Sequence record: PP886230.1
Direction: 5' to 3' (one strand)
Length of the DNA stretch: 64,000 bases
Part shown: positions 1 through 64,000 of the stretch, in pieces
Layout of the letters: each line of letters opens with the position of its first letter
How positions within the stretch are numbered: position 1 is the stretch's first letter
Notes under the pieces: model-generated
The model's input: the letters and a program-made list of their open reading frames with translations, nothing else
What the model was told of the DNA's origin: nothing
The model's database searches: none
Made by a program: the position numbers and the translations under genes

Positions 1-848
1 CAAAGATACATACATTCTTAAATCAATGTCACCTATTACCGTGTTTCCTGAGAACCTATTCACTACATTAAAGAATAGTTTTATTGTGGGTGATATTGAT
101 GCATTCAAGTATTTTGACAAAGGTGCAAAACATTTTGAAATTCAATGTCTTAGTACTGCACTATGTGAACTCATTAAAATTTACATAAAAGAGTATTTGG
201 GTATTGACAATGTACGTGTACCAGAGTATACTTTTTCTATTGAATTCGATTGTGAATCAATCAAAGAGTTTGGAATTCTTTTCAATAAACAAATAGAACT
301 TGCAATTCAAAACGAAATCAAGTACTATACTACTAACATTTAATCAGAGGAAATTATCATGCAAATTATCATTCTTATCGTTGGCATCATGCTGGGTGTT
401 TACGGTCACTCCTGGATGAACGAGAAGTTTCCTAATACGCGTCCTGAGTATTGCAGTACTAATGTATTCCAGAATGGTGAGAAACCAAAGGAAAGCATTG
501 GTAAAAAGCTGGATAAAGTACTTGATGTGATCAATGAATAAGGGCCATAAAATGTTTAAACCGAATTCCAATGTTGGTAAGAAAGTTCAATTACTTGAAG
601 ATGTATCCACCATGAGTGGAATTTTCCCAAGAGGTCACATCATGACTATTATTGCCGAAACATCCCGTGGGTGGGATTTGGAAGATGCTGATGGTAATCG
701 CATCCTTGAGGCTGGATTCTATGGTCATCGTGAATATAAAATCGTTGATTAAGGATACAACATGACTTTAGAGATTGTCTTTGGTATTGTTAGCTTAGTC
801 GTCTGTGTGGGTTGGTTTGGGTATCTGATGATTTTTGGTGATTAATAC

Positions 849-876
849 TTGACATAAGATATCAGTACTGTATAAT
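849..876 (+). promoter_or_regulatory. sigma70 promoter TTGACA-16-TATAAT with AGTACT in the spacer
   Basis: Exact consensus hexamers at 849-854 and 871-876. The same design recurs at 5163, 15492 and 44259 and many times after 45.5 kb. Confidence 0.85.
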
Positions 877-1627
877 GTTTATATCAAACGAAATCCACTT
901 TAACAAATGATAGGAAATATTATGTCTTTTTCTAAAGAAGAACGTGACCTTATTAAAAAAGCAATTTGGTTTTATGCTAATGAAGGGAAGTGCGATGAAG
1001 AAAAAGCACGTGAACTGTGTAATATTCTTGAGAAGAAACAAGAACTGAAAGTGTATCGTATCCGTGATTTGGATGAAGGAGATCGTATTGTCCTAGCTGA
1101 AACAAAAGAAGAAGCAGAACAAATCTTCACTGATAAAAACGAAAATCCACATTGGATGGAAGAAGTCTGTGATGTTAAAAAAGGTACTTATATCGATTGA
1201 CAGTACTGAATAATAGCAGTATTATGTTTTATATAAAAGGGAATGCAGTGAAAGGAAAGACAGCATAATCGTACTCGTCACTGCGTTCCCGCCCTTTTAA
1301 ATTAAATGAGGAATTAACTATGTTTCAAACTAACACTCAAGGTTTTGTAATCATCGATTTGAATCAAAACAGCGGTCATTGGATGAAACCTACTGACGCA
1401 TGTATGCAGTTTGATTTCTTAGGTTACAAAATTAGTGTAAGTACTGGTGCTTCTGTACTGAGAGGTGGTTGTATCGTTGAACATCTGGTAACTGATCCAG
1501 AAGGTCGTGAGTATGAAATCGCAGGTTCAGTACAAGATGCCATTATGTTTGTATGTCAGCGTGAAATGAATGGTTCGAATTCAAATGCACTGACTCATGC
1601 TCTTTCTCAAGAAGTGGAGGTTCGTTA

Positions 1628-1873
1628 ATGAAATACATTGTAGCAGTACTCGTCGCATTTCTACTCACTGCATGTGATGCTTCTACCAAAGAACGTACAA
1701 GTGATTTTGTTCTACCTGCTGAATTAAAAGAAGCAGGGTGTAAGATTTATCGTATGCAACAAGATGGTGCTGGTGCGACTTTATACACTGTGTACTGTCC
1801 TAATGCAAATACAAGTACTGGATACACTAGCGGTAAAACACGAATCAACACTTCCGTAATTCATGGAGAATAA
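1628..1873 (+). CDS. Small lipoprotein
   Basis: Signal peptide with lipobox LTAC. Confidence 0.7.
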   Translation: MKYIVAVLVAFLLTACDASTKERTSDFVLPAELKEAGCKIYRMQQDGAGATLYTVYCPNANTSTGYTSGKTRINTSVIHGE

Positions 1874-2240
1874 CAATGAGCCTTGATACAACACGTGCAG
1901 CAGATTTATTAACTCGTCTGAATGATGAAGAATATCTTGCTGAGATAAAGTACAAGCTTGACAAACTTGTTCGAAGTGCTGAAGTAATTGAAGTTGAAGG
2001 TCACTTACCGATGGATCAATACCATAGGTTCAAGGAAGATATGGTTTATTATCCTAATGAAATTTGGATTGAGTGGCAACATTGGACTAACAAAACTCTT
2101 CGCATTGAAGGGTATTGTGTGAAGTATGAAAGTTCACCTGGTGATGTTACAAAAACTCTATCAATTTGGTGTACAAAAACAAATGAACTCGTTGAGGTGA
2201 ATTTGAATTATATGAATGGATTCCGTTGGGGTGATGTTAA

Positions 2241-2516
2241 ATGATTAAAAAACTCTTGACTGGAATCATTGTGTGCAGTACAATGTTTCTTACAGCATGT
2301 AATGATGACGGCAGGTTTAGTGCAAAAGACTTAGTTCGTCAGGATTGTACATTCACAGGTAAGTCTTTTATTAACGAGTATGAAATATGTACACAATCAG
2401 GTCGTATCTGTGGTGGTTGGGAAAAACGACAGGAGCGATTGTATGTATATGAATGCCCTGGACATCACAACAAAGTACTAAGCACACACAAACTTGTTTA
2501 TGATAAGGTTGAATAA
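2241..2516 (+). CDS. Small lipoprotein, Cys-rich
   Basis: Signal peptide with lipobox LTAC. Confidence 0.7.
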   Translation: MIKKLLTGIIVCSTMFLTACNDDGRFSAKDLVRQDCTFTGKSFINEYEICTQSGRICGGWEKRQERLYVYECPGHHNKVLSTHKLVYDKVE

Positions 2517-4358
2517 TGACTACCAATGAAATGATGCAGGTTATTTGGGATAAAGGTTGTGATATTAAAATCACTAGTACTGATGTTCGTGTATTCAAAA
2601 CTGAATATATGGAGTACTTGGACCTTGATACTTATAATAATATTGTATCAATTGAACACAAAGGTGCAGTACTGGAAACCATTGACGTAGTACTCAAGAA
2701 AGCTACCGACCTATTAGGAGTGGCAGTGTGAATAACAAAGAGTGGGAAGATTACCGCAAGAAGTGCAGGGAGTTTGATAAAGAACTTACTGGTACAGTGA
2801 ATGCAGTAATGTGGGTATCTGTAATTATTGCAGTTCTTGCGTTGGGTGCTATTATTATTAATAAATTATTCTAAGGCGAATATCATGTTTACTTTATATC
2901 TCGCAGTAGTTCTCACCAATGGTGAAATCACTCGTACTATTGGTGAAGGTGTATATAAAACACCAGACCAGTGCTACTCTGCCACTCATTGGCCTCGCGA
3001 TAGTGGGGATGAAACTCGCACTGAATTCAAATGCATGAAAGTAAAAGGTGATTTTGTTAACCTTAAGGTTATCGAGGCGAAATAATGGATATTAATGAGT
3101 TGTTGAAATTAGTGTTTAATCGTGAACGCCGCGATACAAGACCAATTGAATATCAAGATGTGATACGCATTGAAACTGATTTCTGTTATGGTAAAACAAC
3201 TCATGACCTTTTGAATCTCTCTGGAAAACGCTATGCTGATGTTTGTTTTTCAGAGAGAAGTGATGGTTCAGAAATAACGAGTACTGATATTGTTTGTTAC
3301 GCACGCAGTGCTGATAAATCTTATGAAATAGAACTTATATATTCCCCTAGTTCTAAAACAAATCATCACCGCCATATTTTATATGATGTTTATACACCAC
3401 CTGGTATTGCTGAATATTTTGTTATTGATTATAGTACTGAAGAAAATGTGTTTCAACAAAGTTTGATTCATAACTTTGAGGTGAATGATCCATTAGTACC
3501 AAAGTTGTTCAAACTACTTGACACCATAGATGTTGATTTTGAATTTGTTATGTGCATTAGAACTTCTTTATTCAATGAATTCATGGAACTTTTTAATATA
3601 TGAATAGATACTATGTTGTGTATGAACACGTCTCTGAATTTAATAACATACGCGGGTTTTCCAGAGTAGTCACCAAGATGGATGTATTCATTCGTGCTCT
3701 TAGTGAAGTAGATGCACTGTTTAAATTGTTTGATGAAATTACAAAGTATAACACACCTAAAACACACCGCTATGTGGAAACTGTACATAGCATTATGCTA
3801 ACTGAAAGTGATGAGGAATGATAAATGAATTTATATCTAGTTGAAGGTTTAGTACAAGTCTATAAACCAGAAGGTGAAGGTCAACGTTTTTCACACGTAG
3901 AAGAATTTAAGTACGTTGTACAGGCTGATGGTCAGTACGATGCGGAAATTCAAGTAGATGAATCATTCCGTAAGAAAAATGAAATTGGTAAATTTCAATA
4001 CCAGAACTTACAATATAAAGTATGGCCTAGTATAAATGACTAAGATGTGGTGGTGTCATGGTGTATATAACGTGTATGTAAATGGTAGATATAAAATGTC
4101 TAGTACCTATGCAAGACGTGTTAATGCGAACAACCAAGTTGATGCTGCTTGTGAGATCATTGAGTGGTATGCTGAGTTCAATGCACCTGACTATATGTAC
4201 GAAATAGTTACAATAAATGTTGTACAAATCGATACATCTTTGATACAATAACCACATCAAAAAAATTGCATCTGAGGATACTTATGTTAGTTAATCTTAA
4301 TTTCATCACTTCACCTGACTGGGCATTACGTGGAGTTTCTTTAAACTTCAAGGAAACT

Positions 4359-4946
4359 ATGTTTGACTACATTGGTGAGTGTACATTGGTAAATGCAACT
4401 TTTGATCCAAATCATCCGTTTTGGGCTGAAATTCATGATCCAAATGTAAACAACAATACATCTGTTATGACTATTGTCCAGACTAAACATGCAGGTATCC
4501 TTGCAGGTTATCGACCTGCACATGCAATTGAACACTTCACTGATTACGATGTCGTGGATGAATACCCAATGATCCATGAAGATGGAAGTCTATACACATC
4601 TGAAGACTTCCGTGCTATCTTTAATAGTACTGATGATATTCTACCAAGTGGACGTCCACGTCCTGAGTCTTATCTTATGCATCCATCTTATGGTGTAGCA
4701 GATACGCTTGAACAGATTATGAATAAGTACAAGAACCTAATTGAAGGTCCAGAAGAAATTGTCCTGTGCTATCACCCAGTACTGAAGTCTGAACAACCAA
4801 AGGATGGTGGATGGCGTTGGCATAAGAATGGTGAGTATATCGGTACTAAACGAAGTAAAGAACGTTTTGAGTACTTGTATGATGAGCCAGATGTTGATGT
4901 GGTTTTGTGTTATAATTTTATTAAGGTGAAAAAGAAATGTATCTAG
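4359..4946 (+). CDS. Conserved phage hypothetical protein (GGWRWHKxGxYIG motif)
   Basis: AGGA RBS before ATG 4359. Motif recognised from other phage proteins; function unknown. Confidence 0.65.
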   Translation: MFDYIGECTLVNATFDPNHPFWAEIHDPNVNNNTSVMTIVQTKHAGILAGYRPAHAIEHFTDYDVVDEYPMIHEDGSLYTSEDFRAIFNSTDDILPSGRPRPESYLMHPSYGVADTLEQIMNKYKNLIEGPEEIVLCYHPVLKSEQPKDGGWRWHKNGEYIGTKRSKERFEYLYDEPDVDVVLCYNFIKVKKKCI

Positions 4947-6391
4947 TACTAAGTTTTGTTGTTGCACTATTGTTTATGTTCTATCCTACACTAGTGGCAT
5001 TAGCCACTAGGCGAACGATGGTAGATCTCACTACTGTATTCTTGCTAAACGTGGCATTAGTACTGGTGTCTATTATCATTCCAGTGAGCTTTACAGTTAT
5101 TGATATTATTTCGGTATTACTCTTCGTGTTAAGTTATCTTATGCTTATTGAAGAAACAAATGTTGACAAACGTTCGTAGTACTGTATAATGGTTCCTGTA
5201 GTCTGAAACTTAACACTTAAACTTGAGGTAAAAAAATATGCTATCAGTACTAATTTCAATTCCGTCTTTAATTCTGATTTGGCTTCTGGTTTACGAATGC
5301 TTTATTACTGATGATAATGATAAAAAAGAGTTCTCTGAGTTGTTTATGCTTGATTCACCGATTGTGCGTATTTTCTATACAGTCGTTGTGGTTTCAGTAA
5401 TTGTATGGATTTTGAGTTTTATCTTCCCACTCGGTGCAGTAGTTAAAACTTTGGATTTAGTTGAGAACTTTGTTGCAATTATGTGGCTAATCAAAGCACT
5501 ATTTGCAGGAAATGTTAAAATTTGGATTGATATTATCAAATTCAAGTTCACGAATAAGATGTAACAGTGAAAATATCTCTATAGTATTAAATACTTCTGT
5601 ACATATATATAGTACAGAAGTATTTCTCGTTAGAGGTTTGTTATGAAGAGTTATATAAAATTAATAGCACTTGTGTGTGCATTATTTTCATGTTTTAGTT
5701 ATGGTGCAGCAGCAGAAACATATTGTCGTAGTACTAAGGGAACGTGGCATGTATTGACTAACGACCCTAGAAATGGTAAAAATATAGTTGTTGATGGTGT
5801 GATTTATCGTTTTAAAGTAGAAAGTATTATCGGTAATAAAAAAATCTCGACTTATAGAGATGATTCTGGTACATTAGCAAACGTAATATTAATTGTAGAC
5901 CCAAGAACTGGTAATGGTGATATCTATATAGTAATTTACTTGGACTCATCGGTACGCCGTGACCTAGATATAGATAAATTGAACTTACACTGTGAAATAT
6001 AGGACTTAAAAAAATGGTAAACACTATTTTACTTTTGTTGTTGAATATTCCAATTATTCTGTCTTTTTTAATTTCTATTTTTATGGCAGGATATTGTTTA
6101 GTTGCAGTAATTCATTTCATTTTAACAAACAAATATGTCCTAATTTCTAAGCTTGATTCTATTTTTGCTTGCGATTCGATTGCTTATAACTTGTGGTTAA
6201 TTTGTTCTTGCATTATGGGAGTAACTTTCCTTCTGTATGTATTTGATGTCCTTGACCAAAAGTTCGTATACATCAGTACTGGATTGGCTCTTTATCCTGC
6301 TACGTGGTACTTGATTTACGTTGGTGATATATGGTATAGTACTTATAAAGAATATCAGTACAAGAAATCACTTAACGTTGGAGGAAAATAA
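4937..6391 (+). other. Hydrophobic membrane-protein ORFs 4937-5179, 5238-5564, 6014-6391
   Basis: Multiple long hydrophobic stretches; RBS present. Confidence 0.7.
5643..6002 (+). CDS. Exported protein with signal peptide
   Basis: MKS start, hydrophobic core, AxA-type site; similar to 6394-6744. Confidence 0.7.
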   Translation: MKSYIKLIALVCALFSCFSYGAAAETYCRSTKGTWHVLTNDPRNGKNIVVDGVIYRFKVESIIGNKKISTYRDDSGTLANVILIVDPRTGNGDIYIVIYLDSSVRRDLDIDKLNLHCEI

Positions 6392-6393
6392 TC

Positions 6394-6744
6394 ATGAAAA
6401 TTATTTTATTTTTTGTATGTATGTTAATGTGTGGATTGTCATATGCTGAACCATTGGAAGGTTTAGTTTGTACAGATGGTAATATTAAACATATCTATCA
6501 AGGTGATAGTGACGATCGAGATATTGTATATATTGATGGACAATCATATACGTTTGTTAAAGAGCATACAGTAGGCGACATTAGCTTCACTGAGTTTTCT
6601 AACGACACAGACCCTAACTTCTTAGCGTTTATTGAAGTAGATGTATATGAAGATAGTAATGGCACACAATATGCTAAATTAGTTATGATGCGTCGTGGTG
6701 CTAAAGAAACTAGTTTTGGTGGCTTGTGTAAATATAAGGATTGA
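6394..6744 (+). CDS. Exported protein with signal peptide
   Basis: MKIILFF...SYA signal; GGAGG RBS. Confidence 0.7.
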   Translation: MKIILFFVCMLMCGLSYAEPLEGLVCTDGNIKHIYQGDSDDRDIVYIDGQSYTFVKEHTVGDISFTEFSNDTDPNFLAFIEVDVYEDSNGTQYAKLVMMRRGAKETSFGGLCKYKD

Positions 6745-6933
6745 TATTATGTTGATTTATCAAAGTGATAATATTCGTGTTATGCAGCATCCCTACTTAC
6801 AAATCTTTGATGTGCAGCAGTATATGGAAGGTGATGACCCAAGAACCTATGGTCGTAAGTATGATTACTTCACTGTAAAGCAGTGTAAAAATATTAACGA
6901 AGTACGACAATTAGTTCAAGAACTTCAAAACAA

Positions 6934-6966
6934 AGGTTGACTTCGGTCAGCCTTTTTTGTTATAAT
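6934..6966 (+). terminator. Intrinsic terminator (GGTTGAC-TTCG-GTCAGCC + U tract) whose stem carries the -35 of the next promoter
   Basis: 12 copies: ~6934, 10176, 10361, 11702, 12763, 17050, 18332, 20590, 53232, 57269, 60260, 62520. Confidence 0.85.
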
Positions 6967-6994
6967 TCTCTTAATAAATTAGAGGATTTTAATT

Positions 6995-9670
6995 ATGTAT
7001 GTATATCGTTTTGAACTTAAATTTAGTTACATTGAACCTAACTTAGATCCTGCACGAACTGTAGGTCCGTTTGCACGGTATTCAACTAGATACAGTACTA
7101 AAAATGGATTTGACCGTTTGCTTATGACTACACCTTCTCAATTCCAACCTGAACCAACTGAGGATGGGATCTATTCAATCAAAAGTGGATGGGTATTTGG
7201 CTGTCAAAGTTTGAAAGATTTGTTCAGATTCTTCACTATGGACTTGGGTAAATTGCATCGTGCTGGGTTTGCTATATCTGTATATGAAGTTCCAGACCAC
7301 CATGTAGACATTGGTCGTAATCAGGTTCAGTACTATTGCGGTAGTGCTAAATTAGTTCGTATCATGTCAGTTAAGGAAGCAAAGGATGAGTTCCGACAAA
7401 GTAAAAGAGAAACACATGAGGTAATATATGGATAAAACTCAAATAGAATTAAAGAAATTTGTTTCATTCTATTTTCCTGATGACCCACGTAATTCACAAA
7501 AAGATATTGAATATTATAATATCCTATCTAAACAGTTAATGAGAAAGTTTCAACAGTGTTTAACTATATTCAATACAGATGGAAGACGTAGATACCGAAT
7601 CGTTTCAATGAATGATGAAAACGCAAATTTCTTTGATTACGATGTAGTTTTTAGAGCATATAATGATGATCGTATAAAATTAAATTATGATCAAATTATA
7701 CTTGACCTGAATGTTATATGTGTTATAATCACTCACGTAGCCGAACTTAATGGTTTTAAAGAATGGTATTGAATAGAGGATAACATATGAAGCTTAAATT
7801 ACAATATAATGGATTTACTTTACGTAATGATACTGAATTTATTAATCGTTCTCCTGGTGCTGAACTGTTTTTACGAGAGATGAACATTCCTTTCATCATT
7901 ACTACAGTGGGCGACCGTGAAGTTCTACAATATGCAGAGCATCCGATTATTGATGTTCCTTGGTACTCTGAGCATATGTACATGGATATGGCACGTCGCT
8001 ACAACTGTAAGTTCGTAGTTGAAGGTGATAAAATTACAGTCGAATTTAAATAAGGTAAATTAAAAATGATCAGTACTTCAGTTAATGAAAGCATCGTCGC
8101 TGACGTAGAAATGGTTAAAGAATGTGCAGATGAAACTCTTCGTGATATGTACATTAATGATTTAATTACTGAATACGGTAGTCGTGGTGTACACGAATTT
8201 ATTCGTTTAAGTGGAGAGTTGATGAAAAATCGAATTCGTATGAAGCTTAACGTACATCCAAAAGCATGGGCATTTACATTAAAATACGCAGAAGATATTG
8301 TGAATTTGCGTCGAACTGAAGTATATGAACGTTTGCACAATGGTATGTTAGATAAATGATTGTAAAAAAGGAATTCTTAAATGAATTCCTTTTTGTTTAT
8401 AAGGTATAGTAATGAAATATATAGTACTTGTACTGATATTATTCAGTACTGTTGTAAGTGCTAAACAAAAAGAATATGTTAAATGTATAAATTATGAAGA
8501 GAAATATGTTGAAACATATAAAAAAAGTATAATTAAAAACGTTTCGATTACTAACAGAGCAACAATCATTGTACTTAAAAATGGGTTAATTATGCTATAT
8601 AAACCACACGTTAAATGTGAAATTATTAATTGAGGAAATTATGAATCGTAAAGGTCGTTTTAAAGTATCAAAAAAGAACAAAAGTTCTAGGTTTAAACCT
8701 ATTGTTTTAACAGTTAAATCTAACAAAGAATTAACTGCACTTAGTAAAAAGATAATTTCATCTAAGATTGAAGTATCATACGTAAATTCATTAAAATATA
8801 TGAATGTCAAACCACTGGACCAACTCATTTCACTTATATTTGAACGTAATGATTTTGAGATATCAGTAGATGATTATAGAGCCTATAATGCTGGTTTCAT
8901 TAATGTTACTTGTAATAAAAAACTAACTGAGTTGGAAAATTTGTCATGTATAATAAATCTAGATAAAGGTGTTGTGAAGTACCATTTTGTACATTTCACT
9001 AATATCAATAATGGAATGGGTGTACAATCCAGACCTATAGTGCCTACGTGTGATGTTACTAAATTAGCAAAGCTCAATGATGAAGAATATTTTCAAGAAA
9101 GCATTGTAACTGAGCATTTAGATGATATAATAGCTACTTACAAAGAATGCATATGGGTGTTGAATGCTATAAAACCTAAATTGTGTTTAATGAATATTGT
9201 TCGTGATTTATGAATGGGGAATCGTAATGAGTTGGGTAAATGTTAATAGTATTGAACTTAACGAACAAGATATTTTTGCATTTGTAAATTTAACTAATAA
9301 CACAGTACTAAAAGGGCGTTTGTTCAGTGCTAGTGATGGGTACAAATGGATCTCTTTGATGGATGATAGTGGTGTGATTTATAATGTAATGCAATTACCC
9401 CAATGGGTATATAGTAACACTGCTGACGATGTTCTTACCGCAGTTATGCGTGAGTTTGAAAAACTCCCAGGTGGTGATATCAAAAACAAAGTTTTTAATG
9501 CAGAACGTAAAAATTATACAGCACAGCAGTTGGAATCCCTTGCCATTGCTGCTTATCAAGCTGCTATTAAGAAGCCAGAGTGCGTTATTCTTAAGTATGT
9601 ACCAGACTTAAAACTTACGTTGGAAGACATGGATGCATTCATTTTTACATCTGAACTTGATCAGTACTAA
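6995..9670 (+). other. Hypothetical ORFs 6995-7435, 7428-7772, 7787-8053, 8066-8359, 8412-8633, 8641-9213, 9227-9670
   Basis: Co-oriented with RBS; no confident family. Confidence 0.7.
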
Positions 9671-9741
9671 TTTAACTTTGGGACAACCATTCTTATTATG
9701 ATATAATGTTTTATGTCATTCGATATAAATGACAACGGAAC

Positions 9742-9749
9742 TATAAATA
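9742..9749 (+). promoter_or_regulatory. T4-type late promoter TATAAATA
   Basis: Exact match upstream of ORF 9786; second exact copy at 10391-10398 upstream of ORF 10415. Confidence 0.65.
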
Positions 9750-9785
9750 TTATAGTAAAATTTATCTCTTATAGGAGTTATAAAA

Positions 9786-10169
9786 ATGGTTGATAAATGG
9801 AATAAGAAAGATCCATCACATGATGTTGATATTTCTGGTCTAGACAATGCACATAAGCACAAGTATCTAGATTCACTAGGTCTTCTAAAACCAGACCAAA
9901 GTCTTGCACATGATCGTCCATCCCGTGAAAAAGCATTTAGCCTAGAATCACTAGGTCATGAGCTTAATCGTGTGTTTGAGGATCACCCAATCTATGTACG
10001 TGATATTATCGAGAAACTTAAAGTAACTCCTAAAGAGCACTTTAAAGCAACTGTACACTCTGCATTCCGTGCATTACATGAATCTCTAAAGAAAACTCAC
10101 AATCTTCGTAAAATTCATGATGAAATCGTGAATGCAATCGAAAGTGAAAAACATAAGTTCAAGAAGTAA
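9786..10169 (+). CDS. Late protein, candidate internal head protein (paralog of 10415-11692)
   Basis: Late promoter; shares Y[LV]xSLGLL and a helical block with the next large ORF; FSLES motif. Confidence 0.55.
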   Translation: MVDKWNKKDPSHDVDISGLDNAHKHKYLDSLGLLKPDQSLAHDRPSREKAFSLESLGHELNRVFEDHPIYVRDIIEKLKVTPKEHFKATVHSAFRALHESLKKTHNLRKIHDEIVNAIESEKHKFKK

Positions 10170-10238
10170 TAAAAAGGGGTTGACTAAGGTCAGCCCTTTG
10201 TTGTATCATAAATTCTCAATATAACTGAGGTATCATAT

Positions 10239-10352
10239 ATGCAAGGTTTGAAATTTGTAGTTGCTGCACTCATCGCCGCAGTACTGGTTGGTGGTGTATT
10301 CTATGTAGTGGATCAAAAAGTAAATCCACCTGCACAAGAACAATCTAAGTAA
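10239..10352 (+). CDS. 37-aa single-pass membrane peptide (not in ORF track)
   Basis: GAGG RBS; MQGLKFVVAALIAAVLVGGVFYVVDQK... Confidence 0.6.
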   Translation: MQGLKFVVAALIAAVLVGGVFYVVDQKVNPPAQEQSK

Positions 10353-10414
10353 CAAAATAAGGTTGACTTCGGTCAGCCTTTTCTTTATACTATAAATATA
10401 GACATAGAGAAAAA

Positions 10415-11692
10415 ATGAAATCTATGGAGAGAAATCAAATGCCAAGTAATTTTACTGATAAAAATGGTGGTAACATGGCTGGTCACTCTGATAAATGGAG
10501 TGAACGCAACCGCCGTCCAAATAGTTATCAAGCAGGTCAAGGTTCACGTGGATCACGTAACCAAGGAACTGGTCTAGCTGGTAAAGCAAACGCAGAAGCA
10601 GGTGAAGTTAAGAGTACTGAGAACATGACTGAGCTAGAAAAGCTACGTTATGTTAATTCATTGGGACTTCTTAATGCTACACAAAAACAACGCCTAGCTG
10701 ATATGGAACGTGAAGAAAAAGAAAAATCTGCTCCTGCTAAAGAAGAACCAAAACAAGAAGCACCAAAGGCGGTTAACCCTGTCAAAGAACTGTCGGATAA
10801 GTTAGGTAAGATTTTTGCTAATAAACCACAACTTATCCAAGGTATTGTGAAAGAATTGCAATCTGTACCTAAAGAAGAATTAAAAGTCAAAGCACAAGCT
10901 GTGCTTGATGCAATGAGTGGAAATACCAGTACTGAACCAACTGAAGTATTCAGTACTATAATGCGTGCACTTGAAGGTACGCAACAAGGTGATGTGCCTG
11001 CACAAGAGGAAGTAAGTCTTGAAAGCGTACTTAAAACATTTGATAGTATTGGTAAAGAAGACCGTGCTAATGCTCAACAAGTTAAGAATGTACTAGCTAA
11101 GTTAGAAAACCGTCTGGAAGGTAAAGACGATAAGATTAAATTAGTATCTGATGCAGTTAACGATGCACTTAAATCTTATGTACAAGGTGAAAAGAGTCGT
11201 TTTGTAACTGCAATGGATGCTGCATTCAATACTATGAAAAAGTATGAAGCTGATCATGGTGAGAAGGTTACACGAGATGGTTATCTGATGCGTGATGATG
11301 AAGAAGGTGCAGTAGAACAGAACGATGTTCATTCAGACGAAGAAATTGATGACATGGAAGCTGAACTGTCACAAGACCGCCAAATGACTGAAAAATCCCA
11401 TAACGAACTACAGAAATTAATGCAATGGGTTGCAGATGTTGGTGAAAAAGCTGGTGCTGATAAGAAGAGTATAAACCGAAATCTTAGTTGGATTAAAGAT
11501 AAAGTTGGTAACAACGCTCGTAAACTACAAAAAGCGTGGACTGATGTAGTGAATGGTGCTGTTGACATTGATGTTGAATCCGGTGAGGCATATGATTATG
11601 CATTGACTACACTTGATGACTCTTTCCGTGATTACGAAAATGGAAATGTAACTCCTTGGGAAAAGGACATCATGAGCAAATACGGTAAATGA
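10415..11692 (+). CDS. Late charged helical protein, candidate internal head/ejection protein (start may be 10475)
   Basis: Late promoter at 10391; VSLES motif; low-complexity N-terminus. Confidence 0.55.
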   Translation: MKSMERNQMPSNFTDKNGGNMAGHSDKWSERNRRPNSYQAGQGSRGSRNQGTGLAGKANAEAGEVKSTENMTELEKLRYVNSLGLLNATQKQRLADMEREEKEKSAPAKEEPKQEAPKAVNPVKELSDKLGKIFANKPQLIQGIVKELQSVPKEELKVKAQAVLDAMSGNTSTEPTEVFSTIMRALEGTQQGDVPAQEEVSLESVLKTFDSIGKEDRANAQQVKNVLAKLENRLEGKDDKIKLVSDAVNDALKSYVQGEKSRFVTAMDAAFNTMKKYEADHGEKVTRDGYLMRDDEEGAVEQNDVHSDEEIDDMEAELSQDRQMTEKSHNELQKLMQWVADVGEKAGADKKSINRNLSWIKDKVGNNARKLQKAWTDVVNGAVDIDVESGEAYDYALTTLDDSFRDYENGNVTPWEKDIMSKYGK

Positions 11693-11763
11693 TAAAACAA
11701 AAGGTTGACTTCGGTCAGCCTTTTTTTGTAAATACAAAAGAGGAATTAAGAAGAGGGATTACA

Positions 11764-12325
11764 ATGAAAAAATATATTATATTTGGAATTGTATTATTTT
11801 CCAGTACTGCTTATGGTGCAGATTATCATTGCTCCGTAGCAAGGCAGGATTTCAGAAATGGGGAGTTCTATACTACCTCATACACAAAAGGAATAATACA
11901 CGACACCGACAGAACTATTGGATTTAATGCGTTTGACAACAAAGATTCATATACTTCAGGTATACTATCTGAGCGTAAGACTGATGTAATGGGAATAGAA
12001 AAAGAGTTCCGGTGATTCAGTAGCAATGTGCAATGGCATTGAAAGTACTAAAACAATTTATTATAATAATGAACGTAACTATCGTTTTCATAATTTAACC
12101 ACAAATAAAAGTTTACTATTTTACAATTGTAAAGAAGTAATACTCCCATCAGACAATAGCTGTACTCCAACTAATCAACCCCCAGCACAATGTAATACTC
12201 CCTCTGAACCTGATAAAAATAAAAAAGACAAAAAACCTTTAAAAGATAAAAAGAAAGATAAAAAACCTAATCCGTTTAAAAATAATAAACAAGCACAACC
12301 CGATATGACGTGTAAAATAAAATAA
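11764..12325 (+). pseudogene. Exported protein split by a single extra C at 12010
   Basis: Removing one C in GAGTTCCGGTGAT reads KEFGDSVAMCN and joins both ORFs into 186 aa. Confidence 0.7.
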
Positions 12326-12334
12326 GGATATATA

Positions 12335-12754
12335 ATGAAAAAGATTTTTTTAAGTATTATTTTAGTACTTTTTAGTTTTAATGTATATGCAGCAGATGCT
12401 AAACAGGTTGCAAATACAGTAAAAGATGTTATAGTAGATAATGCTCCTACATTAGAGGAAATTGGGGTAAAAACTTGTGATATAGTAATATATAATTTAG
12501 TTAATGATGAACGAGTTATGTTGAATACGTATGAACAAGTAGTCCCATTGGTTGAATCTGGTGATGCTTTTAGCTTTACATATAAAGTTAAATTAACAGG
12601 AGGGGTTGAAGTTAATCTTGACATTGATACCGCTTCAGTACTAAAAGATAAACTAGGATATGTGTTCAATCGTATTCGTGAAGAAGGTCATCTTAAGTAT
12701 GTTTATGAAAGTAAAATACTAAAACGTGCAATAGTTATAGAAAACTGTAAATGA
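12335..12754 (+). CDS. Exported protein with signal peptide
   Basis: MKKIFLSIILVLFSFNVYA. Confidence 0.7.
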   Translation: MKKIFLSIILVLFSFNVYAADAKQVANTVKDVIVDNAPTLEEIGVKTCDIVIYNLVNDERVMLNTYEQVVPLVESGDAFSFTYKVKLTGGVEVNLDIDTASVLKDKLGYVFNRIREEGHLKYVYESKILKRAIVIENCK

Positions 12755-12823
12755 TAATAAAAGGGTTGACTTCGGTCAGCCTTTTTTGTTATGATGTTGG
12801 TATTAACTACAGAGGATAAAGTA

Positions 12824-13465
12824 ATGACTAAGCAAGACATATTCAAAACTTTAATTGACATTTTGCGTCCATCAAAAACTCGTTGTGCGATGGAGTTTGA
12901 TATTCCTTATGCTGAACGCGTAATCTTTCCACAAGTTAAAGCTGCTGGACTTACTTTGCTTGGAATGGGGATGTACTCTGTAGTAGTTGAACATAAAAAC
13001 TATCCTGGGCGTGCATTTAAAGTAACCACTTCACGCTGGGATGGTTTTCGTGCTTATGCAAAGTACTGCATTGAAAACGCAGGAACCAAGTTTCTTCCAG
13101 TGATCTACAGTGCAAACGAACAAGGAAACTTTGGATGGTATGAGATGGACAAGTACTATCCTATAATTAAACAAAAAAATAATTATGATGACTTTGTTAG
13201 TACTAAAATTGGAGATTTATATTCTTATGCACATGCTGGTCAGTACGCTACTTCAGTGAATGATATGCGTGGAAATTCTGAAGAGATTGCTATTGCGACG
13301 GTCGCTGCTAACATCATGAAAGAGTTTCACGGGCGTTTTGTACCAGACATTCATTCCAGTAATGTCATGATGGATAAAGATGGCAATGTATTCATTACTG
13401 ATCCTCTTTCGTGTGATGTACGTAGAGAAATACCAGTTACTGAAGAAGATCCAGTTTTTTATTGA
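12824..13465 (+). CDS. Ser/Thr protein kinase-like protein
   Basis: Gly-loop LGMGMYSVV, AFKV lysine, catalytic DIHSSN, ITDP at the DFG position; GAGG RBS. Confidence 0.8.
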   Translation: MTKQDIFKTLIDILRPSKTRCAMEFDIPYAERVIFPQVKAAGLTLLGMGMYSVVVEHKNYPGRAFKVTTSRWDGFRAYAKYCIENAGTKFLPVIYSANEQGNFGWYEMDKYYPIIKQKNNYDDFVSTKIGDLYSYAHAGQYATSVNDMRGNSEEIAIATVAANIMKEFHGRFVPDIHSSNVMMDKDGNVFITDPLSCDVRREIPVTEEDPVFY

Positions 13466-13526
13466 CAGAACTGATGTTCTGGTGTATTCTTAATAAACCA
13501 TAAAAATTGCGGTAAAGGATAAAATC

Positions 13527-13808
13527 ATGCGTTCATTTGAAAACTTAATAGGTAAGCATCTTTTATCTGAAATTGATGCAGACGTTAAAGAATTATCCAA
13601 ATCAAAAAGTTACATTCATTTGGATGAACTGTTTATTAAGTACGGTGAGATTGGTTTTAAGTCATTATTTGTTTTTACTATGAAAGTACATAGTTTAAAG
13701 TACTTCGATTTGAGTGCTAAAGATGGTGAACCGAATCTATATTACATGTATTACCTTAAGAACAAAGATGAAGCTAATACATTACTCTCTGAATATATAT
13801 TGGGGTAA
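13527..13808 (+). CDS. Hypothetical protein
   Basis: Promoter at 13462 and AGGA RBS. Confidence 0.65.
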   Translation: MRSFENLIGKHLLSEIDADVKELSKSKSYIHLDELFIKYGEIGFKSLFVFTMKVHSLKYFDLSAKDGEPNLYYMYYLKNKDEANTLLSEYILG

Positions 13809-13810
13809 AA

Positions 13811-14149
13811 ATGGAACAATATTTTGAATTAATAAACAAAGTATCATTTTATGTAGTATCTTTGGTTTGGGTGTATTATATGTTTTGCTACATTATTGCA
13901 TTCTTCCGATACACTACTTTATATGAACGTATCTATTATGATGCCCCAATTTCATTCTTGATGTTTTGTGCATGTACGTGGGGAATATTAGAAGTACTGA
14001 TATGTGGGTATAGTACTGATGAATTAAATCTGGTATCGGTCTTGACTGGGTTTTCATTTGTTGTTATGATAGCTGCCGTTCCAGTATGGTTGTTCTTTGG
14101 ACTAGTTCATCGCATTGATATATGGCGTTCTAATATCCCTGAAAAGTAA
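13811..14149 (+). CDS. 3-TM membrane protein family, copy 1
   Basis: Three hydrophobic helices; C-term WRSNIPEK. Confidence 0.75.
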   Translation: MEQYFELINKVSFYVVSLVWVYYMFCYIIAFFRYTTLYERIYYDAPISFLMFCACTWGILEVLICGYSTDELNLVSVLTGFSFVVMIAAVPVWLFFGLVHRIDIWRSNIPEK

Positions 14150-14152
14150 GGA

Positions 14153-14500
14153 TTGGTAATGATTTATTACACTAACATGTTTGCCTATGCTGTTGCTTGC
14201 ATTTACATTGTGTACTTCTTATTCGGTGGAGTACTGTGCTTCTTTAAGTACAAAACGTTGTTCAACCGAATGTACCCAAATCATCCAATTGTGGTTGTAC
14301 TTTTGATTCTTTCAGTTTCTCAAATAATAGTTGAAACTACAATGGGTATCAGTAGTGTACATTATAGTTTTGGTACTATAGTAATTATTACTATGCTTAT
14401 TGCATACATTTTAGTACTTGGATATGGTATCTTTGGTAATATTGGTATGAAAATGTATCATCGAATTAAAACATTACGTGATAATCTACCGGAGCGTTGA
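14153..14500 (+). CDS. 3-TM membrane protein family, copy 2
   Basis: C-term LRDNLPER. Confidence 0.75.
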   Translation: MVMIYYTNMFAYAVACIYIVYFLFGGVLCFFKYKTLFNRMYPNHPIVVVLLILSVSQIIVETTMGISSVHYSFGTIVIITMLIAYILVLGYGIFGNIGMKMYHRIKTLRDNLPER

Positions 14501-14501
14501 T

Positions 14502-14846
14502 ATGTATAATTTGAACCTAATCTCATATATTATAACAACACTGTTTACATTCTATGCCTTTGTTGGTATAATCCTACTGTACTTTAAATTTTATAAAGTG
14601 TTTAACCGTTTCTATCCTTCAATGGAGAATGAGTTTTTCTTTGTGTTGTACGTAGGTTACACATTAATGGCTACATGTTTCACTGTAGCCGATGGTGTCA
14701 TCGGCATTAAAACTGATTCCCCAAATGGTAGTACGCTGGTTGCATTTATTCTTACTGGATTCCTTGCAACTTATATTGCCTTCATTACAACATGGTCAGT
14801 GGTTGAATTTCTCTTGCGACTACGAAAGAATATGCCGAATCGATAG
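14502..14846 (+). CDS. 3-TM membrane protein family, copy 3
   Basis: C-term LRKNMPNR. Confidence 0.75.
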   Translation: MYNLNLISYIITTLFTFYAFVGIILLYFKFYKVFNRFYPSMENEFFFVLYVGYTLMATCFTVADGVIGIKTDSPNGSTLVAFILTGFLATYIAFITTWSVVEFLLRLRKNMPNR

Positions 14847-14855
14847 GAGACATAT

Positions 14856-16309
14856 ATGTTTGCGTTGCGTAATAAAAACACTAAAGAATTATTATGTATT
14901 GATACCGTATGGGATTGTGCGGGGTCAACTACAGTTCTTGAAGAAGGAACTGGATATTGCGTGTTTGTTGTACATGATAGGAATGAACTCGAATTATTAC
15001 TTGCTGAGTTCAATGCTGGTGGTAATCCTAACAGTACTGAATACCCTGAGATTATCAATCCAGCACCACCAGGCTCTTATGAAATTCTACAACTGTGGGA
15101 GTTGAAGTAATGCGTCAAATGCACAAAGTAACCGAGCTAAACAAGCGTCTGGTTAAACAATCAATGTTCGAGGATAAAGAGTCTTATTATAACTTTAAAC
15201 GTGCTGTAGAGGCTGCTATCCACATTCAGAAGCTTAAAGAACGTGGTTGTATTATTCTGGAAAATGGGTCGGAAGTTGTAACGGATGACTTTAGTGTAGC
15301 GTTTGATGTTTCACCTGACGGGACGCTATCAATGCCCCGCTTAGGAACTGGAAACATGACTGTTTGGGTTGGCTTCACTATGGGGAATGTACCTGGTACT
15401 GTGTACGTAGATGATGCGGAATTGAAAGACAGTTTCAAAAACTTATCTTATCTTGAACCACAATACGCACATGAAATGAATTTATTTTGAGTTGACAAAC
15501 ACATTCAGTACTGTATAATGCTTATCAAGGGGATGAACTTCTCATCCCTACAATCGAGGAACTACCATGATTACTTTTAAGAAAACTGCTAACCACATCC
15601 ATGAAATCTACATTAACGGTCACAAAGCTGGCCTTCTTCGTTTACTCGCCCATCATCCTGATGTTACCGTATCTGATAATGAACCTAAAGATTGGCGTGT
15701 ATTTTTCTTTGGAAAGTACAGTGATTTTCAAGTATCAAACCTGAAGAACATTCGTTCAGTATGCACGTTAACTGAAATTAAAGAAAAGTTAGAAAAAGCA
15801 TTGAAAACTAATCCAGATGGTGTTCTTCCACCTGATAACTTTGTAGAGAAAGGTTATGCATTAGCTCATTTCAAAGATGGTACTATTCAATCTATCAGTA
15901 CTGAATATGAATATCAATGGACTGAGTACTTCACTTATGGATCGCGTAATACATTGATGGCTTCACGTAGTAAATTGGAAGAAGTACTGACTCGTATGAA
16001 TGAACGCGAGCGTCAATTTTATGACAAACCAGAAATGTGGAGTTCAACTTACATTGACCGTATTGACTATGTTATTATGACTCCAATCTTTGACACTGCT
16101 TACTATGATTCTTTGAAATAAGGATAACTTATATGAAACTACGTACTCGTAATCGACTGATGGATGCACTGTACCATGAACAGCTTTCACTGAATGAAGT
16201 GAAGCGTCAGTTAATGTACACATATCTGTTACCCGCTCGCATTGCAAAACAACGTGCTAAAGAATTGCTGAAAGAAGCAATCGAGTACTGGGAATCTGAT
16301 TCGTACTAA
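14856..16309 (+). other. Hypothetical ORFs 14856-15110, 15110-15490, 15567-16121, 16133-16309
   Basis: RBS and coupled junctions; promoter at 15492 with hairpin GGGATGA/TCATCCC. Confidence 0.7.
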
Positions 16310-16313
16310 TATT

Positions 16314-16685
16314 ATGAATATAGATTTGAAAGGTGCAACACGAACTGTTATCCTTATTGGGGATTATGCTATCAAGATTCCAACCTTCAAAAGCTGGAAG
16401 TTATTCTTGACAGGAATGATAGCTAACCTCAATGAACGTTCGTGGATGCAGTACTCCAATCGTAGTGATAGTAGTATCTGTCCTACGTTGTGGTCATCAT
16501 GTACTGGACTAGTAACTGTACAGAAACGTTGTAAGCCAGTGCAACATAGGGGTTTATTTTGGGTGGAGTTGTGTGCTTTAGCATTGAATTCAGAGTTAAG
16601 TACTGACTTCTTCTATTCAGATGCGAAGCCAGAAAACTTTGGGTATCTGTGTGGTAAGTTGGTTAAACTTGATTATGGAGATTAA
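16314..16685 (+). CDS. Minimal kinase-like protein
   Basis: KGATRTV, YAIKIP, DAKPEN and DYG motifs in only 123 aa. Confidence 0.7.
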   Translation: MNIDLKGATRTVILIGDYAIKIPTFKSWKLFLTGMIANLNERSWMQYSNRSDSSICPTLWSSCTGLVTVQKRCKPVQHRGLFWVELCALALNSELSTDFFYSDAKPENFGYLCGKLVKLDYGD

Positions 16686-16686
16686 T

Positions 16687-16956
16687 ATGTACGCACTGTA
16701 TAATAAAGAAAAGAAACGATTTGCTAAGGTTGAAATTTCGATTGATACATTTGACATGTTGGAGTACTGTATTGTAACGGACCTATATGCTAACTTGTAT
16801 TACGTTCTTGATGACGTATCAGTACTGCAACGATTGCTTGAGAATTCCAAAAGCCAATGCCAGGGCATCTATGATGGTTCATCTTATGAAACACCTGAGT
16901 GTTCCTACGGCTATCTGGACGGGTATGAGATTGTGAAGTTGGGGATTGTTGAATAA
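16687..16956 (+). CDS. Hypothetical protein
   Basis: GGAG RBS; coupled to the kinase-like gene. Confidence 0.65.
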   Translation: MYALYNKEKKRFAKVEISIDTFDMLEYCIVTDLYANLYYVLDDVSVLQRLLENSKSQCQGIYDGSSYETPECSYGYLDGYEIVKLGIVE

Positions 16957-16968
16957 ATGGATTAAACA

Positions 16969-17040
16969 ATGAAGAAGTGTATGATTCTTTGTTCTAATCA
17001 CCATCGCATGGTACATTCTGGTAGACTATGTTTGATTGAA
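16969..17040 (+). pseudogene. C-terminal remnant of an HNH endonuclease
   Basis: Reads KKCMILCSNHHRMVHSG, matching the C..LCxNCHxxxH end of HNH nucleases. Confidence 0.5.
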
Positions 17041-17110
17041 AGAAAAAAAGGGTTGACTTCAGTCGGCCCTTTTTGCTATAATCATTTCATCGAAACGAGA
17101 GGATGAATAC

Positions 17111-17626
17111 ATGACACGCATTAACTTAGTACACGTTAAAGAACTTGCTGACCAACATCTGATGGCTGAATATCGTGAACTCCCACGTGTATTTGGTGCT
17201 GTACAAAAACACGTTCAAGCACGTAAGCGTGTACGTGATTTCAAAATTAACAGTACTTATCTGTTAGGTTCAGGTCATGTAACATTTTTCTACGACAAGT
17301 TACTGTACTTACAGAAGCGTCATATTGATATTGTCAACGAATGTCTGCGTCGTGGTATGAAGATTCAAAACACTGAAGTAAACGACATTAGCGGCTTCCC
17401 TGCTGAGTTTTGTAATGACTATGTACCATCGGAGTCAGAGATTAAAATGTCTCGTGATCGTTTGATTGAGAAGCTCCAGATGAAGCCTACGTGGTATAAG
17501 TTTACTGATGTTGAATGTCCACAGTACGTTAAAGATATGCAGAACGTAAGTAGTAAGAACGAATCTAGTACTGATATGTTCGACGAAATTGAAGAACAAA
17601 TCAAAGATGAAATGAATAATTATTAA
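17111..17626 (+). CDS. denV: Pyrimidine-dimer DNA glycosylase / endonuclease V
   Basis: [23 protein letters not shown] and LGxGHVxFFYDKL signature of T4 endonuclease V. Confidence 0.93.
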
Positions 17627-17664
17627 AGGAAAGGATTGACTTCGGTTACACAAAGGAACATAAC

Positions 17665-18630
17665 ATGTTATTAGTATATTCAAAGCGTTTCTGGATTTCT
17701 TTTATTGTACTATCGCTAATCGGCTTCGGTTTGAGTATACTCTTTTCGTGGGATGAATTGGGTACATGGTATTATGAAGTACCGTGGTACATGAAGATAG
17801 CTCCTTGTTATGCGGCATTGTTCGTGTCATTCCTTATTGTTGTCTTCAGCGAGGATTAGTTGATGTAGTATGTGCTACACCAAAGTATTTGGATATTTGA
17901 GATATAAACATTGACACCTGTTCTATCTTTCTGTATTATGTACATCACCAAATGAGGAATACAACATGGCATCTTTAAGTGAAATCGCGGAATACAACCC
18001 ACTAACAATCTCAACAATTCAACGTACAAAAACTTTTTATTTCCGTCCTGCTGATGGATGGAAACGTGGAATGAATGGTGACTATCGAGTACTGGAAGAT
18101 TCGCTCATCGAGCGTATCAACTCTGAACTACAGAAGTATGAAGGTGTTAAAGTTGTGCGTTCAACTTCTCGTTATTTTGAGTACTACATTGAGTCTTCAA
18201 CTGTAAATGAAAACTCATCATTCTCGGTGGACAACACTGATATTCTTCGTAATGCAGTTGGTCTGTTATGCAACATTGCAGAAGAAATGGGCTTAACTAT
18301 TACTACTATGAGTGAATTAGAATAACATAAAGGGTTGACTTCGGTCAGCCCTTTTTGCTATAATTATTTTATCGAAACGAGAGGTAATACATGAAACTAT
18401 CTTTTATACGTTTAGCAGAATTCTTCGGTACTGATATTATTACTTTACAACAAATTGCAGACAATACTTCATTAAGTACACAAGAAGTACTTGACTTAGA
18501 TGTAATTCAGTGCGATAATACTTCCATTGATTTCAAAGAAGGTCTTGTCGAAAAAGATAAGATTCAAGCTAAGATTAATGGTGCTGGACGGGTTCAGTAC
18601 TGGAAAGGAGTTTTAAGTAATGCCAGCTAA
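17665..18630 (+). other. Hypothetical ORFs 17665-17859 (2-TM), 17966-18325, 18391-18630
   Basis: RBS; promoters at 17921 and 18335. Confidence 0.7.
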
Positions 18631-20583
18631 ATTAACCCCTAAACAAGCAAAAGAAAAATTCAACAATAAAGTATTAGAACATAACGTTCCAATTGAAGCT
18701 GATTATAGTAAGTATGAAAATGCCAAATTAAAAAACATCCAAGTAGTTTGCAATGATGTATTAAAACACAAATCAGGCATATCACAAGTATATCTTATGG
18801 ATCACGCAAACCTCACACACCCATCTAAAAAATTTGGTTGTCCTGAATGTGAAGACTGGTATAATGGTCATGCTAAAAGTTTAGATATTTTAATTGTTAG
18901 GGAAAGAATTAATTCTTGGATTAGTACTTATGGTGGCATAATTGATACAGTTAGTGGTGAAGTTGAAGTTTATAAAAATAATTCAACAAAAATACCATAT
19001 ATTTGTAAAAATGGAACTAAAAAAACGCTTACTATTTCTACACTGGGTGATGAAATCGGTTGTAATTGTTCTAAATGTAAATCTGAATTAATATCAGAAA
19101 TCGAAGATAACAATGAATATACATCCATGACTACTGATGATGATTGTGTTACAATTTCCCATTTTATATTTGGGGATGATGTTGCATTCTCGTGGATTTC
19201 ACCATTGGAAATGAAAAAACATGGTTACGGTCTTGCCGAAAAAATGAAAGAAAAAGCATTGTCGGTTGGTAAAAATATTATTGGATATGCAATATCATCT
19301 CTTAGTGAATGGAAAAATGAAAAAACTCCTGTAATAACGGAACACGAAGGAGTATTATATCGTATTTCCAGAGCATCATATTTGATCAATAATAATATAG
19401 TACATAGACCACATTATACAAAAAATAATTTTTTATATTATTTTTACAAATGTTCACCTAACAATCAACTTATTACACCAATCCTAATACCTGATGATGT
19501 TGGTACAAAAAAGAAAATTAAAGTATGTTATAAATCATGTGGGTGTGAATACGATATATCTGTGGACGTTATAATGAACAGAAATTTAAAAACTTGTGGA
19601 AACTGTAAAAATATAGATACTAAAACATTTATAGAAAAGTGCTTGGAGTTCAAATCAAGTGGAGAATATATCTATAATAGAGTAAACTATATAAATCAAA
19701 GTACACCTGTAACTATAGTTCATAAAATTTACGGAGAATTCAAAAGTACACCACAAAATCACTTAACACATTTAAAAAACAGTTTGAAATATGATACAGC
19801 TAACTTTAAAATAAAAAATCTAACTCAATTTAAAATTAAAGCAAATGAAGTTCATAATAACTTATATAATTATGATAAAGTTGATTATGTAAATTCTTCA
19901 ACGAATTTAAAATTAAAGCAAATGAAGTTCATAATAACTTATATAATTATGATAAAGTTGATTATGTAAATTCTTCAACGAAAGTATTAATAACTCATCC
20001 AGTGTATGGAGACTTTTGGCAAACTCCAAATGGGCATTTGGCAGGTAAAGGACACCCGAAAGTCAAAGGTGGTGTTCCTTATACATGTGATGAATTTAAA
20101 ATTAAAGCAAATGAAGTTCATAATAACTTATATAATTATGATAAAGTTGATTATGTAAATTCTTCAACGAAAGTATTAATAACTCATCCAGTGTATGGAG
20201 ACTTTTGGCAAACTCCAGCAAGTCACCTTTGTGGGTCTGGTCATCCACTTGCGGCTGGTCATTCTCAGCAATATGCATATATTCATAATATTTTGGATGG
20301 TGATTTATCTGTAGCATTGAAATATGGTATTGAAAAGCAGAAAGGTAAGAGGGTTATGCAGCAAAATAAAAAATCATTATTTAAAATTGAATCGTTACAT
20401 ACGTATTTTTTCACATCTGTGTTTGAGTGTAAGGAAGCTGAAAAAGAATGTAAAAAACTATTTGGTAAAGGCGTTTTAACTAAACAAGAAATGCCAGATG
20501 GTTATACTGAAACTACTACACCAAACAACATAGATAAAATTATTGCAATCTATGAAAAATGGGGTGGGGTGAAAAAAAACTAA
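18620..20583 (+). pseudogene. Zn-knuckle/DUF723-repeat protein with C-terminal GIY-YIG-like nuclease (homing-endonuclease-like), frameshifted by a 77-bp tandem duplication
   Basis: Repeats F.IKA..VH...Y.Y.KV.Y.NS..KV.I.HP.YG.F.QTP..HL.G.G.P; C-term YAYI...KYGI...R..QQN. 1964-77=1887 nt gives one 628-aa ORF. Confidence 0.7.
19827..20217 (+). repeat. Exact intragenic repeats starting at 19827, 19904 and 20093
   Basis: Periods of 77 nt (out of frame) and 189 nt (in frame). Confidence 0.9.
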
Positions 20584-20650
20584 ACAAAAGGGTTGACTTC
20601 GGTCAGCCCTTTTTGCTATAATTATTTCATCAACTGATGAGGATAACGAA

Positions 20651-21421
20651 ATGACCAGAGAAGCACGTAGCATTCAAATCCAGAAAAACTTCAACTCCAT
20701 GATGGTTGCTCTTGAGTGTTTGCTCGACGATAGCAGTACTGTAAAAAGTATGGTTGTCAGTGGTGCTCCTGGTGTTGGTAAGACTTACACCCTGTCTAAA
20801 CGCCTCCAGAAAGCTCATGACGCAGCAGAATGGAACGTAGCTACCATCAGTGGTAAAATGACTACTCTGGCTCTGTACGAAGTTCTGTACAAGAATCGTC
20901 ACAGCACTAACGTATTAGTACTGGATGATATGGACAGCATCTTTGATTCAGAAGACGGTATGAACCTGCTCAAAGCAGTACTGGACAGTGGTAAACGTAC
21001 TGTGTCTTACATGACTAGCTCTAAGTACTTAACCACTAACGGTATCCCTAACAGCTTTGATTTTAACGGTCGTATCGTATTCATCACTAACAAAGATTTA
21101 GCATTAGATGCTAAAGCTAAAACGAAAATGTCTGCTCACTATGCTGCTCTTATGTCTCGTTCTGTATACGTTGACTTACAGATTCAGACCAAAAGCGATA
21201 TCATGATTCACATTGAGAACGTGATGAATCAGACTAACATTTTAGAATCTAAGGGTATTAACCGTAATGGTAGTAAAGCAATTCTGAACTGGATGTTGAA
21301 GCACGAAGATTCTCTTCGTTCACCTTCACTGCGTATGCCACTGTTGATTTCGGCAGTATATAACAACAACCCATACGATTGGGAAGAGCAGTGCGAAAAC
21401 TTGTTCCTTGAGAAAATTTAA
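20651..21421 (+). CDS. AAA+ family ATPase
   Basis: Walker A GAPGVGKT, Walker B VLVLDD, sensor FITN, SR arginine-finger-like motif. Confidence 0.85.
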   Translation: MTREARSIQIQKNFNSMMVALECLLDDSSTVKSMVVSGAPGVGKTYTLSKRLQKAHDAAEWNVATISGKMTTLALYEVLYKNRHSTNVLVLDDMDSIFDSEDGMNLLKAVLDSGKRTVSYMTSSKYLTTNGIPNSFDFNGRIVFITNKDLALDAKAKTKMSAHYAALMSRSVYVDLQIQTKSDIMIHIENVMNQTNILESKGINRNGSKAILNWMLKHEDSLRSPSLRMPLLISAVYNNNPYDWEEQCENLFLEKI

Positions 21422-21486
21422 TTCCATATTGACAGTACTACCATAGTGTAGTACTATAACTTAATATTCACCACCGGAGATACGAT

Positions 21487-21825
21487 ATGCTTGAGTTTTT
21501 TAATTCAGATACAATGATTAGTATTACTTTGATTTATCTGTTTGGTTTTTTCTTTTATCATGCACTGGTTGTAGTACTGTGGTATTTTAAAAAGAAAATT
21601 GTTTTTAAACTGTATCCAGTAAGGAATTCATCACTAGTTCTTTACACACTAGTTCAAGGTTTGTTTGCAATTGTTGGTCTTATGGCACACTTAATTTATT
21701 GTGCTAATCCTCATTTGAACTCAATCTCACAATATATTGTATTCTTTGGGTTGTTCATTTGGTTAGTTGTATACTTAATCCATCTCATTATTCATGGTAG
21801 AGATAAAATTCGCGGAGACTTCTAA
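21487..21825 (+). CDS. 3-TM membrane protein family, copy 4
   Basis: WYFKKK..FKLY after TM1. Confidence 0.75.
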   Translation: MLEFFNSDTMISITLIYLFGFFFYHALVVVLWYFKKKIVFKLYPVRNSSLVLYTLVQGLFAIVGLMAHLIYCANPHLNSISQYIVFFGLFIWLVVYLIHLIIHGRDKIRGDF

Positions 21826-22172
21826 TGTTTGAAGCTTATCTTGAGTTTTTAAGGAGTAGTCCAGTTGCACATTCACTTGCAGGGATTATTCTAACAACTT
21901 ATGTATCATTTTGGGTAGTTATGTTTCTAGGATGGTATTTTAAACGACAATTCTATAAACGTAATGGTGAAGATTTTATAAATTCTGCCATTAATCAATC
22001 GTTGTTTGCATCAACATTGATTGCATGTATTGTAGCAACACTCACAGGAAAGGTACTACCAGCTTTTTCCGCAGTTTACGGCACACTTGGGATGATATGT
22101 TTAACTTTTATATTGACCATTAAAATTTGTTGTGTTATGATTGAACTTCGAAATAAGATACCGGAGGAATGA
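21825..22172 (+). CDS. 3-TM membrane protein family, copy 5
   Basis: WYFKRQFY; C-term LRNKIPEE. Confidence 0.75.
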   Translation: MFEAYLEFLRSSPVAHSLAGIILTTYVSFWVVMFLGWYFKRQFYKRNGEDFINSAINQSLFASTLIACIVATLTGKVLPAFSAVYGTLGMICLTFILTIKICCVMIELRNKIPEE

Positions 22173-22507
22173 TGGAGTACTTTATTGATTTACTGCCGTG
22201 GTATATGAAAGTTAGTACCATGTACTATATTATTAGTGCTGGATTCTACTTTCTGATGTGGTTCTTTAAACGACCAATTTCAGTATTCATCGCTGATAAC
22301 ATGCTGCAATTAAAATTACACGCATGGTTTGGTATGGCGATGATTATGCCTATTATTCACTACTCAATGATTAGTAGAGGTTTCCGTTCTAATGGTGAAC
22401 CAATTGTATTAGTATTCTATTGGGGTTCAACTATTGCATATGTAAGTTTGTTGTTGTTCCCAGTCGTTCATAAGTTACGTGCTAAAGTTCCTGATGCGAG
22501 GTACTAA
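22169..22507 (+). CDS. 3-TM membrane protein family, copy 6
   Basis: WFFKRP; C-term LRAKVPD. Confidence 0.75.
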   Translation: MMEYFIDLLPWYMKVSTMYYIISAGFYFLMWFFKRPISVFIADNMLQLKLHAWFGMAMIMPIIHYSMISRGFRSNGEPIVLVFYWGSTIAYVSLLLFPVVHKLRAKVPDARY

Positions 22508-22821
22508 TGGATATAGTAACATTGATTTACACGTTGTATTCATTCTATTTCATTATGTGTTGGGTTGGATTTTTATTTGTACTCAAGATGTTTGATTATG
22601 TTGAAAAACAGATAAAAGAATTTTGTATTCCTTTTATCGGTTCAACCATTATTAGTGTTTCTTGTGTGTATTTTTTGGTTTTTGATCCACCAGATAACAC
22701 TGCAATGATTGACTTGATGTTACTACCAACAACTGTTACTTTTTTATGTAGTCTGATGCCGCCGATTAGCCGTGGACTATCAGAATTTAGACGCAATCAA
22801 AAGCGTAAACGAGGGATGTAA
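22507..22821 (+). CDS. 3-TM membrane protein family, copy 7
   Basis: Three hydrophobic helices; basic C-term. Confidence 0.7.
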   Translation: MDIVTLIYTLYSFYFIMCWVGFLFVLKMFDYVEKQIKEFCIPFIGSTIISVSCVYFLVFDPPDNTAMIDLMLLPTTVTFLCSLMPPISRGLSEFRRNQKRKRGM

Positions 22822-23189
22822 TGGAAATTGCTCTTATTATCTTAACTGCTATGCTGTTTATTAGTACTGTGGTTATAATTGGTAAATTCTTTTGTGTATC
22901 ATTTTTAGAAACGGTATACGATGAAATTGCTGATGATTATGAATTACAAGCCGGATTTTTCATTACGTATTGGCTTAGTTTATTTTGTCTAGTCATTGCT
23001 TGGATTTTACATATCTTTAAATGGGGTATGGTAGACGGTGATCCTATTATGGCAATTATTGTTCTAGTGTTTGGTATCCTTGGTGGTGCAGTGCATAATC
23101 TAATGGTTATCTGGCAAACTGTTCAATATGTTTTGGTTCCCTATTTCGAAAAGATGCACAGTACAATTAAAAAACGTAAACGAGGTTAG
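22821..23189 (+). CDS. 3-TM membrane protein family, copy 8
   Basis: IGKFF after TM1; C-term KKRKRG as in copy 7. Confidence 0.7.
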   Translation: MEIALIILTAMLFISTVVIIGKFFCVSFLETVYDEIADDYELQAGFFITYWLSLFCLVIAWILHIFKWGMVDGDPIMAIIVLVFGILGGAVHNLMVIWQTVQYVLVPYFEKMHSTIKKRKRG

Positions 23190-23190
23190 T

Positions 23191-23553
23191 ATGAATGGGA
23201 TAGAATTATCTTTCGTTGGTCAATTACTAGTAATGGCGTATACATTTATCTTCTCACTGAATGCATTCGTGTGCATTGGGAAGTACTTCCATAAGCGACC
23301 ATTATCAAATATATATGATGTAATCCAAAAGAGATATAGTCCAGCATATACTGTGTTGGGTACAGTATTCAATTTTGGTTTTATTGTATTAATAATTGGA
23401 CTGTTCACATCCTCTTTGAATACAATAACCTTCGGTCTTATGATATGTTCATTGGTATTAGCCGTAATTATATGTTGTTTAGTACTGCACCTTGTGGTAC
23501 TATTATATATAAAGATCTCTGAAATCCACCAACGTTTGGGTATGAGGAAATAA
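23191..23553 (+). CDS. 3-TM membrane protein family, copy 9
   Basis: IGKYFHKRP...IY. Confidence 0.7.
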   Translation: MNGIELSFVGQLLVMAYTFIFSLNAFVCIGKYFHKRPLSNIYDVIQKRYSPAYTVLGTVFNFGFIVLIIGLFTSSLNTITFGLMICSLVLAVIICCLVLHLVVLLYIKISEIHQRLGMRK

Positions 23554-23554
23554 T

Positions 23555-23926
23555 ATGAGTTACCGTGAGATATTTTCCATTATTTCAATTATTATGTTCA
23601 GTACTGGAACACTGGCATGGTTATTATACTTCTTCTGTATTAATCCAGTGTATAATATGTTATGTAATATTAAATCAAGTGCCGGATATATCACTTTTAT
23701 GGTCTTTATGGGATATTATTGTCTAAGCATTTTAGGTGTTGTTTTGGTTGTTATATTTGATGTGGGACCAAATAGTGATGGTATGGAAATACATGAATTA
23801 ATAACCATGTTTGGATGTATGATACCAACAGCACTACTGTTTGTAGCTACTGGTAGTGGATTGATAAAATTATATAATTATTTAAAATCCATTCATAATT
23901 CCATTCATAATAAGCGTATGTCATAA
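23555..23926 (+). CDS. 3-TM membrane protein family, copy 10
   Basis: LYFF..NPVY; three helices. Confidence 0.7.
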   Translation: MSYREIFSIISIIMFSTGTLAWLLYFFCINPVYNMLCNIKSSAGYITFMVFMGYYCLSILGVVLVVIFDVGPNSDGMEIHELITMFGCMIPTALLFVATGSGLIKLYNYLKSIHNSIHNKRMS

Positions 23927-23967
23927 TAAAAATCCAGTACTTGATAGTACTGGATTAATAAGGAGTT

Positions 23968-24630
23968 ATGATGAAAACAAAATTAGGTTTGTTTTATAAA
24001 AATTATTTCGTTAAACAGCGTAAATTTATAAAAAAATATTTCTCTGGTGAGAAGTCTAGTCCTATAATTTTTAAAAGACCAAGTTATAATACTTACTTAG
24101 CGGGTGCTAAACAGTCTAAGAAATTTATTACTCTTTTAAATAAAAACAAAATTAAAGCTTCTTATGTTGAAACGAGAAGAAACTCATCAATAACTCCTGG
24201 TGATTTTATTGAGTACGGATGTTTCAATATTAAGTATAATGATAATACATACTTTATGGATATTGATTGTAATACATCCAATCTTTTTAACATTGTAGTA
24301 AATCCATTAAAACAATATAATGTTTATGGTGATGCTATTATCAAATTAATCAAAAACAAAGATGGCTTTGATTTTGAAATAAATGTTTTAGATGATAATT
24401 TTGACGAAGTACCCGTAAACCCTGAAATCTGTGATATTTTAAACAGTTTAAAAGGTAGTACCTACAATATATCATCTGATTTAATGTTTCAGTACTCATT
24501 AATCCATAAAGATATTGAAAAGTATATTGAATGTTCCAAAATTTTGAATTATCTTTACGATGAATTTAAAAAGAGTTCTAAAATAACCGCATACACTTTG
24601 TACAATATTCCTAAAATGGTGAATCTTTGA
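23968..24630 (+). CDS. Hypothetical protein
   Basis: GGAG RBS; preceded by the hairpin CCAGTACT-TGAT-AGTACTGG. Confidence 0.7.
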   Translation: MMKTKLGLFYKNYFVKQRKFIKKYFSGEKSSPIIFKRPSYNTYLAGAKQSKKFITLLNKNKIKASYVETRRNSSITPGDFIEYGCFNIKYNDNTYFMDIDCNTSNLFNIVVNPLKQYNVYGDAIIKLIKNKDGFDFEINVLDDNFDEVPVNPEICDILNSLKGSTYNISSDLMFQYSLIHKDIEKYIECSKILNYLYDEFKKSSKITAYTLYNIPKMVNL

Positions 24631-25763
24631 CAAATACAGTACTGGCAACTCCACCGTCTGTAATATATTGTCCAGTACTGTAAATTTGTATACCATCGGT
24701 TAAGTAAGTTCTGTATAAAGTTGCTGTAACATATACGTTATTCATATTCATCTCTATTGGTAGTACACATTTGGTATAGGCCGACACATCTGTTTGTGTA
24801 CCTATACCCAATTGACCTGCGTTATCGCCTGTGTTATAACCAGTTGCGTAAACACCTAATGAAGTTATAATATGATTAGAAAAATATGAATAACCCACAC
24901 TGCTTCTTATTATATCACCTGGTGCTTGTGTTGTTTGTCTTAACGAAATATATGTTTGTGATGTAGAACCATTTGCTAACTGACCAAAGTATTGTCCACC
25001 ACCATGATATGCAAATAATTTATTAGTACTATTATTACTTGCTATAGCAAAAGCGAAGTAACTTGAGTTTGTTGTATAATCTTTCACCGTATAGGTATTA
25101 GTTATTTGAGAACATAACGTGTACTTTGAATATAACGTCATGTCGGTTGTACCTACGCCTGATATTGCACCAGTATAATACAATCTCCCATCGGTTCCAA
25201 TAAATCCTTGCATAAGAAAATTTGCCAGTATTTTGGATGGTGTTACTCCAGTAGGTACTGTTCCTTGTACAAATGATGAAAGTGAATCGGTACTTCTACC
25301 ATTTCCCAGTTGTCCATAACTACCATAACCCGTATTCCATATCGTGTTGTCTGTACATAATACGCTTAATGCACCTGCACTAACTGCAATTTGTTTTATT
25401 GTTTTTCCAAGTGCTGTTATTCTATCAAACACTATCTTTGCAGAAGCCCACGTTGTTGACTTATCAGTTGATAAACCGAATGATGCACCATTTCCAGCAT
25501 ACCACATCGTATTATCTTTCTTTTTAATTAATGTTGACTCATACCCGAACCCATAGATCTTCTACGTTTGTATTGCACAAAACCCATTTGGTTTGTGTTA
25601 TAATATTACCTATACCCATTTGCCCAAACTCTTGAGAGCCTCTACTGTACAACGTACCATCTGACATAAGGGCAAAAACTGTTGTATCAGATGAAGCTAT
25701 TTTTGTTACAGAAGGTTGTATGTTCTTTTTTGATGATGTGATAATTCTTCCAAAGGGTAGCAT
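24611..25763 (-). pseudogene. RCC1/BLIP-II-like propeller paralog 12, frameshifted by one extra base at 25547
   Basis: Starts MLPFGRI. Deleting G25547 reads DLWVGYESTL and gives 383 aa. Confidence 0.75.
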
Positions 25764-25835
25764 TGTATCCTCCAAATGTAAATCGTTATTATATTTAGGA
25801 CAAAAAAATGCCAGTACAAGGCACTGGCATAAAAT

Positions 25836-27005
25836 CTAAGCAGAAGGCATATCCTTCATTTTAATAAATGAAAATTGTGTACCAGTATTTGTGGTTTGAT
25901 CAGTAAAATATGAATTACTACCAGCCCAGTACAATTCATTATTAACTATACAATATATAACAGAACTCGAACTCTGTGAATACACACGACTTATATTTGA
26001 TGGTTCCACTCCAGTACTGAACTGAACCGAACCCAACTGTGAACTTGGTATCACATCAGTTGGTCTACCTAAACCATTAACACCAGCCCCACCACCACAT
26101 GTATATACCCCAGTACTATCAGTTGATATATTAACATAACCATTTCCGGCATTTTCAAATAGTATTTCACTGGGAACAACACCAAATCCTGTAAGATCTA
26201 TTTTCCTGAATGTAGTGTAAACAGTAGAACCACCAACACCTCTTCCACCATAATCATTAGAACCAGCCATATAGATACTATATCCAGAACTTCCTAAACA
26301 TAATAACTGTACGTTGTCATATAATATTTGCATAGATATAACGTTATCAGGAATACTCAATACCGTAAAAGTAGTTAAAGAAGAACTTCCAATATTACTA
26401 CCAACCGATGTTCCACATCTGTAGTACTTACCGCCTTTTATATAATGGAACGATGAACCGCCTAACTTATGTGCTCCTATTGCACTTACCCCAGTATCTA
26501 TAAGAATGGGAGATACAACTTTGTTATTAACACCTAACTCAGATCTACTGTTCATACCGAACCCATATAAACGACCATCTAACATCAATATTAGTGTACT
26601 ACCGGAAGTACCCGCTGACGTAAATTCTATATTCTTTATTTGCGACACGTCAATACCTACAAATAATGAAGTTACTTCAGTCCAGTTAACATATGAACCA
26701 CTAGCCCCAAAATATCCACCCATGTATAGACCTGCACAATATAACTTATTATCAACAGTCTTTATTAATGTACCGGATACACACGCCCAAAAATCATCAA
26801 CTTCATAGGGTACATGTACCCAACCACCTAATACATCACTAGCATCCCCTGTACCTAATTTATAGTTCGAACCAGAACCACGCATGTACATATTCCCTGT
26901 ACTATAAAGTAATCCGACATGTAATTGACTACCATCCAATTTCTTTATTTCAGGAAGAGTTGGTTTAATATTTCCGTACTTTAACATTCTTCCAAAAGGT
27001 AACAT
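25836..27005 (-). CDS. RCC1/BLIP-II-like beta-propeller paralog 11
   Basis: MLPFGRMLKYGN leader; G.N..GxLG repeats. Confidence 0.85.
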   Translation of the reverse strand: MLPFGRMLKYGNIKPTLPEIKKLDGSQLHVGLLYSTGNMYMRGSGSNYKLGTGDASDVLGGWVHVPYEVDDFWACVSGTLIKTVDNKLYCAGLYMGGYFGASGSYVNWTEVTSLFVGIDVSQIKNIEFTSAGTSGSTLILMLDGRLYGFGMNSRSELGVNNKVVSPILIDTGVSAIGAHKLGGSSFHYIKGGKYYRCGTSVGSNIGSSSLTTFTVLSIPDNVISMQILYDNVQLLCLGSSGYSIYMAGSNDYGGRGVGGSTVYTTFRKIDLTGFGVVPSEILFENAGNGYVNISTDSTGVYTCGGGAGVNGLGRPTDVIPSSQLGSVQFSTGVEPSNISRVYSQSSSSVIYCIVNNELYWAGSNSYFTDQTTNTGTQFSFIKMKDMPSA

Positions 27006-27013
27006 ATTCCCTC

Positions 27014-28189
27014 CTATTCTGGTAAAATCATTTTCTTCATTTTAACTTGTTGTGTACCCGGACTCTGTTCCTGAAACATAGACCCATTACCACACCAGTA
27101 CACCTCATTAGTCCCCACTAACGCGTATAACACACCAGAACCACCTTGTACTGCAAATGCATTAACATCTGGAGCAATATCCATATCCTCATATTGTACT
27201 TGGTGGTAAGAAGATCTTTCTGATGCACTAGAAGGAGGCCAACCCAGAGGAACACCACTACCACATGTATAAAGTTTACCATTCTGTGTCATTGCCATTA
27301 TAAAATAATTCAAACTGTGGTTATTCATCGAAGCAGCATCTGGTATAATCCCACTAATTGCGGGAGTAGCACTAAATGGACTCATGATAATCGTAGTGTC
27401 TCCATACCCTATTCCTAAACAATAATCAGTGTTTTTTCCAGCCGTATATACTGTAATATTACCATTATTCGATGTAAGTACTGAAGTCGTTTCAGTAGTA
27501 CATGAAATACCAATAACTGTTCCTGATATATCAGTACTTACTGTAAATGTGGATAGTTTAGATGAACTTGTACCTAGGTTATAACTTGCATTATTACCAC
27601 ATCTGTAATATTGTCCATTTTTTACAAAATGGAAAGCACCACCCGACTGTGTTCCTGCGATTAAAGTAACACCCGTGTTAATCAAAATAGGTGTTGATTG
27701 TATTCCAGTAACACCCAATTCACCCCCAGCATTACGGCCTATCCCATATAAGTTACCATCACTTAACAGAATTAATAAAGAACCATTAAATGCGGTAGTT
27801 TCGGTAGAAGCTATATCTTGAACTGTAGTAAGGCTTGGAATTGTAGACAATATAGATGTAATATTAGTCCATCCAGGAACAGGTGATGCAGATACACCGA
27901 GATAGTTCATTTGCCCTGCTAAGTAAAATTCTCCGTCAGTCGTAAGTATAATTGTCCCTGCGAATAAACACCAAACATTAGAAACTTTATATGGACAAAG
28001 TACCCACCCATTTTGTACATACTCAGTACTATTATTTCCTAGCATATAATATGCACCACGCCCACGTAGATATAAGTTACCACTATCAAATAACATACCC
28101 ATATGTGTTACAGATGTACTAATCTTTAATACACCCGAAGGTGCAGGTTTAATATTCCCATACTTAACCATTCTTGCAAAAGGTAACAT
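27014..28189 (-). CDS. RCC1/BLIP-II-like beta-propeller paralog 10
   Basis: MLPFARMVKYGN; GRNAGGELG. Confidence 0.85.
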   Translation of the reverse strand: MLPFARMVKYGNIKPAPSGVLKISTSVTHMGMLFDSGNLYLRGRGAYYMLGNNSTEYVQNGWVLCPYKVSNVWCLFAGTIILTTDGEFYLAGQMNYLGVSASPVPGWTNITSILSTIPSLTTVQDIASTETTAFNGSLLILLSDGNLYGIGRNAGGELGVTGIQSTPILINTGVTLIAGTQSGGAFHFVKNGQYYRCGNNASYNLGTSSSKLSTFTVSTDISGTVIGISCTTETTSVLTSNNGNITVYTAGKNTDYCLGIGYGDTTIIMSPFSATPAISGIIPDAASMNNHSLNYFIMAMTQNGKLYTCGSGVPLGWPPSSASERSSYHQVQYEDMDIAPDVNAFAVQGGSGVLYALVGTNEVYWCGNGSMFQEQSPGTQQVKMKKMILPE

Positions 28190-28260
28190 ACTTCCCTCCT
28201 TTATTCATTATACTATATTTAATCAAAAAGAAATGCCAGTACTCAAGTACTGGCATTATT
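28153..28260 (-). repeat. ~107-bp cassette repeat: terminator GCCAGTAC-N-GTACTGGC + T tract, TATTAAATATAGTATAAT promoter, GGAGG RBS and first 12 codons
   Basis: Intergenic copies 28190-28260, 29404-29474, 30213-30283, 31475-31545, 32695-32765, 33906-33975, 36297-36367, 37547-37615; variant at 25764-25835; lengths 69-72 bp. Confidence 0.92.
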
Positions 28261-29403
28261 TCAATAAACATCCCAAGGTAATGGGGTCTTCCTAAATCCA
28301 TACCTGGTTGTGCTCGCACCATCTCCAGCAATGTATCGACCGATGCCACATTGGTATAACTCTGTACTACTACATATAGCACCACCAATAGTACCACTAC
28401 CCCACTGAATTATATTAGAATATGTTATTGGTAAATCACTACATTTAGTATATACACCAACGGTAGCAGCACCACTAATACCACCAAACATGCTTCGGTT
28501 AGCACCAGTGTAATATATACCATCTGGACTCATAAATGCAGAGGTGTACGTTGTACTACAATCCACTGGACTTCTTATAGTATTAAGATCGCCAGGGTAT
28601 GTTCTAGCAGCATATACGTAAACATTACCATCAGTAGTAATACCATTACCCAACTGACCACTGTTCTGACCACCACACGTAACTAACGATGCAGAACCAG
28701 AAACAATTGCAGTAGCATTATACGAAGTACCCATTGCAATAGAAGCACCAGACAATAGTTTTGGTGTAACGATAGCTGTTGTATTACCCTGGCCTAATTC
28801 ACCATTTGTGTTTCGTCCCCATGCGTATATAGAAGTCGTATCCAATCGACATAGTACTGAACCATAACTAAACGTATATCGCATGTCATTTACAGCAGAA
28901 GGCAAATTAACCTTAGTTGCAACACTAATAACACCACCAGTAACACCACTGTTTGCGTTCATGTTACGACCATATGCATATAAAGAACCATCTGAAGTTT
29001 TAATATGCATCATACCATCTGTGCAATATAATGCATCGATGCTATCCACCGCAACCGGACCCATACTGGCAGTTATATCGGTCCATCCAAGAGTAGTAGT
29101 ACTAGAAATTAAGTTATTTCCTGCGTAAAGGATTCTATTATTATTAGTAACTACCACTGTATATCTAGCAGTAACTCCAATTAATCGAACATCAGTATAT
29201 ATCTTAGACCACGCACCTAGTGAATTGGTATTTGCATCCAAAAAGCCTAACTGCCCATCTGTATTGTATCCAATACCCCATGCATCACCTGCACTGTCCA
29301 ATAACACTTCATGTGAAAAGCCAATCTTAAAATCTTTTATTGTAGGAACTACCGGAACTGGTGCAATATTCCCGTACTTAACCATTCTTCCAAAAGGTAA
29401 CAT
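28261..29403 (-). CDS. RCC1/BLIP-II-like beta-propeller paralog 9
   Basis: MLPFGRMVKYGN; GYNTDGQLG, GRNTNGELG. Confidence 0.85.
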   Translation of the reverse strand: MLPFGRMVKYGNIAPVPVVPTIKDFKIGFSHEVLLDSAGDAWGIGYNTDGQLGFLDANTNSLGAWSKIYTDVRLIGVTARYTVVVTNNNRILYAGNNLISSTTTLGWTDITASMGPVAVDSIDALYCTDGMMHIKTSDGSLYAYGRNMNANSGVTGGVISVATKVNLPSAVNDMRYTFSYGSVLCRLDTTSIYAWGRNTNGELGQGNTTAIVTPKLLSGASIAMGTSYNATAIVSGSASLVTCGGQNSGQLGNGITTDGNVYVYAARTYPGDLNTIRSPVDCSTTYTSAFMSPDGIYYTGANRSMFGGISGAATVGVYTKCSDLPITYSNIIQWGSGTIGGAICSSTELYQCGIGRYIAGDGASTTRYGFRKTPLPWDVY

Positions 29404-29474
29404 AATTCCCTCCTTATTCATTATACTATATTTAATACAAATAAGAAAGCCAGTATCAAGTACTGGCCTATATT

Positions 29475-30212
29475 TTAGACTGAATTGTTAGGATAATATC
29501 TCCCACGTCCCCATATTATTCGCACAGCACCACCACCAGCAGCCGTATAAGAAAAATTATCCCATATACTACCACCACCACCATACATCTTACCAGCACC
29601 ACCACTACCAGCACCACCATTATATGAACCATCGTATCTACCGCCAATACCATTAGCACCTTGAACAATGATACCAGTACCACCACCCGTACCAATGAAC
29701 GAGGTATTATAGAATGCACCACCACCACCGCCGCCGCCAGCACCATTTTCACCAGTGATTGCATCTCCGTTACCACCTTTACCAGTGTAGCCACCAGCAC
29801 CACCACCAATGACTGCACCACCACTTACACCAGCGTTGCCCCCATTACCACCACCATCATTAATAGCGTTAGCAGCTTTCCCACCTAGTCCACCAACCCT
29901 ATATTCACCAGTGAAGCTAACACATAGTTTTTCAGTTCCACGATATAAACCGTTTTCAACTGCTGTAGTAGTGTTGGGATGTGTAAGAGAAACACTTAAG
30001 TACTCACCACCAGAAACCGGAATATTATTACGCCACGATAAGCCGCCACCAGCACCACGTTGACCACCCGGCGAAATAACACATACTGATATTTCGGTAA
30101 CGCCAGCAGGAACTGTAAATTGTGTTGTTCCTATTGTCGTGATTAATTGTTCACCATGTGGCTTATATTCAATTTTATTCCCGTACTTAACCATTCTTCC
30201 AAAAGGTAACAT
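29475..30212 (-). CDS. Glycine-rich fibre/adhesin-like protein carrying the same MLPF leader (paralog 8)
   Basis: MLPFGRMVKYGN then FTVPAGVTEISVCVISPGG and GGGGG runs typical of phage Gly-rich domains. Confidence 0.8.
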   Translation of the reverse strand: MLPFGRMVKYGNKIEYKPHGEQLITTIGTTQFTVPAGVTEISVCVISPGGQRGAGGGLSWRNNIPVSGGEYLSVSLTHPNTTTAVENGLYRGTEKLCVSFTGEYRVGGLGGKAANAINDGGGNGGNAGVSGGAVIGGGAGGYTGKGGNGDAITGENGAGGGGGGGAFYNTSFIGTGGGTGIIVQGANGIGGRYDGSYNGGAGSGGAGKMYGGGGSIWDNFSYTAAGGGAVRIIWGRGRYYPNNSV

Positions 30213-30283
30213 ACTTCCTCCTTTATTCATTATACTATATTTAATACAAATAAGAAAGCCAGTACAAAGTACTGGCTAAATTA

Positions 30284-31474
30284 TTACAATTGTCTAGGTG
30301 TATCCAGAACATATCTATTTGTACTAGGACCACCATCATCATACGTTCCGGTTGAATATATATTTTTCATATCAGCAGTTAGAAAAGTACGATACGAACC
30401 GCGATATATTTTTATTTTATCATACATAGAATATGATATTTCTGCTGGCATTGGACATATAGTAAATCTACCAATAGTAACATTAGAACCAACACCCAAC
30501 GAACCAGCATAACTACTCGCATTTAAACCAGTTGCATATACACCAGTACTCGTAACTAGTATACTAGATTGTGTTGGGTATCCTGTATGAATTGAATACA
30601 AAGTTCCAGTTGGTAATGTCGTACTATTGCTCCCTAATACAGCAATTGCCGAACTGGTTGTGGTATTGTTACCCCATGCACCATTACTCGCTAAACCACC
30701 AACTAGAAACTGACGTGCACCAGTACTTGGATTCTCAACCAAAGCACTGACTGCACCACTTGAGCATCCAGTGTATTGTAACGTTTTTGTGTATGTTGTA
30801 CTTGGTTTATATAAAGTATATTCATTAAATGGTGTCCATGTGGTACTGGTACTTATACCTGACGTACCACCACCAATATATAAATTATTTTGTGTATCAA
30901 AAAACATTACACAGTTATTTGTTGACAGTATTTGTGCAATATCAACATTAGGCGTGACAGCTTTTACAAATGATCCATCTGTTATTTGTTGAGTACTACC
31001 AGTACCATCAGCGAATTGTCTAGCCCCACTCCAACCAGTACTCCATATTGTATTATTATCCATTAATACCGTAAACCACGTAGTACCTCCATACATCTGT
31101 TTAATTGAAGTACTTGAACTTTGCGTGTACAAATTTTCAATATATTGGTTATAACTTAAAAACGTAGTAGTACTAGTTGGTAAACCAACATGATCACCAT
31201 ATCCACAATAAAAATAATTTGAGTCATTATCTTTTACTAATAAAGTTCCTTGTGTAACCCAGCAATCGTTAACGTTTTCTCTAATTAATGTCCATGATTT
31301 TAATGCAGTGTTGTTTCCCCTACCAAATTTCCCAAAACTATTATTCCCACGTGCATATAGTTGACCATCCGTATACAGAACAACAACATCTAAATCAGTT
31401 GGGATTATTTTCTTAATTTGAAGTGGTACTGGGGCAATATTCCCATAATTCATCATTCTTGCAAAAGGTAACAT
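30284..31474 (-). CDS. RCC1/BLIP-II-like beta-propeller paralog 7
   Basis: MLPFARMMNYGN; GNNSFGKFG. Confidence 0.85.
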   Translation of the reverse strand: MLPFARMMNYGNIAPVPLQIKKIIPTDLDVVVLYTDGQLYARGNNSFGKFGRGNNTALKSWTLIRENVNDCWVTQGTLLVKDNDSNYFYCGYGDHVGLPTSTTTFLSYNQYIENLYTQSSSTSIKQMYGGTTWFTVLMDNNTIWSTGWSGARQFADGTGSTQQITDGSFVKAVTPNVDIAQILSTNNCVMFFDTQNNLYIGGGTSGISTSTTWTPFNEYTLYKPSTTYTKTLQYTGCSSGAVSALVENPSTGARQFLVGGLASNGAWGNNTTTSSAIAVLGSNSTTLPTGTLYSIHTGYPTQSSILVTSTGVYATGLNASSYAGSLGVGSNVTIGRFTICPMPAEISYSMYDKIKIYRGSYRTFLTADMKNIYSTGTYDDGGPSTNRYVLDTPRQL

Positions 31475-31545
31475 AAATTCCTCCTTTATTCATTATACTA
31501 TATTTAATACAAATAAGAAAGCCAGTACAGTGTACTGGCATTAAA

Positions 31546-32694
31546 TCATTGTATAAATGACATATCAACTTCTGTATAACTAAGAATGTTTTGTCCAGCA
31601 ATTCCCCCCATTACTACCATAGCATACCCACAATAATATAATTTCTCAGTGTCCGTAAGTATAAGTGAACCAGATGGAGTGCGTACCAAATTACACGAAC
31701 TATTAAACGAAGTATACGAAGGAGTATATGAGTACTGATTAATATTATTACCAACACCTAATTGACCAAATCCATTCGACCCAGATGCGTATAGAACTTC
31801 ATCACCTTTAGCTATATGTGATGCCATGTTACTAACACACGTATATAGAGTATAAACTCCCGAACTCAATAATGTCGGAGTTTTGTATTGTATATCGGTG
31901 GATGAAGAAGTACCACCTGTGCCAAATTCGTTCCCGTATTGTGCACCGAACTGTTTACCACAAGCGTACAAATTATTATCCGATTTAATAAAAAATGTAC
32001 TTTGATAACTTACATCAAAATCTATAACATCCGAAGAAATCATCGTCACCCCAGTAATAGAAGTTTGATTACCTGTACCTAACTGATAGTAATAGTTAAA
32101 ACCACAACCCCATAAAGTATTATCTTCTTTTAGGTATATGTTACCAACTGCCTTTTTAACCGAAGTTATAGTATCTACCCTTTTGAATGTGTTAAAAGAA
32201 TTAATGTTTGTACCATCACCAAATGATGATAGGTTCGAGTTATTGTTAACTCCACAACAATACAACGTACCATCGTTTGTTATCAAATTCACCTTCATAT
32301 CATTAAAACTACTCATGTATTTTATATCAGAAACATTAATACCACCTGATGTTATCCACGTAGTACAGTCCGTCCACAAAGTTTTTGTATCAGTTACACC
32401 AGTGAATGCCTTCGTGTTACCCGTGATAAAAACTTTTCCAGTACCTTTCTCTTCATACAATTGACAACTACTACTGTTATCTTCCAATAGAACTCGTTTA
32501 ACATTCTCTGCACAAAGAATAAATTTACTCGATGCTACACCTGTTCCAGTACCCCAATTCGTCGCAGAAGATGCATACAACTTATTAGTATAAGTATCAT
32601 GGAGATACATAGAATCACTTGAATATATTTTAAAACGCCTATCCTTACCAGGGGCAATATTCCCATAATTCATCATTCTTGCAAAAGGTAACAT
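31546..32694 (-). CDS. RCC1/BLIP-II-like beta-propeller paralog 6
   Basis: MLPFARMMNYGN; GSNGFGQLGVG. Confidence 0.85.
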   Translation of the reverse strand: MLPFARMMNYGNIAPGKDRRFKIYSSDSMYLHDTYTNKLYASSATNWGTGTGVASSKFILCAENVKRVLLEDNSSSCQLYEEKGTGKVFITGNTKAFTGVTDTKTLWTDCTTWITSGGINVSDIKYMSSFNDMKVNLITNDGTLYCCGVNNNSNLSSFGDGTNINSFNTFKRVDTITSVKKAVGNIYLKEDNTLWGCGFNYYYQLGTGNQTSITGVTMISSDVIDFDVSYQSTFFIKSDNNLYACGKQFGAQYGNEFGTGGTSSSTDIQYKTPTLLSSGVYTLYTCVSNMASHIAKGDEVLYASGSNGFGQLGVGNNINQYSYTPSYTSFNSSCNLVRTPSGSLILTDTEKLYYCGYAMVVMGGIAGQNILSYTEVDMSFIQ

Positions 32695-32765
32695 ATTTCC
32701 CTCCTTTATTCATTATACTATATTTAATACAAATAAGAAAGCCAGTACAGTGTACTGGCATTATA

Positions 32766-33905
32766 TTATTTCCACGGTAGAAGTGAATCAGGAACCCTTG
32801 TTGGTACAGTAGTTGAAGACATTCCAGTAAGATTGGGTACACCACATGTGTATAAATTATTATATTCGTCAACTAACATCGTATAAGAATAGCTCTTACA
32901 AAAACTACTAAGATTACTACCTTCTAATGCAGTAAGATCCATTTCAGCGAATGATGTTATATACATATCAGTTGTACCAATACCACATTGACCATTTGAA
33001 TTAAGGCCACATGAAAATAACTTATTATTATTATTAATTATACAGGATGGTCCGGTAAGGTTTGTCCCAAGCTCACCCACCAACTCCACTTCTCCTTGGA
33101 ATGATAAATTTGGAATTAATGTACTCATTGGGGCTACTGACCTATTTCCTGTACCTGCTTGTCCATAGTCGTTAATAGATGCAACTTTAACATTACCATC
33201 ATTAAGAAATATATAAGAAGTTTCATTTGTATTGACTGCTTTAATTGCATTACTAATCGAAGTATCTTGTGTAAATGTGAGCAAGTTTTGTGTCGTCGTT
33301 CCTGATACAAACGTTCTACCTGCATACCAATATGAACCATCATTTAGTACTAATCCAGTACTATATATTGCACAACCAGCACTGATAACATTTTCTATTG
33401 TACTATAGGTGAATCGTGAAACGCTTGAAGTTGATCCATTCCCAAAAACACCACCAGTACCAGCACCACAGTAGAACCACTTTCCATTTTTTAAAAATAC
33501 ACGCATACACGAAGATATCACAACACTATCAATATCATCTGCACTGACACCGAAATCAGTAAAGTTCTGTGTTATATCAACCCAAACGCCGTTAGTGTTT
33601 GAAGATAGTATTGGAATAACAGTACGTCTACCAGTGTACCAAATAGTACCATCTTTCTTTATAGCAATTGTTCCTTGTACCCCACCCCAATATCGTGTAA
33701 CATTTGAGTTGACAAGAGTCCATTCAGTTGAAGAGTCCAATGAACCATTACCACTTTGTCCATATGCTGAAGAACCAAACCAATATAGATTGCCATTTGT
33801 GTGTAAATAAAATTTGGCATCAGCAGAACATTGTAACCTGTTTTTAGGTAGAATCAGTTCAGGTGCGATATTCCCGTACTTAACCATTCTTGCAAAAGGT
33901 AACAT
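32766..33905 (-). CDS. RCC1/BLIP-II-like beta-propeller paralog 5
   Basis: MLPFARMVKYGN; GLNSNGQCGIG; true start after GGAGG. Confidence 0.85.
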   Translation of the reverse strand: MLPFARMVKYGNIAPELILPKNRLQCSADAKFYLHTNGNLYWFGSSAYGQSGNGSLDSSTEWTLVNSNVTRYWGGVQGTIAIKKDGTIWYTGRRTVIPILSSNTNGVWVDITQNFTDFGVSADDIDSVVISSCMRVFLKNGKWFYCGAGTGGVFGNGSTSSVSRFTYSTIENVISAGCAIYSTGLVLNDGSYWYAGRTFVSGTTTQNLLTFTQDTSISNAIKAVNTNETSYIFLNDGNVKVASINDYGQAGTGNRSVAPMSTLIPNLSFQGEVELVGELGTNLTGPSCIINNNNKLFSCGLNSNGQCGIGTTDMYITSFAEMDLTALEGSNLSSFCKSYSYTMLVDEYNNLYTCGVPNLTGMSSTTVPTRVPDSLLPWK

Positions 33906-33975
33906 ATTCCCTCCTTTATTTGTTATACTATATTTAATACAAATAAGAAAGCCAGTACAGTGTACTGGCATTATG

Positions 33976-35085
33976 TTATTTTGGTAAATCAATTTTAGTA
34001 AAGACTGCAACATCCTCGATTGCACCTGGAATGGCGTAATACGATCCAGTACTATACACATCTCCATTTTTGGTTAATATCGATGTCAAACCATCACTAA
34101 AAAGAACATCCCTAATCTCACTAACTTCAACGGGTAATTGTAAATTGGTAGCACTATATATAGCACCAGTTTGAGAATTGTTTAATCCCAAACCACGGTT
34201 CGCCCCAACACCCTTCTGATATGTACTAGTAATTACCATTTGTGTAGCAGTATTTAAGGCAGGTGAATTCGTCATAAACAATGGAGAACTATTAGGCAAA
34301 GTACTTACAGGAACTGCACGGAATGTAGTCGTACCTGAACTAAGAAAGTTTGGAGTTTGACCACATACGAAATATGATGTACCATTATAGTAATTTAATG
34401 CATTACCACCAATGGCTGCATCGATTACACCAGAACTACGCAATCCCCAAGTGTTAATTTGTGTTTGGTTCCCCGTACCATGCTGCCCACTACTATTCCA
34501 TCCAGAACTATATAGCTTATTATCTAATGTAAGATACATACTATCATTCGCATTGGTCATTACTTTACGAACGTTCGTAGCACATTGAGTTAATGTGTAA
34601 ATTGATGAGGAACCAATACCCAAAGAACCACGATATCCATTATCTCCTGCACCATAGAGTACTGAATTAGTGCTAAGTACAAATATTAAACCATTTGTAC
34701 ATACAATATTAGCAATTTCACTTACTGGTATAGCATTGGTAAACCAATTAGTTCTTTCAACTAATACAGTACTGTAAGAAGTAGTTGTAGAAGATGAGAA
34801 CCAGTACGTTTGACCTGATGTCCATATCGTATTATCATTTTTAATAATAACAAGTGTACGATCACCCACGAAAAAATTAGAAACATCTGCACTTACTAAT
34901 GTCCACGAAGACACCGTGTTGGTATTACCATTTCCAGATTCACCACCTTGATTTCTACCTATGTAATATAAATCATGTGAATCAGTCAATAAGAATTGGC
35001 CTTGGGTAGAAGCACCAACTTTAATTATTTTTTTAGGACCAGGGACAATATTTCCATACCTAATCATTCTTCCAAAAGGTAACAT
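33976..35085 (-). CDS. RCC1/BLIP-II-like beta-propeller paralog 4
   Basis: MLPFGRMIRYGN; GWNSSGQHGTG. Confidence 0.85.
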   Translation of the reverse strand: MLPFGRMIRYGNIVPGPKKIIKVGASTQGQFLLTDSHDLYYIGRNQGGESGNGNTNTVSSWTLVSADVSNFFVGDRTLVIIKNDNTIWTSGQTYWFSSSTTTSYSTVLVERTNWFTNAIPVSEIANIVCTNGLIFVLSTNSVLYGAGDNGYRGSLGIGSSSIYTLTQCATNVRKVMTNANDSMYLTLDNKLYSSGWNSSGQHGTGNQTQINTWGLRSSGVIDAAIGGNALNYYNGTSYFVCGQTPNFLSSGTTTFRAVPVSTLPNSSPLFMTNSPALNTATQMVITSTYQKGVGANRGLGLNNSQTGAIYSATNLQLPVEVSEIRDVLFSDGLTSILTKNGDVYSTGSYYAIPGAIEDVAVFTKIDLPK

Positions 35086-35093
35086 ATTCCCTC

Positions 35094-36296
35094 CTATTGT
35101 TGCCATAACTGCGTTGGCATTAATGTTAGTGTAGTAATACTATAAGTGCCATCTGGCAATCTACCACCATTTCCATTCCAGCCACCACATGCATATAATT
35201 TATAATCTTTAGTAATTATTATGGTTCTGCTCCAATCTTTAGATGCCATAAGAACATTGTCATAACCACCACTTATTGCACTAAGATTAAAAATATTCCA
35301 AGTTCTAACTAATGTATTAGTTCCATTACCTTCTTGACCATATGAGTTAGCACCACTACTTCTAACATATGGTGCGTATTGTGCCATAGGTGCACCAATT
35401 GATGCATTTCCCATATTACTTGGACAAATAAAAGTACTGTACTTACTTACATCAACCGTGACCGATGTGTTCCTAATTGGTGTTAGCTGATTTACCGATG
35501 TAGTCGTACCATTACCAGCTTGTCCAGAACTGTTAGCCCCGCTATAATATACAGACCCACCAGTAGTAAACCACCAAGTAACATCGTATGTAGTACTAAT
35601 ATGTTCTACATTACTAATCACGAATTTGTTCAAATATACAACAGAACTACCACCACATCCACTTTCACCAAAGTTATCCTTACCACAAAACCATGCATCT
35701 TTATTTGATTTGATATAGTGCGTTCCTTGTAATGAACATGCCATATGTGTAACTTCACCCATATTAGTCATAACTGTGAGTGTAGGGATGGAATTTTTAT
35801 TCCCAGAGCCACATTCACCATTAGTATTTCTTCCACACGCAATTACTCTACCATCGGTTAATAATATTCTAGTACTTTCACCTATATATACACTCTTGAT
35901 CATATTAGCCATAACACCTATTTTATTAAATGCAACAGTAACATCAGTCCATGTTGTCAAATAACCATTAACAGGTGTTGCATCTCCATAATCAGAAAAT
36001 GCACCCACAGACCCAGTGTAGTATATTTTATTATCCAAATCAATCATCAATGAACCTTGAACACCAAGCCAAAAGGCTGCACAGTTCCTTGCAAGTACTG
36101 TAAATGACGAAACTGCTGCTGAATTCCCAAGACCAAATTGATAAAAGTTATTACTACCATAACCATATAAAGTATTAGTTGGGTTATGGAGATACATACA
36201 GTTTGTATAATGTTGTTGTAAAACATCTGAGAACTCTACAGGTTCTGGACCTGGTGCAATATTTGCGTACTTAACCATTCTTCCAAAAGGTAACAT
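35094..36296 (-). CDS. RCC1/BLIP-II-like beta-propeller paralog 3
   Basis: MLPFGRMVKYAN; GRNTNGECGSG. Confidence 0.85.
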   Translation of the reverse strand: MLPFGRMVKYANIAPGPEPVEFSDVLQQHYTNCMYLHNPTNTLYGYGSNNFYQFGLGNSAAVSSFTVLARNCAAFWLGVQGSLMIDLDNKIYYTGSVGAFSDYGDATPVNGYLTTWTDVTVAFNKIGVMANMIKSVYIGESTRILLTDGRVIACGRNTNGECGSGNKNSIPTLTVMTNMGEVTHMACSLQGTHYIKSNKDAWFCGKDNFGESGCGGSSVVYLNKFVISNVEHISTTYDVTWWFTTGGSVYYSGANSSGQAGNGTTTSVNQLTPIRNTSVTVDVSKYSTFICPSNMGNASIGAPMAQYAPYVRSSGANSYGQEGNGTNTLVRTWNIFNLSAISGGYDNVLMASKDWSRTIIITKDYKLYACGGWNGNGGRLPDGTYSITTLTLMPTQLWQQ

Positions 36297-36367
36297 ATTT
36301 CCCTCCTTTATTCATTATACTATATTTAATACAAAAAGAAATGCCAGTATCAAGTACTGGCATAATA

Positions 36368-37546
36368 TTATCGGTTAAATTTAAAATCTGTTATGTGTGT
36401 CCATGTATGATTTAATGGGGTACTCATTGGTGTAAAGCCAGCAGGGTCTGACAAAGCTGTACCACGTGCGTACATAAATTGATTGCCAGTACAATCCATT
36501 ATAGCATAAGAACGTGTTGCTGTGCCACATTTGAACCCAACTGCACTACTTGGGGTCGGTAATACTTCAAATGTAGGTGCATTTGAACTACCACCCCCAT
36601 CTTTTGTTCCAGCTATGTACAGAACTCCATTAGTATCAATGATTAAGTTAGTCCAATATGCTTGTTCTCGACCAGCATAAAAATATGTTAAATCACCGGG
36701 TACAAATGGTAACGTTCCTTTATATATTGTAGTATTAACATTCACTGGTGCACCAGCTACACCCCATGAACTCATATAGTTTCTCCCACTTGAGTAGAAT
36801 GTAGTTCCTTTACCGTAAAGTATTAATGTTGCTTGACTTGTTCGCATTGCATTATATTCAAACTCAGGATCATCAGTAGCGTCCTTAAAAATCTGTGTCC
36901 ATGTTGTTATATTACCAGTAGTCGTAACACCCATTTGATAATAATAATTATCACCAGTAGCATAGAATTCTTTAGGGCCAGTTTGTACAATTGCATTCCC
37001 ATTAGTTAACCAAAAATCTAATGTATTAGTCTTGATCTTGGTTGGTGTGTAATTCGCCACGGTATTTCCTTTTCCGAAATAACCATTAGCGTTATTTCCA
37101 TGACCCCATAAATCACCATTAGTTGTGCGTAGGAATAATGTACCAGTATTGAATCCAACTTTTTCTATAGTACTTATGTCAATACCAACAGTCGTGTACT
37201 TCGTTGTAAAATCTTGAAAAGTACTCCAATAATTAGATGAACCATTAAACATGGTTTGTCTACCAGTGTACTTCACTTTATTATCGTTAGTGATAAGTAA
37301 TGTCCCCCACACTGACGCGAACATTAACTTAACATTTTCCATAACAAAGTATGGCTTACCGTATGCTGACGCGGTAGTGTTTAAACCTAATAGTTGTCCA
37401 TCATTACTACAACCCCATACTTCGCCGTTATCCAAAAGCATCAACATAGTAGGTTTGCCGGATGATACATCCAAAAAGAAATCTTTTGGTGTTGGTACGC
37501 CCGGTGCTTCATTTCCATAATTCAACATTCTTCCAAAAGGTAACAT
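36368..37546 (-). CDS. RCC1/BLIP-II-like beta-propeller paralog 2
   Basis: MLPFGRMLNYGN; GNNANGYFGKG. Confidence 0.85.
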   Translation of the reverse strand: MLPFGRMLNYGNEAPGVPTPKDFFLDVSSGKPTMLMLLDNGEVWGCSNDGQLLGLNTTASAYGKPYFVMENVKLMFASVWGTLLITNDNKVKYTGRQTMFNGSSNYWSTFQDFTTKYTTVGIDISTIEKVGFNTGTLFLRTTNGDLWGHGNNANGYFGKGNTVANYTPTKIKTNTLDFWLTNGNAIVQTGPKEFYATGDNYYYQMGVTTTGNITTWTQIFKDATDDPEFEYNAMRTSQATLILYGKGTTFYSSGRNYMSSWGVAGAPVNVNTTIYKGTLPFVPGDLTYFYAGREQAYWTNLIIDTNGVLYIAGTKDGGGSSNAPTFEVLPTPSSAVGFKCGTATRSYAIMDCTGNQFMYARGTALSDPAGFTPMSTPLNHTWTHITDFKFNR

Positions 37547-37615
37547 AGTTCCTCCTTTATCATTATACTATATTTAATACAAATAAGAAAGCCAGTATCA
37601 AGTACTGGCATCGTA

Positions 37616-38725
37616 TTACTTGGGTAATGGAATTGTGGTCCATCTATTTGCGGCAACGTCACCTGGTACATATGTAGGACTACCACTTACAGCAATAGTT
37701 TCATTACCATCATATACAACACTGAAGTTTGTGCACGTATACAACGCTGCGGCATCTGGATTGTAATTTTCAAGTGTTAGTGTATTGGTGAACAAATTCA
37801 ATGCAGTAGTTGAGCCGTTTTTACCATATGCACCTGTAGTATATATCTTTCCTTCTGTTGTTGAGTACATATTAACATATGACCCAGATGATGATTTAGC
37901 AATTTTATCTATCTTGCTATCTATTGTTTTAGAGTTAAATTGAAATGGATATACCTGTACGTTAGTATCTAAACCATTTCCCAGTTCCCCATTTAACTGC
38001 CACCCTGTGTGGTACATTCCCGCATTTGTATATGCAAGCGTACTATACGCATTACCACCCATTATTTTAGTGCCAGATAATTTTAAACCAAACGATGTCC
38101 ACTTACCAGTTTCATTTCCTATGGAACCATAAGCACTTGTACCACACGCACGAAGCTCGCCATTTGACGTTAGAAGCACTGTATTATTAACGTTACCAAA
38201 TATATCAATAACCTGATTAGTGCCATTATTCAGTACTGAAGTAAAAGTACTCTGTGAGTAAGTACTACCTGAACCAACAGAACCATTTGTGTTCATACCT
38301 CTTCCATATACAATTTTACCATCAGCACTAACATAGTGCATTGAATCAAAACCAATGGATATCATTTTAATATCAGATATATCTGGAAATGAAGAAGTTA
38401 CATCTACTCCACCTAGTGGAATTGTATTATTTCCTAAACCTAATGAGACATTAGTTCCGTGCATTATAAATTTATCTTCTTTAAAATATAAAATATTATA
38501 TCCACCAGCCCATGCATTATTAACGCCATTTGTAATCAGTACCCATTTATTTTGTGTAGTAGTTCCAGTAATATTTAACTGTTGATAGTTATTGATTCCA
38601 CAACCATATAGCGATCCATCACCATATAGTACATATAAATTATCATATCCTGCAATAACTTTCTTTATTTTTTTGGGTACAGGTGCTACATTCCCATACT
38701 TTAACATTCTTCCAAAAGGTAACAT
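37616..38725 (-). CDS. RCC1/BLIP-II-like beta-propeller paralog 1
   Basis: MLPFGRMLKYGN; GWQLNGELGNG. Confidence 0.85.
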   Translation of the reverse strand: MLPFGRMLKYGNVAPVPKKIKKVIAGYDNLYVLYGDGSLYGCGINNYQQLNITGTTTQNKWVLITNGVNNAWAGGYNILYFKEDKFIMHGTNVSLGLGNNTIPLGGVDVTSSFPDISDIKMISIGFDSMHYVSADGKIVYGRGMNTNGSVGSGSTYSQSTFTSVLNNGTNQVIDIFGNVNNTVLLTSNGELRACGTSAYGSIGNETGKWTSFGLKLSGTKIMGGNAYSTLAYTNAGMYHTGWQLNGELGNGLDTNVQVYPFQFNSKTIDSKIDKIAKSSSGSYVNMYSTTEGKIYTTGAYGKNGSTTALNLFTNTLTLENYNPDAAALYTCTNFSVVYDGNETIAVSGSPTYVPGDVAANRWTTIPLPK

Positions 38726-38774
38726 TATTTTCTCCTTTATTCATTATATCATATTTACCTCCTAACGAAAACCC

Positions 38775-38803
38775 TTGACATTCTTTCAGTACTGGTGTAC
38801 TAT
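38775..38803 (+). promoter_or_regulatory. sigma70 promoter for the minigene array (TTGACA-17-TACTAT)
   Basis: Only clear promoter seen in 38.7-43.6 kb; divergent from the RCC1 array. Confidence 0.7.
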
Positions 38804-38828
38804 AGAAGGAATATAAGGAGAACTACAC

Positions 38829-39056
38829 ATGACAAATACTCTTAAGTACTACCTCAATACTCTAAATGAACTAGAGTACGGGGAATTTCTCGCGGATAGT
38901 TCGTGGCTAATTGAGCTAAAAAATTATAATAGTCCAGGATGCACCCTTATGATGAACAATGCAATTGATACCCTCATTGTGAGTATTTTACACAGCAACA
39001 TCTGCGGGGATAGCAATAAACAATTATCAAAAATCTTAGTACTGCTATCTATATGA
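38829..39056 (+). CDS. Minigene array unit 1
   Basis: KYY start, ILVLLSI end; most divergent unit. Confidence 0.65.
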   Translation: MTNTLKYYLNTLNELEYGEFLADSSWLIELKNYNSPGCTLMMNNAIDTLIVSILHSNICGDSNKQLSKILVLLSI

Positions 39057-39256
39057 ATATCGAACAGTACTACATCGATGCACTACCAACAAAAGGTCTA
39101 CGTGAAAGCCTACTGCATACACAAACTAATTTCAAACACCTCAAACGTAGCCCTAAACTCCTGAACTCGTACAGGAATAATAACATAAGAAATGCTTTAC
39201 AAGGGGTAGAATGTATGCAATACTATTACATCCTTACCCTATTAATCGAGTACTAA
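39053..39256 (+). CDS. Minigene array unit 2
   Basis: MNIEQYY...YYILTLLIEY. Confidence 0.8.
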   Translation: MNIEQYYIDALPTKGLRESLLHTQTNFKHLKRSPKLLNSYRNNNIRNALQGVECMQYYYILTLLIEY

Positions 39257-39257
39257 T

Positions 39258-39467
39258 ATGAATACTGAACATAAAGAATTCTACACCAAATACCTTAGCA
39301 ACGAAGAACAATTGTTTCTAAGGAGTGTATCACCTGTAAGTACCAATACTCAATTCGGTAGAGATTGCTTTAATAATTGTATACGTAGTACTCTAGAAGC
39401 AATCGAATGCAATAACAAAAATATTATGTACTCAGGTTTAATAGGACTAATATATTTCTATGAATAA
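39258..39467 (+). CDS. Minigene array unit 3
   Basis: MNTEHKEFY...FNNCI; close paralog of unit 18. Confidence 0.8.
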   Translation: MNTEHKEFYTKYLSNEEQLFLRSVSPVSTNTQFGRDCFNNCIRSTLEAIECNNKNIMYSGLIGLIYFYE

Positions 39468-39654
39468 TCATAAAGATTTCTATTGTAGTAAACTACCCAA
39501 ACAAGAACAGCTATCATTCTCTTTAGCACCACCTATGAGAAAGGATAATCTGTATTATAATTACGATTTCAGGATGGTGACACGTTATGCAATAGAACAT
39601 CAGTTCCCTGAAACTAAGTACCGCTCTATCCTGAACCTCATCTTTAAGTTCTAA
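39460..39654 (+). CDS. Minigene array unit 4
   Basis: MNNHKDFY...YRSILNLIFKF. Confidence 0.8.
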   Translation: MNNHKDFYCSKLPKQEQLSFSLAPPMRKDNLYYNYDFRMVTRYAIEHQFPETKYRSILNLIFKF

Positions 39655-39706
39655 AAGGTACACCAGGGACCGAGTACTTTAATATAGTAAGGCTAATTAC
39701 ATTATA
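39655..39706 (+). pseudogene. Deleted minigene remnant
   Basis: Retains only the family C-terminus TEYFNIVRLITL-stop. Confidence 0.5.
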
Positions 39707-39892
39707 ATGAATCATATAAGCTACTACTACCAACAACTATCCGACAGAGACAAGTACAGTCACAACTCCCATGTGTGGTACTACAAACGCGGCAGTATAA
39801 GAGACAAACAACATTACTTCTGTATTTCTATTAAAGAAGCACTGACAACTAAGTACACGTACCGAGCAGTACTTAAACTTATTGAAATGTAA
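39707..39892 (+). CDS. Minigene array unit 5
   Basis: YRAVLKLIEM end. Confidence 0.8.
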   Translation: MNHISYYYQQLSDRDKYSHNSHVWYYKRGSIRDKQHYFCISIKEALTTKYTYRAVLKLIEM

Positions 39893-39902
39893 AGAGAATA
39901 CT

Positions 39903-40085
39903 ATGAACATTGAATTGTACTTAAGTAAATTACAGCCTGGCGATAGATTCATCTACAATAAGTTCGAATTCAACTACAAGAACGGGAGCAACAAATATCG
40001 TCGAGGATACCTATATACAAGCACAAGAGATGCACAAAACGAAAAGTACACATACAGAGAAGTACTTAAACTAATCTCTATTTGA
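39903..40085 (+). CDS. Minigene array unit 6
   Basis: YREVLKLISI end. Confidence 0.8.
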   Translation: MNIELYLSKLQPGDRFIYNKFEFNYKNGSNKYRRGYLYTSTRDAQNEKYTYREVLKLISI

Positions 40086-40093
40086 GGTAATAT

Positions 40094-40279
40094 ATGAATA
40101 CATTTGAGTACTATACCAATAAACTATCTATGCCTGAAAGATCTCATCTCTATGTGTGGAGAAATGCGTATAAAAGCGGCAATAAACTTATACAAAGAAA
40201 TTCCCTTACAGTGTGTACAAATTTAATTAAAGCAGAGTACCGCACATATATTGAAGTACTCAAACTGATAGCAATATAA
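40094..40279 (+). CDS. Minigene array unit 7
   Basis: MNTFEYY...YIEVLKLIAI. Confidence 0.8.
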   Translation: MNTFEYYTNKLSMPERSHLYVWRNAYKSGNKLIQRNSLTVCTNLIKAEYRTYIEVLKLIAI

Positions 40280-40287
40280 GGTACTCT

Positions 40288-40467
40288 ATGCAAGAATTCT
40301 ATATCTATAACCTCCAGCACAAAGATAGATACAACTATAATAAATTCCAAAGGTACTACACAGTCGGGAACAAAAGAGATAAAAAACGTTATCTACTCTC
40401 GTGTACAGTAGAAGCACAAAACGAAAAGTACACGTACAGAGAAGTACTTAAACTAATCTCAATCTAA
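40288..40467 (+). CDS. Minigene array unit 8 (59 aa, not in track)
   Basis: MQEFY...YREVLKLISI. Confidence 0.8.
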   Translation: MQEFYIYNLQHKDRYNYNKFQRYYTVGNKRDKKRYLLSCTVEAQNEKYTYREVLKLISI

Positions 40468-40474
40468 GGTAGAC

Positions 40475-40663
40475 ATGAACACTTTTGAGTACTACTTCAA
40501 TAAACTAAACCACATAGAACAAAGTATGCACCACACATTTATTCAGAACCATCAATCATCTTCACCTCTAATTAAAAACATATCGATTGAGATTATCACT
40601 ACCCGTGTACAGTCATCTGAACGTTATATGTATATTGATGTACTGAAACTCATCTCTATGTAA
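40475..40663 (+). CDS. Minigene array unit 9
   Basis: MNTFEYY...YIDVLKLISM. Confidence 0.8.
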   Translation: MNTFEYYFNKLNHIEQSMHHTFIQNHQSSSPLIKNISIEIITTRVQSSERYMYIDVLKLISM

Positions 40664-40671
40664 GGAATACT

Positions 40672-40851
40672 ATGCAACAATTCTATAGAGAACACATAAG
40701 CATTAAAGACCGTTTCATGTACGACACCTTCGTGAAGTACTACAAACTAGGAACAAAAAGTACTAAAAATATTAATCTCAATAGCTGCATTTATGCTGTA
40801 CTAACACAAGATAATCCCTACAGGGAAATCATTGCCCTGGCATCTATATAA
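40672..40851 (+). CDS. Minigene array unit 10 (59 aa, not in track)
   Basis: MQQFY...SCI...YREIIALASI. Confidence 0.8.
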   Translation: MQQFYREHISIKDRFMYDTFVKYYKLGTKSTKNINLNSCIYAVLTQDNPYREIIALASI

Positions 40852-40861
40852 AGGAAACCAA

Positions 40862-41521
40862 ATGAAACTTAATCCACACAGCAAACAATACCTTAAGCAC
40901 TTTAAATACCTCAACAGTATTCAAGCAGAATCTTTTACACCAGCATATACGTATCACCCAAATGTACTAAAGAAACGAAATAAAAAGAAAAAATCCAGAA
41001 ATGTTCTCGTATCTAAGAACCTCAAATCGTACTTGAAGAAAAATAATATAGCTCTTGCTTTTATTAATATCTATAATACTGATTTAAAAGTATTGAGTAC
41101 TAATACCAGCACAAAAGCACTAAAGAATGCATCTATCTATATACACATGGATAATATCCCGTGCACTATAATTCTATCTTTCGGGAATGTATACTTCTTC
41201 GGGAATTGTAATAGCACCCATGATATCAGTACTGCACAATTCCAAATCGGCGATATGTACTGCATGGGTTCAGAAAAAATACACGATAACATGCACTTCT
41301 TCCAAAAGCAACGTACTAACGAAACTGATACAGTACTGCAATTCCTAAAAGAACTACAAAACAAAGAATTAACACCAGAAGAAGAATTCATGTACAGTAC
41401 TGTAATCGATAATCCAGAACTCTATAAAAACGCGTACAATCTAACAAAACATGTACAGGAACTTATCAGTACTGATAAGAAATTTCATCACCTCATTACG
41501 TATATTTCAAACTATGTATAA
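40862..41521 (+). CDS. Unrelated 219-aa hypothetical protein inserted in the minigene array
   Basis: AGGA RBS; C-terminal EEEFMYS motif. Confidence 0.75.
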   Translation: MKLNPHSKQYLKHFKYLNSIQAESFTPAYTYHPNVLKKRNKKKKSRNVLVSKNLKSYLKKNNIALAFINIYNTDLKVLSTNTSTKALKNASIYIHMDNIPCTIILSFGNVYFFGNCNSTHDISTAQFQIGDMYCMGSEKIHDNMHFFQKQRTNETDTVLQFLKELQNKELTPEEEFMYSTVIDNPELYKNAYNLTKHVQELISTDKKFHHLITYISNYV

Positions 41522-41696
41522 AGAATACTACAAAGATAAAATCCCAATGCATCTACAACACCATATACCAAACGTTGCATTGGGTATCAAAGATCACGCA
41601 AAGATAATGTTCCAACAATGTACTAAGTACACGCTCATATACGATGATAATCCATATATGCTGTACTACGTAGTAATGCTAACATTCAGGTACTAA
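41514..41696 (+). CDS. Minigene array unit 11
   Basis: MYKEYY...FQQCT...TFRY. Confidence 0.8.
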   Translation: MYKEYYKDKIPMHLQHHIPNVALGIKDHAKIMFQQCTKYTLIYDDNPYMLYYVVMLTFRY

Positions 41697-41697
41697 T

Positions 41698-41877
41698 ATG
41701 AATACTTATAAAGAATTCTACCTCTCGTACCTTAATTCCGATATAGTAACATCCAATACATTCAGTACTAAAATTATCTATAATGAATTAATGAAAGAAT
41801 GTATTAAAGGTGCTATTAACCCTAAAGATACGTATGACTTGTACTATGCAGTACTAACCCTTGTTTTCACGAAATAA
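41698..41877 (+). CDS. Minigene array unit 12 (59 aa, not in track)
   Basis: MNTYKEFY...ECI...YYAVLTLVF. Confidence 0.8.
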   Translation: MNTYKEFYLSYLNSDIVTSNTFSTKIIYNELMKECIKGAINPKDTYDLYYAVLTLVFTK

Positions 41878-41885
41878 CACATAAT

Positions 41886-42077
41886 ATGAATAACCACATA
41901 GAATACTACATAGAGAAACTCCCAATGTATCTCCAACACCTTGTACCAACAGTACCATTGGGTATAGAAAAAAACTACGAAAAAGACTACTTCATTCAGT
42001 GCACTAAATCCTCGATATATATTGAAGACTATAATCGAGTACTGTATCACATCCTTTTACTAATATATAGGTACTAA
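41886..42077 (+). CDS. Minigene array unit 13
   Basis: FIQCT...LLLIYRY. Confidence 0.8.
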   Translation: MNNHIEYYIEKLPMYLQHLVPTVPLGIEKNYEKDYFIQCTKSSIYIEDYNRVLYHILLLIYRY

Positions 42078-42078
42078 T

Positions 42079-42261
42079 ATGCACAAAGAATACTACACAC
42101 AATTTCTCCCCAGCATTTTTGAACACTACGCCAGATACAAAGTCCCTATGGATAACGATTTGGCAGTACTGGGATTCAATAACTGCATAGAACGAAGTAT
42201 AGAAAATAGTAGTAGTTATGACCAGCTATATAACACTATCCTACTTATATTCAGGTACTAA
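42079..42261 (+). CDS. Minigene array unit 14
   Basis: MHKEYY...FNNCI...LLIFRY. Confidence 0.8.
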   Translation: MHKEYYTQFLPSIFEHYARYKVPMDNDLAVLGFNNCIERSIENSSSYDQLYNTILLIFRY

Positions 42262-42262
42262 T

Positions 42263-42451
42263 ATGCATAAAGAATACTACACAAAATATTTCCCAATGTA
42301 CCTCAGTACTAATCTATTAGATAAACCTCGCGGTATCAATGCACAAAACGATAAAGTGTACTTTACTATGTGCACTAAAGCATGTATACTAGATTTTGAC
42401 AGCTATCATCGAGTACTGTATCATACCCTGTACCTAGCTTTCGTATTCTAA
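42263..42451 (+). CDS. Minigene array unit 15
   Basis: MHKEYY...FTMCT. Confidence 0.8.
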   Translation: MHKEYYTKYFPMYLSTNLLDKPRGINAQNDKVYFTMCTKACILDFDSYHRVLYHTLYLAFVF

Positions 42452-42460
42452 AAGAACAAT

Positions 42461-42646
42461 ATGCATAAAGAATTCTACTTAAGCCATCTCGATCTAAACT
42501 CCCAAATGCTTATACCACTAATCCCAATAGATATCAAGGATAAGAAAAATACCGAACAATTCATTTACCATACACAGTGTGCGATCACCCCAAATTACAT
42601 TCCATATGAATTGTACTACATTATCGCCCTAATATATAGGTACTAA
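42461..42646 (+). CDS. Minigene array unit 16
   Basis: MHKEFY...LIYRY. Confidence 0.8.
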   Translation: MHKEFYLSHLDLNSQMLIPLIPIDIKDKKNTEQFIYHTQCAITPNYIPYELYYIIALIYRY

Positions 42647-42647
42647 T

Positions 42648-42833
42648 ATGCATAGAGAATACTACACACAATTTGTTAAAGGGAACTACAAATGTGCCGT
42701 ACCCAGAACCCCTTTAAATTCTCATGACCCAAGTACTATATTCTTGTTTAATGACGCAATACGTACAGTACTCAATACTAAAGATGAAGATGTGCAGTAC
42801 GTATTCTTACTATTACTTATATACAGACACTAA
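42648..42833 (+). CDS. Minigene array unit 17
   Basis: MHREYY...LIYRH. Confidence 0.8.
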   Translation: MHREYYTQFVKGNYKCAVPRTPLNSHDPSTIFLFNDAIRTVLNTKDEDVQYVFLLLLIYRH

Positions 42834-42838
42834 CTAAT

Positions 42839-43048
42839 ATGAATAAAGAACATAAAGAATTCTACTCCAAATACATAAGCCCCTCAGAACAAATGTTTCT
42901 AAGGACTACTCCACCTTTAAGTACTAATACATTTTTCGGCAGAGTATGCTACAATAATTGTATTCAAATGACTTTAAACGCAAATGAAGATGGTAACAGT
43001 ACTAACCTGTACTCCGGCATCATAGGTATACTATTCCTGTATGAATAA
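42839..43048 (+). CDS. Minigene array unit 18
   Basis: MNKEHKEFY...YNNCI; close paralog of unit 3. Confidence 0.8.
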   Translation: MNKEHKEFYSKYISPSEQMFLRTTPPLSTNTFFGRVCYNNCIQMTLNANEDGNSTNLYSGIIGILFLYE

Positions 43049-43229
43049 TTACAAAGACTTCTATTTGAATACACTACCTACTGTACTTTCTCTAAGTGCT
43101 CAATGTAAAATCCCCCTGGATAATGCTTACGCCAGATATAGCTATTCCATAACTGTTAATCGATGTATAGAGAATCATTGCAGTACTAACCAGTACTATA
43201 ACATAATCCTACTTATATTCAGGTACTAA
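43041..43229 (+). CDS. Minigene array unit 19
   Basis: MNNYKDFY...LLIFRY. Confidence 0.8.
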   Translation: MNNYKDFYLNTLPTVLSLSAQCKIPLDNAYARYSYSITVNRCIENHCSTNQYYNIILLIFRY

Positions 43230-43230
43230 T

Positions 43231-43413
43231 ATGAATAAAGAACATAAAGAATTCTATATACGAAAACTAACATTCGTCCCCGTAAGAATATATAAAGAAT
43301 GCGACCCAAGATTATACCTATGGCACTTCAATGAGTGCATAAAAGATTCTATATACCATAAGAACTATAAAGAACAATTGTGCTCAGTACTAACACTAGT
43401 ACTATCATATTAA
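43231..43413 (+). CDS. Minigene array unit 20
   Basis: MNKEHKEFY...FNECI. Confidence 0.8.
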   Translation: MNKEHKEFYIRKLTFVPVRIYKECDPRLYLWHFNECIKDSIYHKNYKEQLCSVLTLVLSY

Positions 43414-43428
43414 TTAATAGAGAATACT

Positions 43429-43620
43429 ATGTATAAAAACTTCTATATAAGTAAACTAAAAGAAAATGAACAAGTATGGATTAGATCTATAATTCCACTG
43501 GCATTTAATAGATATGCATTTAACAGATGTACCGAGATTGCTATAGACCCTTATAATATTAAAGAGAATGTACAGTATAATCAGTACTACTATATCTTAA
43601 TGCTTATATATAGAAAGTAA
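43429..43620 (+). CDS. Minigene array unit 21
   Basis: MYKNFY...FNRCT...LIYRK. Confidence 0.8.
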   Translation: MYKNFYISKLKENEQVWIRSIIPLAFNRYAFNRCTEIAIDPYNIKENVQYNQYYYILMLIYRK

Positions 43621-43637
43621 TTAAACACATAGAGACA

Positions 43638-43727
43638 GGGGAAGCTCCTAGTGAACAACCTTTATGTACAGGCGAATTGTTAAAATTCAGCCTGGACAAA
43701 TGCGATCACTAGGATTCTCCCCAGGCT
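43638..43727 (+). ncRNA. Candidate structured RNA downstream of the minigene array
   Basis: Nested stems GGGGA/TCCCC, TCCTAGTGA/TCACTAGGA, AGGC-GAATT/AATTC-GCCT. Confidence 0.4.
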
Positions 43728-44030
43728 AAACCCCGTAATCATAGGTAGTCATAAGTAATCATATATAAACATTTATATGAGCACCGTAGAATCACAGAAT
43801 GATTATATATGATTCAGTACTGATTAGTATAGACAAGATTGCTCAAGAATGCACGGAAATGTGTGTGAATGATTCAGTACTGATATGCCACTAAGTAGGC
43901 AGAGGAAGTCTGCCGTACTTTGTAGTTTCCAAGCTCCTTTTCCATTTTGTAAATTACATCAAATGTAATCAAAAGTAATCACGCAATGATTAGTACTGAA
44001 TTATTACTTTCACCTTAATTACAATTACCC

Positions 44031-44050
44031 TTTTACCCTTCGGGGTAAAA
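44031..44050. terminator. Perfect hairpin TTTTACCC-TTCG-GGGTAAAA
   Basis: 8-bp stem with cUUCGg loop; role uncertain. Confidence 0.5.
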
Positions 44051-44258
44051 TTCAATTACCCCTTGAGGCTCCAGCAAAAAGTTGGTTAGTACTCCATCCT
44101 AAATCTCGATCCTAAAAATTTTGGAGTACCTATGAAATAAAAGTTGGATCTTCGAAAGTTGAAATTTACGTTGGGACGTTTATGATTTGTGGGATATAAT
44201 GATGTTTGTAGACGGGTAGTTCTCAAGAATATCAGTACTGAATGGTGAAAGAAAGTTA

Positions 44259-44390
44259 TTGACATTATGATTCAGTACTGTATAATGTTTTACATAGAGA
44301 GATGAGTTGCCGCAAACAATTCATTCACTCTACCTCCTGTCGTGAGACAGTACAGAAAGATAGTTCCTCCAATGGGTGGTACATCTTTTT
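44259..44390 (+). ncRNA. Promoter-driven ORF-less ~100-nt RNA with three hairpins
   Basis: TTGACA-16-TATAAT; ATGAGTTG/CAATTCAT; CTGTC-GTGA-GACAG (GNRA); terminal stem plus TTTTT. Confidence 0.5.
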
Positions 44391-44691
44391 GAACCTCATA
44401 TGAAAATTGTAATAACAGTACTGATATTAACAGAATGGTGTCAGTACTGATTTTAATCTAAAGCATTATGCCACCAGCACAAGCTGGTGGATTCCCTCTA
44501 ACAGTATTCAGTACTACATGATAGTCTTCATCCTCCTAGGGTAACATAGTGAGGGCTATGATGGCAGTACTGAATACTCCCTTTCAAAAGATAGATCTAT
44601 GGTATAGTACTGACGGATTTTGGGCGTAGTTACCCTGGATGGATTTTGGACGTAGATATGTCTAGCCCTCCAGAAGTCTGGAAGTAAAGAT

Positions 44692-44794
44692 GGCTATCCA
44701 TCTAGACGGCTAAACGGCTAGATTTCTGGATGGCTAGACGTTTGGACGGCTAAACGGCTAGATGGGTACACGTCTGGAAGTATAGACGGCTAAA
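44692..44794. repeat. Iteron-like repeats GACGGCTAAA(CGGCTAGAT) at 44705, 44745, 44785
   Basis: Exact 40-nt phasing; seven GGCTA cores in ~100 nt. Confidence 0.8.
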
Positions 44795-44965
44795 TCAAAA
44801 TTTTATTTTGTTTTTCCAATAGTTCCCCTACCGCGTGGGGATAGTTTCCCCGCAGTATCTGAAGTTAGATTTTTCTGAATCTGGAATCATTATCTTATAA
44901 ACTGGGGGCAATGTCAACGGCCTGGCCGGATATTTTTAAAAATTTTTTCAGTACTGAATTTTGGG

Positions 44966-45232
44966 CGTAACTATGCACCCGATGGGCTTGAGTCTTTCTC
45001 GACTTGATGGAACTATTATACAGTACTGAAAAAATAAAGCAATACCCTGGAAGCAAAAAAGTTTTAATTAATTTGCTTGCTATCCTGGGCCGGACTATGG
45101 TACTATATTTCAGTACTGAGAAAGTGCGTTTACCTGCTAGGGTGCGGGAGTCTATCCTTTTTTTATATCTTGAATTTTGGACGGATCTTCCCACCCCCTG
45201 GGGTATCCGCTTTCTCGCGTCTATGTAGTAAT
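44966..45232. ncRNA. sRNA family B copies 1-3 (minus 44966-45009, plus 45110-45160, minus 45180-45232)
   Basis: Each follows its own promoter; core CCC-NNN-GGGTG; copies 2 and 3 are variants. Confidence 0.5.
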
Positions 45233-45410
45233 TATACGCTTTTTCAGGATCAAGTCAATACCTAAAAACAAAATAATTGAAAATAATTTAACGCGTTTAA
45301 ACGGCCCGTAACGCCCTGGATTGTTGGGAGTGGTGCAAATGTATAGCTTAGGTGTATTAATGCGTTAGAATGCGTCTGAGGCCGTTTTATGGGGTGTAGT
45401 AGTGATTTGG

Positions 45411-45503
45411 TTGATTCAGTACTGAATAATAGTACTCCTATATAGAAAGATAGTTCCCCTGGATTGATTCAGTACTGAATAATAGTACTCCTATATAGAA
45501 AGA
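45411..45503 (+). repeat. Exact 40-bp direct repeat (45411-45450, 45464-45503), each copy with two AGTACT
   Basis: TTGATTCAGTACTGAATAATAGTACTCCTATATAGAAAGA x2. Confidence 0.9.
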
Positions 45504-47054
45504 AAACTATTTTAAAAGTATTTGTAGAAAGTACTTGCACCGTACTGATAAAAGCGTATAATGTTTTACATCGAGAGCGGGAACACTTCCCGCTACACTT
45601 TAAGAGAGATTAATACGATGGCAACTCAAATCACCAAAATTATTGCTAACCTGGTTAACTTCCGCGACGAGATGAAAGATCTTCCGGCGGCGACGGTTAA
45701 AACTCACATTGACGCATACCGCGAACTGATTAAAATGCTGCCGCTTAAGCGTGAACAATACGCCGCTACCGTGATGCTTGATGCGATGATCCATAAGATG
45801 ATCGCCAGTGATTTGACGATGGTTTATCAGTATATGGGCGAAAATTTCGCGGTGTGTAGTAAGCCAGTACCAGGGATGGCAACAACTGAGGAATTGCACG
45901 GCTTAAACTTAAAACAAGATGCATGGGATAATATGCCTCGTTTCCTGGTATGGGCTGACAGTGGCAAAATTTACAAATAAGTTTAATAAAGTACTTGCAA
46001 ACTATGTTTAATGGCGTATAATGTTTTACATCAGGTGGGGAATAGTTCCCCACTATATAAGAGGATTAAAAAAAAATGGCTAAATCAAAAATGTTCTTAG
46101 GTCACAAAAACAAAACTCATTGGAATGTAAGCCTGTGGATTAATAACGATGAGGGATTGTATCGGTTGGCCCTGGACTTTATTGCCGCCAATACTAATCG
46201 CAATGATGCGGCCCGTCATATGATGTTATTTTTAGAACAGACTGGACAAGATAAAACACCGGACGGATTCAAATATAGCACTACTGCGATCCGTGCGGCG
46301 ATGGTTGGAATGTAATAGAATAGAATTTATTTAAAGTACTATTGCACGGGGATAGTACTTTATAATAGTGTTTTATTCATACACCAACGATAAGGGCAAC
46401 AGCATGAATATTAAGTATTTTGCGACGCGTGAACAAGCTCGGATCGCCGCTCGCCAGGACGGGGCAACGTTTAAAGATATGGGCGTACAATCGGAACGTG
46501 GTAAACGTTGGGCCATTGTAAAGCGTAGTACCGCCAGATCATTACAGTACTGGTTAGCGGCCTTAAAAAGTCCCGATAGTGTATCGCGTCGAGTGGTAGA
46601 AATAAAGCTCGACCGAAAGGGCAACCGCGTGACCGTGTACCGTACTAAAAAGATTGCAGTACTTGAATAAAAAGTACTTGCAAACTATGTTTAAAGGCGT
46701 ATAATGTTTTACATCGAGAGCGGGAACTCTTCCCGCCTATAACCTGGAGTAATAAAAATGACTAATATGTATATGACTGAAGTTAAAACCGTAAAAGATA
46801 CTACCACGAATAAAACTACTTACTTACAGCGGATCTGTGGTGTATGGCAACGTATCAGCAAATCAAAGTACTTTAAATTAACATCATATGCAAACCGTTC
46901 TGATTCATTCAGTACTGAAATAAAAGGTAATAAAGTACACCAATACGGCACTTATTATTATTACAGCCTGGACGCGATTGCAGTATAAGCAGTTTACAAA
47001 TCTTTACAATTGCCGGTATTGACTTATTTTGTCAGTACTGGCATAATGTATTCA

Positions 47055-47160
47055 TTGGCAGATAAGCCGTAGCCCATAGGGTGCGGGAGTGTATCTATAG
47101 AAAAATTAGTTTAGTATAGTTACAATTGTGCACCCGGTGGGTTAGCTGTTGTCATGGGGT
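47055..47160. ncRNA. sRNA family B copies 4 (+) and 5 (-), convergent
   Basis: Cores at 47071-47084 and 47130-47143; promoters at 47019-47047 (+) and 47163-47191 (-). Confidence 0.6.
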
Positions 47161-47272
47161 ATATTATGCCAGTACTTGATAATGCTGTCAATACTTTTTT
47201 TTACTATCCAGTACAGAAAACTATTTTTAAAAAGTACTTGCAAACTATGTTTAAAGGCGTATAATGTTTTAC

Positions 47273-47348
47273 ATCAGGACGGGGGAACGAAATAAGTAAC
47301 TTCCCGTTAAGTAGCCCAGGAGTAAGGCACACGAAAAACTCCCCTGAT
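47273..47348 (+). ncRNA. Structured RNA family A copy 1
   Basis: ATCAGG/CCTGAT closing stem, two inner stems, no ORF, followed directly by the next promoter. Confidence 0.6.
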
Positions 47349-47416
47349 AAAATAGTTTGACAAATGTTTTTAAAAGCGTATAATACTTACATCAACTACT
47401 GAATGAGGGTTACAAA

Positions 47417-48028
47417 ATGAAAACTATCACTACTACTACTTTCGTTATGGATTTTTCTGAATTGAACGCAGAACAAAAAACGTCAGCTATCGAACTGGTT
47501 CGGGAACGTGAAAAAAACTCAAACGACAATTATTTTTCTGAAAGTGAAATTGAATACTATAAAGAAACAGTACTACCGGAATATGGCATTAATGACGCTG
47601 AAATACAATTCAGTGGCTTTTGGTCCCAGGGTGACGGTGCATCAATCAGTACTGACCACGTTGACGCAGTGAAGTTTTTACGCAAGGTAAGAGCATTAAC
47701 TAAGTATCGCTCAATCCGTCACTTGCTGAATGAAGATGATTTGGCGATGAGTGTAAAGCGTTCGCACTCCCACTACTCGCATGAGAATACTGTAAGCGGG
47801 TACATTGAATCGGCTTACACTGATTTAACCGCAAAACAAGAAACGTTAGTTAATGAGCTTGAGGAACTACTCACTGATACTATTCGTGAATTGTCCCGCA
47901 AGTTGTACCGTGATTTAGAGAATGCATATGAGGATCAATTCACTACTGAAAACATTACGGCACTGATTGAGGGTAACGAGTATCAATTCAATGTTATTGA
48001 TGGCGTAGTGGAATCAATCGAATATTAA
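47417..48028 (+). CDS. Conserved phage/plasmid protein with FSGFWSQGDGA motif
   Basis: Family recalled as often auto-labelled antitoxin of a TA stability system; the label is unverified. Confidence 0.55.
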   Translation: MKTITTTTFVMDFSELNAEQKTSAIELVREREKNSNDNYFSESEIEYYKETVLPEYGINDAEIQFSGFWSQGDGASISTDHVDAVKFLRKVRALTKYRSIRHLLNEDDLAMSVKRSHSHYSHENTVSGYIESAYTDLTAKQETLVNELEELLTDTIRELSRKLYRDLENAYEDQFTTENITALIEGNEYQFNVIDGVVESIEY

Positions 48029-48647
48029 TTTAAAAAGTACTTGCAAACTAAGTTTAAAAGCGTATAATACTTTATATCGAGAGCGGGAATAGTTCCCGCT
48101 ACTAATGAGGAATACTACAAATGAATACTTTTACCTTCGCTCAATTGAACGCCCTGGATGTATTGTCTGATGCTTTGCGGGATGCAACTGAAAGCGGTTT
48201 ATTTGACAATGTTGACATTCACCCTGATGTAATTAATAATTTTTGTGATGCTATCGCAGAAGTACTGGAAGATCTAAAAAAATAATAGAAAGTACTTGCA
48301 ATTAGTTTTTAGTACTGTATAATGTTTTACATAGAGGGGAGAAATGGTTCTCCCTGGTAATGAGGAAAATACAATGGCTAATATCACTACTCTTTCCCAA
48401 CTGGAAGCACTGGTTAAATCTATGCGGGAACATGCCGACAATATCGGCGTAAAAGATCCAGCCGTTTGCTTCTGCGACGAATTGAATGATGATACCCTGG
48501 TAATAGCAGAAGTCCAGGACGTTTCTAACTATTCCTCGCGTTACACTGGCGGCGTAGCAAATAAAGGTGACTTCTGTTTATACCTTACCAAATAACAACG
48601 CGGGGAGATAATAACTCCCCGTTACTTTTTCAGTACTGAATCATTTA

Positions 48648-48700
48648 ATAGACGGATCTCGGCACCCGGTGGGTTAGTGACTGTTTCGTCTTGATGTAGT
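48648..48700 (-). ncRNA. sRNA family B copy 6
   Basis: TTGACA-17-CATAAT on the minus strand; AGACG...AACCC-ACC-GGGTGC...CGTCT. Confidence 0.6.
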
Positions 48701-49718
48701 AATTATGCCAGTACTGGATGCACTTGTCAACAACTATTTTTCAAATACTTTTTATTAAAATACTTGCTAATAGTTTTTAAACGCGTATAATGTTTTGCAT
48801 AGGGGGAGCGGTTCCCCTGGTAACTAAGGAATAATAAAATGCTTGAACAAATCAAATCAACGTCTGCGAATGTAACGGGAACGGTTGTACACTTTACTAG
48901 TGATGAATCGCGGGGCGTTCCCTATTGTGCTGTACATGTAAACACTGATGGCAACTACTGGTTTACGGTTTACGGATCATATTCATTTGGACGACCAGGG
49001 CATCAAAAAATTCTGGATAAAGTACAGCCAACGGGTAAAAATATCACGGCTGAAATGTTTTATAAAAAATCATAAAGTACTTGATAATAGTTTTTAGTAC
49101 TGTATAATATTTTACATCGCAAGGGGGTAATGGTTCCCCCTGGTAACTAAGGATAATCAAATGAAAGTTGCATTCATCGCCCTGGCTTTATCTGTTTCCT
49201 CTTTTGCTGTTAATGCGTCGTTAGATGTAAGTAGTGAAAAATTCATTCAGTGCACTGTAGCAATGACAGATGAAAGTACTGGCGAGATTGTATTAAAGGA
49301 TCTGGAGATTCAGCCGGAAGCATTTAAAAACGGCCCGTTCCATGAAGAAGACGAAAACGGTAGCACAACAATTTATTATGATGCCAGTACTAAACGCGGG
49401 TCGGTCACTGTTATGGATACTGAGAAAGTAACTCATACTGGCGTTATTAATTGCCGTTGATAGATACTACGGGGTAACATCATGACTAAGCGAATTGTTT
49501 TACTTAACGAAAGCAGTACTACACAACTACTTAACGCCGTGCATTATGATATTGAAACGAGCGTTAATCTTATCAGTACTGTAGTACTGTTGGACACTGG
49601 AAAGGTCGCCAATGATAAAGCGATTGCAGGTATACTAACGGATCTTGAGCCTGGTAGCAGTGCACCAATAACGTTAAATGGTAAAGTGTTTAATATTTTA
49701 CTCACTGATTAAGTACAT

Positions 49719-49742
49719 AGCCCACCTGGTGGGCTTTTTTGT
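49719..49742 (+). terminator. Terminator TAGCCCAC-loop-GTGGGCT-T tract (also ~50447 and ~54609)
   Basis: Hairpin plus U tract after a stop codon. Confidence 0.8.
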
Positions 49743-49829
49743 TTTTGTAGTATCGTAGTACTGAGATACTTTGAAAATAGTTTTAAAAAAGTAGTTGACA
49801 TTACCGCAGAAAAGCGTAGAATGTATTAC

Positions 49830-49902
49830 ATCAAGACGGGGAGCACTAAGTAGACCGCCAGTAAGTCGAACGAAAAACTGGACACGTCGAGAAAACTTTG
49901 AT
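49830..49902 (+). ncRNA. Structured RNA family A copy 3, leader of the H-NS-like gene
   Basis: Shares TAAGTAG and stem-AAG-N4-ACGAAAA-stem with covarying stem. Confidence 0.5.
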
Positions 49903-49943
49903 ACACTAATAAACGTAAACTAAACTTTAATTGAGGATTTATA

Positions 49944-50426
49944 ATGGCTAATGTAAAATCATTCATCAAAGCACTGGTAGCAAATGAAACTAACGTCGCG
50001 GCTGAGATCCTGGCTGAACTGGATAACGATACCATGAAAGCGGTACGCAATAATTTTAACATCGCGTACAGTACTGCGAAAGAACTACAAGCAAATAAAG
50101 CGGCAGAAATTGAAGCGGCAAAGGCGGCCCGTGAAGCAGAACTACAAGCAACAATCGAAAGTATCCAGGCGGCGGTGTCTGGATTGGATCTGGAAGTGGT
50201 TGTGGAAATGGCACATAAAGCCCTGGCGGTTAAGTATGGTGAAGATAAGCCAGAATCTAAACCCAAAAAATGGATTCAGGAACGCGTAGCGGTAGTACTG
50301 GACAACGGGGAAGAATATCTGATTCCGGTGCGTGGTAACTGTATTGCGGTAGTACTGGACGCTATCAAAGAAAGCGGTATGACTCGCGAGGAATGGATCG
50401 AAGCTCATCGCAAAGTTGAAGCATAA
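49944..50426 (+). CDS. H-NS/StpA-like nucleoid protein with degenerate DNA-binding motif
   Basis: Coiled-coil N-terminus and basic linker. C-term VVLDNGEEYLIPVRGNCIAVVLDAIKESGMTREEW aligns by eye with H-NS [35 protein letters not shown]. Confidence 0.7.
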   Translation: MANVKSFIKALVANETNVAAEILAELDNDTMKAVRNNFNIAYSTAKELQANKAAEIEAAKAAREAELQATIESIQAAVSGLDLEVVVEMAHKALAVKYGEDKPESKPKKWIQERVAVVLDNGEEYLIPVRGNCIAVVLDAIKESGMTREEWIEAHRKVEA

Positions 50427-50710
50427 CAATTAAAGTACTGAATCACTAGCCCACTGTATAAGTGGGCTTTTTTGTGTTTATCGTTTACCAGGCCACCAGC
50501 ACCGCCTAGAAACGATTCTAACGCATTAAACGGATTATCTGATGCATTGCCCTAGCTGGTGGCGTTAAGGCTGTAAGAACGCGATTGAGAGCGTTTAAAG
50601 TATTTTGCAAAAAGTAATAAAAAGTACTTGAACGATTAAGAGATTAGCGTATAATGTTTTACATCGAGAGGGGGAAACGGTTCTCCTTCCAAATCAAAGG
50701 AATCAAAACA

Positions 50711-53700
50711 ATGGCTATTATCATTACTCGCGTATCTGGTACTACTGGCAACGAACAAGTAGTTGCAGTCATTACGAACAAGGCAGGTGCGGAATTGCAA
50801 AATGCAATGAATACCTGGGCCGTTAATGAGTTCGGTCAGTGGGCAAGTGTAGCATACATTGAAACCTATCAAGTGCCGTCGATTAGTTTAACTGATTTGG
50901 GCGTTGAGCGTATCCTTTGCCTTGATGAATTAAATTAAAAAAGTACTTGCAAAGTAAATCGAATAAAGTATAATACATTACATCAAGGGGAGAAATGGTT
51001 CTCCCCACTACAAGGAAACTAAAATGGCTATCATTACTAAAATCAAAGTTAGTAAATCACTGGTTAAACTTGAAGAAGTGAAAGAAGGTTATAAAGTATC
51101 TTGGTGCGGTATGTATCGGACGTTCGCAGATATAGATGATGCGATCAATTATTACACTGACACGGTTAAAAACTTTGTTCGTGCTGATGTGGTTATGGCA
51201 GTGGCAACATATAAAGCATCAAAAGAAAGTAAGTAAAAATATTATCACAGTACTATTGACATAGTTTGATAGTACTGGCATAATAACTTTTATCAAGACA
51301 ACTAAGAGGAAATTAAAATGGCTAACATCAATACTATAGCAGCACAAAATATCAACCTGTCTTCTGTTGAAGTTGTACATATTGCCGCTCGGCGTTGGTT
51401 CCAGGCTTCATATGGTAACACTTATTTCTCTTTAAGTGTAGACGTAGAAATTGATGGTAATTTTATTGAAGTAGTAAACGTGCCGTTCCAATATGGATAC
51501 GGGGATCATTTTGACACTGTAGCAATGGAAGAATTTAGCAAGGTTATTAATATGGAAGGTAAAGAGTTTTTACGCGGTTCTTATCTTTCCCGTTTTTGCC
51601 GTGATAATAATATCACTGTTTATAGTTCTGTTAGTGATGTTAAACGCAAAAAAGATCTTTAATTAGCTTTACTTTATGCAGATACTTTGATATAGTGTCT
51701 GCATAGGGGAAAGAAATTAAATTAACTTAAGAGGATAGTATAATGAAAAATATCAGTACTTTAATCGATGCAGGTACTCATGTTCGTCGGTCTATGGTTG
51801 CAACCAGTACTACAAAACAAGTAGCGAGCGGTTATCTTGTATTTGTGCACGATGGTAAACTCCTGGAACGTTCAATCAATTTTGATGTTAAAAACAATTG
51901 CCGTTTTATTATCTTTAAGCGTGAGCAATATAAAATTGATTTACCAGCAAAGCCCATTAGTGGGGCGTACAACGTGCAATCATTGTTTGAACGTCAACCA
52001 TACACCTATTAATCAAAACATCGTTAGCGGTCGATTCAGGCCGCTTATATTGGGGATTATACCATGAACGTTAATCAAGTACTGAATGAGATCGAAAGCA
52101 TCATTAAACCGATGAAGCGTACTGATGCTATGTTAACACCGGAAGAATGCCGCCTTTATGAGCGTTACAGCGTCGAACAAGTCCAGGCAATGGCTATGGC
52201 TACCCCAGCCGTTAAACCGCCTGAGAATGCGTTACAGGACGTTACAGGGGATTATATCATCAATCCAGTACTAGGGAAGATGGCTGCAATCACCGAAGAT
52301 CAACAAGACTACTTAAGCCAGTACTTAAAAGGTTAATTAATATGCTTACTGTACAGGATAAGATCGACATCTTAAAGGTTAATATGTATGTGATTGATGC
52401 AGAACCTGGTAAAGTATTTGCATACGATGATAGTACTGTAAGCGATTTCTACTATAGCCAGGCCGTGGGGGATCTTTCTGTACAGTCGGTTATTGAAAAC
52501 GTAGTTAATGCAGCGTATGAGCATTTACTTTCAAATAGTACTTGCAATTAGTTTTTAAACGCGTATAATGTTTTACATCGAGAGCGGGAATAGTTCCCGC
52601 CTCACTTTTAAGGAATATGAAATGAAAGCATCAAAAAAGAGTACTAACAAGAAAGCACGTTCAACCTTAGATGGGGTATTCCCTTTACGTTTCGTTGATG
52701 AAGTGGTTTCCTACCCGCCTGGCCTTACTCCTGAGATGGTAGAAAGTTTGCGTAAATCTAAAAAATAGTACTTGCAATTAGTTTTTAGTACTGTATAATG
52801 TTTTACATGAAGGGGAGAAATGATTCTCCCCAATAACAGGAGAAACAAAATGAAACAATACAACGCTCGGTTTGATGTTACTATCGGTAACGGCAAAGGT
52901 CAATTCTCTTTCAGTACTCGCCGCAGTTATACAGAAAACTTCCTGCGTAATTGTGCATTGACCGCCGCTCAAATTAAACATTATTTTCAGGCTAAAAAAT
53001 GAGATCATTAGCTTATTACAGTTCGGCCCTGGTCGGTGCATTGATCGCGGCGTTGTTAGTAACCTATCTATTCTTTATGGTGATTTAAATGAATCCTAAC
53101 GGTATAATTTACAGTACTCCTAAAACGAAAGCAGACAAGGTAAACGCTAAAAAAGCGAAAGTAAAGGAGTACATCAAACAAGGAATGACACGAAAGGCGG
53201 CGATTCTAAAAGCTAAAAATAAATGAAAAAGTGGTTGACTTCGGTCAGCCATTTTGCTATTATATATTCATTGAGAGATAGCTCACTAGCCCACAGGGTG
53301 CAGGAGTGTATCTATTGTATAATGTTTGAGTACTGAAAACTATTTTAAAGTATTTGATAAAAAGTACTTGCAAACTATCTCAATAAGCGTATAATGTTTT
53401 ACATCGCAAGGGGAAACGGTTTCCCCTAGTAATAAGGAAACGAATCATGACTATCTCAATTGCTCAATCTAACTTTGAAAATGAAATCATCGCCCAGGCA
53501 CTGCGTTTAAATGATGGTCGGGCCGAAATCAATTACGGTTTCAATTCAGGCGGTTGTGAAAAATATCAGTACTTTGTAACGGCTGATGGCGGTGTACTGG
53601 GCATCAATACAGTTATTGTAAACATACAGAAAATTAATTTCAATGATCCAGACGATAGCCAGTTTTACATCACTGGCGTAGACGTGAACTATGAGGATGA

Positions 53701-54905
53701 CTCACTAACTGATGACCACACTGGCGAGAAGTTAGAAAGTGCATACGGTGAAGATGATTATCAGTCCGGTCCAGAAGATTTCGAATAATATTAAAAAATA
53801 GTTTGACAATAGATTATAGTACTGTATAATAGTTTACATCAAGGGGAGAAAAACTTCTCCCCACTAACAGAGAGAGAAAACAAAATGGCTAATATCCGGT
53901 CGAAATTAAAAAATGCAAAACAAGTTTTATTTTCAGATCATGAATACTTTAATAAAGATATTACAGGAGTTACAAGTATCAAGGAAGTAAAAGAAAAAAC
54001 CGGCGTTTTGTGTGATGTGCGATTAGTTGGGACATTTGGGAATAACGTGCTATATCGCTGTGGTGATTACAATTTTACACTGACTATCATTAACTAAAAA
54101 TATTATCACAGTACTATTGACATAGTTTGATAGTACTGACATAATAACTTTTATCAACTACACTACTAAGGAATTAAAAATGGCTATCATCGCAAAAACT
54201 GAAATCATCGGCCTGGATTCTATCATCATGACGTTTGAAGATCAAAAAGGTATGTATGTGGTTTCCTATGGTGATTATGTTCGGGAGTATGAAACGGTAG
54301 ACGAAGCCTTTGAAAGTTACATTCGCCAGGTGAATAAAGCATACGACGACTACCGCTAAAATATATTACCAGTACTATTAAAGATATTGACAACGTTTGA
54401 TAGTACTGTATAATAAGTTTTATAAACAGTAGTTAACTTAACCTAAGAGAGAAATAAAATGATCGCACTGGATTCATTCATCGACGCAGTACTGGCAAAA
54501 ACTGGCGAGGATCTGACCGCAGAACAATACGCGATGATCGAACAATGTCAACAGGACGGTAAATCGGTGAAAGATACTGTTAAGATTATCCGCAAGATGT
54601 AAGATTATAGCCCACTGGTTAACGCTGGTGGGCTTTAATTCATTACCCTATACAATGCCAGTACTAAACCGTTTATCTCGTTAGAATGCGTTACAGGACG
54701 TTTACCAATGATTAGCATGAAATCAGTACAAAAACAAATAGAAACATTATCAAAAATTAAACGTAAACAGTACTCCTTAGAATATACAATCAATGGTAAC
54801 TATCATCTAATGAAAGAAAATAATTTTATAGTCATTGATGAATCATTGCAAATCATTAGTATAGTACTGAAAGCATTAATCAATGACAGAAAAAAATTAA
54901 AATAA
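50711..54905 (+). other. Early small ORFs 50711-50938, 51024-51236, 51318-51662, 51743-52012, 52064-52336, 52342-52551, 52622-52768, 52850-53002, 53447-53788, 53885-54097, 54180-54359, 54708-54905
   Basis: Promoter cassettes and RBS; no confident function. Confidence 0.7.
53270..53315 (+). ncRNA. sRNA family B copy 7
   Basis: AGATA-GCTC...AGCCC-ACA-GGGTGC...GAGT-G-TATCT after a terminator-promoter. Confidence 0.6.
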
Positions 54906-54944
54906 ACTATTGACAATATCATCCAGCACTGGCATAATACTTAC

Positions 54945-54992
54945 ACCAAGACGAGAACGTCACTAACCCATAGGGTGCACAAATGTAACTGT
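54945..54992 (+). ncRNA. sRNA family B copy 8
   Basis: TTGACA-17-CATAAT at 54910; core AACCC-ATA-GGGTGC. Confidence 0.55.
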
Positions 54993-55236
54993 ATAATATT
55001 GATCAAAAAATGATCTGATCAATACTTGATCAATTTGCGTAAAGTAGTATAATTCTATGCAGTTGGTTAGACGAAAGGTTATGATTAGTAGTGCAAGTGT
55101 ATAAAAATTTTCATGGTGTATCGTTCCGCACATATGGGGATGAATATGTGGTATCATGTGGATTGGAAAAAGTAAGAACAAGTAATATTATTGTCGCATT
55201 ACAGTACTATAGTATTTTTATAATGAGGTTAAAATA

Positions 55237-55494
55237 ATGGCTGTAGGATTCGCGAAAGATGGGGCCGAGCAAGACGAGATTAACGCAGTGATTCAGGCCG
55301 CCGTTAACCACGCTAGAAAGCAAATTAACGCACAAATAGAATCACTGATACATTGCCTCGACTGCGGCGATATAATCCCTGAGAAACGACGCCAGGCCGT
55401 TAAGGGATGTAAGTACTGCATAACTTGCCAGGAGGATCATGATAGTACTTTTAAACGTCCCCCGCGTAATTGTTGGCATAGATCTATGAGATAA
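55237..55494 (+). CDS. TraR/DksA-family C4 zinc-finger protein (YbiI-like)
   Basis: G[FW]AxD N-terminus; CxxCGxxIPExRRxAVxGCxxCxxCQ. Confidence 0.9.
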   Translation: MAVGFAKDGAEQDEINAVIQAAVNHARKQINAQIESLIHCLDCGDIIPEKRRQAVKGCKYCITCQEDHDSTFKRPPRNCWHRSMR

Positions 55495-55557
55495 AAAGTA
55501 TTGACAGTACTGAAAGATAGTGTATAATGTTTTATATCTTAACTGAGGATAGTAATC

Positions 55558-55914
55558 ATGGGAATACAACATATCACGCGTACTACTGACAATGGCGAGA
55601 TCACTGGCTATCAAGTACAGGGCAAAGTAGCACAATTGCAGTACTGGTTTGTGAAACGTGGAATCATTGCACCGGATCTTGATTATGACCGTGTAGCGTT
55701 TATTGATTCTCTTTATGTTGATCCTGATAGTCGGGGCAATGGTGAAGGTAACGAATTAATGAATGCCTTTATTGATGCCGCCGATGATTCAGATTGTATC
55801 ATTTTAGAATGCGATACGGGAGAAGATAACGCCTTTAATCTTAAAGAATGGTACGAAGGTTTCGGATTCGAGGTACTGATCGATAGTGAATATCCTATCA
55901 TGATTTTATCATAG
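55558..55914 (+). CDS. GNAT-family acetyltransferase
   Basis: IDSLYVDPDSRGNGEGNELM (motif A) and WYEGFGF (motif B). Confidence 0.85.
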   Translation: MGIQHITRTTDNGEITGYQVQGKVAQLQYWFVKRGIIAPDLDYDRVAFIDSLYVDPDSRGNGEGNELMNAFIDAADDSDCIILECDTGEDNAFNLKEWYEGFGFEVLIDSEYPIMILS

Positions 55915-57307
55915 TACTTGCATTTAGTTTTCAGTACTGTTATAGTACTTGCATCAAGGGGAAACATCTTCCCCTACTAAGAGGAAATAAAAATGGAAAA
56001 CTTATCAAGTATTTTAGTACAAGATGATTTCGGTAATCCTGGAAGTGCTATCATTGTTCGGGGTAATAAAGCAACGTTTGTTATTGCTGGTGGACCAGTA
56101 CAGCGTAGCATTAAAAATAATGCTGTTACCATTAATAATGTACGCTATCGCTTAGATAAAGAATTGATTCATAAACTGTAATATTAATTTAATAGAGGAT
56201 AACAATAAATGTACATTCATACTACTATCACAAAGGAAGTCCGTTGCCAGTTCGAAAGTATTCCGGGCGTATGTTTCATCACTGGTACGTTTTCCCCTGG
56301 TGATCGTGATAATCCAGTACTGTTACAATTACGCCATCCATCATGGGATAAAGCATTTGATCTACCGTTGAATGAATTCGCAACTACTGCTGAAAAGTAC
56401 ATTAAAAATATTCGCGAGAATGATCGACTATTCATTAATGCTTTTAGTGATTCCGCGTTAAGCGAGATCCACGGCGTATTGGTTGCAATCATGGAATCAA
56501 TGCAGAAAACTAAATTCAAACAAGGTGAATAAAAACTATTGACAATGCAACCCAGTACTGTATAATAGTTTACATGAAGGGGAGAAATGATTCTCCCCAC
56601 TGAGAGGAAAGAAAAATGCAAGGTCAACTAATCGTTCGTAAATGGTCTGATACTAACGAAAAACCGTGGGATGTACAATACATCGGACCGGATGGGGTAT
56701 CACGTTATCAGCCTGGCGTAACGCATAGTACTGAGCAATATGCCGCCGCTCACCGCGAACGCCTGTTAGAATCCATGAAACAGGGATTCTGTGAAAAATT
56801 CATTCAAGATCATTGGCTGAAAGATTAATAGAAGGAGTACAGCTTATGCAAATGAATCCGATGATTATTGTTTTAGCTGTACTTATGATCATTCATGCAA
56901 TTGTAGAAGTATTAACGCAATCAGGAGTAATAAAATGATTCAAGTAGAATTATCAGTACTGAAAGATCTGTTTTATCGGTTAGGTACTACTGGAGAGTAT
57001 CCTAAAAGTGATACCGCAAAACTTTTTGTATCACTCGACTTATGGCAACGCGAACAATTAGTAATGTCCTGGCGTAAAGGTAAAGCAGATCGCGAGGTGA
57101 AAGCATGAAAGAATTCTTATTCGAAGTAGTGTTTCAAGGTGTCGGTAGTAACCAACTGATTCGCTCAAGTGGTTACAATGTTAACCAGGCATGGAATAAC
57201 ATTAAACAAATGTACCCGAACGCTATCACCTATCGCAACCCGAAAGAAGTTTAAAAATATTTGAAAAAGGGATTGACTCCGGTCAGTCCCTTTGCTATTA
57301 TATACGC

Positions 57308-57350
57308 ATAGAAACAATTCAGCCCACCGGGTGCATAAATGTATCTATTA
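57308..57350 (+). ncRNA. sRNA family B copy 9
   Basis: ATAGA...AGCCC-ACC-GGGTGC...TCTAT. Confidence 0.6.
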
Positions 57351-57426
57351 TATGCTGGTGGCTAGTACTGAAAACTATTTTTAAAAAGTACTTGCATTGT
57401 ATTTAGAATCAAGTATAATGTTTTAC

Positions 57427-57499
57427 ATCAGGACGGGGAACGAAACAAGTAACCCCGTTAAGTAGTCCAGGAGTAAGACATACGAAAACCTCCCCTGAT
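57427..57499 (+). ncRNA. Structured RNA family A copy 2
   Basis: Near-copy of 47273-47348; substitutions keep the stems paired. Confidence 0.6.
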
Positions 57500-59659
57500 A
57501 AAATAGTTTGACAATAGAAATTAAACGAGTATAATACTTACATCAACCACTGATAAGGAAACATAAAATGCGGATTCTACTGACAGCTAACGAAATCGAA
57601 CAAGTACTGACTACTAACCTGGAAGACTGGAAACGTGAAGCAGATATCCAGGCGGTTCAATGGTTAAATGATAAGTTAACGCCGGATGACTTAAGCAAGA
57701 TTGTAGATCCTCAATTCTACGAAGATATCCACGACACCGCGTTAAGCGTCGAGGATGTACTAGATAAGCACTTTATTGATACTGATTTGCAGGTTTACGG
57801 TCGTAAAAACTTTATCACTATTCACGACATTTACAATAATTAAGTATTGACAAAGTATCTTAGTACTGTATAATAGTTTACATCAAGCGAGGGGAATGGT
57901 TCCCCTCCTAACTAAAAGAGAGAAATAAAAATGGCTAAGTGCACTATCTGCAAGAAAGAAATAGTATTAGTTCCAAGTGCCCGTGAACGTGCCGCTCGGT
58001 TCGGTGGCAAAGCGTCAGACTATACAAAAATGTTTACTACCCATACAGCTTGCCAGGTAGCAAAACGTTCACAAGAAAGCGTAGAATTAATGCGTAAACT
58101 TTCCAAAAAATAAGTATTGACAAAGTATCTTAGTACTGTATAATAGTTTACATCAAGTGAGGGGAAACGGTTCCCCTCCTAACAAAGAGAGAGAAATAAA
58201 AATGGCTATGATCCTTGCCCAGAAAGTAGAATTGAAAATTGTAACCTCCTTTGACATTAACGTTAATCGGTGGACTGATTCACACGGCAATACTTACCAC
58301 TCTTGCTACGTGTCTGCGTTAATTGGCGACCGCTGGGAAGACCTGGGACACGAAACCTTTACATACGGTTACGGTACACAAGGCGAATACACGGGCTTGG
58401 AGATCATTAAAGAAACCGTTATAGGTTTCAACCCGAAAGAAAAAGTTATTCACCGCATCGAGGAAGAGATCAACAAAGAAATAACAGTTCGCTACCACGA
58501 TGTAAAACGTAAGAAAGACATGTAATAGAATCCATTTAAAGTACTATTTGACATTGCCCAGATAGTACTTTATAATAGACTCTAACTTGTAGTACTAACT
58601 TAACTAATAGGATGTATACCATGATTACTAAATTCTACGCTACCCGTGAAGCTGCCCGTATTGTTGCACGCGAGGAAGGCGAAACATTTAAAGACATGGG
58701 CAAAGATGCACCGAAAGGTCAACGCTGGGCCGTACAGTTCAAAGAGATCTCTGATATTGTGAATTCACCGGAGCCAGTACTAACAGCAGCAGAACTAAAA
58801 CGAGCGGATTTACTGGCGTCAATACTTGATGCACAAGATGAGTTTATCGCTGATTCTGATATCAAAGTACAGACAAACCACACCGCTTGGACTCACGCGG
58901 ATCACCTGGCAAACCTTAAGCGTCCAAGTGAACTGATTCGCAACCAGAAAGAGATCCGACACGACCGTAAGGGTAATCGTGTAACAGTATACAGTAAACG
59001 CCGCCAGGTTATCTAATAACTTGCAGTACTAACAACACGGCGGGATCAGTTCCCGCCTTTTTTATAGGACAAACAAAATGATTAAGGTTCAACTATATAA
59101 AGATAACATCTTACGGGTACACTATAAAGCACCTCAGAGAATCATCACAAAGGCCGTACAGCTTGCTAATGAGTTTATTAATGGTAACCTATTACCAAGG
59201 AAGTTAAGCAACGGGAAACTGCGTGTAATCGATGTGGACACTAACAACAGAATAGTAATAGAGAACACAGGAAAAATAAACCTATATGAACACCAACAAT
59301 ATAATAAGAAAATAAAACTAATATCACGTTGACAGTACTCAAATGTTTTAGTACTATATGTACATACCAACACGGGGGAAACAAAATGATTACTTTAGAA
59401 AAACGTATCAAAGAAACTACATCGCTGGTGGAACTGTTAACAGTACTCAAATGTAAAACAACACCATTCAGCACGCCGGACTTTATTAATATGGTTGATG
59501 TTAATGGTCGCTATCGTATCACGGTCGAACAAGGAGCGGCGAAAGTATTCAGTACTAAAAACACGAAGGAAGTGATCCACGCCGTTAATGTTAAAAAAGT
59601 AGTTGCCATTGATAGTAAAGTACTGTAAGATAGTTACATTAACTCAAGGAGAACATGCA

Positions 59660-60244
59660 ATGCGTAATTATACTAAATTCATCCGTACACTGTCAGAAAT
59701 GGAAACCAACAAAGAGATCCTTTCAGCTTGTCGGTTAGCTGGCCTGGAGATCATCGGTGCTGGTTCTTCCCGTATAGTATTCGCTTTAAATGATCGGTTA
59801 GTGATTAAGGTCGCGAATTGTGATGCGGGTGTAGAACAAAATGAAACTGAATGTAAGGTATGGAATTTTTTAGACTATGACCGCCCTCAGTTGAAACAGT
59901 ACTTTGCAAAGGTGCATATGCATTTATGCGATCCTGATAATATGTTTATCGTTATGGATCGGTTGAGTACTGCAAGCAAAGGCAGCGTAAAGCACGTTAA
60001 CGCGTGCAACGAATTAAAGTATAATATTAAACGTAATGCCATTGAACGCCAGCACCGCTTTGCTGATGCACTACAACACGTTGATGATACATTATCAACA
60101 CTAACGATAAGAGATATCAGAAAACAGAATATCGGCCAGGATCGTAATGGACTTATTAAAGTACTTGATTACGGTTTAACCCGCAATATCTGGAATCAGT
60201 ACTATAAAAAGCGTGATGTAGAAGCAAGTAAGGTAACACGATAA
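59660..60244 (+). CDS. Ser/Thr protein kinase-like protein
   Basis: IGAGSSRIV, VIKVA, DIRKQN, LDYG; GGAG RBS. Confidence 0.8.
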   Translation: MRNYTKFIRTLSEMETNKEILSACRLAGLEIIGAGSSRIVFALNDRLVIKVANCDAGVEQNETECKVWNFLDYDRPQLKQYFAKVHMHLCDPDNMFIVMDRLSTASKGSVKHVNACNELKYNIKRNAIERQHRFADALQHVDDTLSTLTIRDIRKQNIGQDRNGLIKVLDYGLTRNIWNQYYKKRDVEASKVTR

Positions 60245-60297
60245 AAAAAGATTAAAAAAGGGATTGACTCCGGTCAGTCCCTTTGCTATTATATATT

Positions 60298-60345
60298 CAT
60301 TGAGAGATAACTCACTGACCCATAGGGTGCGGAAGTGTATCTATT
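60298..60345 (+). ncRNA. sRNA family B copy 10
   Basis: AGATA...GACCC-ATA-GGGTGC...TATCT. Confidence 0.6.
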
Positions 60346-62557
60346 ATATAAGTATTCAGTACTGAAAACTATTTTTAAAAAGTACTTGCATTGTACTTAG
60401 AATCAAGTATAATGTTTTATATCGAGAGGGGAAATGGTTCTCCCTCAAAGAACAAGGAATAAAATCATGACTACAATGACTTGCATTCACGCTTCAAACC
60501 TGCTTAATGATGCGGCCTTTAATGTTGAAACAGAATATCAATGTTATCGGGATGAAAATAAAAAAGTTTTTGTAGTTGATAATAATGGTTTCCATATTGA
60601 ATTGCAATCCGGCTTCACTGGCGTTGATGGTAAATCAGTATGGGGCGTACAGGATGATAAAGGCACATATCATTTTAAACGTAATTAAGTATTGACAAAG
60701 TATATCAGTACTGTATAATAGTTTACATCAAGGGGAGAATAGTTCTCCCCACACCAATAAAAGGAAACATAATTATGTCTAGCTACTCCGCTACTATGAT
60801 CATTAAAGATATGAACGGTAATCCTACTTCTGCTGGTGGATCATTTGGAAACATTAATTTAGATGGTCGGTTATCCATGCAATCAGCAATCGATGCAGCG
60901 AAAGAAGTTTTTAAGAATGAATGTACTGTTAGTAAGCTGGATTATATGGGATTTGCTATCGAAAAAACTAATCGTTTTGTGGACTACAAAAAACCACTGA
61001 TGATTGATACTAACCTGAAAGCAAACGAAGTGGAGTACTTATTATGACAGTTGAAGAAGTAAAAAAAGTACTGGCAGTACTACGCTATCATAATCATTGT
61101 AAGGTGAAGAATGATCCTGATTATCTTGATTCATCCCTGGAAGAGGATACACTACAAGCAATAAGCCATATGCAAAAAATGCTTAAGCGTATGACCGAAA
61201 AGAACAGGCCAGACTATATCGGAAATAAAATTTAAAAAGTACTTGCATTGTAGTTAGATTAACGTATAATGTTTTACATAGAGCGGGGGAATAGTTCTCC
61301 CGCCAGTCCAGGAGATACACCATGAACACTATCGAAATCACTATCAATGCACACGTATACGACAACGTAGTACTGCAAACTACTATGACCGCTAATGATA
61401 CCAGTACTTTGCGGAATACTGTTATTAGTGCCGTATGTGCCGCTATCGGTGATGTCGCCCTGGAAAATGCAAAACACGTAAACGATGGTTTCACTATGTG
61501 CAAACGTGATAACGCAAAACATATCATCGTGGAAGGTTACGGCGGTGTAGAATTTAATGTTTATATGAAAAAAGTACTTGCATAATAACTAAAACAAAGT
61601 ATAATGTTTTGCATAGGGGGAGATATCCTCCCCCACTAAAAGGAGTACTAAAATGGCTAACTTTGATGAACTGATGCGGGAAGTAGCTAACCTGGCAGAA
61701 GAGAAGAAATCATTCGATTCTATCTATAACACCGCTCATCGTGATTCAGTACTGGCATGTAACCAGGATCAAAAAGATGAACTAATCGCCACCTATCATG
61801 AAGCATGGAAGTACTACCGACAATGGGAGAAAGAAGAAAGCGAGTCTACCATCAACGGCATCAATAATCTAATCTAAAAGTTTTATTTCAGTACTATTGA
61901 CATAGCTTGATAGTACTGATGTAATAACTTTACTAACTACAAGGGGAAACATAATGGAACAGTTCACACAATATCGGGTAAATCCTCAAGCTATGGCCTA
62001 CGTAGAAGACCATAAAACGTTACCAGTACTGCAACCAGTTAAAGGCCATATCTATCGTGCAATGTCGTGGTGTGCGGCCCAGGATGGCTATAAAACCGTA
62101 GCCGTGGGTATGTACTGCGGTAATGGTGAATGGTTTGATCCAAATAATCCGGTAGCCATTGACAGTACTGAAAAAATGAAATGGGCCGACTACATCGAAG
62201 ATATTTCATAAAAACTATTTGACAGTACTAACCAGTAATGTATAATGTTTTACATAGAGCGGGGGAATAGTTCTCCCGCCAATAGTTTGGAGTTAAACAT
62301 TATGTCTATCGCTATCTCCCTGGTTGAAGTACTGAAAGAAGCTAAAGCCAACCAGATCGACGTAAAGATCCAGGAACTACAAAACGGCTTAATCGGCTGT
62401 ACTTGTACCGCTGGTGGAGCGGCAGACTATCGAGAACACGAATCACTCGAATCACTGGTTCGGTATCTTTCCATGATCGTTGATGATTGGAGAATCATCT
62501 AACAAAAAAGAATAAAAAAGGGATTGACTCCGGTCAGTCCCTTTGCTATTATATACG

Positions 62558-62598
62558 CATAGACAAAAACTAGCCCACAGGGTGCATAGGTGTATCCA
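62558..62598 (+). ncRNA. sRNA family B copy 11
   Basis: Core AGCCC-ACA-GGGTGC after the terminator-promoter at 62520. Confidence 0.55.
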
Positions 62599-63595
62599 AA
62601 ATATATAGTTAATAACGGTGAGTAACTATCTGCTGGTGGAACTAAAACTATTAATAAAAAAGTATTGACAAAGTATATCAGTACTGCGATAATGTATCTC
62701 GTAGGGCGGCAATGGTGCGACGGCCCACAAAGTTAGGAGATTCAAAATGACTACTTCAATCGCTATCGTTAAAGCTTTCATCCGTACTAATGTTTCCTCT
62801 GTATTCATCGACGGCCTCGACCGTAACGTAGAATACTCAATCATTATCGCACAAACGGCAAACGGTTCTCGGTACATCCTGAATGATAGTGAAGCAAATC
62901 ACTACTACTTCACTAAAGCCACTGGCTTTAAACGCATCGATGCTGATGTAGTATACGCTAAGATGAATAAGCTGGTAGATAAGATTAACGCTAAAGGTAC
63001 TATAGATTTACAGTACTGGACCGAAACCGATCCAGAGTATGGATCTCACCGCTACCTGAATCCAGGTATCAAAATGTAAAAAGTACTTGCATAGTACTTA
63101 GATTCATGTATAATGTTTTACATAGAGAGGGGGAAATGGTTCTCCCTCCTAAATTAAGGAGTTTTATCATGACCTTCTCAATCAATTCCTTCGCTGACGT
63201 TTTAGTACTGGCCCGGACTTTTGGTAAAGATGCACTGGAGTACGCTGTAAGTAATGGCACTATCCAACCGGAACAGTGCCGCATCATTGGAAACTGCAAA
63301 CGTTGGGCGGTATCCAATACTATTGCACTGGAAAACTTCCACGATGGCAACAATGAATATTCTGTTGATGTAGTATTCGAAGCCGTTGATCTCGGCGGTA
63401 TCTATAATACTAACCTGAATGATGTGCGTATCGTTCGCACGGGGTTCGGTGCTTATGATGTATCTATCCGTGAAGCTATGAACACCGGATACATTAGCAA
63501 GGACTTACTTGCTCACATCATGCAGCTGTGTACGGAACGTAACGAAGCACGTACTATCTTAGGGCTGTAAGCAATACACATCACCAAACATCATA

Positions 63596-63613
63596 GGCCG
63601 CTCTCTAGCGGCC
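63596..63613 (+). terminator. Hairpin GGCCGCT-CTCT-AGCGGCC
   Basis: 7-bp GC stem after the stop of 63169-63570; weak U tract. Confidence 0.55.
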
Positions 63614-64000
63614 TTAACTATATCAGGAGTACATACATATGTTCTATACAGTATACAGCGTTCTAGGCACTATTGCAGGCGTACATGATAACGTCAATGA
63701 TGCTATGCGTACAGTACTGCAACAGGTTCCACTAAAGCCTAAGACCATTAAGCAGATGACAGCACGACTAACCAGGGCGACGGCTGGCGTGGAAGTATGG
63801 CAGGACTATGGGGATACACAGATAATCGTAAGCGTAACGAAGGATTAATGCGTAAAGGGATTTAGTACTGATTCAGAAAAAAGTCAAGGCGTTTTTAAAA
63901 TTATGCGTTAAAAAAATGCATAGGTAATCCCTTGACTTTTTTGAAATAAAAGGGATTGGACTATGGCAAAATGCGTAGGGGGCTAAAGGGCGGGTAACCT

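Follow-up and report, generated by a model that had tools for sequence, protein, structure and literature searches.

Scattered phage operators are exemplified by those of the P1 c1 repressor and by the early-promoter sites of SPO1 TF1, known sets of which number in tens. Restriction-site avoidance also occurs in phages, and in phage T7 the EcoP15I sites are all in one orientation. In cyanobacteria, the short palindrome HIP1 (GCGATCGC) contains the methylation target GATC and is said to be a suspected epigenetic self-mark. It also contains CGATCG, a known methylation target (PMC6604393). The literature searched contained nothing on an excess of AGTACT and tied no HIP1-type element to any phage. 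The analysis below points to AGTACT, with CAGTACTG as its optimum, as a positively selected, dyad-symmetric recognition sequence present at ~900 copies per genome in enterobacterial Rak2-like jumbo phages.

The window analysed is the last 64 kb (positions 1..64000) of record PP886230.1, Escherichia phage vB_EcoM_E9.1, a Rak2/121Q-like jumbo phage with E. coli as its host. The window contains 291 copies of AGTACT, ~13-fold above the 21.9±4.2 expected from dinucleotide-preserving shuffles (largest 34), and the whole genome 888 (117 expected), while CAGTACTG occurs 63 times in the window (0.7 expected) and is 56-fold enriched genome-wide (190 vs 3.4 expected). Among 6-bp palindromes in the window AGTACT alone is strongly over-represented, TGTACA being second at 2.2x. 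An earlier sequence-only reading had counted 14 sites in the first 3,000 nt and described a similar density in every block; a recount gave exactly 14, and the 4-kb blocks hold 9-30 sites each, with none empty. Along the phage DNA there is one site per 220-390 bp. Markov-corrected counts, a check proposed in that reading, gave observed/expected ratios in the window of 13.2, 5.9 and 2.6 at orders 1, 2 and 3, showing that the excess persists through order 3; order 4, where the 5-mers AGTAC and GTACT derive mostly from AGTACT itself, is the sole order with a drop to 1.2. A 50-kb sample of E. coli K-12 contained 3 sites (11.6 expected), making AGTACT ~40-70x rarer per kb in that single host sample than in the phage.

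Coding DNA in the window carries 211-212 sites (3.75/kb) and intergenic DNA 77 (9.9/kb), many of the latter lying in promoters or terminators that exist as duplicates; the final 20.1 kb are one copy of a terminal repeat. The coding sites fall in all three frames, as had been claimed, and do so for both gene orientations. Synonymous shuffling within genes gave 64.3±7.3 sites (maximum 85) against the 212 observed, and codon-order shuffling gave 26±5; correcting for codons and amino acids leaves the excess standing, and it is no coding artefact. Ser-Thr dipeptides (169 vs 96 expected) and Val-Leu dipeptides (179 vs 105) are themselves in excess, with their reverse dipeptides at expectation, and AGT-ACT encodes 89 of the 169 Ser-Thr pairs (25 expected).

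Comparison with phage Turkey3 (88.8% identity) showed that 83-92% of AGTACT sites are kept vs 56% of all hexamers, and that the mismatch per base is 3.4-5.0% within sites vs 11.4% outside, a 2-3x slower rate of change. Conservation extends to third codon positions, where the mismatch is 11.6% in sites vs 21.7% outside (p = 0.01). Together with the synonymous shuffles and a flank preference seen in all frames, this bears out the DNA-level selection proposed from the letters: purifying selection acts on the DNA of the sites, not on codons or proteins. The excess in the capsid-gene neighbourhood is 4.9x in E9.1, 5.7x in RaK2 and 6.5x in CBB, and across the whole genome of Klebsiella phage OU509535.1 it is 8.1x for AGTACT and 83x for CAGTACTG. 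In single-copy core genes from three genera there are 26-42 sites per 17.4 kb, several times the ~0.34/kb that composition predicts. Density (5-8x) is retained in the E. coli, Klebsiella and Pectobacterium relatives but positions mostly are not, with 5 of 82 site positions common to all three phages over a 17.4-kb core-gene alignment. AGTACT is a clade trait with positional turnover, in which number counts more than position. Pseudomonas phage PA5oct has no AGTACT in 41 kb (14 expected). As a separate observation, GCGC is totally absent from the same phage clade as AGTACT is enriched in.

The flanks are dyad-symmetric, with C at -1 in 128/291 sites and G at +1 in 136/291, a preference that holds in intergenic DNA as well as in each reading frame; an outer preference, TTnC...GnAA, is weaker than the CAGTACTG core. 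Genome-wide, AAGTACTT (65 vs 12.6 expected) and TAGTACTA (45 vs 12.6) are enriched, and GAGTACTC is at expectation (3 vs 3.4). Independent-flank arithmetic, using window flank frequencies and genome counts, predicts ~184 CAGTACTG copies, close to the 190 observed. One-off neighbours of AGTACT are mostly modestly enriched at ~0.9-2.2x (AGTACA 2.1x, TGTACT 1.8x, AGTACC 1.8x, GGTACT 2.2x), with the exception of the AGGACT/AGTCCT pair, which is depleted to ~0.45x; the deamination neighbours AGTATT (1.14x) and AATACT (0.99x) are undepleted. Such graded preferences among neighbours and half-sites are more in keeping with a binding-energy landscape than with an enzyme's all-or-none site. Site spacing showed neither helical phasing nor clustering beyond local density, so the sequence gives no pointer to cooperative coating; the sole clear spike in site-to-site distances is at 20 bp.

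Among 40 strong sigma70-type promoters in intergenic DNA of the window, 27 carry AGTACT, at offsets from the -10 hexamer of -7 (14), -27 (9), -8 (3) and -17/-18 (3) (Table 1), and the -7/-8 and -27/-28 registers recur in Klebsiella phage OU509535.1, which belongs to a different genus. The fixed promoter positions named in the sequence-only reading were recovered: AGTACTGTATAAT lies at 864, 5178, 15507 (read earlier as 15508) and 44274, and AAGTACTTGCA overlaps the -35. The duplicated-promoter word AAAGTACTTG occurs 17 times. About 85% of AGTACT sites lie outside promoter-like contexts. The stems reported in terminators of the RCC1 array, CCAGTAC/GTACTGG, are present, and terminator-like AGTACT sites number 17 vs 5.9±2.5 in shuffles.

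Table 1 Coordinates of AGTACT-bearing and related features (window positions)
Feature	Position	Strand	Description
AGTACT sites, dispersed	1..64000	.	n=291; extended consensus TTnC-AGTACT-GnAA; optimal 8-mer CAGTACTG
Promoter type A	864..876	+	TTGACA-N9-AGTACTG-TATAAT; site 7 nt 5' of -10 hexamer
Type A, further copies	5178, 15507, 44274, 53818, 56554, 57862, 58132, 60707, among others		Same architecture
Promoter type B	45990..46025	+	AAAGTACTTGCAA-N16-TATAAT; site abuts -35 hexamer (offset -27)
Type B, copies	46673, 48036, 50623, 50942, 53363, 57387, 60381, 61238, 63082		Many paralogous
Promoter type C	48291..48323	+	AGTACTTGCAATTAGTTTTTAGTACTGTATAAT; two sites 20 bp apart bracketing -35 hexamer and spacer
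Type C, copies	49076/49096, 52767/52787		Two sites, 20 bp apart
Related two-site promoters	51249/51271, 54110/54132, 61890/61912		Two sites, 22 bp apart
Intrinsic terminator	28232..28257	-	Stem of two AGTACT copies (AATGCCAGTACTTGAGTACTGGCATT + T-run); member of the GCCAGTAC...GTACTGGC family
Additional terminator of this type	23931-23956		
Terminator family GCCAGTAC...GTACTGGC	25808-37609		~11 members, between RCC1-like genes
Tandem gene array	38829..43620	+	22 genes: 21 paralogs of ~60 aa each, one of 219 aa
Longest AGTACT-free stretch in window	18928..20735	+	1.8 kb, GC 0.30
Terminal repeat, right copy	43894..64000	+	20,107-bp direct repeat; record-end 300-mers recur

AGTACT density is high in the tandem gene array (30 per 4 kb), several genes of which carry the site 25-30 nt 5' of the stop codon, in E-V-L codons. 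An AlphaFold model of one ~60-aa member has four helices (pLDDT 92), and a fold search with it against PDB and BFVD gave no match. The 300-mers from the head and tail of the record lie at 1/347745 and 19808/367552, identifying a direct terminal repeat; this early-gene region has many sigma70-type promoters and the top AGTACT density (~65/10 kb), and in both genera the density peak falls together with a clustering of true Chi sites. Nine Chi sites, in + orientation, cluster in the right copy of the repeat. Two endonuclease genes, one of them of the HNH type, lie in the longest AGTACT-free stretch and are probably recently acquired mobile genes.

A feature absent from the earlier reading lies outside the window, at record positions 27196-34904 (7.7 kb), where AGTAC occurs 44 times on the + strand and 0 times on the - strand, with 41 AGTACA, 0 TGTACT and 0 AGTACT. 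These AGTACA words occupy all three frames and diverse contexts, and the pattern is conserved in phage TH47; a strand-specific reader is possible. A milder like-sense bias (62:33) is found in Klebsiella phage OU509535.1 just downstream of the early region. Two conserved GCGC-free regions, 12.5 kb in total, contain zero AGTACT, and one of them is rich in AGTACA.

Our favoured but tentative reading is that the AGTACT sites bind a putative dimeric protein, through which early promoters would be controlled and phage DNA marked. The reader would most likely be a homodimeric, sequence-specific double-strand DNA-binding protein, probably encoded by the phage. At early promoters its operator would lie 7-8 nt upstream of the -10 hexamer, at about -20 to -14 relative to the start site under the usual geometry, or against the -35. 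A dimer bound at such a place would be in competition with RNA polymerase, and the likely effect is that early transcription is shut off at a set time or otherwise controlled. Sites outside promoter-like contexts might, by conjecture, provide a dispersed 'self' mark along the phage DNA. Against the dimer, neither the window proteins nor the annotation offers a binding-protein candidate: Pfam scans of 50 window proteins found no DNA-binding domain, and the record annotation lists neither a transcriptional repressor nor any suitable DNA-binding regulator of another kind, its few regulator-type labels being a late sigma factor, a DksA-like zinc-finger protein and a Dps-like protein. The polar AGTACA region, unexplained by a symmetric dimer, suggests strand-specific reading.

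That region makes a serious rival, if a rather unlikely one, of a DNA-moving enzyme that reads the strand-specific word AGTAC(W), the palindrome being the version that works both ways; AGTAC(W) could be a Chi-like attenuator of a helicase-nuclease, a helicase-primase start or a non-template-strand signal for RNA polymerase. The 44:0 array and its counterpart in TH47, the milder Klebsiella bias, the density maximum at the Chi cluster in both genera, and dispersed, unphased sites conserved in number over position, as with Chi and uptake sequences, all agree with such an enzyme. However, elsewhere AGTACA and TGTACT are enriched no more than other one-off variants and within the window are about equally frequent on the two strands (coding strand 49, template strand 43), the flanks are symmetric, with G at +1 kept even within the polar array, and fixed promoter registers are unexpected of a translocase signal; moreover, GC skew gave no origin signal at the polarity switch, and most opposite-polarity sites in the adjacent region are homologous codons shared by members of a paralog family. 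Less probable again is that AGTACT is a phage modification target, for example of N6-adenine methylation by a small Dam-family enzyme, acting as an epigenetic self-mark. The genome encodes two methyltransferases, a 173-aa Dam-family enzyme (PF05869) and a 286-aa C5 enzyme (PF00145), the palindrome is HIP1-like in occupying all frames and abounding clade-wide, and RaK2 DNA is reportedly cut by methylation-insensitive enzymes only (PMC3622015). The self-marking methylation suggested earlier is nevertheless unlikely at the cytosine, because the alignment of the C5 enzyme with Dnmt3 catalytic domains spans its full length, bisulfite sequencing of RaK2 reportedly indicated m5C at CpG (as data not shown; PMC3622015) and AGTACT has no CpG. 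Many other coliphages also encode homologues of this C5 enzyme. The typed members of the Dam family presumably target GATC, the search for an AGTACT-specific methyltransferase found none in the window, a graded flank preference out to +/-4 bp is unusual in methyltransferase sites, and the deamination-type neighbour signature is absent.

Improbably, the hundreds of phage-borne sites might exploit an Enterobacterales host protein such as SlmA, and could then interfere with cell division or draw in a host factor. The E. coli SlmA site, GTGAGTACTCAC, has the identical six bases at its centre, and all trait-bearing phages infect Enterobacterales, in keeping with the zero count in PA5oct; yet SlmA has G/C at +/-1 where the phage prefers C/G, G at -1 being the least favoured base (26/291), its outer bases are not favoured (T is preferred at -3, not G), GAGTACTC is unenriched, and 344 kb contain a single copy of the full pattern GTNAGTACTNAC. 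Methyltransferase-linked short-patch repair is held to skew E. coli word frequencies, and a biased mutation or very-short-patch-like repair process turning near-cognates into AGTACT would make functional selection unnecessary; we consider this more improbable still. Turnover of positions at constant density is compatible with continuous site creation, but existing sites change more slowly than their surroundings, no neighbour word is depleted like a conversion source, and the gene adjoining the C5 methyltransferase has neither a Vsr-like nor any other Pfam domain. A uniform mutational drive is less likely given the undepleted deamination neighbours and the two resident AGTACT-free conserved regions, one full of AGTACA. 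An artefact of composition, codon usage, amino acids or repeat families was rejected and retains almost no probability: promoter copies, paralogous terminators and the terminal repeat raise the raw count, but shuffles and Markov models to order 3 leave 2.6-13x, synonymous shuffling leaves 3.3x, and a several-fold excess stands in single-copy core genes.

The phage word can be set against further known systems. Chi (GCTGGTGG), DUS and USS are, like AGTACT, dispersed and unphased, with number selected over position; AGTACT is densest at clusters of true Chi sites and, like uptake sequences, often forms inverted pairs in terminator stems. Those words are asymmetric and orientation-dependent, whereas AGTACT is palindromic and only the 7.7-kb AGTACA array is polar, and we know of no matching translocase or uptake machinery for vB_EcoM_E9.1. 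As in restriction avoidance, word frequencies are shaped by DNA-recognising enzymes, with GCGC avoided in the clade and AGTACT in PA5oct, and the one-strand array recalls EcoP15I in T7; AGTACT, however, is enriched, and avoidance of one orientation leaves a 13-fold excess unexplained. HIP1, the analogy drawn in the sequence-only reading, is a fair one in pattern (all frames, clade-wide, positions turning over): both are short palindromes enriched many-fold in coding and non-coding DNA. AGTACT differs in belonging to a virus and not a cell, in its AT-rich 6-8 bp core and greater density, and in its fixed promoter registers; HIP1 holds known methylation targets, whereas no cognate methyltransferase is evident for AGTACT. 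Compared with the P1 c1 and SPO1 TF1 operators, AGTACT has hundreds more intragenic sites, likewise under selection, and no binder was found; like them, it is dyad-symmetric and overlaps the -35/-10 of many early promoters, which fits an early-transcription timing factor.

AGTACT occurred 291 times in the window, compared with 21.9 ± 4.2 times in dinucleotide-preserving shuffles, and was the only strongly over-represented 6-bp palindrome there, with no other close. The 14 sites that the sequence-only reading had counted in the first 3 kb were found again, and the excess stood in the Markov-corrected k-mer counts it had proposed, with observed/expected ratios for the window of 13.2, 5.9 and 2.6 at orders 1, 2 and 3, respectively; it was lost only at order 4, because the 5-mers used there are products of the motif itself. 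The non-redundant genome contains 888 sites relative to 117 expected (~8-fold over the 350-kb genome), with 12-68 sites in every 10-kb bin (~3.4 expected), counts being highest in the terminal repeat and lowest across structural and replication genes. Genome-wide, the true optimum 8-mer was CAGTACTG (190 copies vs 3.4 expected, 56-fold). By comparison, GAGTACTC, which carries the opposite flanks, showed no enrichment (3 vs 3.4 expected). The flank logo, TTnC-AGTACT-GnAA, is dyad-symmetric and was the same across reading frames and intergenic DNA, and counts by flank fitted independent half-site contributions, indicating a graded half-site preference.

Sites were present in every frame and in both gene orientations; their density was 3.75 per kb within coding sequence and 9.9 per kb between genes. 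The excess had been attributed to selection at the DNA level, a claim that would have suffered if codon and amino-acid correction removed the excess or if sites were not conserved at synonymous positions, and it survived on both counts. Shuffling of synonymous codons within genes gave 64 ± 7 sites relative to the 212 observed, a null that is itself inflated because the motif has shifted codon usage. Alignment of 17 kb with phage Turkey3 (88.8% identical) showed that 83-92% of sites were kept compared with 56% of all hexamers, that mismatch per base was 3.4-5.0% in sites and 11.4% outside, and that mismatch at third codon positions was 11.6% in sites vs 21.7% (p = 0.01). Selection therefore acts on the DNA itself. 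The motif has also bent protein sequences, at a visible cost to the proteins, as the dipeptides Ser-Thr and Val-Leu were 1.7-fold over-represented, whereas Thr-Ser and Leu-Val were not. A codon, amino-acid or composition artefact was rejected by the shuffles, synonymous shuffling and Markov models, and inflation by repeats as the sole cause was rejected due to the excess being seen in single-copy core genes of three genera.

The window was identical to the final 64,000 bases of Escherichia phage vB_EcoM_E9.1 (PP886230.1, 367,851 bp; window position = record position - 303,851), an Asteriusvirus within the jumbo-myovirus group Rak2/121Q/PBECO4. The record has a direct terminal repeat of 20,107 bp (record 1-20107 = 347745-367851), which is full of short early genes and in its layout resembles the terminal repeat of phage T5 with its pre-early genes. 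Function was unassigned for nearly all of the 167 genes annotated in the window. An AlphaFold model of one member of the ~60-aa paralog family had four helices (pLDDT 92), and no structural match for this four-helix domain was found in PDB or BFVD. The longest AGTACT-free stretch in the window (1.8 kb, GC 0.30) contains HNH and adjoining endonuclease genes, which fits recent mobile acquisitions in which sites have not yet been gained. A repeated module lacking AGTACT, GGGTTGACTTCGGTCAGCCCTTTTT followed by TATAAT, consists of a hairpin and a T-run, and its left arm serves also as a -35-like TTGACT; judged from its sequence, the module may be a fused terminator-promoter unit.

Features of the window and record, and registers of AGTACT relative to promoter elements
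Feature	Position	Strand	Remarks
Block of small genes	window 1-24.6 kb	+	
RCC1-like gene array	window 24.6-38.7 kb	-	
Tandem array	window 38829-43620		22 genes (21 paralogous, ~60 aa, and one of 219 aa)
Terminal repeat, right copy	window 43,894-64,000		short early genes, promoters and terminators densely packed
Second array	record 20205-25969		~26 paralogous genes of ~70 aa, motif LGTNYQE
HNH endonuclease gene and adjoining endonuclease gene	window 18620-20583		within the longest AGTACT-free stretch
Module GGGTTGACTTCGGTCAGCCCTTTTT, then TATAAT	window 6961, 10204, 10386, 12790, 18359, 20617, 62547		no AGTACT
Chi hairpin CCACCAGCacaaGCTGGTGG	window 44471-44490		terminal repeat
131-aa gene 5′ of the ParE-like gene	window 58621-59016		no Pfam match; from its position, could be the partner of the ParE-like toxin gene
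ParE-like toxin domain (PF24732, E = 6e-11)	window 59078-59332		small early gene in terminal repeat
C5 cytosine methyltransferase, 286 aa (locus L008)	record 274928-275788		
AGTACT, 14 promoters	start 7 nt before -10 hexamer		TTGACA-N9-AGTACTG-TATAAT
AGTACT, 3 promoters	start 8 nt before -10 hexamer		
AGTACT, 3 promoters	start 17-18 nt before -10 hexamer		fused with -35 hexamer, TTGACAGTACT
AGTACT, 9 promoters	start 27 nt before -10 hexamer		adjoining -35 hexamer, AAGTACTTGCAA

The fixed regulatory positions noticed in the sequence-only reading were borne out, as 27 of the 40 strong intergenic sigma70-type promoters in the window have AGTACT in the 50 nt preceding the -10 element, in set registers, and the terminator stems of the RCC1-like array are built on GCCAGTAC...GTACTGGC. 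Two sites 20-22 bp apart flank the -35 element in several promoters, and the registers at -7/-8 and -27/-28 recur in Klebsiella phage OU509535.1. Sites were enriched 30-90 nt ahead of start codons and depleted in the 30 nt immediately before them. Promoter-like contexts account for only ~110 of the 888 sites. Spacing analysis found no helical phasing or clustering of the remaining sites, the sole spike, at 20 bp, being due to duplicated two-site promoters.

Relatives were sampled as capsid-anchored loci from IMG/VR. AGTACT was in 3.2- to 6.4-fold excess in every relative with a capsid protein at least 85% identical, in 2.4-fold excess at 72% identity, and not in excess at 64-69%. Around the capsid gene the excess was 4.9-fold in E9.1, 5.7-fold in Klebsiella phage RaK2 and 6.5-fold in Pectobacterium phage CBB, and the complete Klebsiella Alcyoneusvirus OU509535.1 contains 945 sites vs 117 expected, with CAGTACTG enriched 83-fold. 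Pseudomonas phage PA5oct had no AGTACT in the 41 kb around its capsid gene (14 expected), an avoidance that may reflect restriction pressure in its Pseudomonas host. Codon-aligned core genes of E9.1, RaK2 and CBB (17.4 kb, 66-71% nucleotide identity) contained 26, 39 and 42 sites in the three phages, at 82 positions of which 5 were common to all. Site number is thus held while positions turn over, and the trait is maintained across phage genera with E. coli, Klebsiella and Pectobacterium hosts as well as in metagenomic relatives whose capsid genes are close. Other palindromes were inflated in distant capsid relatives: IMGVR_UViG_3300044959_000303 (L031) contained 68 copies of TTCGAA vs 7.1 expected, with TTTCGAAA 26-fold and TCGA 4.4-fold enriched and GCGC at 3 vs 25, and excesses of ~4- to 7-fold were seen for CACGTG in L080 (17 vs 2.6), TGGCCA in L049 (19 vs 3.3) and TTGCAA in L071 (22 vs 5.9).

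The symmetry and graded preferences of the logo, together with the promoter registers, favour a dimeric DNA-binding protein as the reader of AGTACT, which is the best explanation of those weighed, though we hold it tentatively. The sites have two features of an operator set, a dyad-symmetric graded site and fixed -35/-10 positions, and lack a third, an identified binder: Pfam gave no DNA-binding domain in 50 proteins from the window or in 10 from the AGTACA-bearing region (record 27,196-34,904), and a non-exhaustive search found no repressor or comparable DNA-binding regulator annotated in the genome. The host protein SlmA was considered because its E. coli binding site (GTGAGTACTCAC, a 12-bp palindrome with conserved outer GT...AC) has the AGTACT core at its centre. 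The core fits and the flanks do not, as G was present at -3 in 43 and at -1 in 26 of the 291 window sites and the full SlmA pattern, GTNAGTACTNAC, occurred once in 344 kb, so this candidate was rejected. Two methyltransferases are encoded in the genome, an adenine enzyme of the Dam family and a C5 cytosine enzyme; the latter aligns over its whole length with the catalytic domains of mammalian Dnmt3 and has homologues in many phages of E. coli and Vibrio. According to the RaK2 paper (PMC3622015), which does not show the data, m5C was detected at CpG by bisulfite sequencing. With this and the resemblance to Dnmt3, the target of the C5 enzyme is probably CpG and AGTACT-specific cytosine methylation is unlikely, so that the earlier idea of self-marking methylation is improbable in its cytosine form. 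Very-short-patch-type conversion was also rejected; no neighbour word showed the depletion that such conversion would require, and the gene beside the C5 methyltransferase had no Pfam match.

A different kind of reader, a translocating enzyme responding to a strand-specific signal, is kept alive by one of two AGTACT-free regions to the right of the left terminal repeat (record 19,971-24,751 and 27,196-34,904), whose counterparts in phage TH47 are AGTACT-free too. On the + strand of the second region there are 41 copies of AGTACA, and neither TGTACT nor GTACT occurs; the copies lie in all three frames and varied contexts with C/G flanks still favoured, and the same was seen in TH47, which argues that the AGTAC word may be readable strand-specifically in at least one context. 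The first region has the opposite polarity, which counts less because it consists mostly of homologous codons of a paralog family. However, AGTACT is palindromic, the strictly polar array is confined to record 27,196-34,904, outside the window, and within the window AGTACA/TGTACT was ~2.3-fold enriched with no strand bias. A translocating enzyme is a less likely reader than the dimeric protein. With the AGTACT-free AGTACA region, a uniform mutational drive is also a less likely cause, although a region acquired recently might lack sites too. The polarity switch near 26 kb was rejected as a replication origin because GC skew follows transcription only, and a promoter and terminator scan at the switch was uninformative.

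The dimeric protein is a reading of AGTACT by itself; a broader proposal takes in other sequence biases of the same genomes. GCGC was absent from the window (67 expected), from the 344-kb unique genome (289 expected) and from OU509535.1 (224 expected), as well as from RaK2, CBB and close IMG/VR segments (loci L089, L091, L009-L018 and L095-L101 examined). It was normal in PA5oct and most distant relatives, the TTCGAA-rich L031 being low, and among the loci examined total GCGC loss and the full AGTACT excess were found together in the same clade. A small E. coli K-12 sample (50 kb) contained 3 AGTACT vs 11.6 expected (0.26-fold) and 342 GCGC vs 215 expected (1.6-fold). The Chi sequence GCTGGTGG occurred 9 times on the + strand and 2 times on the - strand of the terminal repeat (window 44471-62639; ~0.06 expected), and Chi clusters likewise in the Klebsiella phage early region, which suggests that the cluster may protect genome ends from RecBCD. 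These features suggest that the E9.1 genome is strongly shaped by DNA-recognising machinery, and GCGC loss, the Chi cluster and the AGTACT excess jointly motivate a proposal of self-reading, which we regard as rather improbable. Rak2-like enterobacterial phages would encode their identity in sequence, carrying (C)AGTACT(G) ~900 times and lacking GCGC, and factors made by the phage would read both to tell phage from host DNA without modification, so as to direct nuclease attack, control transcription or protect ends. If related jumbo-phage lineages do use other palindromes, as appears to be so for TTCGAA and TTTCGAAA (10- to 26-fold) in one metagenomic relative and for CACGTG, TGGCCA and TTGCAA (~4- to 7-fold) elsewhere, the system would be a general one with a specificity that switches between lineages.

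Avoidance of short palindromes is a familiar feature of phages. No description of the AGTACT iteration was found in the searchable literature; neither an iterated palindrome nor such a motif came up in term searches of the papers on CBB, RaK2 and Sharanji, a close relative that grows on E. coli K-12 MG1655, searches for highly iterated palindromes in bacteriophages returned only cyanobacterial papers, and CAGTACTG was found only in primer sequences. An important reader must exist, and identifying it would explain early-gene timing in unmodified, nucleus-less giant phages and might also explain how self is discriminated from host DNA, an open question for the group. The motif marks resident relative to recently acquired genes, provides a handle for pull-downs, and flags promoters for annotation, which matters where more than 80% of genes are without known function.

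AGTACT is a highly iterated palindrome in a virus, an observation that is secure, and it has full membership in none of the HIP1, operator or Chi/uptake classes. It does not behave as a restriction-modification target under avoidance, being enriched 7.6- to 13-fold, compared with the absence of GCGC here and of AGTACT in PA5oct. Chi and uptake sequences are similarly dispersed but are asymmetric words with an orientation bias, which AGTACT is not. An operator set is resembled in the promoter registers, whereas the hundreds of selected intragenic sites set AGTACT apart. The closest pattern is cyanobacterial HIP1, as the sequence-only reading had proposed; HIP1 contains known methylation targets, whereas no cognate methyltransferase is evident for AGTACT. 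AGTACT matches the HIP1 type in its many-fold excess, in its spread over every reading frame and non-coding sequence, and in an abundance that is kept while positions turn over.

Follow-up and report, generated by a model that had tools for sequence, protein, structure and literature searches.

A shuffled gene array in jumbo coliphage vB_EcoM_E9.1 that probably encodes virion-displayed binding heads

The right end of the genome of Escherichia phage vB_EcoM_E9.1 (E9.1), an E. coli 121Q/PBECO4-like (Asteriusvirus-type) jumbo myovirus, carries an array of 12 genes that is probably a shuffled library of binding heads, displayed on the virion and held there by a common docking peptide. We analyzed this end as a stretch of 64,000 nucleotides (nt) from sequence record PP886230.1, hereafter the window.

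Results

Twelve cassettes and a repeated terminator-promoter unit

On the minus strand, positions 24611-38725 hold 12 genes with the common N-terminus M-L-P-F-[GA]-R-M-x-x-Y-G-N; including the promoter box ahead of the first gene, the array spans 24611-38760 and is 100% identical to PP886230.1. We named the cassettes A to L, and each starts at its higher coordinate. RCC1-like propellers are encoded by A (37616-38725, 369 amino acids [aa]), B (36368-37546, 392 aa), C (35094-36296, 400 aa), D (33976-35085, 369 aa), E (32766-33905, 379 aa), F (31546-32694, 382 aa), G (30284-31474, 396 aa), I (28261-29403, 380 aa), J (27014-28189, 391 aa), K (25836-27005, 389 aa) and L (24611-25763). Cassette L has a frameshift near 25540; the break is annotated as two CDS and recurs in 121Q, SHEFM2K, ELP22 and PBECO4. 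Cassette H (29475-30212, 245 aa) joins the array leader to a TNF-like/glycine-rich head that is not RCC1-like. Open reading frames (ORFs) 1-11 start with ATG TTA CCT TTT G[GC]A AGA ATG, and the last one (L) starts with ATG CTA CCC TTT GGA AGA ATT. The genes, their coordinates, the spacers of 69-72 nt and the two junctions of only 8 nt (C/D and J/K) all agree with the first-pass annotation.

The spacer unit, which precedes most array genes, comprises a predicted terminator hairpin, a TAAATA/TATAAT promoter-like box and GGAGG, in the order hairpin (GCCAGTAC-loop-GTACTGGC), T-run, ATTAAATATAGTATAAT and then AAAGGAGG. The predicted stability of the hairpin is about -17 to -19 kcal/mol (z -2.8 to -4.0). 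A unit with leader had been claimed before each gene except at the two short junctions; eight full units are present, located before B (37547-37615; hairpin, T-run, ATTAAATATAGTATAAT and Shine-Dalgarno sequence [SD]), C (36297-36367), E (33906-33975), F (32695-32765), G (31475-31545), H (30213-30283), I (29404-29474) and J (28190-28260). The copy before G, taken with its leader, is 96% identical to that before F over 120 nt. By contrast, the unit before L (25764-25835) is degenerate, as is the leader of L, and retains the hairpin with only CCTAAATATAAT as promoter box; cassette A has a promoter box (GGTAAATATGATATAAT), SD and leader without the hairpin, in a divergent intergenic region (38726-38760). 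Two junctions lack the unit: at C/D (35086-35093), where the TAG stop of C adjoins the SD of D, and at J/K (27006-27013), the sequence between TAG and ATG is the identical GAGGGAAT. A hairpin with T-run, followed by the promoter-like box and GGAGG, is thus predicted in 9 out of 11 junctions.

The pattern TAAATA-N3-TATAAT had 13 matches in the window versus 4 expected, 9 of the 13 lying inside the array, and the hairpin pattern had 9 matches versus 0 expected, both more than chance explains. We found no TTGACA-like -35 element in the array units, the best candidate being CTGGC[AT]. The sequence TATAAATA occurs just twice in the window, each time upstream of virion structural genes, and the array units carry xxTAAATA. 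We classify the array promoter box (xxTAAATA plus TATAAT) as putatively T4-late-like and counted this predicted class towards late timing. The E9.1 genome also contains 12 copies of a motif that truly resembles the early promoter-early stem-loop (PeSL) repeats, GGTTGAC-N3-GGTCAGCC, which is absent from the array; because this motif is separate, the array units form a second class of regulatory repeat.

A common leader in front of unrelated bodies

The first 36-45 nt of the ORF belong to the repeat and form a conserved coding leader. Among cassettes, leaders are 79% identical in amino acids and 85% in nucleotides, versus 20% and 39% for the bodies. Where cassettes encode the same residue, the codons were identical in 85% of leader comparisons versus 45.5% of body comparisons, which bears out the earlier remark that even synonymous positions are shared in the leader. 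The peptide M-[LI]-P-F-x-R-[MI]-x-x-Y-G-N is retained across genera despite synonymous changes; the leader Pro codon is CCT in 116 out of 126 cassettes of E. coli phages and CCA or CCG in 22 out of 23 cassettes of Klebsiella and Salmonella phages. In the array and its relatives, the leader heads unrelated bodies (RCC1, Kelch, Gly-rich and the virion structural protein phrog_6011), and Gly-rich homologues in other phages begin with MLELL or MIELL and lack the array leader. In two AlphaFold models of unrelated bodies, both otherwise confident, pLDDT fell below 60-70 at residues 1-19. These observations suggest that the leader is an independent peptide-level module attached to unrelated bodies. 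In the relative EJP2 the units are of a separate type, including those in front of the shared bodies B, D and F, and Turkey3 carries a mix of both types. Unit types are lineage-specific and their replacement does not follow that of the bodies, a pattern of concerted evolution of units and leaders.

RCC1 profiles (Pfam PF00415, PF13540 and PF25390) matched 11 out of 12 bodies; several single-repeat matches passed the gathering score, and the whole-domain PF25390 matches scored below its cut-off of 150 bits. These 11 bodies are RCC1-like seven-bladed propellers, ~20% identical to one another. The AlphaFold model of cassette I (pLDDT 89.3, pTM 0.87) is a seven-bladed beta-propeller with low confidence at residues 1-19; its best structural match was UVR8 (TM 0.77), and RPGR and RCC1 gave 0.65-0.68, a similarity at the level of the fold. 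Proteins named tail fiber in Pseudomonas phages Littlefix and PollyC also contain RCC1-like propellers. Median dN/dS was 0.16, with no value above 1; judged by these substitution patterns, the bodies are under purifying selection and the genes functional.

The first-pass view of 12 paralogues holds for these 11 genes and fails for cassette H, the body of which has an unrelated, glycine-rich fold. A sequence profile of H found no match in the PDB, and H was assigned to the Gly-rich family PF21722 via homologues. Its model (pLDDT 92.7) matched fiber protein gp24 of cyanophage Pam3 (7ypx_A residues 77-277; VIA Z 13.2, 159 residues, rmsd 3.0), followed by the ALK glycine-rich domain (Z 7.8) and all others at 4.4 or below. 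The TNF-like and Gly-rich domains of Pam3 gp24 have been described as the part that recognizes the host receptor (PMC9608196).

Two structural observations speak against a fiber-head reading: propellers are usually monomers, whereas fiber heads form trimers, as Pam3 gp24 does, and H lacks the N-terminal helix for trimerization and docking that gp24 possesses.

Cassette shuffling among related phages

No two of the ten related genomes compared had their cassettes in the same order, and together they contained 42 cassette types; their arrays differed by gains, losses, replacements and translocations of whole cassettes. Cassette F moves, standing at array position 1 in 121Q, JP4 and Turkey3; C-D becomes D-C; and B moves in EJP2. 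Across all pairs, 460 out of 516 synteny-block ends (89%) lay within -85 to +50 nt of a cassette start, versus 11% expected. Between E9.1 and its relatives, all block ends fell at -76 to +45 of the start codon, the sole exception being an internal deletion in L. Identity between E9.1 and relatives was patchy (93-99.8%) and switched at units, with a 99.8% block adjoining a 93.7% block, for example. Same-type cassettes reached a dS of 0.5, and the array flanks were 93-99.6% identical. Crossovers also fell within the coding leader.

The array is therefore neither collinear nor invariant among relatives, and its breakpoints lie in the repeats. Because order varies and block ends concentrate at cassette starts, the proposal that recombination acts at the repeats is supported for the exchange, loss and relocation of whole genes. 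It had extended to duplication of genes in the manner of an accordion; we found no cassette type twice, and no near-identical duplicates, in any of the ten arrays, so amplification was not seen. The short junctions had been taken to make two-gene cassettes, but the pairs are divisible, since D is also present where C is missing, and K where J is missing, and the breakpoints then fall at -10 to -13 relative to the start codon. The genome comparisons show that related phages differ by cassette gain, loss, replacement and movement at the stretch of ~110-120 nt formed by unit and leader, a statement about outcomes rather than about the pathway. The agent of exchange is likely the phage's general homologous recombination.

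Array proteins in virions

Mass spectrometry of phAPEC6 virions detected the array proteins gp003, 005, 006, 007, 009, 010, 549 and 551, gp007 being truncated (PMC7247149), at low peptide counts (1-5). In GenBank, ENKO_525c is flagged as detected by LC-MS/MS, and the cassette body of one relative matches a PHROG family named 'virion structural protein'. The phAPEC6 list also includes a topoisomerase subunit, thymidylate synthase and a RecA-like protein (PMC7247149), and an unpurified fENko-Kae01 preparation likewise contains clearly non-structural enzymes. Because such enzymes share the phAPEC6 list, detection there is no proof of a structural role.

Discussion

We propose that the array is a hyperplastic locus of interchangeable heads, namely RCC1-like propellers and one glycine-rich fiber-tip head, to which the libraries of relatives add Kelch propellers and a further virion-protein body, joined to this leader as well. 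Each cassette is made up of a predicted terminator hairpin, a promoter box that looks T4-late-like, an SD, a conserved leader of ~15 residues and a variable body. General homologous recombination at the unit and leader is the likely means of shuffling and, because the repeat extends into the reading frame, every crossover yields an in-frame, expressed gene. From the modularity and predicted disorder of the leader, we infer that it plugs any head into one virion site, possibly the hair-like fibers or hexon decoration, as on 121Q and phAPEC6. The heads may bind host-surface structures, and cassette turnover would therefore alter adsorption or host range. A more specific version, which we put forward only tentatively, is plug-and-play display: a universal peptide of ~15 residues would fit one socket (perhaps on hair-like fibers or the hexon center), giving each particle a mixed adhesin set drawn from a dozen unrelated heads and rewritten at the late-promoter/terminator/leader repeats. 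If true, this would be an undescribed late-gene, in-frame counterpart of PeSL shuffling.

The array products might instead be internal head (inner-body) or ejected proteins, with the leader as a capsid-targeting sequence and a library that serves anti-defense or host takeover after injection. The internal proteins of T4-type phages come from polymorphic genes that have a promoter and a short targeting peptide at the N-terminus in common, and the T4-type prohead protease cuts at (L/I)-x-E. An inner body is present in 121Q (PMC5646251) and phAPEC6 (PMC7247149), and the low abundance of array proteins in virions fits this reading. We nevertheless consider it unlikely, given that H is a receptor-recognition head of the fiber-tip type, that RCC1-like propellers occur in proteins of other phages named for tail fibers, and that, by sequence, the leader has no conserved Glu or T4-type protease site and the residues past Y-G-N vary. 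The first-pass annotation had suggested adhesins or inhibitors. Propellers of this class are generic protein binders, and the proteins could be non-structural late inhibitors or decoys, such as BLIP-II-like binders of host enzymes or defense proteins, carried over into virions as the non-structural enzymes in the phAPEC6 list and the unpurified fENko-Kae01 preparation may have been. Eight distinct members in virions, one of them truncated, the likeness of H to a fiber head and the PHROG assignment of a relative's body make this improbable, and a common disordered N-terminal peptide has no obvious use in soluble inhibitors. Of the two suggestions, a binding or adhesin role draws indirect support from the phAPEC6 virions, the H head and the RCC1 propellers in proteins named tail fiber, whereas nothing specific points to a BLIP-II-like inhibitor.

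Published discussions of 121Q-like genomes have invoked tandem duplication (PMC5646251, PMC7247149). Plain duplication and divergence, with repeats kept alike by shared expression needs and without a role in rearrangement, would suit the neighbors J and K, which are 34% identical. It is contradicted by ten orders in ten genomes with breakpoints clustered in the repeats, by the translocation of F, C-D and B (in EJP2), by lineage-specific unit types replaced independently of the bodies and by homogenized synonymous sites in the leader, and we regard it as very unlikely. Equally based on published suggestion is the reading of these genes as DNA or chromosome condensation factors, which follows the GenBank annotation and the Pfam RCC1 repeats; the phAPEC6 authors proposed that the proteins order packaged DNA (PMC7247149). 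The name goes back to eukaryotic RCC1, which acts as an exchange factor for Ran, and having this fold does not in itself point to a role on DNA; the top structural match was in any case UVR8, with similarity to RCC1 at fold level only. Because bacteria, to our knowledge, have no Ran, and because the bodies are 20% identical and freely exchanged with Kelch and Gly-rich folds, the annotation does not indicate function, and such a role seems hardly credible.

The reading as displayed binding heads bears on some 40 sequenced genomes of jumbo coliphages and Salmonella and Klebsiella phages whose copies of these genes are labeled "regulators of chromosome condensation" or "DNA condensation proteins"; our results point instead to shuffled virion-associated binding heads. 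If this is true, the locus would be the main hypervariable determinant among otherwise 95-99% identical phages considered for therapy or biocontrol, and a candidate source of their differences in adsorption and host range. If confirmed, a short universal docking peptide would provide a simple means of presenting proteins of choice on a jumbo phage.

Comparison with known systems

The array had been likened to an integron, and the analogy holds in that both have ordered, exchangeable single-gene cassettes, a repeated recombination site and content that differs between close relatives. However, the annotation of the 50 kb surrounding the array lists no integrase, just HNH and homing endonucleases, and the cassette ends carry no attI or attC, the inter-cassette element being a short GC-rich hairpin, T-run and promoter box. 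Integrons use site-specific recombination and one common promoter, Pc, whereas the array would use homologous recombination and has a promoter and terminator per cassette and a common coding leader. The Klebsiella jumbo phages PhiK64-1 and RaK2 carry sets of tailspikes and depolymerases, and P22/T7-type fibers have conserved N-terminal domains. Such multi-receptor-binding loci share with the array tandem alternative binding modules, conserved N-terminal attachment and a distal part exchanged by recombination; they differ in having a folded anchor and beta-helix depolymerases instead of a putative, disordered anchor of ~15 residues and propellers, and only the array genes are each flanked by a repeated terminator-promoter unit. 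The T4 internal-protein locus likewise combines polymorphic genes, a short common N-terminal peptide, shared expression signals and virion products, but the array leader is not followed by a protease motif and its bodies resemble external binding heads. In poxvirus gene accordions, tandem-repeat recombination alters copy number, whereas the array varies by replacement and translocation of diverged cassettes.

Cassette H also compares with the glycine-rich heads of the Pam3 gp24 tail fiber and the S16 gp38 adhesin (PMC9608196), and it has the TNF-like sandwich and glycine-rich lattice domain of the Pam3 gp24 type. In H, the 19-residue array leader replaces the alpha-helical, trimerizing and baseplate-docking N-terminal domain of gp24, and we identified no chaperone gene beside H.

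The closest precedent is PeSL in T4-type phages (Arbiol et al. 2010, PMC2839356; Comeau et al. 2014, PMC4122927). Both systems repeat a composite of stem-loop terminator, promoter and SD of ~100 nt across a hyperplastic region (PMC2839356, PMC4122927), give each flanked ORF its own expression signals, and show indel and replacement breakpoints between related phages at the motif, ascribed to homologous recombination; the PeSL work also demonstrated excised mini-circles (PMC2839356, PMC4122927). PeSLs are sigma-70 early promoters before ORFans, whereas the array box is T4-late-like by prediction, lacks a TTGACA -35 and precedes genes whose products occur in virions. PeSL cassettes are unrelated small ORFans, whereas the array encodes large proteins of one putative functional class with a common N-terminus, and its repeat continues 36-45 nt into the ORF as a coding leader. 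The array would thereby carry the PeSL idea, of regulatory repeats as hot spots for recombination, beyond early ORFans to structural genes of the late class.

Organization of the array

Positions 24000-39500 of the window match positions 327851-343351 of PP886230.1 with 100% identity, the window being the final 64 kb of the 367,851-bp record of Escherichia phage vB_EcoM_E9.1 (E9.1). E9.1 is related to the jumbo myoviruses of the 121Q/PBECO4/phAPEC6 group, of which GenBank places several in Asteriusvirus, and the array genes carry the GenBank label "regulator of chromosome condensation". The first-pass annotation had described 12 cassette-like genes bounded by a repeat; these are indeed present on the minus strand, from 38725 (cassette A) down to 24611 (cassette L). 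An identical 21-nt start, ATG TTA CCT TTT G[GC]A AGA ATG, is found in 11 of the 12 genes, cassette L being a diverged copy. The genes had been read as 12 paralogs, which holds for the 11 whose bodies (the variable part beyond the conserved N-terminal leader) match RCC1 repeat profiles. The exception is cassette H (29475-30212), which encodes a glycine-rich protein with no RCC1 signal.

The spacers between cassettes are 69-72 nt long, apart from two 8-nt junctions between C and D (35086-35093) and between J and K (27006-27013), both reading TAG-GAGGGAAT-ATG on the minus strand. In each unit, a GC-rich hairpin of 8-11 bp with AGTAC/GTACT as its core is followed by a T-run, ATTAAATATAGTATAAT and then AAAGGAGG. 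The predicted hairpin folding energies were -16.8 to -19.4 kcal/mol (z of -2.8 to -4.0 relative to shuffled sequences). In relatives the loops are free to vary and the stems are kept, in some cases through paired changes (for example GCCAGTAC, GCTAGTAC, GTCAGTAC and GACAGTAC) each accompanied by a matching 3' arm. Within the 64-kb window the unit is confined to the array, and cassette A has no upstream hairpin. Beyond the window, the unit is held by 42 sequence records in all. Inverted repeats rich in AGTAC/GTACT, resembling the core of the array hairpin, also lie beside other promoters in the window (23934-23953, 38780-38800, 21430-21470 and 45470-45550); they could be terminators of a common type or binding sites for a regulator.

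Cassettes are rearranged among relatives

We compared the E9.1 locus with those of nine relatives, clustering bodies at 80% or higher nucleotide identity, which yielded 42 cassette types in the 10 genomes. The array is neither collinear nor invariant, as all 10 genomes differ in cassette order. Using further letters for types beyond A-L, the order is A B C D E F G H I J K L in E9.1, B C D E F G H I J M N K O in SP27, A B C D E F G P I M K L in SHEFM2K, Y Q D C R G H I J M N K O in phAPEC6, F Q D E G H Z I J M N L in 121Q, C D E F G P I S T L in PBECO4, A C D E G H I J M K L in ELP22 and F D S G R H I ah ai M K T O in JP4; Turkey3 and EJP2 carry other types for the most part. The differences comprise whole-cassette gains and losses, same-slot replacements and translocations, the last including F at the first position in 121Q, JP4 and Turkey3, the reversal of C-D to D-C in phAPEC6, and B as the penultimate cassette in EJP2.

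Between E9.1 and seven relatives, megablast block ends lay at -76 to +45 of cassette start codons, the sole exception being an internal deletion that converts L into O. Over all ordered pairs, which are not independent, 460 out of 516 block ends fell within -85 to +50 of a start, compared to 11% expected, a very large effect. Adjacent blocks between E9.1 and ELP22 showed 99.0, 99.8, 93.7 and 99.5% identity, and same-type cassettes reached dS values of up to about 0.5 between flanks that are 93-99.6% identical. The block-end positions, this patchy block identity and the high dS of cassettes relative to their similar flanks argue that cassettes have been exchanged with diverged donors through crossovers in the unit or the coding leader.

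The comparative data thus strongly support the earlier proposal that breakpoints lie in the repeats and that recombination moves whole genes, and we consider recombination between the repeats, as then interpreted, very probable on these alignments. Two further parts of that proposal need revision. The 8-nt junctions do lack the unit, but the two-gene cassettes that they were thought to define can be split: some genomes have D but not C, or K but not J, and the breakpoints splitting these pairs fall at -10 to -13. The likening of the array to an amplifying accordion is unsupported, because no cassette type occurs twice in any of the 10 genomes.

Cassette L (24611-25763, minus strand) has a frameshift near 25540 and a degenerate leader and unit. 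The frameshift is identical in E9.1, 121Q, SHEFM2K and ELP22, and PBECO4 shares the break with a few substitutions nearby; SP27, phAPEC6 and JP4 have an internal deletion from L+140 to L+858 in its place. The downstream 298-codon frame is still open, and two readings fit cassette L: an old pseudogene at the end of the array, or a gene whose translation depends on frameshifting.

The leader is conserved as a peptide

Body identity between paralogs is about 20% for protein and 39% for DNA. By contrast, the first 14 codons show 79% amino-acid and 85% nucleotide identity, and copies of the 72-nt unit are 84% identical. Synonymous positions are shared in the leader, as had been noticed: where two paralogs have the same residue, the codon is identical in 85% of leader comparisons versus 45.5% of body comparisons. 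A separate unit type, with loop GTAAATACATTATAAT and an altered SD context, characterizes EJP2, even where the body behind it (B, D or F) also occurs in E9.1; Turkey3 has both unit types together.

In 116 out of 126 cassettes of E. coli phages the leader Pro is encoded by CCT; in fENko-Kae01 (a Klebsiella phage) and 7t3 (a Salmonella phage), 22 out of 23 cassettes use CCA or CCG. Every one of them retains the motif M-[LI]-P-F-x-R-[MI]-x-x-Y-G-N. A constant peptide motif with lineage-specific Pro codons shows selection on the leader peptide and to homogenization of leader DNA within lineages. Constraint on the nucleotides, as a translation start or RNA operator, was rejected as the sole cause, since the motif survives differing synonymous codons across genera. 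We also rejected the leader as a "Velcro" strand closing the propeller, as residues 1-19 are of low confidence and outside the propeller in the model, and the leader also sits on non-propeller bodies. Scanning IMG/VR for the leader returned only 121Q itself and one chance match (locus L012).

Predicted structures and virion association

The AlphaFold model of cassette I is a seven-bladed propeller (pLDDT 89.3, pTM 0.87) with TM-scores of 0.77 to UVR8 and 0.65-0.68 to RPGR and RCC1. In a viral structure library, the same fold was found in proteins named tail fibre from Pseudomonas phages Littlefix and PollyC. The cassette H model (pLDDT 92.7) matched the TNF-like domain and the glycine-rich domain of the gp24 tail fibre from cyanophage Pam3 over residues 77-277 with a Z score of 13.2, the next matches scoring 7.8 and 4.4; this match came from structure comparison alone, a sequence profile search against the PDB having returned none. 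PMC9608196 describes these gp24 domains as the part that recognizes the host receptor and assigns attachment to the baseplate to a distinct N-terminal helix. Cassette H has the array leader where gp24 has this helix, and its homologues in other phages begin with MLELL or MIELL rather than MLPF. The leader also precedes Kelch propellers in Turkey3 and EJP2, a PF21722 glycine-rich protein in fENko-Kae01 and a member of the PHROG family "virion structural protein" in 7t3, and in both models (I and H) the first 19 residues are of low confidence and outside the fold. The bodies are under purifying selection (median dN/dS 0.16); at the level of whole genes, diversifying selection on them was rejected, as dN/dS never exceeded 1.

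In phAPEC6, the array comprises gp001-gp010 plus genes at the opposite end of the circularly written record. The published virion proteome lists gp003, 005, 006, 007, 009, 010, 549 and 551, with 1-5 unique peptides each (PMC7247149); of these, gp007 is a truncated cassette. The array proteins are therefore likely to be associated with the virion. Both phAPEC6 and 121Q have been reported to carry unassigned hair-like fibres on their capsid and sheath, to bear a decoration in the middle of every hexon and to contain an inner body (PMC7247149, PMC5646251). We give an adhesin role for the array proteins about an even chance, and a docking role for the leader, judged separately, is just as finely balanced. 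The main rival explanation is that the array is a library of internal or ejected proteins, the leader being a targeting signal.

The octamer TATAAATA, which we take to be the T4 late-promoter consensus, has only two copies in the 64-kb window, at 9742 and 10391 (plus strand), each at most 50 nt upstream of one of the two genes with a virion structural annotation (9786-10169 and 10439-11692). This placement fits T4-type late promoters in E9.1. In the array units, TATAAT follows ATTAAATA or GGTAAATA, with TGTAAATA taking their place in EJP2, and we infer that the array would be expressed late.

Searchable papers on phAPEC6, 121Q, fENko-Kae01, fEgEco12, Sharanji and UE-S1 do not describe the units, leader or shuffling, and treat the RCC1 genes at most as condensation proteins or a tandem array. 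The gene family is widely mis-named, and our analysis re-reads its role.

Surroundings of the array

Divergent from the RCC1 array, a sigma-70-like promoter (38775-38803) starts a row of about twenty tandem paralogous ORFs, each of roughly 60 amino acids (about 39460-43620, plus strand; repeat families D4 and D5), whose copy number varies among relatives according to annotation tables. Seven back-to-back ORFs of 104-123 amino acids (21487-23926, plus strand) form a small paralog row on the array border, some of them assigned to one PHROG in a relative's annotation. Two 219-aa ORFs (23971-24630 and 40862-41521) were considered as paralogous chaperones and rejected; they are unrelated and without an informative family. 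Upstream of the array lie HNH/homing-endonuclease genes (18620-19969 and 20002-20583); in four relatives' loci (L003, L005, L007 and L009), this slot holds genes of differing length or none, and is a second kind of local variability. In fENko-Kae01 (locus L011, 1-9669 and 10001 onward), a distance of about 330 bp separates the start of the array from the direct terminal repeat, which is annotated as 19.7 kb long. The length of the E9.1 record (367,851 bp versus about 348 kb) suggests that it includes a terminal repeat, so, given the fENko-Kae01 layout, the E9.1 array may also lie close to the genome end.

Comparison with known systems

The likeness to an integron proposed earlier is no more than an analogy, the array having no attC, no common promoter and no integrase annotated in the surrounding 50 kb. 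PeSLs of T4-type phages are terminator/early-promoter composites of about 100 nt; indels and replacements at these sites distinguish related phages, and mini-circles also arise from them (PMC2839356, PMC4122927). They are a documented precedent for the mechanism that had been proposed, and the array units follow the same logic.

A second composite motif occurs in 12 copies in the window, on the plus strand only (6935, 10178, 10361, 11703, 12764, 17051, 18333, 20591, 53233, 57271, 60262 and 62522). It consists of a stem-loop, GGTTGAC-N3-GGTCAGCC, a T-run and a TATAAT-like -10 box; all copies are directly upstream of plus-strand genes and none is in the array. Its TTGAC -35 box lies inside the 5' arm of the stem-loop, matching the published PeSL architecture, in which the stem-loop overlaps the -35 box, and this suggests the presence of genuine PeSLs in the early regions of 121Q-like phages.

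The array units differ from PeSLs in lacking a sigma-70 early promoter and in organizing a single class of large proteins that are probably virion-associated. Unlike a PeSL, the array repeat continues into a conserved coding leader, so crossovers there would remain in frame.

Follow-up and report, generated by a model that had tools for sequence, protein, structure and literature searches.

Analysis of the final 64 kb (64,000 nt, hereafter the window) of the E. coli jumbo phage vB_EcoM_E9.1 (Asteriusvirus, 121Q/PBECO4 group; 100% match to PP886230.1) indicates that the 21 small ATG-initiated ORFs of 59–75 aa at 38829–43620 on the + strand, apart perhaps from the first, very probably form a coding gene family with recombinational turnover. 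Our preferred, if only modestly favored, explanation is that they make up one polycistronic operon, a genus-specific birth-and-death multigene family, expressed early, that encodes small, binder-like accessory proteins. The initial annotation had located all 21 ORFs and put them forward as a candidate for an undescribed, diversifying system; we find instead an ordinary, uncharacterized multigene family whose turnover proceeds by in-register recombination. All 21 ORFs are annotated as ‘hypothetical protein’ in PP886230.1, and the array region is carried by 34 Asteriusvirus records. The features are as follows (units u01 to u21; A and B, subfamilies):

38775..38803, +, sigma-70-type promoter-like site before u01 (−35 hexamer, 17-nt spacer, −10 hexamer; 10/12 matches)
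38815..38820, +, strong Shine-Dalgarno motif of u01 (invariant block in nine-phage alignment)
38829..39056, +, u01, 75 aa, conserved leader gene, membership unproven (single copy in 10/10 phages)
39053..39256, +, u02, 67 aa, divergent third subgroup (hhalign vs B 98%, E 9e-15, full length)
39258..39467, +, u03, 69 aa, B, close u18 paralog (phmmer E 1e-28 to u18; 246-nt direct repeat, 74%)
39460..39654, +, u04, 64 aa, B, u19 paralog (phmmer, subfamily HMM)
39707..39892, +, u05, 61 aa, A
39903..40085, +, u06, 60 aa, A
40094..40279, +, u07, 61 aa, A
40288..40467, +, u08, 59 aa, A, modeled (AF2 pLDDT 69, all-alpha)
40475..40663, +, u09, 62 aa, A
40672..40851, +, u10, 59 aa, A
40862..41521, +, embedded 219-aa ORF, unrelated to the units (phrog_29152, E 3e-113)
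41514..41696, +, u11, 60 aa, B
41698..41877, +, u12, 59 aa, B, divergent (HMM B E 9e-18)
41886..42077, +, u13, 63 aa, B, modeled (AF2 pLDDT 90.8, pTM 0.74)
42079..42261, +, u14, 60 aa, B
42263..42451, +, u15, 62 aa, B
42461..42646, +, u16, 61 aa, B
42648..42833, +, u17, 61 aa, B
42839..43048, +, u18, 69 aa, B, u03 paralog
43041..43229, +, u19, 62 aa, B, u04 paralog
43231..43413, +, u20, 60 aa, B, divergent (HMM B E 3e-19)
43429..43620, +, u21, 63 aa, B, final unique-region gene
43894..64000, no strand, deposited right-hand copy of the direct terminal repeat (20,107 bp; identical to record positions 1–20107, 0 mismatches)

Unit starts are spaced 184–247 nt apart, and the gaps between units range from −8 to +15 nt with one exception, a 52-nt spacer. 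A 13-nt junction (AGG TAC TAA T ATG), proposed earlier as shared by the units, occurs in five exact copies and one variant with a single mismatch, but at u05–u10 it is replaced by an overlap of the stop codon with an AAGG/GAGG motif. Nor is the array uninterrupted, since the embedded 219-aa ORF, overlooked in the initial annotation, separates u10 from u11 at the same position in 10/10 phages. The relatives of this ORF (23 clusters) are all Asteriusvirus-like, and searches of Pfam and PDB gave no match to it.

Twenty of the units are demonstrably homologous and fall into three subgroups. By phmmer, 75 of the 420 ordered unit pairs matched at E<1e-3 versus none in five shuffled controls. The two subfamilies recognized earlier are real as A (u05–u10) and B (u03, u04 and u11–u21), but u02 does not belong with units 3–4 and represents the third subgroup. 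The homology of A and B is visible only with deep profiles (hhalign 96%, E 4e-9), and two proteins in the databases are hit by the HMMs of both subfamilies. For u01, hhalign against the family profiles gave no significant match (the best link, to the u02 group, was 21%, E 1e-3), so that paralogy, claimed for all 21 units, stands for 20. The conserved ends and variable middle are borne out in subfamily B, where mean column entropy rises from 1.34 bits (N end) to 2.33 (middle) and falls again to 1.88 (C end). The ends have also stayed conserved between subfamilies whose identity has otherwise dropped to 20–30%.

The AF2 model of u13, built from a 50-sequence alignment, is confident and exhibits a four-helix mini-fold (helices 3–10, 14–17, 30–45 and 49–62). 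The model of u08 from subfamily A sequences alone is likewise all-alpha with helices at matching positions, but it is of low confidence and its second helix differs from that of B; therefore, the common helical fold expected for all units rests mainly on profile homology. Conserved columns, most of them hydrophobic, lie inside the predicted N-terminal helix, helix 3 and C-terminal helix with the variable columns between them, indicating that the units share a compact helical scaffold. The units are best explained as soluble all-alpha mini-proteins of ~60 aa, and no 19-residue window in them is hydrophobic enough to span a membrane. Their C-terminal helix is hydrophobic almost throughout. Of the six units in subfamily A, five are basic (pI 9.2–9.6; the exception is u09); subfamily B is mixed in charge (pI 5.3–9.4), and each unit has 0–3 Cys with no metal-ligand pattern. 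We found no PDB match to the u13 fold or to the unit sequences, and a BFVD search returned only the family’s own members. Among 1.84 billion proteins, the family amounts to 40 representative clusters, one of which is a low-complexity false positive, and by these searches it is confined to Asteriusvirus. None of the family, fold and sequence searches hit an established family of fixed copy number, and the literature searched holds no description of the array; however, 13/21 units match phrog_11711 (PHROGs v4, no annotation; best E 1.6e-27; the other 8/21 are missed), so part of the family is already catalogued.

The operon is probably expressed early. The single sigma70 promoter proposed for it agrees with a consensus match before u01, a predicted transcript start whose −35 hexamer and spacing do not vary among nine phages, JNE01 and Turkey5 with their divergent sequences among them. 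The match covers 10/12 consensus positions, and promoter-like sites inside the array are not enriched (30 vs 34.7 expected in shuffles), which also weighs against the promoter. The right terminal repeat (20.1 kb), which begins 273 bp downstream of u21, contains 109 promoter-like sites against 65 ± 9 expected, of which 12 (+ strand) match the sigma-70 consensus perfectly. A ~21-kb repeat in the relative fEgEco12 was confirmed by restriction digests (PMC13070987), and in the distant relative PA5oct, host RNA polymerase is required and the repeat is transcribed early (PMC7318152). Early expression, suggested in the initial annotation, is thus plausible from the conserved promoter, the adjoining promoter-dense repeat and the PA5oct precedent.

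In the explanation we favor, host RNA polymerase would transcribe early, from the conserved sigma-70-type promoter, an operon of about twenty tandem duplicates of one mini-protein gene together with the leader u01 and the embedded 219-aa gene, proceeding towards the early-region-like terminal repeat, and translation would be coupled from unit to unit. The variable surface of each paralog would bind a different host or competitor target for takeover or counter-defense. Such a host-directed binder function is a tentative proposal that falls somewhat short of being probable. The hydrophobic C-terminal helix could instead point to oligomerization or docking to a common partner, and the basic subfamily A units, except u09, would also fit nucleic-acid binding.

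Paralog-wise targeting would resemble what multigene families at the genome ends of large DNA viruses do. The MGF of African swine fever virus and the terminal families of poxviruses (‘genomic accordion’) are terminus-adjacent tandem paralogs acting on host responses; as in the array, copy number varies between isolates by unequal recombination, and each member is conserved although the set as a whole is dispensable and variable. However, these viruses belong to another realm and infect other hosts, their proteins have no known sequence or fold relation to the units, and the phage units are only ~60 aa and lie in one, presumably translationally coupled, operon. Early blocks in or beside long terminal repeats include the SPO1 host-takeover module and the T5 pre-early genes. 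These and the PA5oct repeat share with the array small, uncharacterized genes at a repeat, host-type promoters and rightward transcription (for PA5oct, PMC7318152), but consist mostly of unrelated genes with their own promoters, whereas the array is a single family with one predicted promoter. In the jumbo phage G of Bacillus, ~35 zinc-ribbon copies form another large expansion of a small, uncharacterized protein restricted to one lineage (PMC7824862); the units differ in being all-alpha, without a metal-ligand pattern, strictly tandem in one operon and of another family. In the phage studied here, 12 RCC1-like genes (24611–38725, − strand; copy number varies between relatives, with eleven paralogs in phAPEC6, PMC7247149) form a directly adjacent, divergently oriented tandem expansion, but encode unrelated beta-propeller proteins of ~380 aa from a known superfamily. 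Anti-CRISPR and anti-defense islands are similar in their very small proteins, fast turnover between close relatives and novel folds; they combine unrelated proteins, usually with a helix-turn-helix regulator, whereas the array is one homologous family in which we identified no regulator and, by sequence and fold searches, no match to known proteins.

It is unlikely, though more credible than the other alternatives, that the units are directed at the phage itself as architectural or nucleic-acid-associated proteins, which, perhaps as homo- or hetero-oligomers joined through the C-terminal helix, would bind phage DNA or RNA, or act with the RCC1-like paralogs or the 219-aa protein, instead of targeting host proteins. 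The basic charge of subfamily A and the hydrophobic C-terminal helix would suit such a role, as would the conserved 219-aa gene inside the operon and the divergent pairing with the RCC1-like family, which others speculate organizes DNA (PMC7247149); an extremely over-represented palindrome in the genome also implies an abundant DNA-binding or DNA-modifying activity. Against this, the charge of subfamily B is mixed, there is no fold match to DNA-binding proteins, architectural components would not typically turn over as much as the units do between near-identical phages, and the paper on the phAPEC6 virion proteome names none of the array products (gp540–gp545) in its main text. We consider it improbable that the units are adaptors whose conserved ends dock to one partner (the 219-aa protein or a host hub) while the variable middle recruits targets. 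The conservation of the ends across diverged subfamilies and the predicted co-transcription of the 219-aa gene at its conserved position are consistent with adaptors, but a fold core would more simply explain hydrophobic columns conserved inside predicted helices.

The pooled NG86 dN/dS of orthologs against seven phages is 0.25–0.53 (pS 0.296 and pN 0.090 versus phage A4), and by region it is 0.27 at the N end, 0.46 in the middle and 0.27 at the C end; two units exceed 1, with few substitutions each. An SD-like motif precedes 11/22 starts compared with 6/79 other ATGs (p=3e-5), and the remaining starts mostly overlap the preceding stop codon. These substitution patterns and start signals show that the units are genuine protein genes under purifying selection. 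The cores called ‘hypervariable’ in the initial annotation are so between paralogs, but not between orthologs.

Comparison across relatives confirmed that each unit acts as a cassette set between conserved junctions. Ten phages, including JNE01 and Turkey5, all keep the array in a conserved overall layout with 14–22 HMM-detectable units each, and the ortholog matrix is a presence/absence mosaic. Unit sets differ between closely related phages because recombination at the junctions removes, duplicates, fuses or replaces whole units in register: 21 of 22 unique breakpoints between homology blocks fall at most 45 nt from a unit boundary, and two metagenome contigs carry a hybrid u13/u15 unit followed directly by u16, an in-register fusion. 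The best-conserved DNA in the array is the junction itself, comprising the codons of the C-terminal helix, stop, ribosome-binding site, start and codons of the N-terminal motif. Breakpoint positions and the hybrid unit argue for turnover by unequal crossover, and the comparison shows that the family evolves by birth and death through unequal homologous recombination.

The high turnover, with many units dispensable in one relative or another, would also be expected of a functionless or nearly neutral expansion in which duplicates persist through readily recombining junctions; this is very doubtful, given that retained orthologs are under purifying selection and that 10/10 phages, the divergent ones included, keep 14–22 units. 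Even less credible is an actively self-diversifying peptide library with repeat-spacer-like or retroelement-driven rewriting of the cores, which the layout of conserved junctions around variable cores and the varying unit content had suggested. The repeat-spacer analogy extends to layout only, as the ‘repeats’ (58–82 nt) are 62–83% identical coding DNA and not identical non-coding repeats. Orthologous cores are under purifying selection, Tandem Repeats Finder saw no DNA-level tandem array, the array showed neither a template/variable pair nor inverted repeats (the longest repeat is the u03/u18 one), and a scan of the eight larger non-RCC1 ORFs, which tests the window only in part, turned up no reverse transcriptase. 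In-register recombination accounts for the differences, and the partly catalogued family is not a new self-diversifying system. It is equally hard to credit that the ORFs are incidental to a DNA- or RNA-level element at the repeat edge (packaging, recombination or structured RNA), as the array’s end 273 bp before the repeat boundary and the clustering of AGTACT sites in unit ends might suggest, when seven comparisons put dN/dS well under 1, the ORFs have kept their boundaries, start codons and SD motifs, the u13 fold is confidently predicted, and no Rfam family, tRNA or DNA tandem repeat was found in the array region.

As a separate observation, AGTACT is 13-fold over-represented across the 64-kb window.

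The array at window positions 38829-43620 of Escherichia phage vB_EcoM_E9.1 (E9.1; PP886230.1, 367,851 bp, window position being record position minus 303,851) contains 21 plus-strand ORFs of 59-75 aa that begin with ATG and are all deposited as hypothetical proteins; we numbered them u01 to u21 in the 5' to 3' direction. The units are packed head to tail with gaps of -8 to +15 nt, the single exception being a 52-nt spacer between u04 and u05. The array had been taken to be uninterrupted, which does not hold: a 219-aa ORF overlooked in the initial annotation (40862-41521, phrog_29152) separates u10 from u11, overlaps u11 by 8 nt and is part of the same operon. Its position is kept in all ten phages that we compared (E9.1 and nine relatives) and it is genus-restricted, with no relative in Pfam, the PDB or NCBIfam; the label "prefoldin subunit 5" on a relative from one metagenome source was unsupported here. 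Tandem Repeats Finder detected no DNA-level array, so the repetition lies at the level of the protein and the junction. The 13-nt junction AGG TAC TAA T ATG (last two codons, stop, one base and start), which had been presented as common to the units, occurs in five exact copies and in one copy with one mismatch, and units 5-10 have another arrangement, in which an AAGG or GAGG motif lying 7-8 nt ahead of the following ATG overlaps the stop codon. No further family members were found elsewhere in the window in any frame. By megablast, the region 38700-43700 is 100% identical to PP886230.1, of which the window forms the final 64 kb, and it also matches 33 other 121Q/PBECO4-like jumbo phage records at 84-99.6%, which belong to the genus Asteriusvirus and have Escherichia and Salmonella as hosts.

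An all-against-all phmmer comparison linked 75 of the 420 ordered pairs at E<1e-3, compared with none in five composition-preserving shuffles, and resolved two blocks, subfamily A (u05-u10) and subfamily B (u03, u04 and u11-u21). The two subfamilies recognised earlier are therefore real, while u02, which had been placed with units 3 and 4, forms a third group of its own that joins B in deep profile comparisons (98%, E 9e-15). These deep profiles were built from 127 non-redundant units of the ten phages; they also connected A to B over the full length (96%, E 4e-9), a link that was weak from the window units alone (hhalign, 71%), and two database proteins match both subfamily HMMs. Within B, a duplicated pair is evident from the matches u03/u18 (E 1e-28) and u04/u19 (E 1e-9), and was also seen as a 246-nt direct repeat with 74% identity. 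Altogether 20 of the 21 units were linked pairwise or by profile, which bears out the earlier view of head-to-tail paralogous minigenes. The membership of u01 is unproven: an iterated profile search converged on its ten orthologues alone and gained no family link, and its best profile link was to the u02 group (21%, E 1e-3). We regard u01 as a conserved leader gene, present in a single copy and of uncertain origin. Profile comparison found no relation between the units and the 219-aa ORF, including its C-terminus.

For the analysis of selection, E9.1 units were paired with their best counterparts in the nine other phages, and Nei-Gojobori counts were pooled over pairs with at least 65% identity. 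The pooled dN/dS was 0.25-0.53 in all seven informative comparisons (for E9.1 versus A4, pS 0.296 and pN 0.090); two units had values above 1, on few substitutions. The ratio was 0.27 over both the first and the last 15 codons and 0.46 in the stretch between them; judged by these values, the middle of the unit is less constrained, yet without overall positive selection. An SD-like motif lies ahead of 11 of 22 starts, compared with 6 of the array's 79 other ATGs (Fisher p=3e-5), and most starts that lack such a motif overlap the upstream stop. Taken together, the dN/dS ratios, the SD enrichment and the start/stop overlaps are strong, if indirect, evidence that the units are real, translated and constrained proteins, and the retained members of this tandem family are under purifying selection.

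The predicted fold explains much of the conservation pattern. AlphaFold2, given a 50-sequence alignment, predicted helices at residues 3-10, 14-17, 30-45 and 49-62 of u13 (pLDDT 90.8, pTM 0.74). Columns of subfamily B that are 90-100% hydrophobic make up the N-terminal helix, helix 3 and nearly all of the C-terminal helix, and the columns in between have an entropy of 2-3.4 bits. The shared scaffold proposed at the outset is thus supported, and its "conserved ends" are mainly the core of the fold, since the hydrophobic columns sit in predicted helices. A helical fold was confidently predicted for u13, and a fold common to both subfamilies is a candidate: subfamily A, modelled separately (12 sequences), is all-alpha with helices at 2-7, 11-26, 29-44 and 51-57 and has a pLDDT of only 69; a Foldseek search with this model returned one entry of the family itself (E 2.4). 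Foldseek found nothing credible in the PDB (best E 4.8), and in BFVD it matched only the family's own members.

Sequence searches gave a similar picture. PDB sequence profiles, Pfam and NCBIfam yielded no credible relative of the units and none resembling a characterised inhibitor; a match of one unit to the EB1 C-terminal motif (E 4e-4) was dismissed as chance. In PHROGs, 13 of the 21 units match the unannotated phrog_11711 (best E 1.6e-27) and the other 8 miss E 0.01. The initial statement that no family could be recognised holds for Pfam, NCBIfam and the PDB and needs amending for PHROGs; by these searches the family has no name beyond this one unannotated PHROG. Word-indexed searching of 5.8 billion proteins yielded 37 clusters. 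An exhaustive HMMER search, run on 1.84 billion representatives, yielded 40, which are all ~60 aa long except for one false positive, P0064, a low-complexity repeat protein of 531 aa whose 7 matched stretches had made it a candidate for a fused array. Clusters with a named source come without exception from Asteriusvirus phages or from E. coli assemblies contaminated with phage, and the 36 phage records in which tblastn located the family all derive from Escherichia or Salmonella. The units are of mixed charge, with 5-16% tyrosine and a pI of 9.2-9.6 in five of the six subfamily A units. A membrane or secreted (holin- or spanin-like) role was rejected for want of a membrane-spanning segment, the highest 19-residue Kyte-Doolittle mean being 1.18 and most units lying below 0.8. 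No tRNA or Rfam element was found in the array, nor any published description of it in the literature searched.

The comparison of relatives proposed at the outset showed that the array varies in unit content. The ten phages carry 14-22 HMM-detectable units, and the presence and absence of orthologous units is a mosaic across them. Eight closer relatives share the layout of leader gene, u02-type unit, B units, A units, 219-aa gene and B units; the A and B assignments of JNE01 and Turkey5 are interleaved. For example, u07 has counterparts of 96-100% identity in TH47, BF17 and ELP-22, while its best match in 121Q, PBECO4, slurp01 and A4 reaches only 37-43%. In TH47, one A and one B unit are each interrupted once; as the record is marked UNVERIFIED, real decay and sequencing error are equally likely causes. 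The best-conserved DNA within the array is the junction formed by the end of a unit and the next start (58-82 nt, 62-83% identity). When E9.1 was compared with five relatives by blastn, 21 of 22 unique ends of homology blocks lay within 45 nt of a unit boundary (random, ~47%), an excess that is partly inherent because alignments run on into any conserved junction; the positions of these breakpoints are what whole-unit replacement would predict. A database protein, P0002, resembles u13 over its first 70% (86% identity), and its last 16 residues are 88% identical to u15 compared with 62% to u13. In two independent metagenome contigs (L013 and L014) it is followed directly by a u16 orthologue, which points to a fusion in register with loss of the intervening unit. 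Recent clean chimeras were not evident in the ten isolate genomes, half-unit matches being mostly of low identity.

We considered several mechanisms for this variation. The initial annotation had proposed an actively self-diversifying, repeat-spacer-like library. A CRISPR-type array was rejected because the junction repeats are coding and only 62-83% identical, and neither Tandem Repeats Finder nor Rfam gave a match; what survives of the comparison is that the units behave as cassettes on one scaffold. A diversity-generating retroelement was also rejected: a Pfam scan of the window's eight larger non-RCC1 ORFs found no reverse transcriptase domain, and the array has no near-identical template/variable repeat pair, its longest direct repeat being the 246-nt one between the duplicated units. 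Together with the dN/dS of 0.46 in the middle of the units, these results leave active self-diversification unsupported. Inverted repeats were not found in the array either. Since the changes are in register, with no reverse transcriptase among the ORFs scanned and no template/variable or inverted repeats in the array, ordinary unequal homologous recombination explains the variation; acting at the conserved junctions, it would cause whole units to be lost, gained or fused in register.

The surroundings of the array include the following features (window coordinates; strand where assigned).

24611-38725, minus strand: twelve RCC1-like paralogues in tandem, including a short fragment-like ORF at 25539-25763
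38775-38803: -35/-10 pair upstream of the array
43621-45560: ORF-poor stretch of ~1.9 kb that spans the start of the right terminal repeat
43894-64000: right copy of the direct terminal repeat, equal to PP886230.1 1-20107 (20,107 bp, 0 mismatches, as deposited)
43895-43914: small hairpin at the repeat boundary
44259-44286: perfect sigma-70 consensus site
44416-44449: hairpin with a 14-bp stem and CAGTACTG in both arms
57266-57293, 60257-60284 and 62517-62544: three identical copies, in the terminal repeat, of a 28-nt perfect hairpin, with a variant at 53228-53255

The sigma-70 promoter noted earlier ahead of the array was upheld as a computational match: the -35/-10 pair has a 17-nt spacer and 10 of 12 consensus matches, and its -35 hexamer and spacing, together with a strong SD before u01, are invariant in a nine-phage alignment that includes JNE01 and Turkey5, even though the units of these two phages share only 30-57% identity with the E9.1 units. 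Inside the array promoter-like sites are not enriched (30 versus 34.7 expected), which fits one operon. The array ends 273 bp before the right repeat, as the first 20,107 bases of the record are identical to 43894-64000; in the relative fEgEco12 a repeat of ~21 kb was confirmed by restriction digests (PMC13070987). The plus strand of the repeat (44000-64000) holds 109 promoter-like sites versus 65 +/- 9 expected, with 12 perfect 12-of-12 sigma-70 consensus sites, mostly with a 16-nt spacer, and terminator-like sites are enriched as well (26 versus 13); nearly every small gene of the repeat seems to have its own promoter. At the 28-nt hairpin, the stem carries a -35-like hexamer and a -10-like hexamer follows, so terminator-like and promoter-like elements overlap there. 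The array contains no copy of an 8-base motif, taken here as the phage T4 late-promoter consensus, and the window contains two versus 14.5 expected, a deficit that carries little weight; the two copies (9742-9749 and 10391-10398) lie just upstream of plus-strand ORFs at 9786 and 10415. [quoted passage not shown] Considering the invariant promoter, the promoter-dense adjoining repeat and early transcription of the PA5oct repeat, it is reasonable to infer that the array is expressed early; by analogy with PA5oct, its transcription may fall in the first minutes of infection.

On its other side, the array is divergent from the RCC1-like paralogues, whose number varies among relatives, with a 103-bp intergenic region between them. 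Outside the window, PP886230.1 20205-25969 holds a second array of 26 consecutive plus-strand ORFs of ~65-85 aa, with overlaps of a few bases between most neighbours; 25 of the ORFs fall into a single homology cluster (E<1e-3 in 171 of 325 pairs). No relation to the u01-u21 family was found. Since this array directly follows the left repeat copy, minigene families lie on both sides of the terminal repeat.

These results argue that the locus is a genus-specific birth-and-death family of small helical proteins, encoded in one translationally coupled operon and most likely expressed early. The conserved core with a variable surface, purifying selection and rapid unit turnover suggest accessory proteins that each have a specific partner. 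Host takeover or counter-defence would be the most likely class of role, a view we hold tentatively. The main rival is that the units are phage-directed, either architectural or nucleic-acid-associated, or adaptors that work with the embedded 219-aa protein; it is suggested by the basic character of subfamily A, a C-terminal helix that is hydrophobic throughout and the adjacent array of RCC1-like genes. We consider it unlikely that the array and the second, unrelated array of at least 25 minigenes constitute a recombination-ready store of early inhibitor cassettes, swapped between co-infecting phages. In such a store, the stop/RBS/start junctions would double as translational couplers and homology arms, co-infecting Asteriusvirus phages would swap whole inhibitor units in register, and the unit set could be quickly re-matched to the defence repertoire of local E. 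coli strains; among phages, it would be the equivalent of the terminal multigene families known from large eukaryotic DNA viruses, on a previously unseen four-helix mini-fold. Whether the units are binders or architectural proteins, the locus is an uncharacterised family and no new category of system.

Most jumbo phage genes lack an assigned function, and the locus is a clean and unusually large example (~20 copies here, at least 25 of a second family nearby) of the sets of tiny accessory proteins that these phages build and reshuffle. In its working, it comes closest to the terminal multigene families of large eukaryotic DNA viruses, and it also resembles the lineage-specific expansions noted in jumbo phages, such as the ~35 zinc ribbons of Bacillus phage G (PMC7824862) and the eleven RCC1-like genes of phAPEC6 (PMC7247149). 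In-register cassette turnover, which the sequence comparison supports well, provides a concrete mechanism for the "hyperplastic" regions of large phage genomes. If the units are early host-directed binders, they would offer dozens of natural variants on one ~60-aa scaffold with a new fold, of use for host-target discovery and protein-binder design; if they are phage-directed architectural proteins, they would bear on the organisation of these 350-kb genomes.

The window is also rich in the palindrome AGTACT, with 291 copies versus 21.9 +/- 4.2 in dinucleotide shuffles, fourfold ahead of the next hexameric palindrome; CAGTACTG occurs 63 times versus 0.86 expected in shuffles. No paper on the AGTACT excess was found in the literature searched. 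The ORF-poor stretch, whose equivalent has no gene annotated in 121Q and A4, holds 12 of the 63 CAGTACTG sites. The density of AGTACT roughly doubles over the array and the repeat and is highest at 40000-64000, and within the array the palindrome falls in all three codon phases. All Asteriusvirus loci sampled show an equal enrichment (5-8 per kb), and AGTACT may serve as a site of binding, modification or recombination.

Follow-up and report, generated by a model that had tools for sequence, protein, structure and literature searches.

What is the role of a short hairpin that recurs near one end of a jumbo-phage genome, each time behind a promoter of its own and with no reading frame attached? 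The element, here called Family B, lies in a 64,000-nt stretch of sequence record PP886230.1 (the window), which belongs to an Asteriusvirus (RaK2-like) jumbo phage whose host is E. coli. The PP886230 record begins at window position 43894, and all Family B copies sit 1.1–18.7 kb rightward of it. In the Muenster record, PhageTerm places a terminal repeat at 1–20,030, and the start base is homologous to the PP886230 start and lies in the same conserved sequence. Because the Muenster record begins at this homologous base, we read 43894 as the probable left physical genome end and start of the direct terminal repeat. By homology, the Family B region would be a direct terminal repeat of ~20 kb carrying small early gene cassettes, and this copy-bearing end is probably the part of the genome that enters the cell first. 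In K64-1, 10 of 10 copies fall within 17 kb of a 347 kb genome, an interval that matches the Muenster PhageTerm repeat.

The exact 12-nt core occurs nine times in the window, where 0.56 would be expected by chance, and every core position given in an earlier note on this DNA was recovered; its plus-strand coordinates were 2 nt lower because its core began 2 nt further 5'. Allowing up to one mismatch gives 10 copies (0.56 expected), a count reached by 0 of 100 shuffles. A covariance model trained on 13 copies scores the nine exact copies at 26.7–63.2 bits and finds 10–11 copies in total, confined to 44.9–62.6 kb; across window positions 1–44000 it returned nothing better than E 0.96. Of two variants that had also been proposed, the minus-strand one at 45191 is supported, while the plus-strand one at 45132 is only marginal. 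The copies are all intergenic and dispersed at spacings of 57 nt to 6 kb. The individual units are as follows.

44958..45042, minus strand: unit 1; promoter 45015–45042, module 44958–45006, core 44975–44986; 46.8 bits.
45067..45162, plus strand: unit 2, a degenerate variant with a weak promoter; module 45107–45162; 12.7 bits, E 0.36, marginal; convergent with unit 3.
45174..45258, minus strand: unit 3, a variant; promoter 45231–45258 (TTGACT-16-TATAAT), module 45174–45222; 22.4 bits, E 5e-4.
47019..47101, plus strand: unit 4; promoter 47019–47047, module 47054–47101, core 47073–47084; 47.1 bits.
47113..47191, minus strand: unit 5; promoter 47163–47191, short-type module without a stable P1 hairpin, core 47130–47141; 26.7 bits.
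48600..48730, minus strand: unit 6; promoter 48702–48730, module 48645–48693, core 48662–48673, bidirectional terminator hairpin 48600–48622; 38.2 bits.
53228..53318, plus strand: unit 7; terminator hairpin 53228–53255 holding the -35 of promoter 53235–53263 (PeSL-type composite, see below), module 53270–53318, core 53290–53301; 56.2 bits.
54910..54995, plus strand: unit 8; promoter 54910–54938, module 54947–54995, core 54967–54978; 39.2 bits.
57266..57351, plus strand: unit 9; terminator/promoter composite 57266–57301, short-type module 57308–57351, core 57323–57334; 35.2 bits.
60257..60347, plus strand: unit 10; terminator/promoter composite 60257–60292, module 60299–60347, core 60319–60330; 63.2 bits, the top score in the window.
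62517..62602, plus strand: unit 11; terminator/promoter composite 62517–62552, short-type module 62565–62602, core 62574–62585, tail degenerate; 36.8 bits.

Unit 1 is followed by a co-directional promoter with its -35 at 44917. Units 4 and 5 are convergent, with core starts 57 nt apart. The orthologue of unit 11 in a 121Q-like phage keeps the usual tail.

Each copy has its own sigma-70-like promoter, as had been claimed, with the -10 hexamer ending 21, 26 or 28 nt upstream of the core. In the cross-genus set of 84 distinct copies, 83% show a promoter that scores 9/12 or better at the expected spacing, as compared to 1.2% of random positions. The promoters are near-consensus for host sigma-70 and the copies lie in the terminal-repeat early region; early expression, as proposed before, is therefore very probable.

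Downstream of a fixed +1 A, the module of ~50 nt (49 nt) comprises a hairpin (P1), a second hairpin (P2, which is the core) and a tail, in that order. P1 is a 4-bp hairpin with an A-rich loop, placed 2 nt from the 5' end, whose sequence is free and whose pairing is kept: 28 distinct stems occur among 66 copies, 91% of cells are paired, and double-sided changes are seen at each of the four pairs in 29–36 of ~70 sequences. Its covariation score is 0.46, against 0.15 for shuffled alignments and no more than 0.07 when partners are slid, and the top four column pairs by mutual information are exactly the P1 pairs. About a quarter of the copies lack a stable form of P1. P2 is a near-invariant mini-hairpin of three C-G pairs closed by A-U or G-U around a loop of 3–4 nt; it is 98.5% paired, with two cases of compensatory C-G to U-A change. 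The tail is a conserved, unpaired stretch of 17 nt. In total we counted 52 G-U against 6 A-C pairs, in an alignment that was fitted to the model and favours structure; this large excess of G-U assigns the fold to the transcribed sense strand. Folding energies of single sequences do not improve on those of shuffles (z -0.0 to -1.6).

These in silico data bear out the view of Family B as a multicopy, promoter-driven, ORF-less structured RNA and revise its anatomy. The earlier note had described an outer stem (AGATA/TATCT and similar) that varies yet stays paired. A helix of this kind exists, as P1 just upstream of the core; the stem originally drawn does not hold. Its 5' partner differs between copies, being either the P1 loop or the 5' end; three of the nine exact window copies lack the stem; and no tail column covaries with an upstream column (best mutual information 0.34, not pair-like). 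The modules have neither a conserved start codon nor an ORF, and where GenBank places short ORFs over some copies (for example, record 9330–9443), no start codon is conserved at that position in 83 aligned copies from relatives. P2 was also considered as an intrinsic terminator and rejected: a purine-rich stretch rather than a T run follows it, and P2 accounts for 0 of 25 terminator-like sites.

Family B is present in every related genus sampled, with 9–13 copies per fully sampled cluster, and is conserved near letter-for-letter in related phages that infect five further host genera. Core and tail are near-invariant across Asteriusvirus, Alcyoneusvirus, GAP32, CBB and Eneladusvirus, while the flanking proteins are only 24–74% identical. 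The families of Rfam 15 include CRISPR direct repeats, retron msr, ToxI-type RNAs and small ribozymes. No Rfam 15 family matches anywhere in the whole window at gathering score, and a 20 kb scan gave nothing at the Family B sites at E up to 10. A 141-nt scan returned only matches of 13.7–14.8 bits, to three microRNA precursor families and K10_TLS; these were rejected as identities, as they merely read a convergent pair as one long hairpin. Among 5,426 E. coli genomes there is no long match to Family B, the searches turned up no host RNA that resembles it, and the literature and databases searched contain no published description of such an RNA. We take Family B to be a genuine family of structured RNA modules, ~50 nt each and previously undescribed, that is specific to the terminal repeat of RaK2-like jumbo phages.

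The closest described elements are the promoter-early stem-loops (PeSLs) of T4-type phages (PMC2839356, PMC4122927). As in a PeSL, a terminator hairpin is joined to a near-consensus sigma-70 early promoter, and the unit recurs where small-ORF cassettes meet within a plastic region; the present hairpin shows the A-run/G-run ... C-run/T-run layout reported for the nt-1/KVP40 pair. Four of the nine exact copies carry this composite, their terminators (53228–53255, 57266–57293, 60257–60284 and 62517–62544) containing the -35 hexamer, and the other five have an ordinary promoter without a terminator hairpin. The G17 annotation labels the composite hairpin a terminator. Near-unchanged, the hairpin composite recurs in Vibrio phage VH7D, where a ribosome-binding site and gene directly follow. 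A PeSL likewise drives an ORF directly, whereas the Family B promoter serves a conserved module that has no ORF (P1, P2 and tail) that is part of no described PeSL.

In our working model, host sigma-70 RNA polymerase would start each module at the fixed A, 6–8 nt past the near-consensus -10 hexamer, and P1 may stabilise the 5' end of the RNA. Each unit would yield a stand-alone, abundant, immediate-early small RNA, its 3' end set, 25–65 nt past the tail, by a terminator hairpin, by a convergent sister unit or by polymerase sitting on the next promoter. A stop feature lies 24–63 nt past the tail in all 11 window copies, and for unit 6 a discrete RNA of ~90 nt is predicted. P2 and the tail would form the putative binding site of one conserved protein, of host or phage; the bound RNA may act as a decoy, sponge or cofactor, and the many copies would provide a high dose ahead of genome replication. 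Among the proteins neighbouring Family B copies, none yielded an RNA-binding domain. We favour this stand-alone, protein-binding RNA tentatively, at a little below an even chance.

The main rival places the function in cis. Here, RNA polymerase reaching about +40 to +45 would be paused or modified by the nascent P2 and tail, in the manner of a hairpin-stabilised pause or of a put/nut/ops-like loading site, and the module would be a leader or insulator between a cassette terminator and the next promoter; we regard this as possible, if on the unlikely side. It is consistent with a position that is fixed relative to +1, with copies always flanked by a terminator on one side and the next promoter on the other, and with the DksA/TraR-type polymerase-binding protein encoded in the same region. 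Most plus-strand copies have no terminator of their own, such that transcripts could run on into the next gene, and several copies stay in front of one and the same gene across 3–4 genera, which also fits a role in cis. The published pause consensus, G-10 Y-1 G+1 (PMC5423485, PMC9291695), is present in 47 of 83 copies when alignment column 62 is taken as -1; taking column 64 instead, 8–10 nt after P2, gives a pyrimidine at -1 in 83 of 83 copies and G-10 with a purine at +1 in 81 of 83. In such a pause the nascent hairpin is expected some 10–11 nt upstream. Hairpin-stabilised pauses of the hisL/trpL type (PMC9291695) resemble this arrangement in that a small nascent hairpin lies 8–10 nt upstream of a G-10 Y-1 G/R+1 fit, but Family B has no leader peptide or attenuator, its conservation continues well past the pause consensus, and that consensus accounts for only 3 conserved tail positions. 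Orientation also argues against action in cis: about one third of copies point against genes or form convergent pairs, single minus-strand copies lead directly into a terminator hairpin behind which there is no gene, and each downstream gene has its own strong promoter. In HK022 put and lambda nut, too, the opening ~50 nt of an early transcript contain two small stem-loops and the region is rich in terminators, yet P1 and P2 are far smaller than put stems (4 bp each), there are 10–13 copies rather than two, and about one third are convergent or have no downstream gene. A processive antitermination site of the put/nut type should precede, in the transcript, the terminators and genes that it serves, and this fails for that third of the copies, which are minus-strand or convergent.

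Other readings fare worse. A DNA-level element, either a protein-binding site or a hot spot for cassette-shuffling recombination like the T4-type PeSLs, with the RNA fold incidental, strikes us as improbable. Four window copies are indeed fused to the nt-1/KVP40 PeSL-type composite, which drives an ordinary gene in VH7D; gene order in the terminal-repeat region is heavily shuffled between genera; and convergent pairs form inverted repeats of 25–30 bp. A duplex site, though, needs neither P1 covariation nor the 52:6 ratio of G-U over A-C, recombination needs homology rather than an invariant 12-nt hairpin with diverging flanks, and the PeSLs of other phages lack the Family B module. The transcript could instead prime DNA synthesis as a persistent hybrid, at transcription-primed replication starts or in another terminal-repeat DNA transaction. 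A promoter, a structured RNA and an AT-rich downstream stretch would suit this role, as would confinement to the terminal repeat, and either orientation would work; but ten to thirteen origins in 20 kb are implausible, no iterons or unwinding element are common downstream of the tail, and convergent pairs would drive forks head-on, so we give it a very small chance. Mimicry of a host immune RNA, namely a CRISPR repeat (as an RNA anti-CRISPR), a retron RNA or a type III antitoxin, is highly unlikely. It draws on matches of 7–8 nt named in the earlier note and on toxin/antitoxin-like genes in the region (a ParE-like domain; a YeeU-like antitoxin in the K64-1 annotation). Against it, the Rfam 15 and E. 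coli genome searches above give the CRISPR and retron leads no support, the stem described in the earlier note is not the conserved structure, P2 is just a 4-bp stem with a 3–4 nt loop, and the same module occurs in phages of six host genera. The units are also dispersed with their own promoters; a ToxI-type antitoxin RNA, which requires tandem direct repeats by a toxin gene, was rejected accordingly.

The preferred reading, a stand-alone early RNA, has partial counterparts elsewhere. SPO1 and T5 carry host-takeover modules in long terminal repeats (the SPO1 terminal redundancy and the T5 pre-early region), and these resemble the present region in their dense, strong host-type promoters and very small genes; to our knowledge, no multicopy structured non-coding RNA has been reported from either. 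Phage RNA decoys (RNA anti-CRISPRs and pseudo-ToxI) and the abundant small decoy RNAs of some eukaryotic viruses are likewise non-coding, promoter-driven, of high dosage and, in our model, early. Family B showed no similarity to any host RNA in our searches, and we do not claim membership. A bolder form of the model, which we consider rather unlikely, is that at least 20 copies per injected genome, counting both terminal repeats, flood the cell within the first minutes with one tiny RNA that disables or re-programmes a conserved enterobacterial protein. That protein could be a ribonuclease, a defence sensor, a regulator that binds RNA or RNA polymerase.

Against E. coli and Klebsiella, RaK2-like jumbo phages (Asteriusvirus, Alcyoneusvirus and relatives) serve as candidates for therapy; in the early regions of their terminal repeats, nearly every annotation still reads "hypothetical protein". 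Part of that region does not code for protein and bears instead a multicopy RNA that is conserved and whose fold is backed by covariation, and spurious ORF calls in deposited genomes are corrected as a result. The near-invariance of a 12-nt hairpin and its tail, beside neighbours at 24–74% identity, points to a specific and important partner, for which the ~50-nt module offers a short, synthesisable handle. The PeSL idea is also extended, in that a mobile promoter/terminator cassette can bear an RNA gene in place of an ORF. Should the flooding reading be true, Family B would be a phage counterpart of eukaryotic-virus decoy RNAs and a new class of host-takeover factor.

The Family B module, an ORF-less RNA of about 50 nt, recurs between 44.9 and 62.6 kb of the window. 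Its 12-nt core pattern is present exactly nine times, at the places listed in the earlier note, and allowing up to one mismatch gives 10 matches in the window against 0.56 expected. Searching with a covariance model (R1) of 13 copies found the nine exact-core copies again, together with a variant at 45174-45222 (-) (E 5e-4); in window 1-44000 the model's best match reaches only E 0.96. The proposed total of eleven copies is a fair count by this search, with one member, the marginal variant at 45107-45162 (+) (E 0.36), in doubt.

In the complete K64-1 genome, all 10 model matches lie within 17 kb and none in the remaining 329 kb. Of the 13 stretches found by scanning IMG/VR for the motif, 12 belong to contigs of 345-378 kb; the other is on a contig of 109 kb. 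A set of 185,579 bacterial and archaeal genomes gave a single match, to an unrelated palindrome resembling a terminator in a Parcubacteria MAG, which is at chance level given the roughly two chance matches expected by our own estimate. A 55-nt query was without match in E. coli genomes at E up to 10, in a search blind to matches shorter than ~19 nt. The Rfam search called for in the earlier note matched no known family to Family B, with zero families at gathering score across the whole window and nothing relevant at E up to 10 in 20 kb or on 141 nt; no description of the element was found in the literature and databases. A terminator-like hairpin at 50448-50468 overlaps a weak Rfam Trp_leader match at window 50411-50475 (+), which reaches 29.9 bits (E 0.015) where the gathering score is 41; the match is probably just that terminator.

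Each core had been said to follow its own sigma70 promoter, and all nine exact copies do follow a -35/-10 pair when read in their own orientation, with the -10 hexamer ending 21, 26 or 28 nt upstream of the core. Across genera, a promoter scoring at least 9/12 stands at the right distance in 83% of 84 distinct copies, compared with 1.2% of random positions, and its spacer is usually 17 nt. The model begins with an A, preceded by C and 6-8 nt past the -10 hexamer; judged by this spacing, that A is the expected transcription start site.

Copies were taken from K64-1, RaK2, GAP32, CBB, Serratia BF, Yersinia fHe-Yen9-04, 121Q-like phages and three metagenomic contigs, yielding 91 model matches, 83 of them distinct. 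Two nucleotides after the start A lies P1, a 4-bp hairpin with an A-rich loop of 6-8 nt. Its four pairs are 84-99% paired, with 29-36 sequences changed on both sides at each pair, and they are the four top mutual-information column pairs of the alignment; the stems take 28 different sequences across 66 copies. P1 covariation is 0.46, compared with 0.15 after shuffling and at most 0.07 with slid partners. The alignment behind these pair counts was fitted to the model and is biased toward structure; an alignment-free check points in the same direction, with 64% of upstream segments folding at -2 kcal/mol or better compared with 22% of shuffles. About a quarter of copies are of a short type that lacks a stable P1.

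A linker of 3-4 nt joins P1 to P2, the mini-hairpin that is the core itself. Among the 83 distinct copies its closing base is A in 41, G in 38 and C in 4, its three C columns are kept in 82, 83 and 78, and its three G columns in 81, 83 and 82. The T that follows is invariant (83/83), so that the closing pair is A-U in 41 copies and G-U in 38, and is itself followed by G (81) and C (75). Most loops (71 copies) are 3 nt long and always start with A, the other 12 being 4 nt long; in two copies a C-G pair is replaced by U-A, a compensatory change. Beyond P2 runs a 17-nt tail in which several columns are 77-92% identical without any partner column. Pairing of the P2 3' half with this tail was considered and rejected for want of covariation. 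The outer stem of the earlier note, held to vary while staying paired, likewise shows no covariation in the alignment and is, on the aligned sequences, the P1 loop or the 5' end chancing to match the tail in some copies.

Single-sequence folding scores the nine window copies no better than shuffles, and MAFFT with RNAalifold on 76 copies recovers P2 alone, because P1 is out of register in that alignment; the model-based alignment mended the register. Counting every paired cell gives 532 Watson-Crick pairs, 52 G-U and only 6 A-C, an asymmetry that assigns the fold to the strand with the transcript's sequence. The RNA-level nature of Family B is well supported.

What follows each window copy, 24-63 nt past its tail, is either the promoter of the next gene, a convergent sister unit or a terminator hairpin. 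When strict criteria are applied across genera, 50 of 74 copies have such a feature; by eye, most of the others have either a promoter whose -35 hexamer is off consensus or a terminator in reverse orientation. Convergent pairs with core starts 57 nt apart occur in this phage, a 121Q-like contig, GAP32 (three pairs) and CBB; read-through transcripts are predicted to form a hairpin of ~28 bp (-43 and -57 kcal/mol, z -6 and -10). In four window copies the promoter's -35 hexamer lies within the upstream gene's terminator hairpin, and the G17 record annotates the -35-bearing hairpin as a terminator. This composite is the same as the PeSL (promoter-early stem-loop) of T4-type phages (PMC2839356, PMC4122927); Vibrio phage VH7D has a nearly identical one, but with a gene directly after it.

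Of the readings considered, we rank first a stand-alone small RNA, since the module is conserved whichever way it points, single copies on the minus strand run into a terminator with no gene beyond, and every downstream gene has its own promoter. A cis-acting pause or leader element remains a strong alternative: in many copies the tail matches the published G-10 Y-1 G+1 pause consensus (PMC5423485, PMC9291695), and plus-strand copies have no terminator of their own. A DNA site, a replication primer and an immune-RNA mimic are weaker explanations. Several other candidates were rejected: a small ORF has no conserved start codon, a riboswitch is at odds with minus-strand copies that have no regulated gene, and for CsrA or ribosome sponges the GGA and Shine-Dalgarno-like stretches are confined to some copies (GGAG in 22/83). 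A search for tail-complementary targets gave one non-self match in the window and so no enrichment, and no RNA-binding partner was found among the neighbouring proteins with Pfam and PHROGs.

Other elements share this DNA. AGTACT, a palindromic hexamer, is far in excess of expectation throughout the genome, with 291 copies in the 64-kb window and, in a non-repeat part of K64-1, 40 in 15 kb against 3.2 expected; its density is 2-2.6 per kb across K64-1 (loci L020-L026) and 5.6 per kb in the locus holding the terminal repeat. Its sites include promoter spacers, -35 regions and the DNA upstream of UP-like A/T tracts, and it falls within 30 nt after the Family B tail in 48 of 76 copies compared with 16% of random positions. 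A phage DNA-binding or DNA-modifying protein may recognise it. Another promoter-driven unit without an ORF occurs twice (window 47272-47350 and 57426-57500 (+)), in each case with a Family B unit on one side and the promoter of the next gene on the other; in its predicted fold a long-range stem closes two hairpins (-19 kcal/mol, z -1.4 and -2.3). Between 45500 and 63200, small genes mostly have their own promoter, and at about 25 sites (e.g. 48289-48345 and 52765-52821) a conserved stretch directly past the -10 hexamer and a G+C-rich 5'-UTR hairpin, a few nt past the start site and before the ribosome-binding site, recur; these are probably the earlier note's Family A. In many of these promoters AGTACT overlaps an off-consensus -35, and others have a perfect TTGACA; these could be two temporal classes.

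Other Asteriusvirus (PBECO4/121Q-like) jumbo phages, of ~350-380 kb, match window 44900-49900 at 90-97% identity, and base 1 of record PP886230 is window position 43894. In Muenster, PhageTerm predicts a terminal repeat at 1-20,030; its first base corresponds in alignment to K64-1 locus position 9206, which is 17 nt away from K64-1's leftmost, degenerate Family B copy, and PP886230 begins at the homologous base of a conserved sequence shared with Muenster. The CBB terminal repeat is 22.5 kb, backed by read depth and PFGE (PMC5259590). From the K64-1 clustering, these record starts and the CBB repeat, we infer that window ~43,894 to ~63,650 would be the terminal repeat, with Family B confined to it. 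The conserved sequence marking the PP886230 and Muenster record starts lies at 43876-43895, within an ORF-poor stretch of ~2 kb that surrounds the putative genome end (43600-45530), is dense in CAGTACTG copies and holds a 16/32/40-nt tandem array at 44703-44794. From ~20,200 of PP886230, just beyond the window end, one-promoter-per-gene cassettes switch abruptly to tightly overlapping small genes, coinciding with the putative right boundary of the terminal repeat. No tRNA genes were found in the window.

In the deposited annotation, hypothetical proteins of 30-40 aa are called over Family B modules and promoters, and these look like over-calls. Examples, among others, and the terminal-repeat ORFs with domain matches are given below.

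Selected features (window coordinates)
48727-48855 (PP886230 4834-4962), ORF call over Family B
53223-53336 (PP886230 9330-9443), ORF call over Family B
55237-55494, DksA/TraR-type zinc-finger protein
55558-55914, GNAT acetyltransferase
59078-59332, ParE-like toxin-domain protein
59660-60244, weak protein-kinase-like match

Proteins flanking the copies share 24-74% identity between genera, and their order is shuffled. The homologue of the 203-aa gene (47417) nonetheless has a copy upstream in four genera, as does that of the 113-aa gene (53447) in three. The K64-1 repeat also has an annotated YeeU-like antitoxin. By its predicted gene content, the region would fit a host-takeover or anti-defence island.
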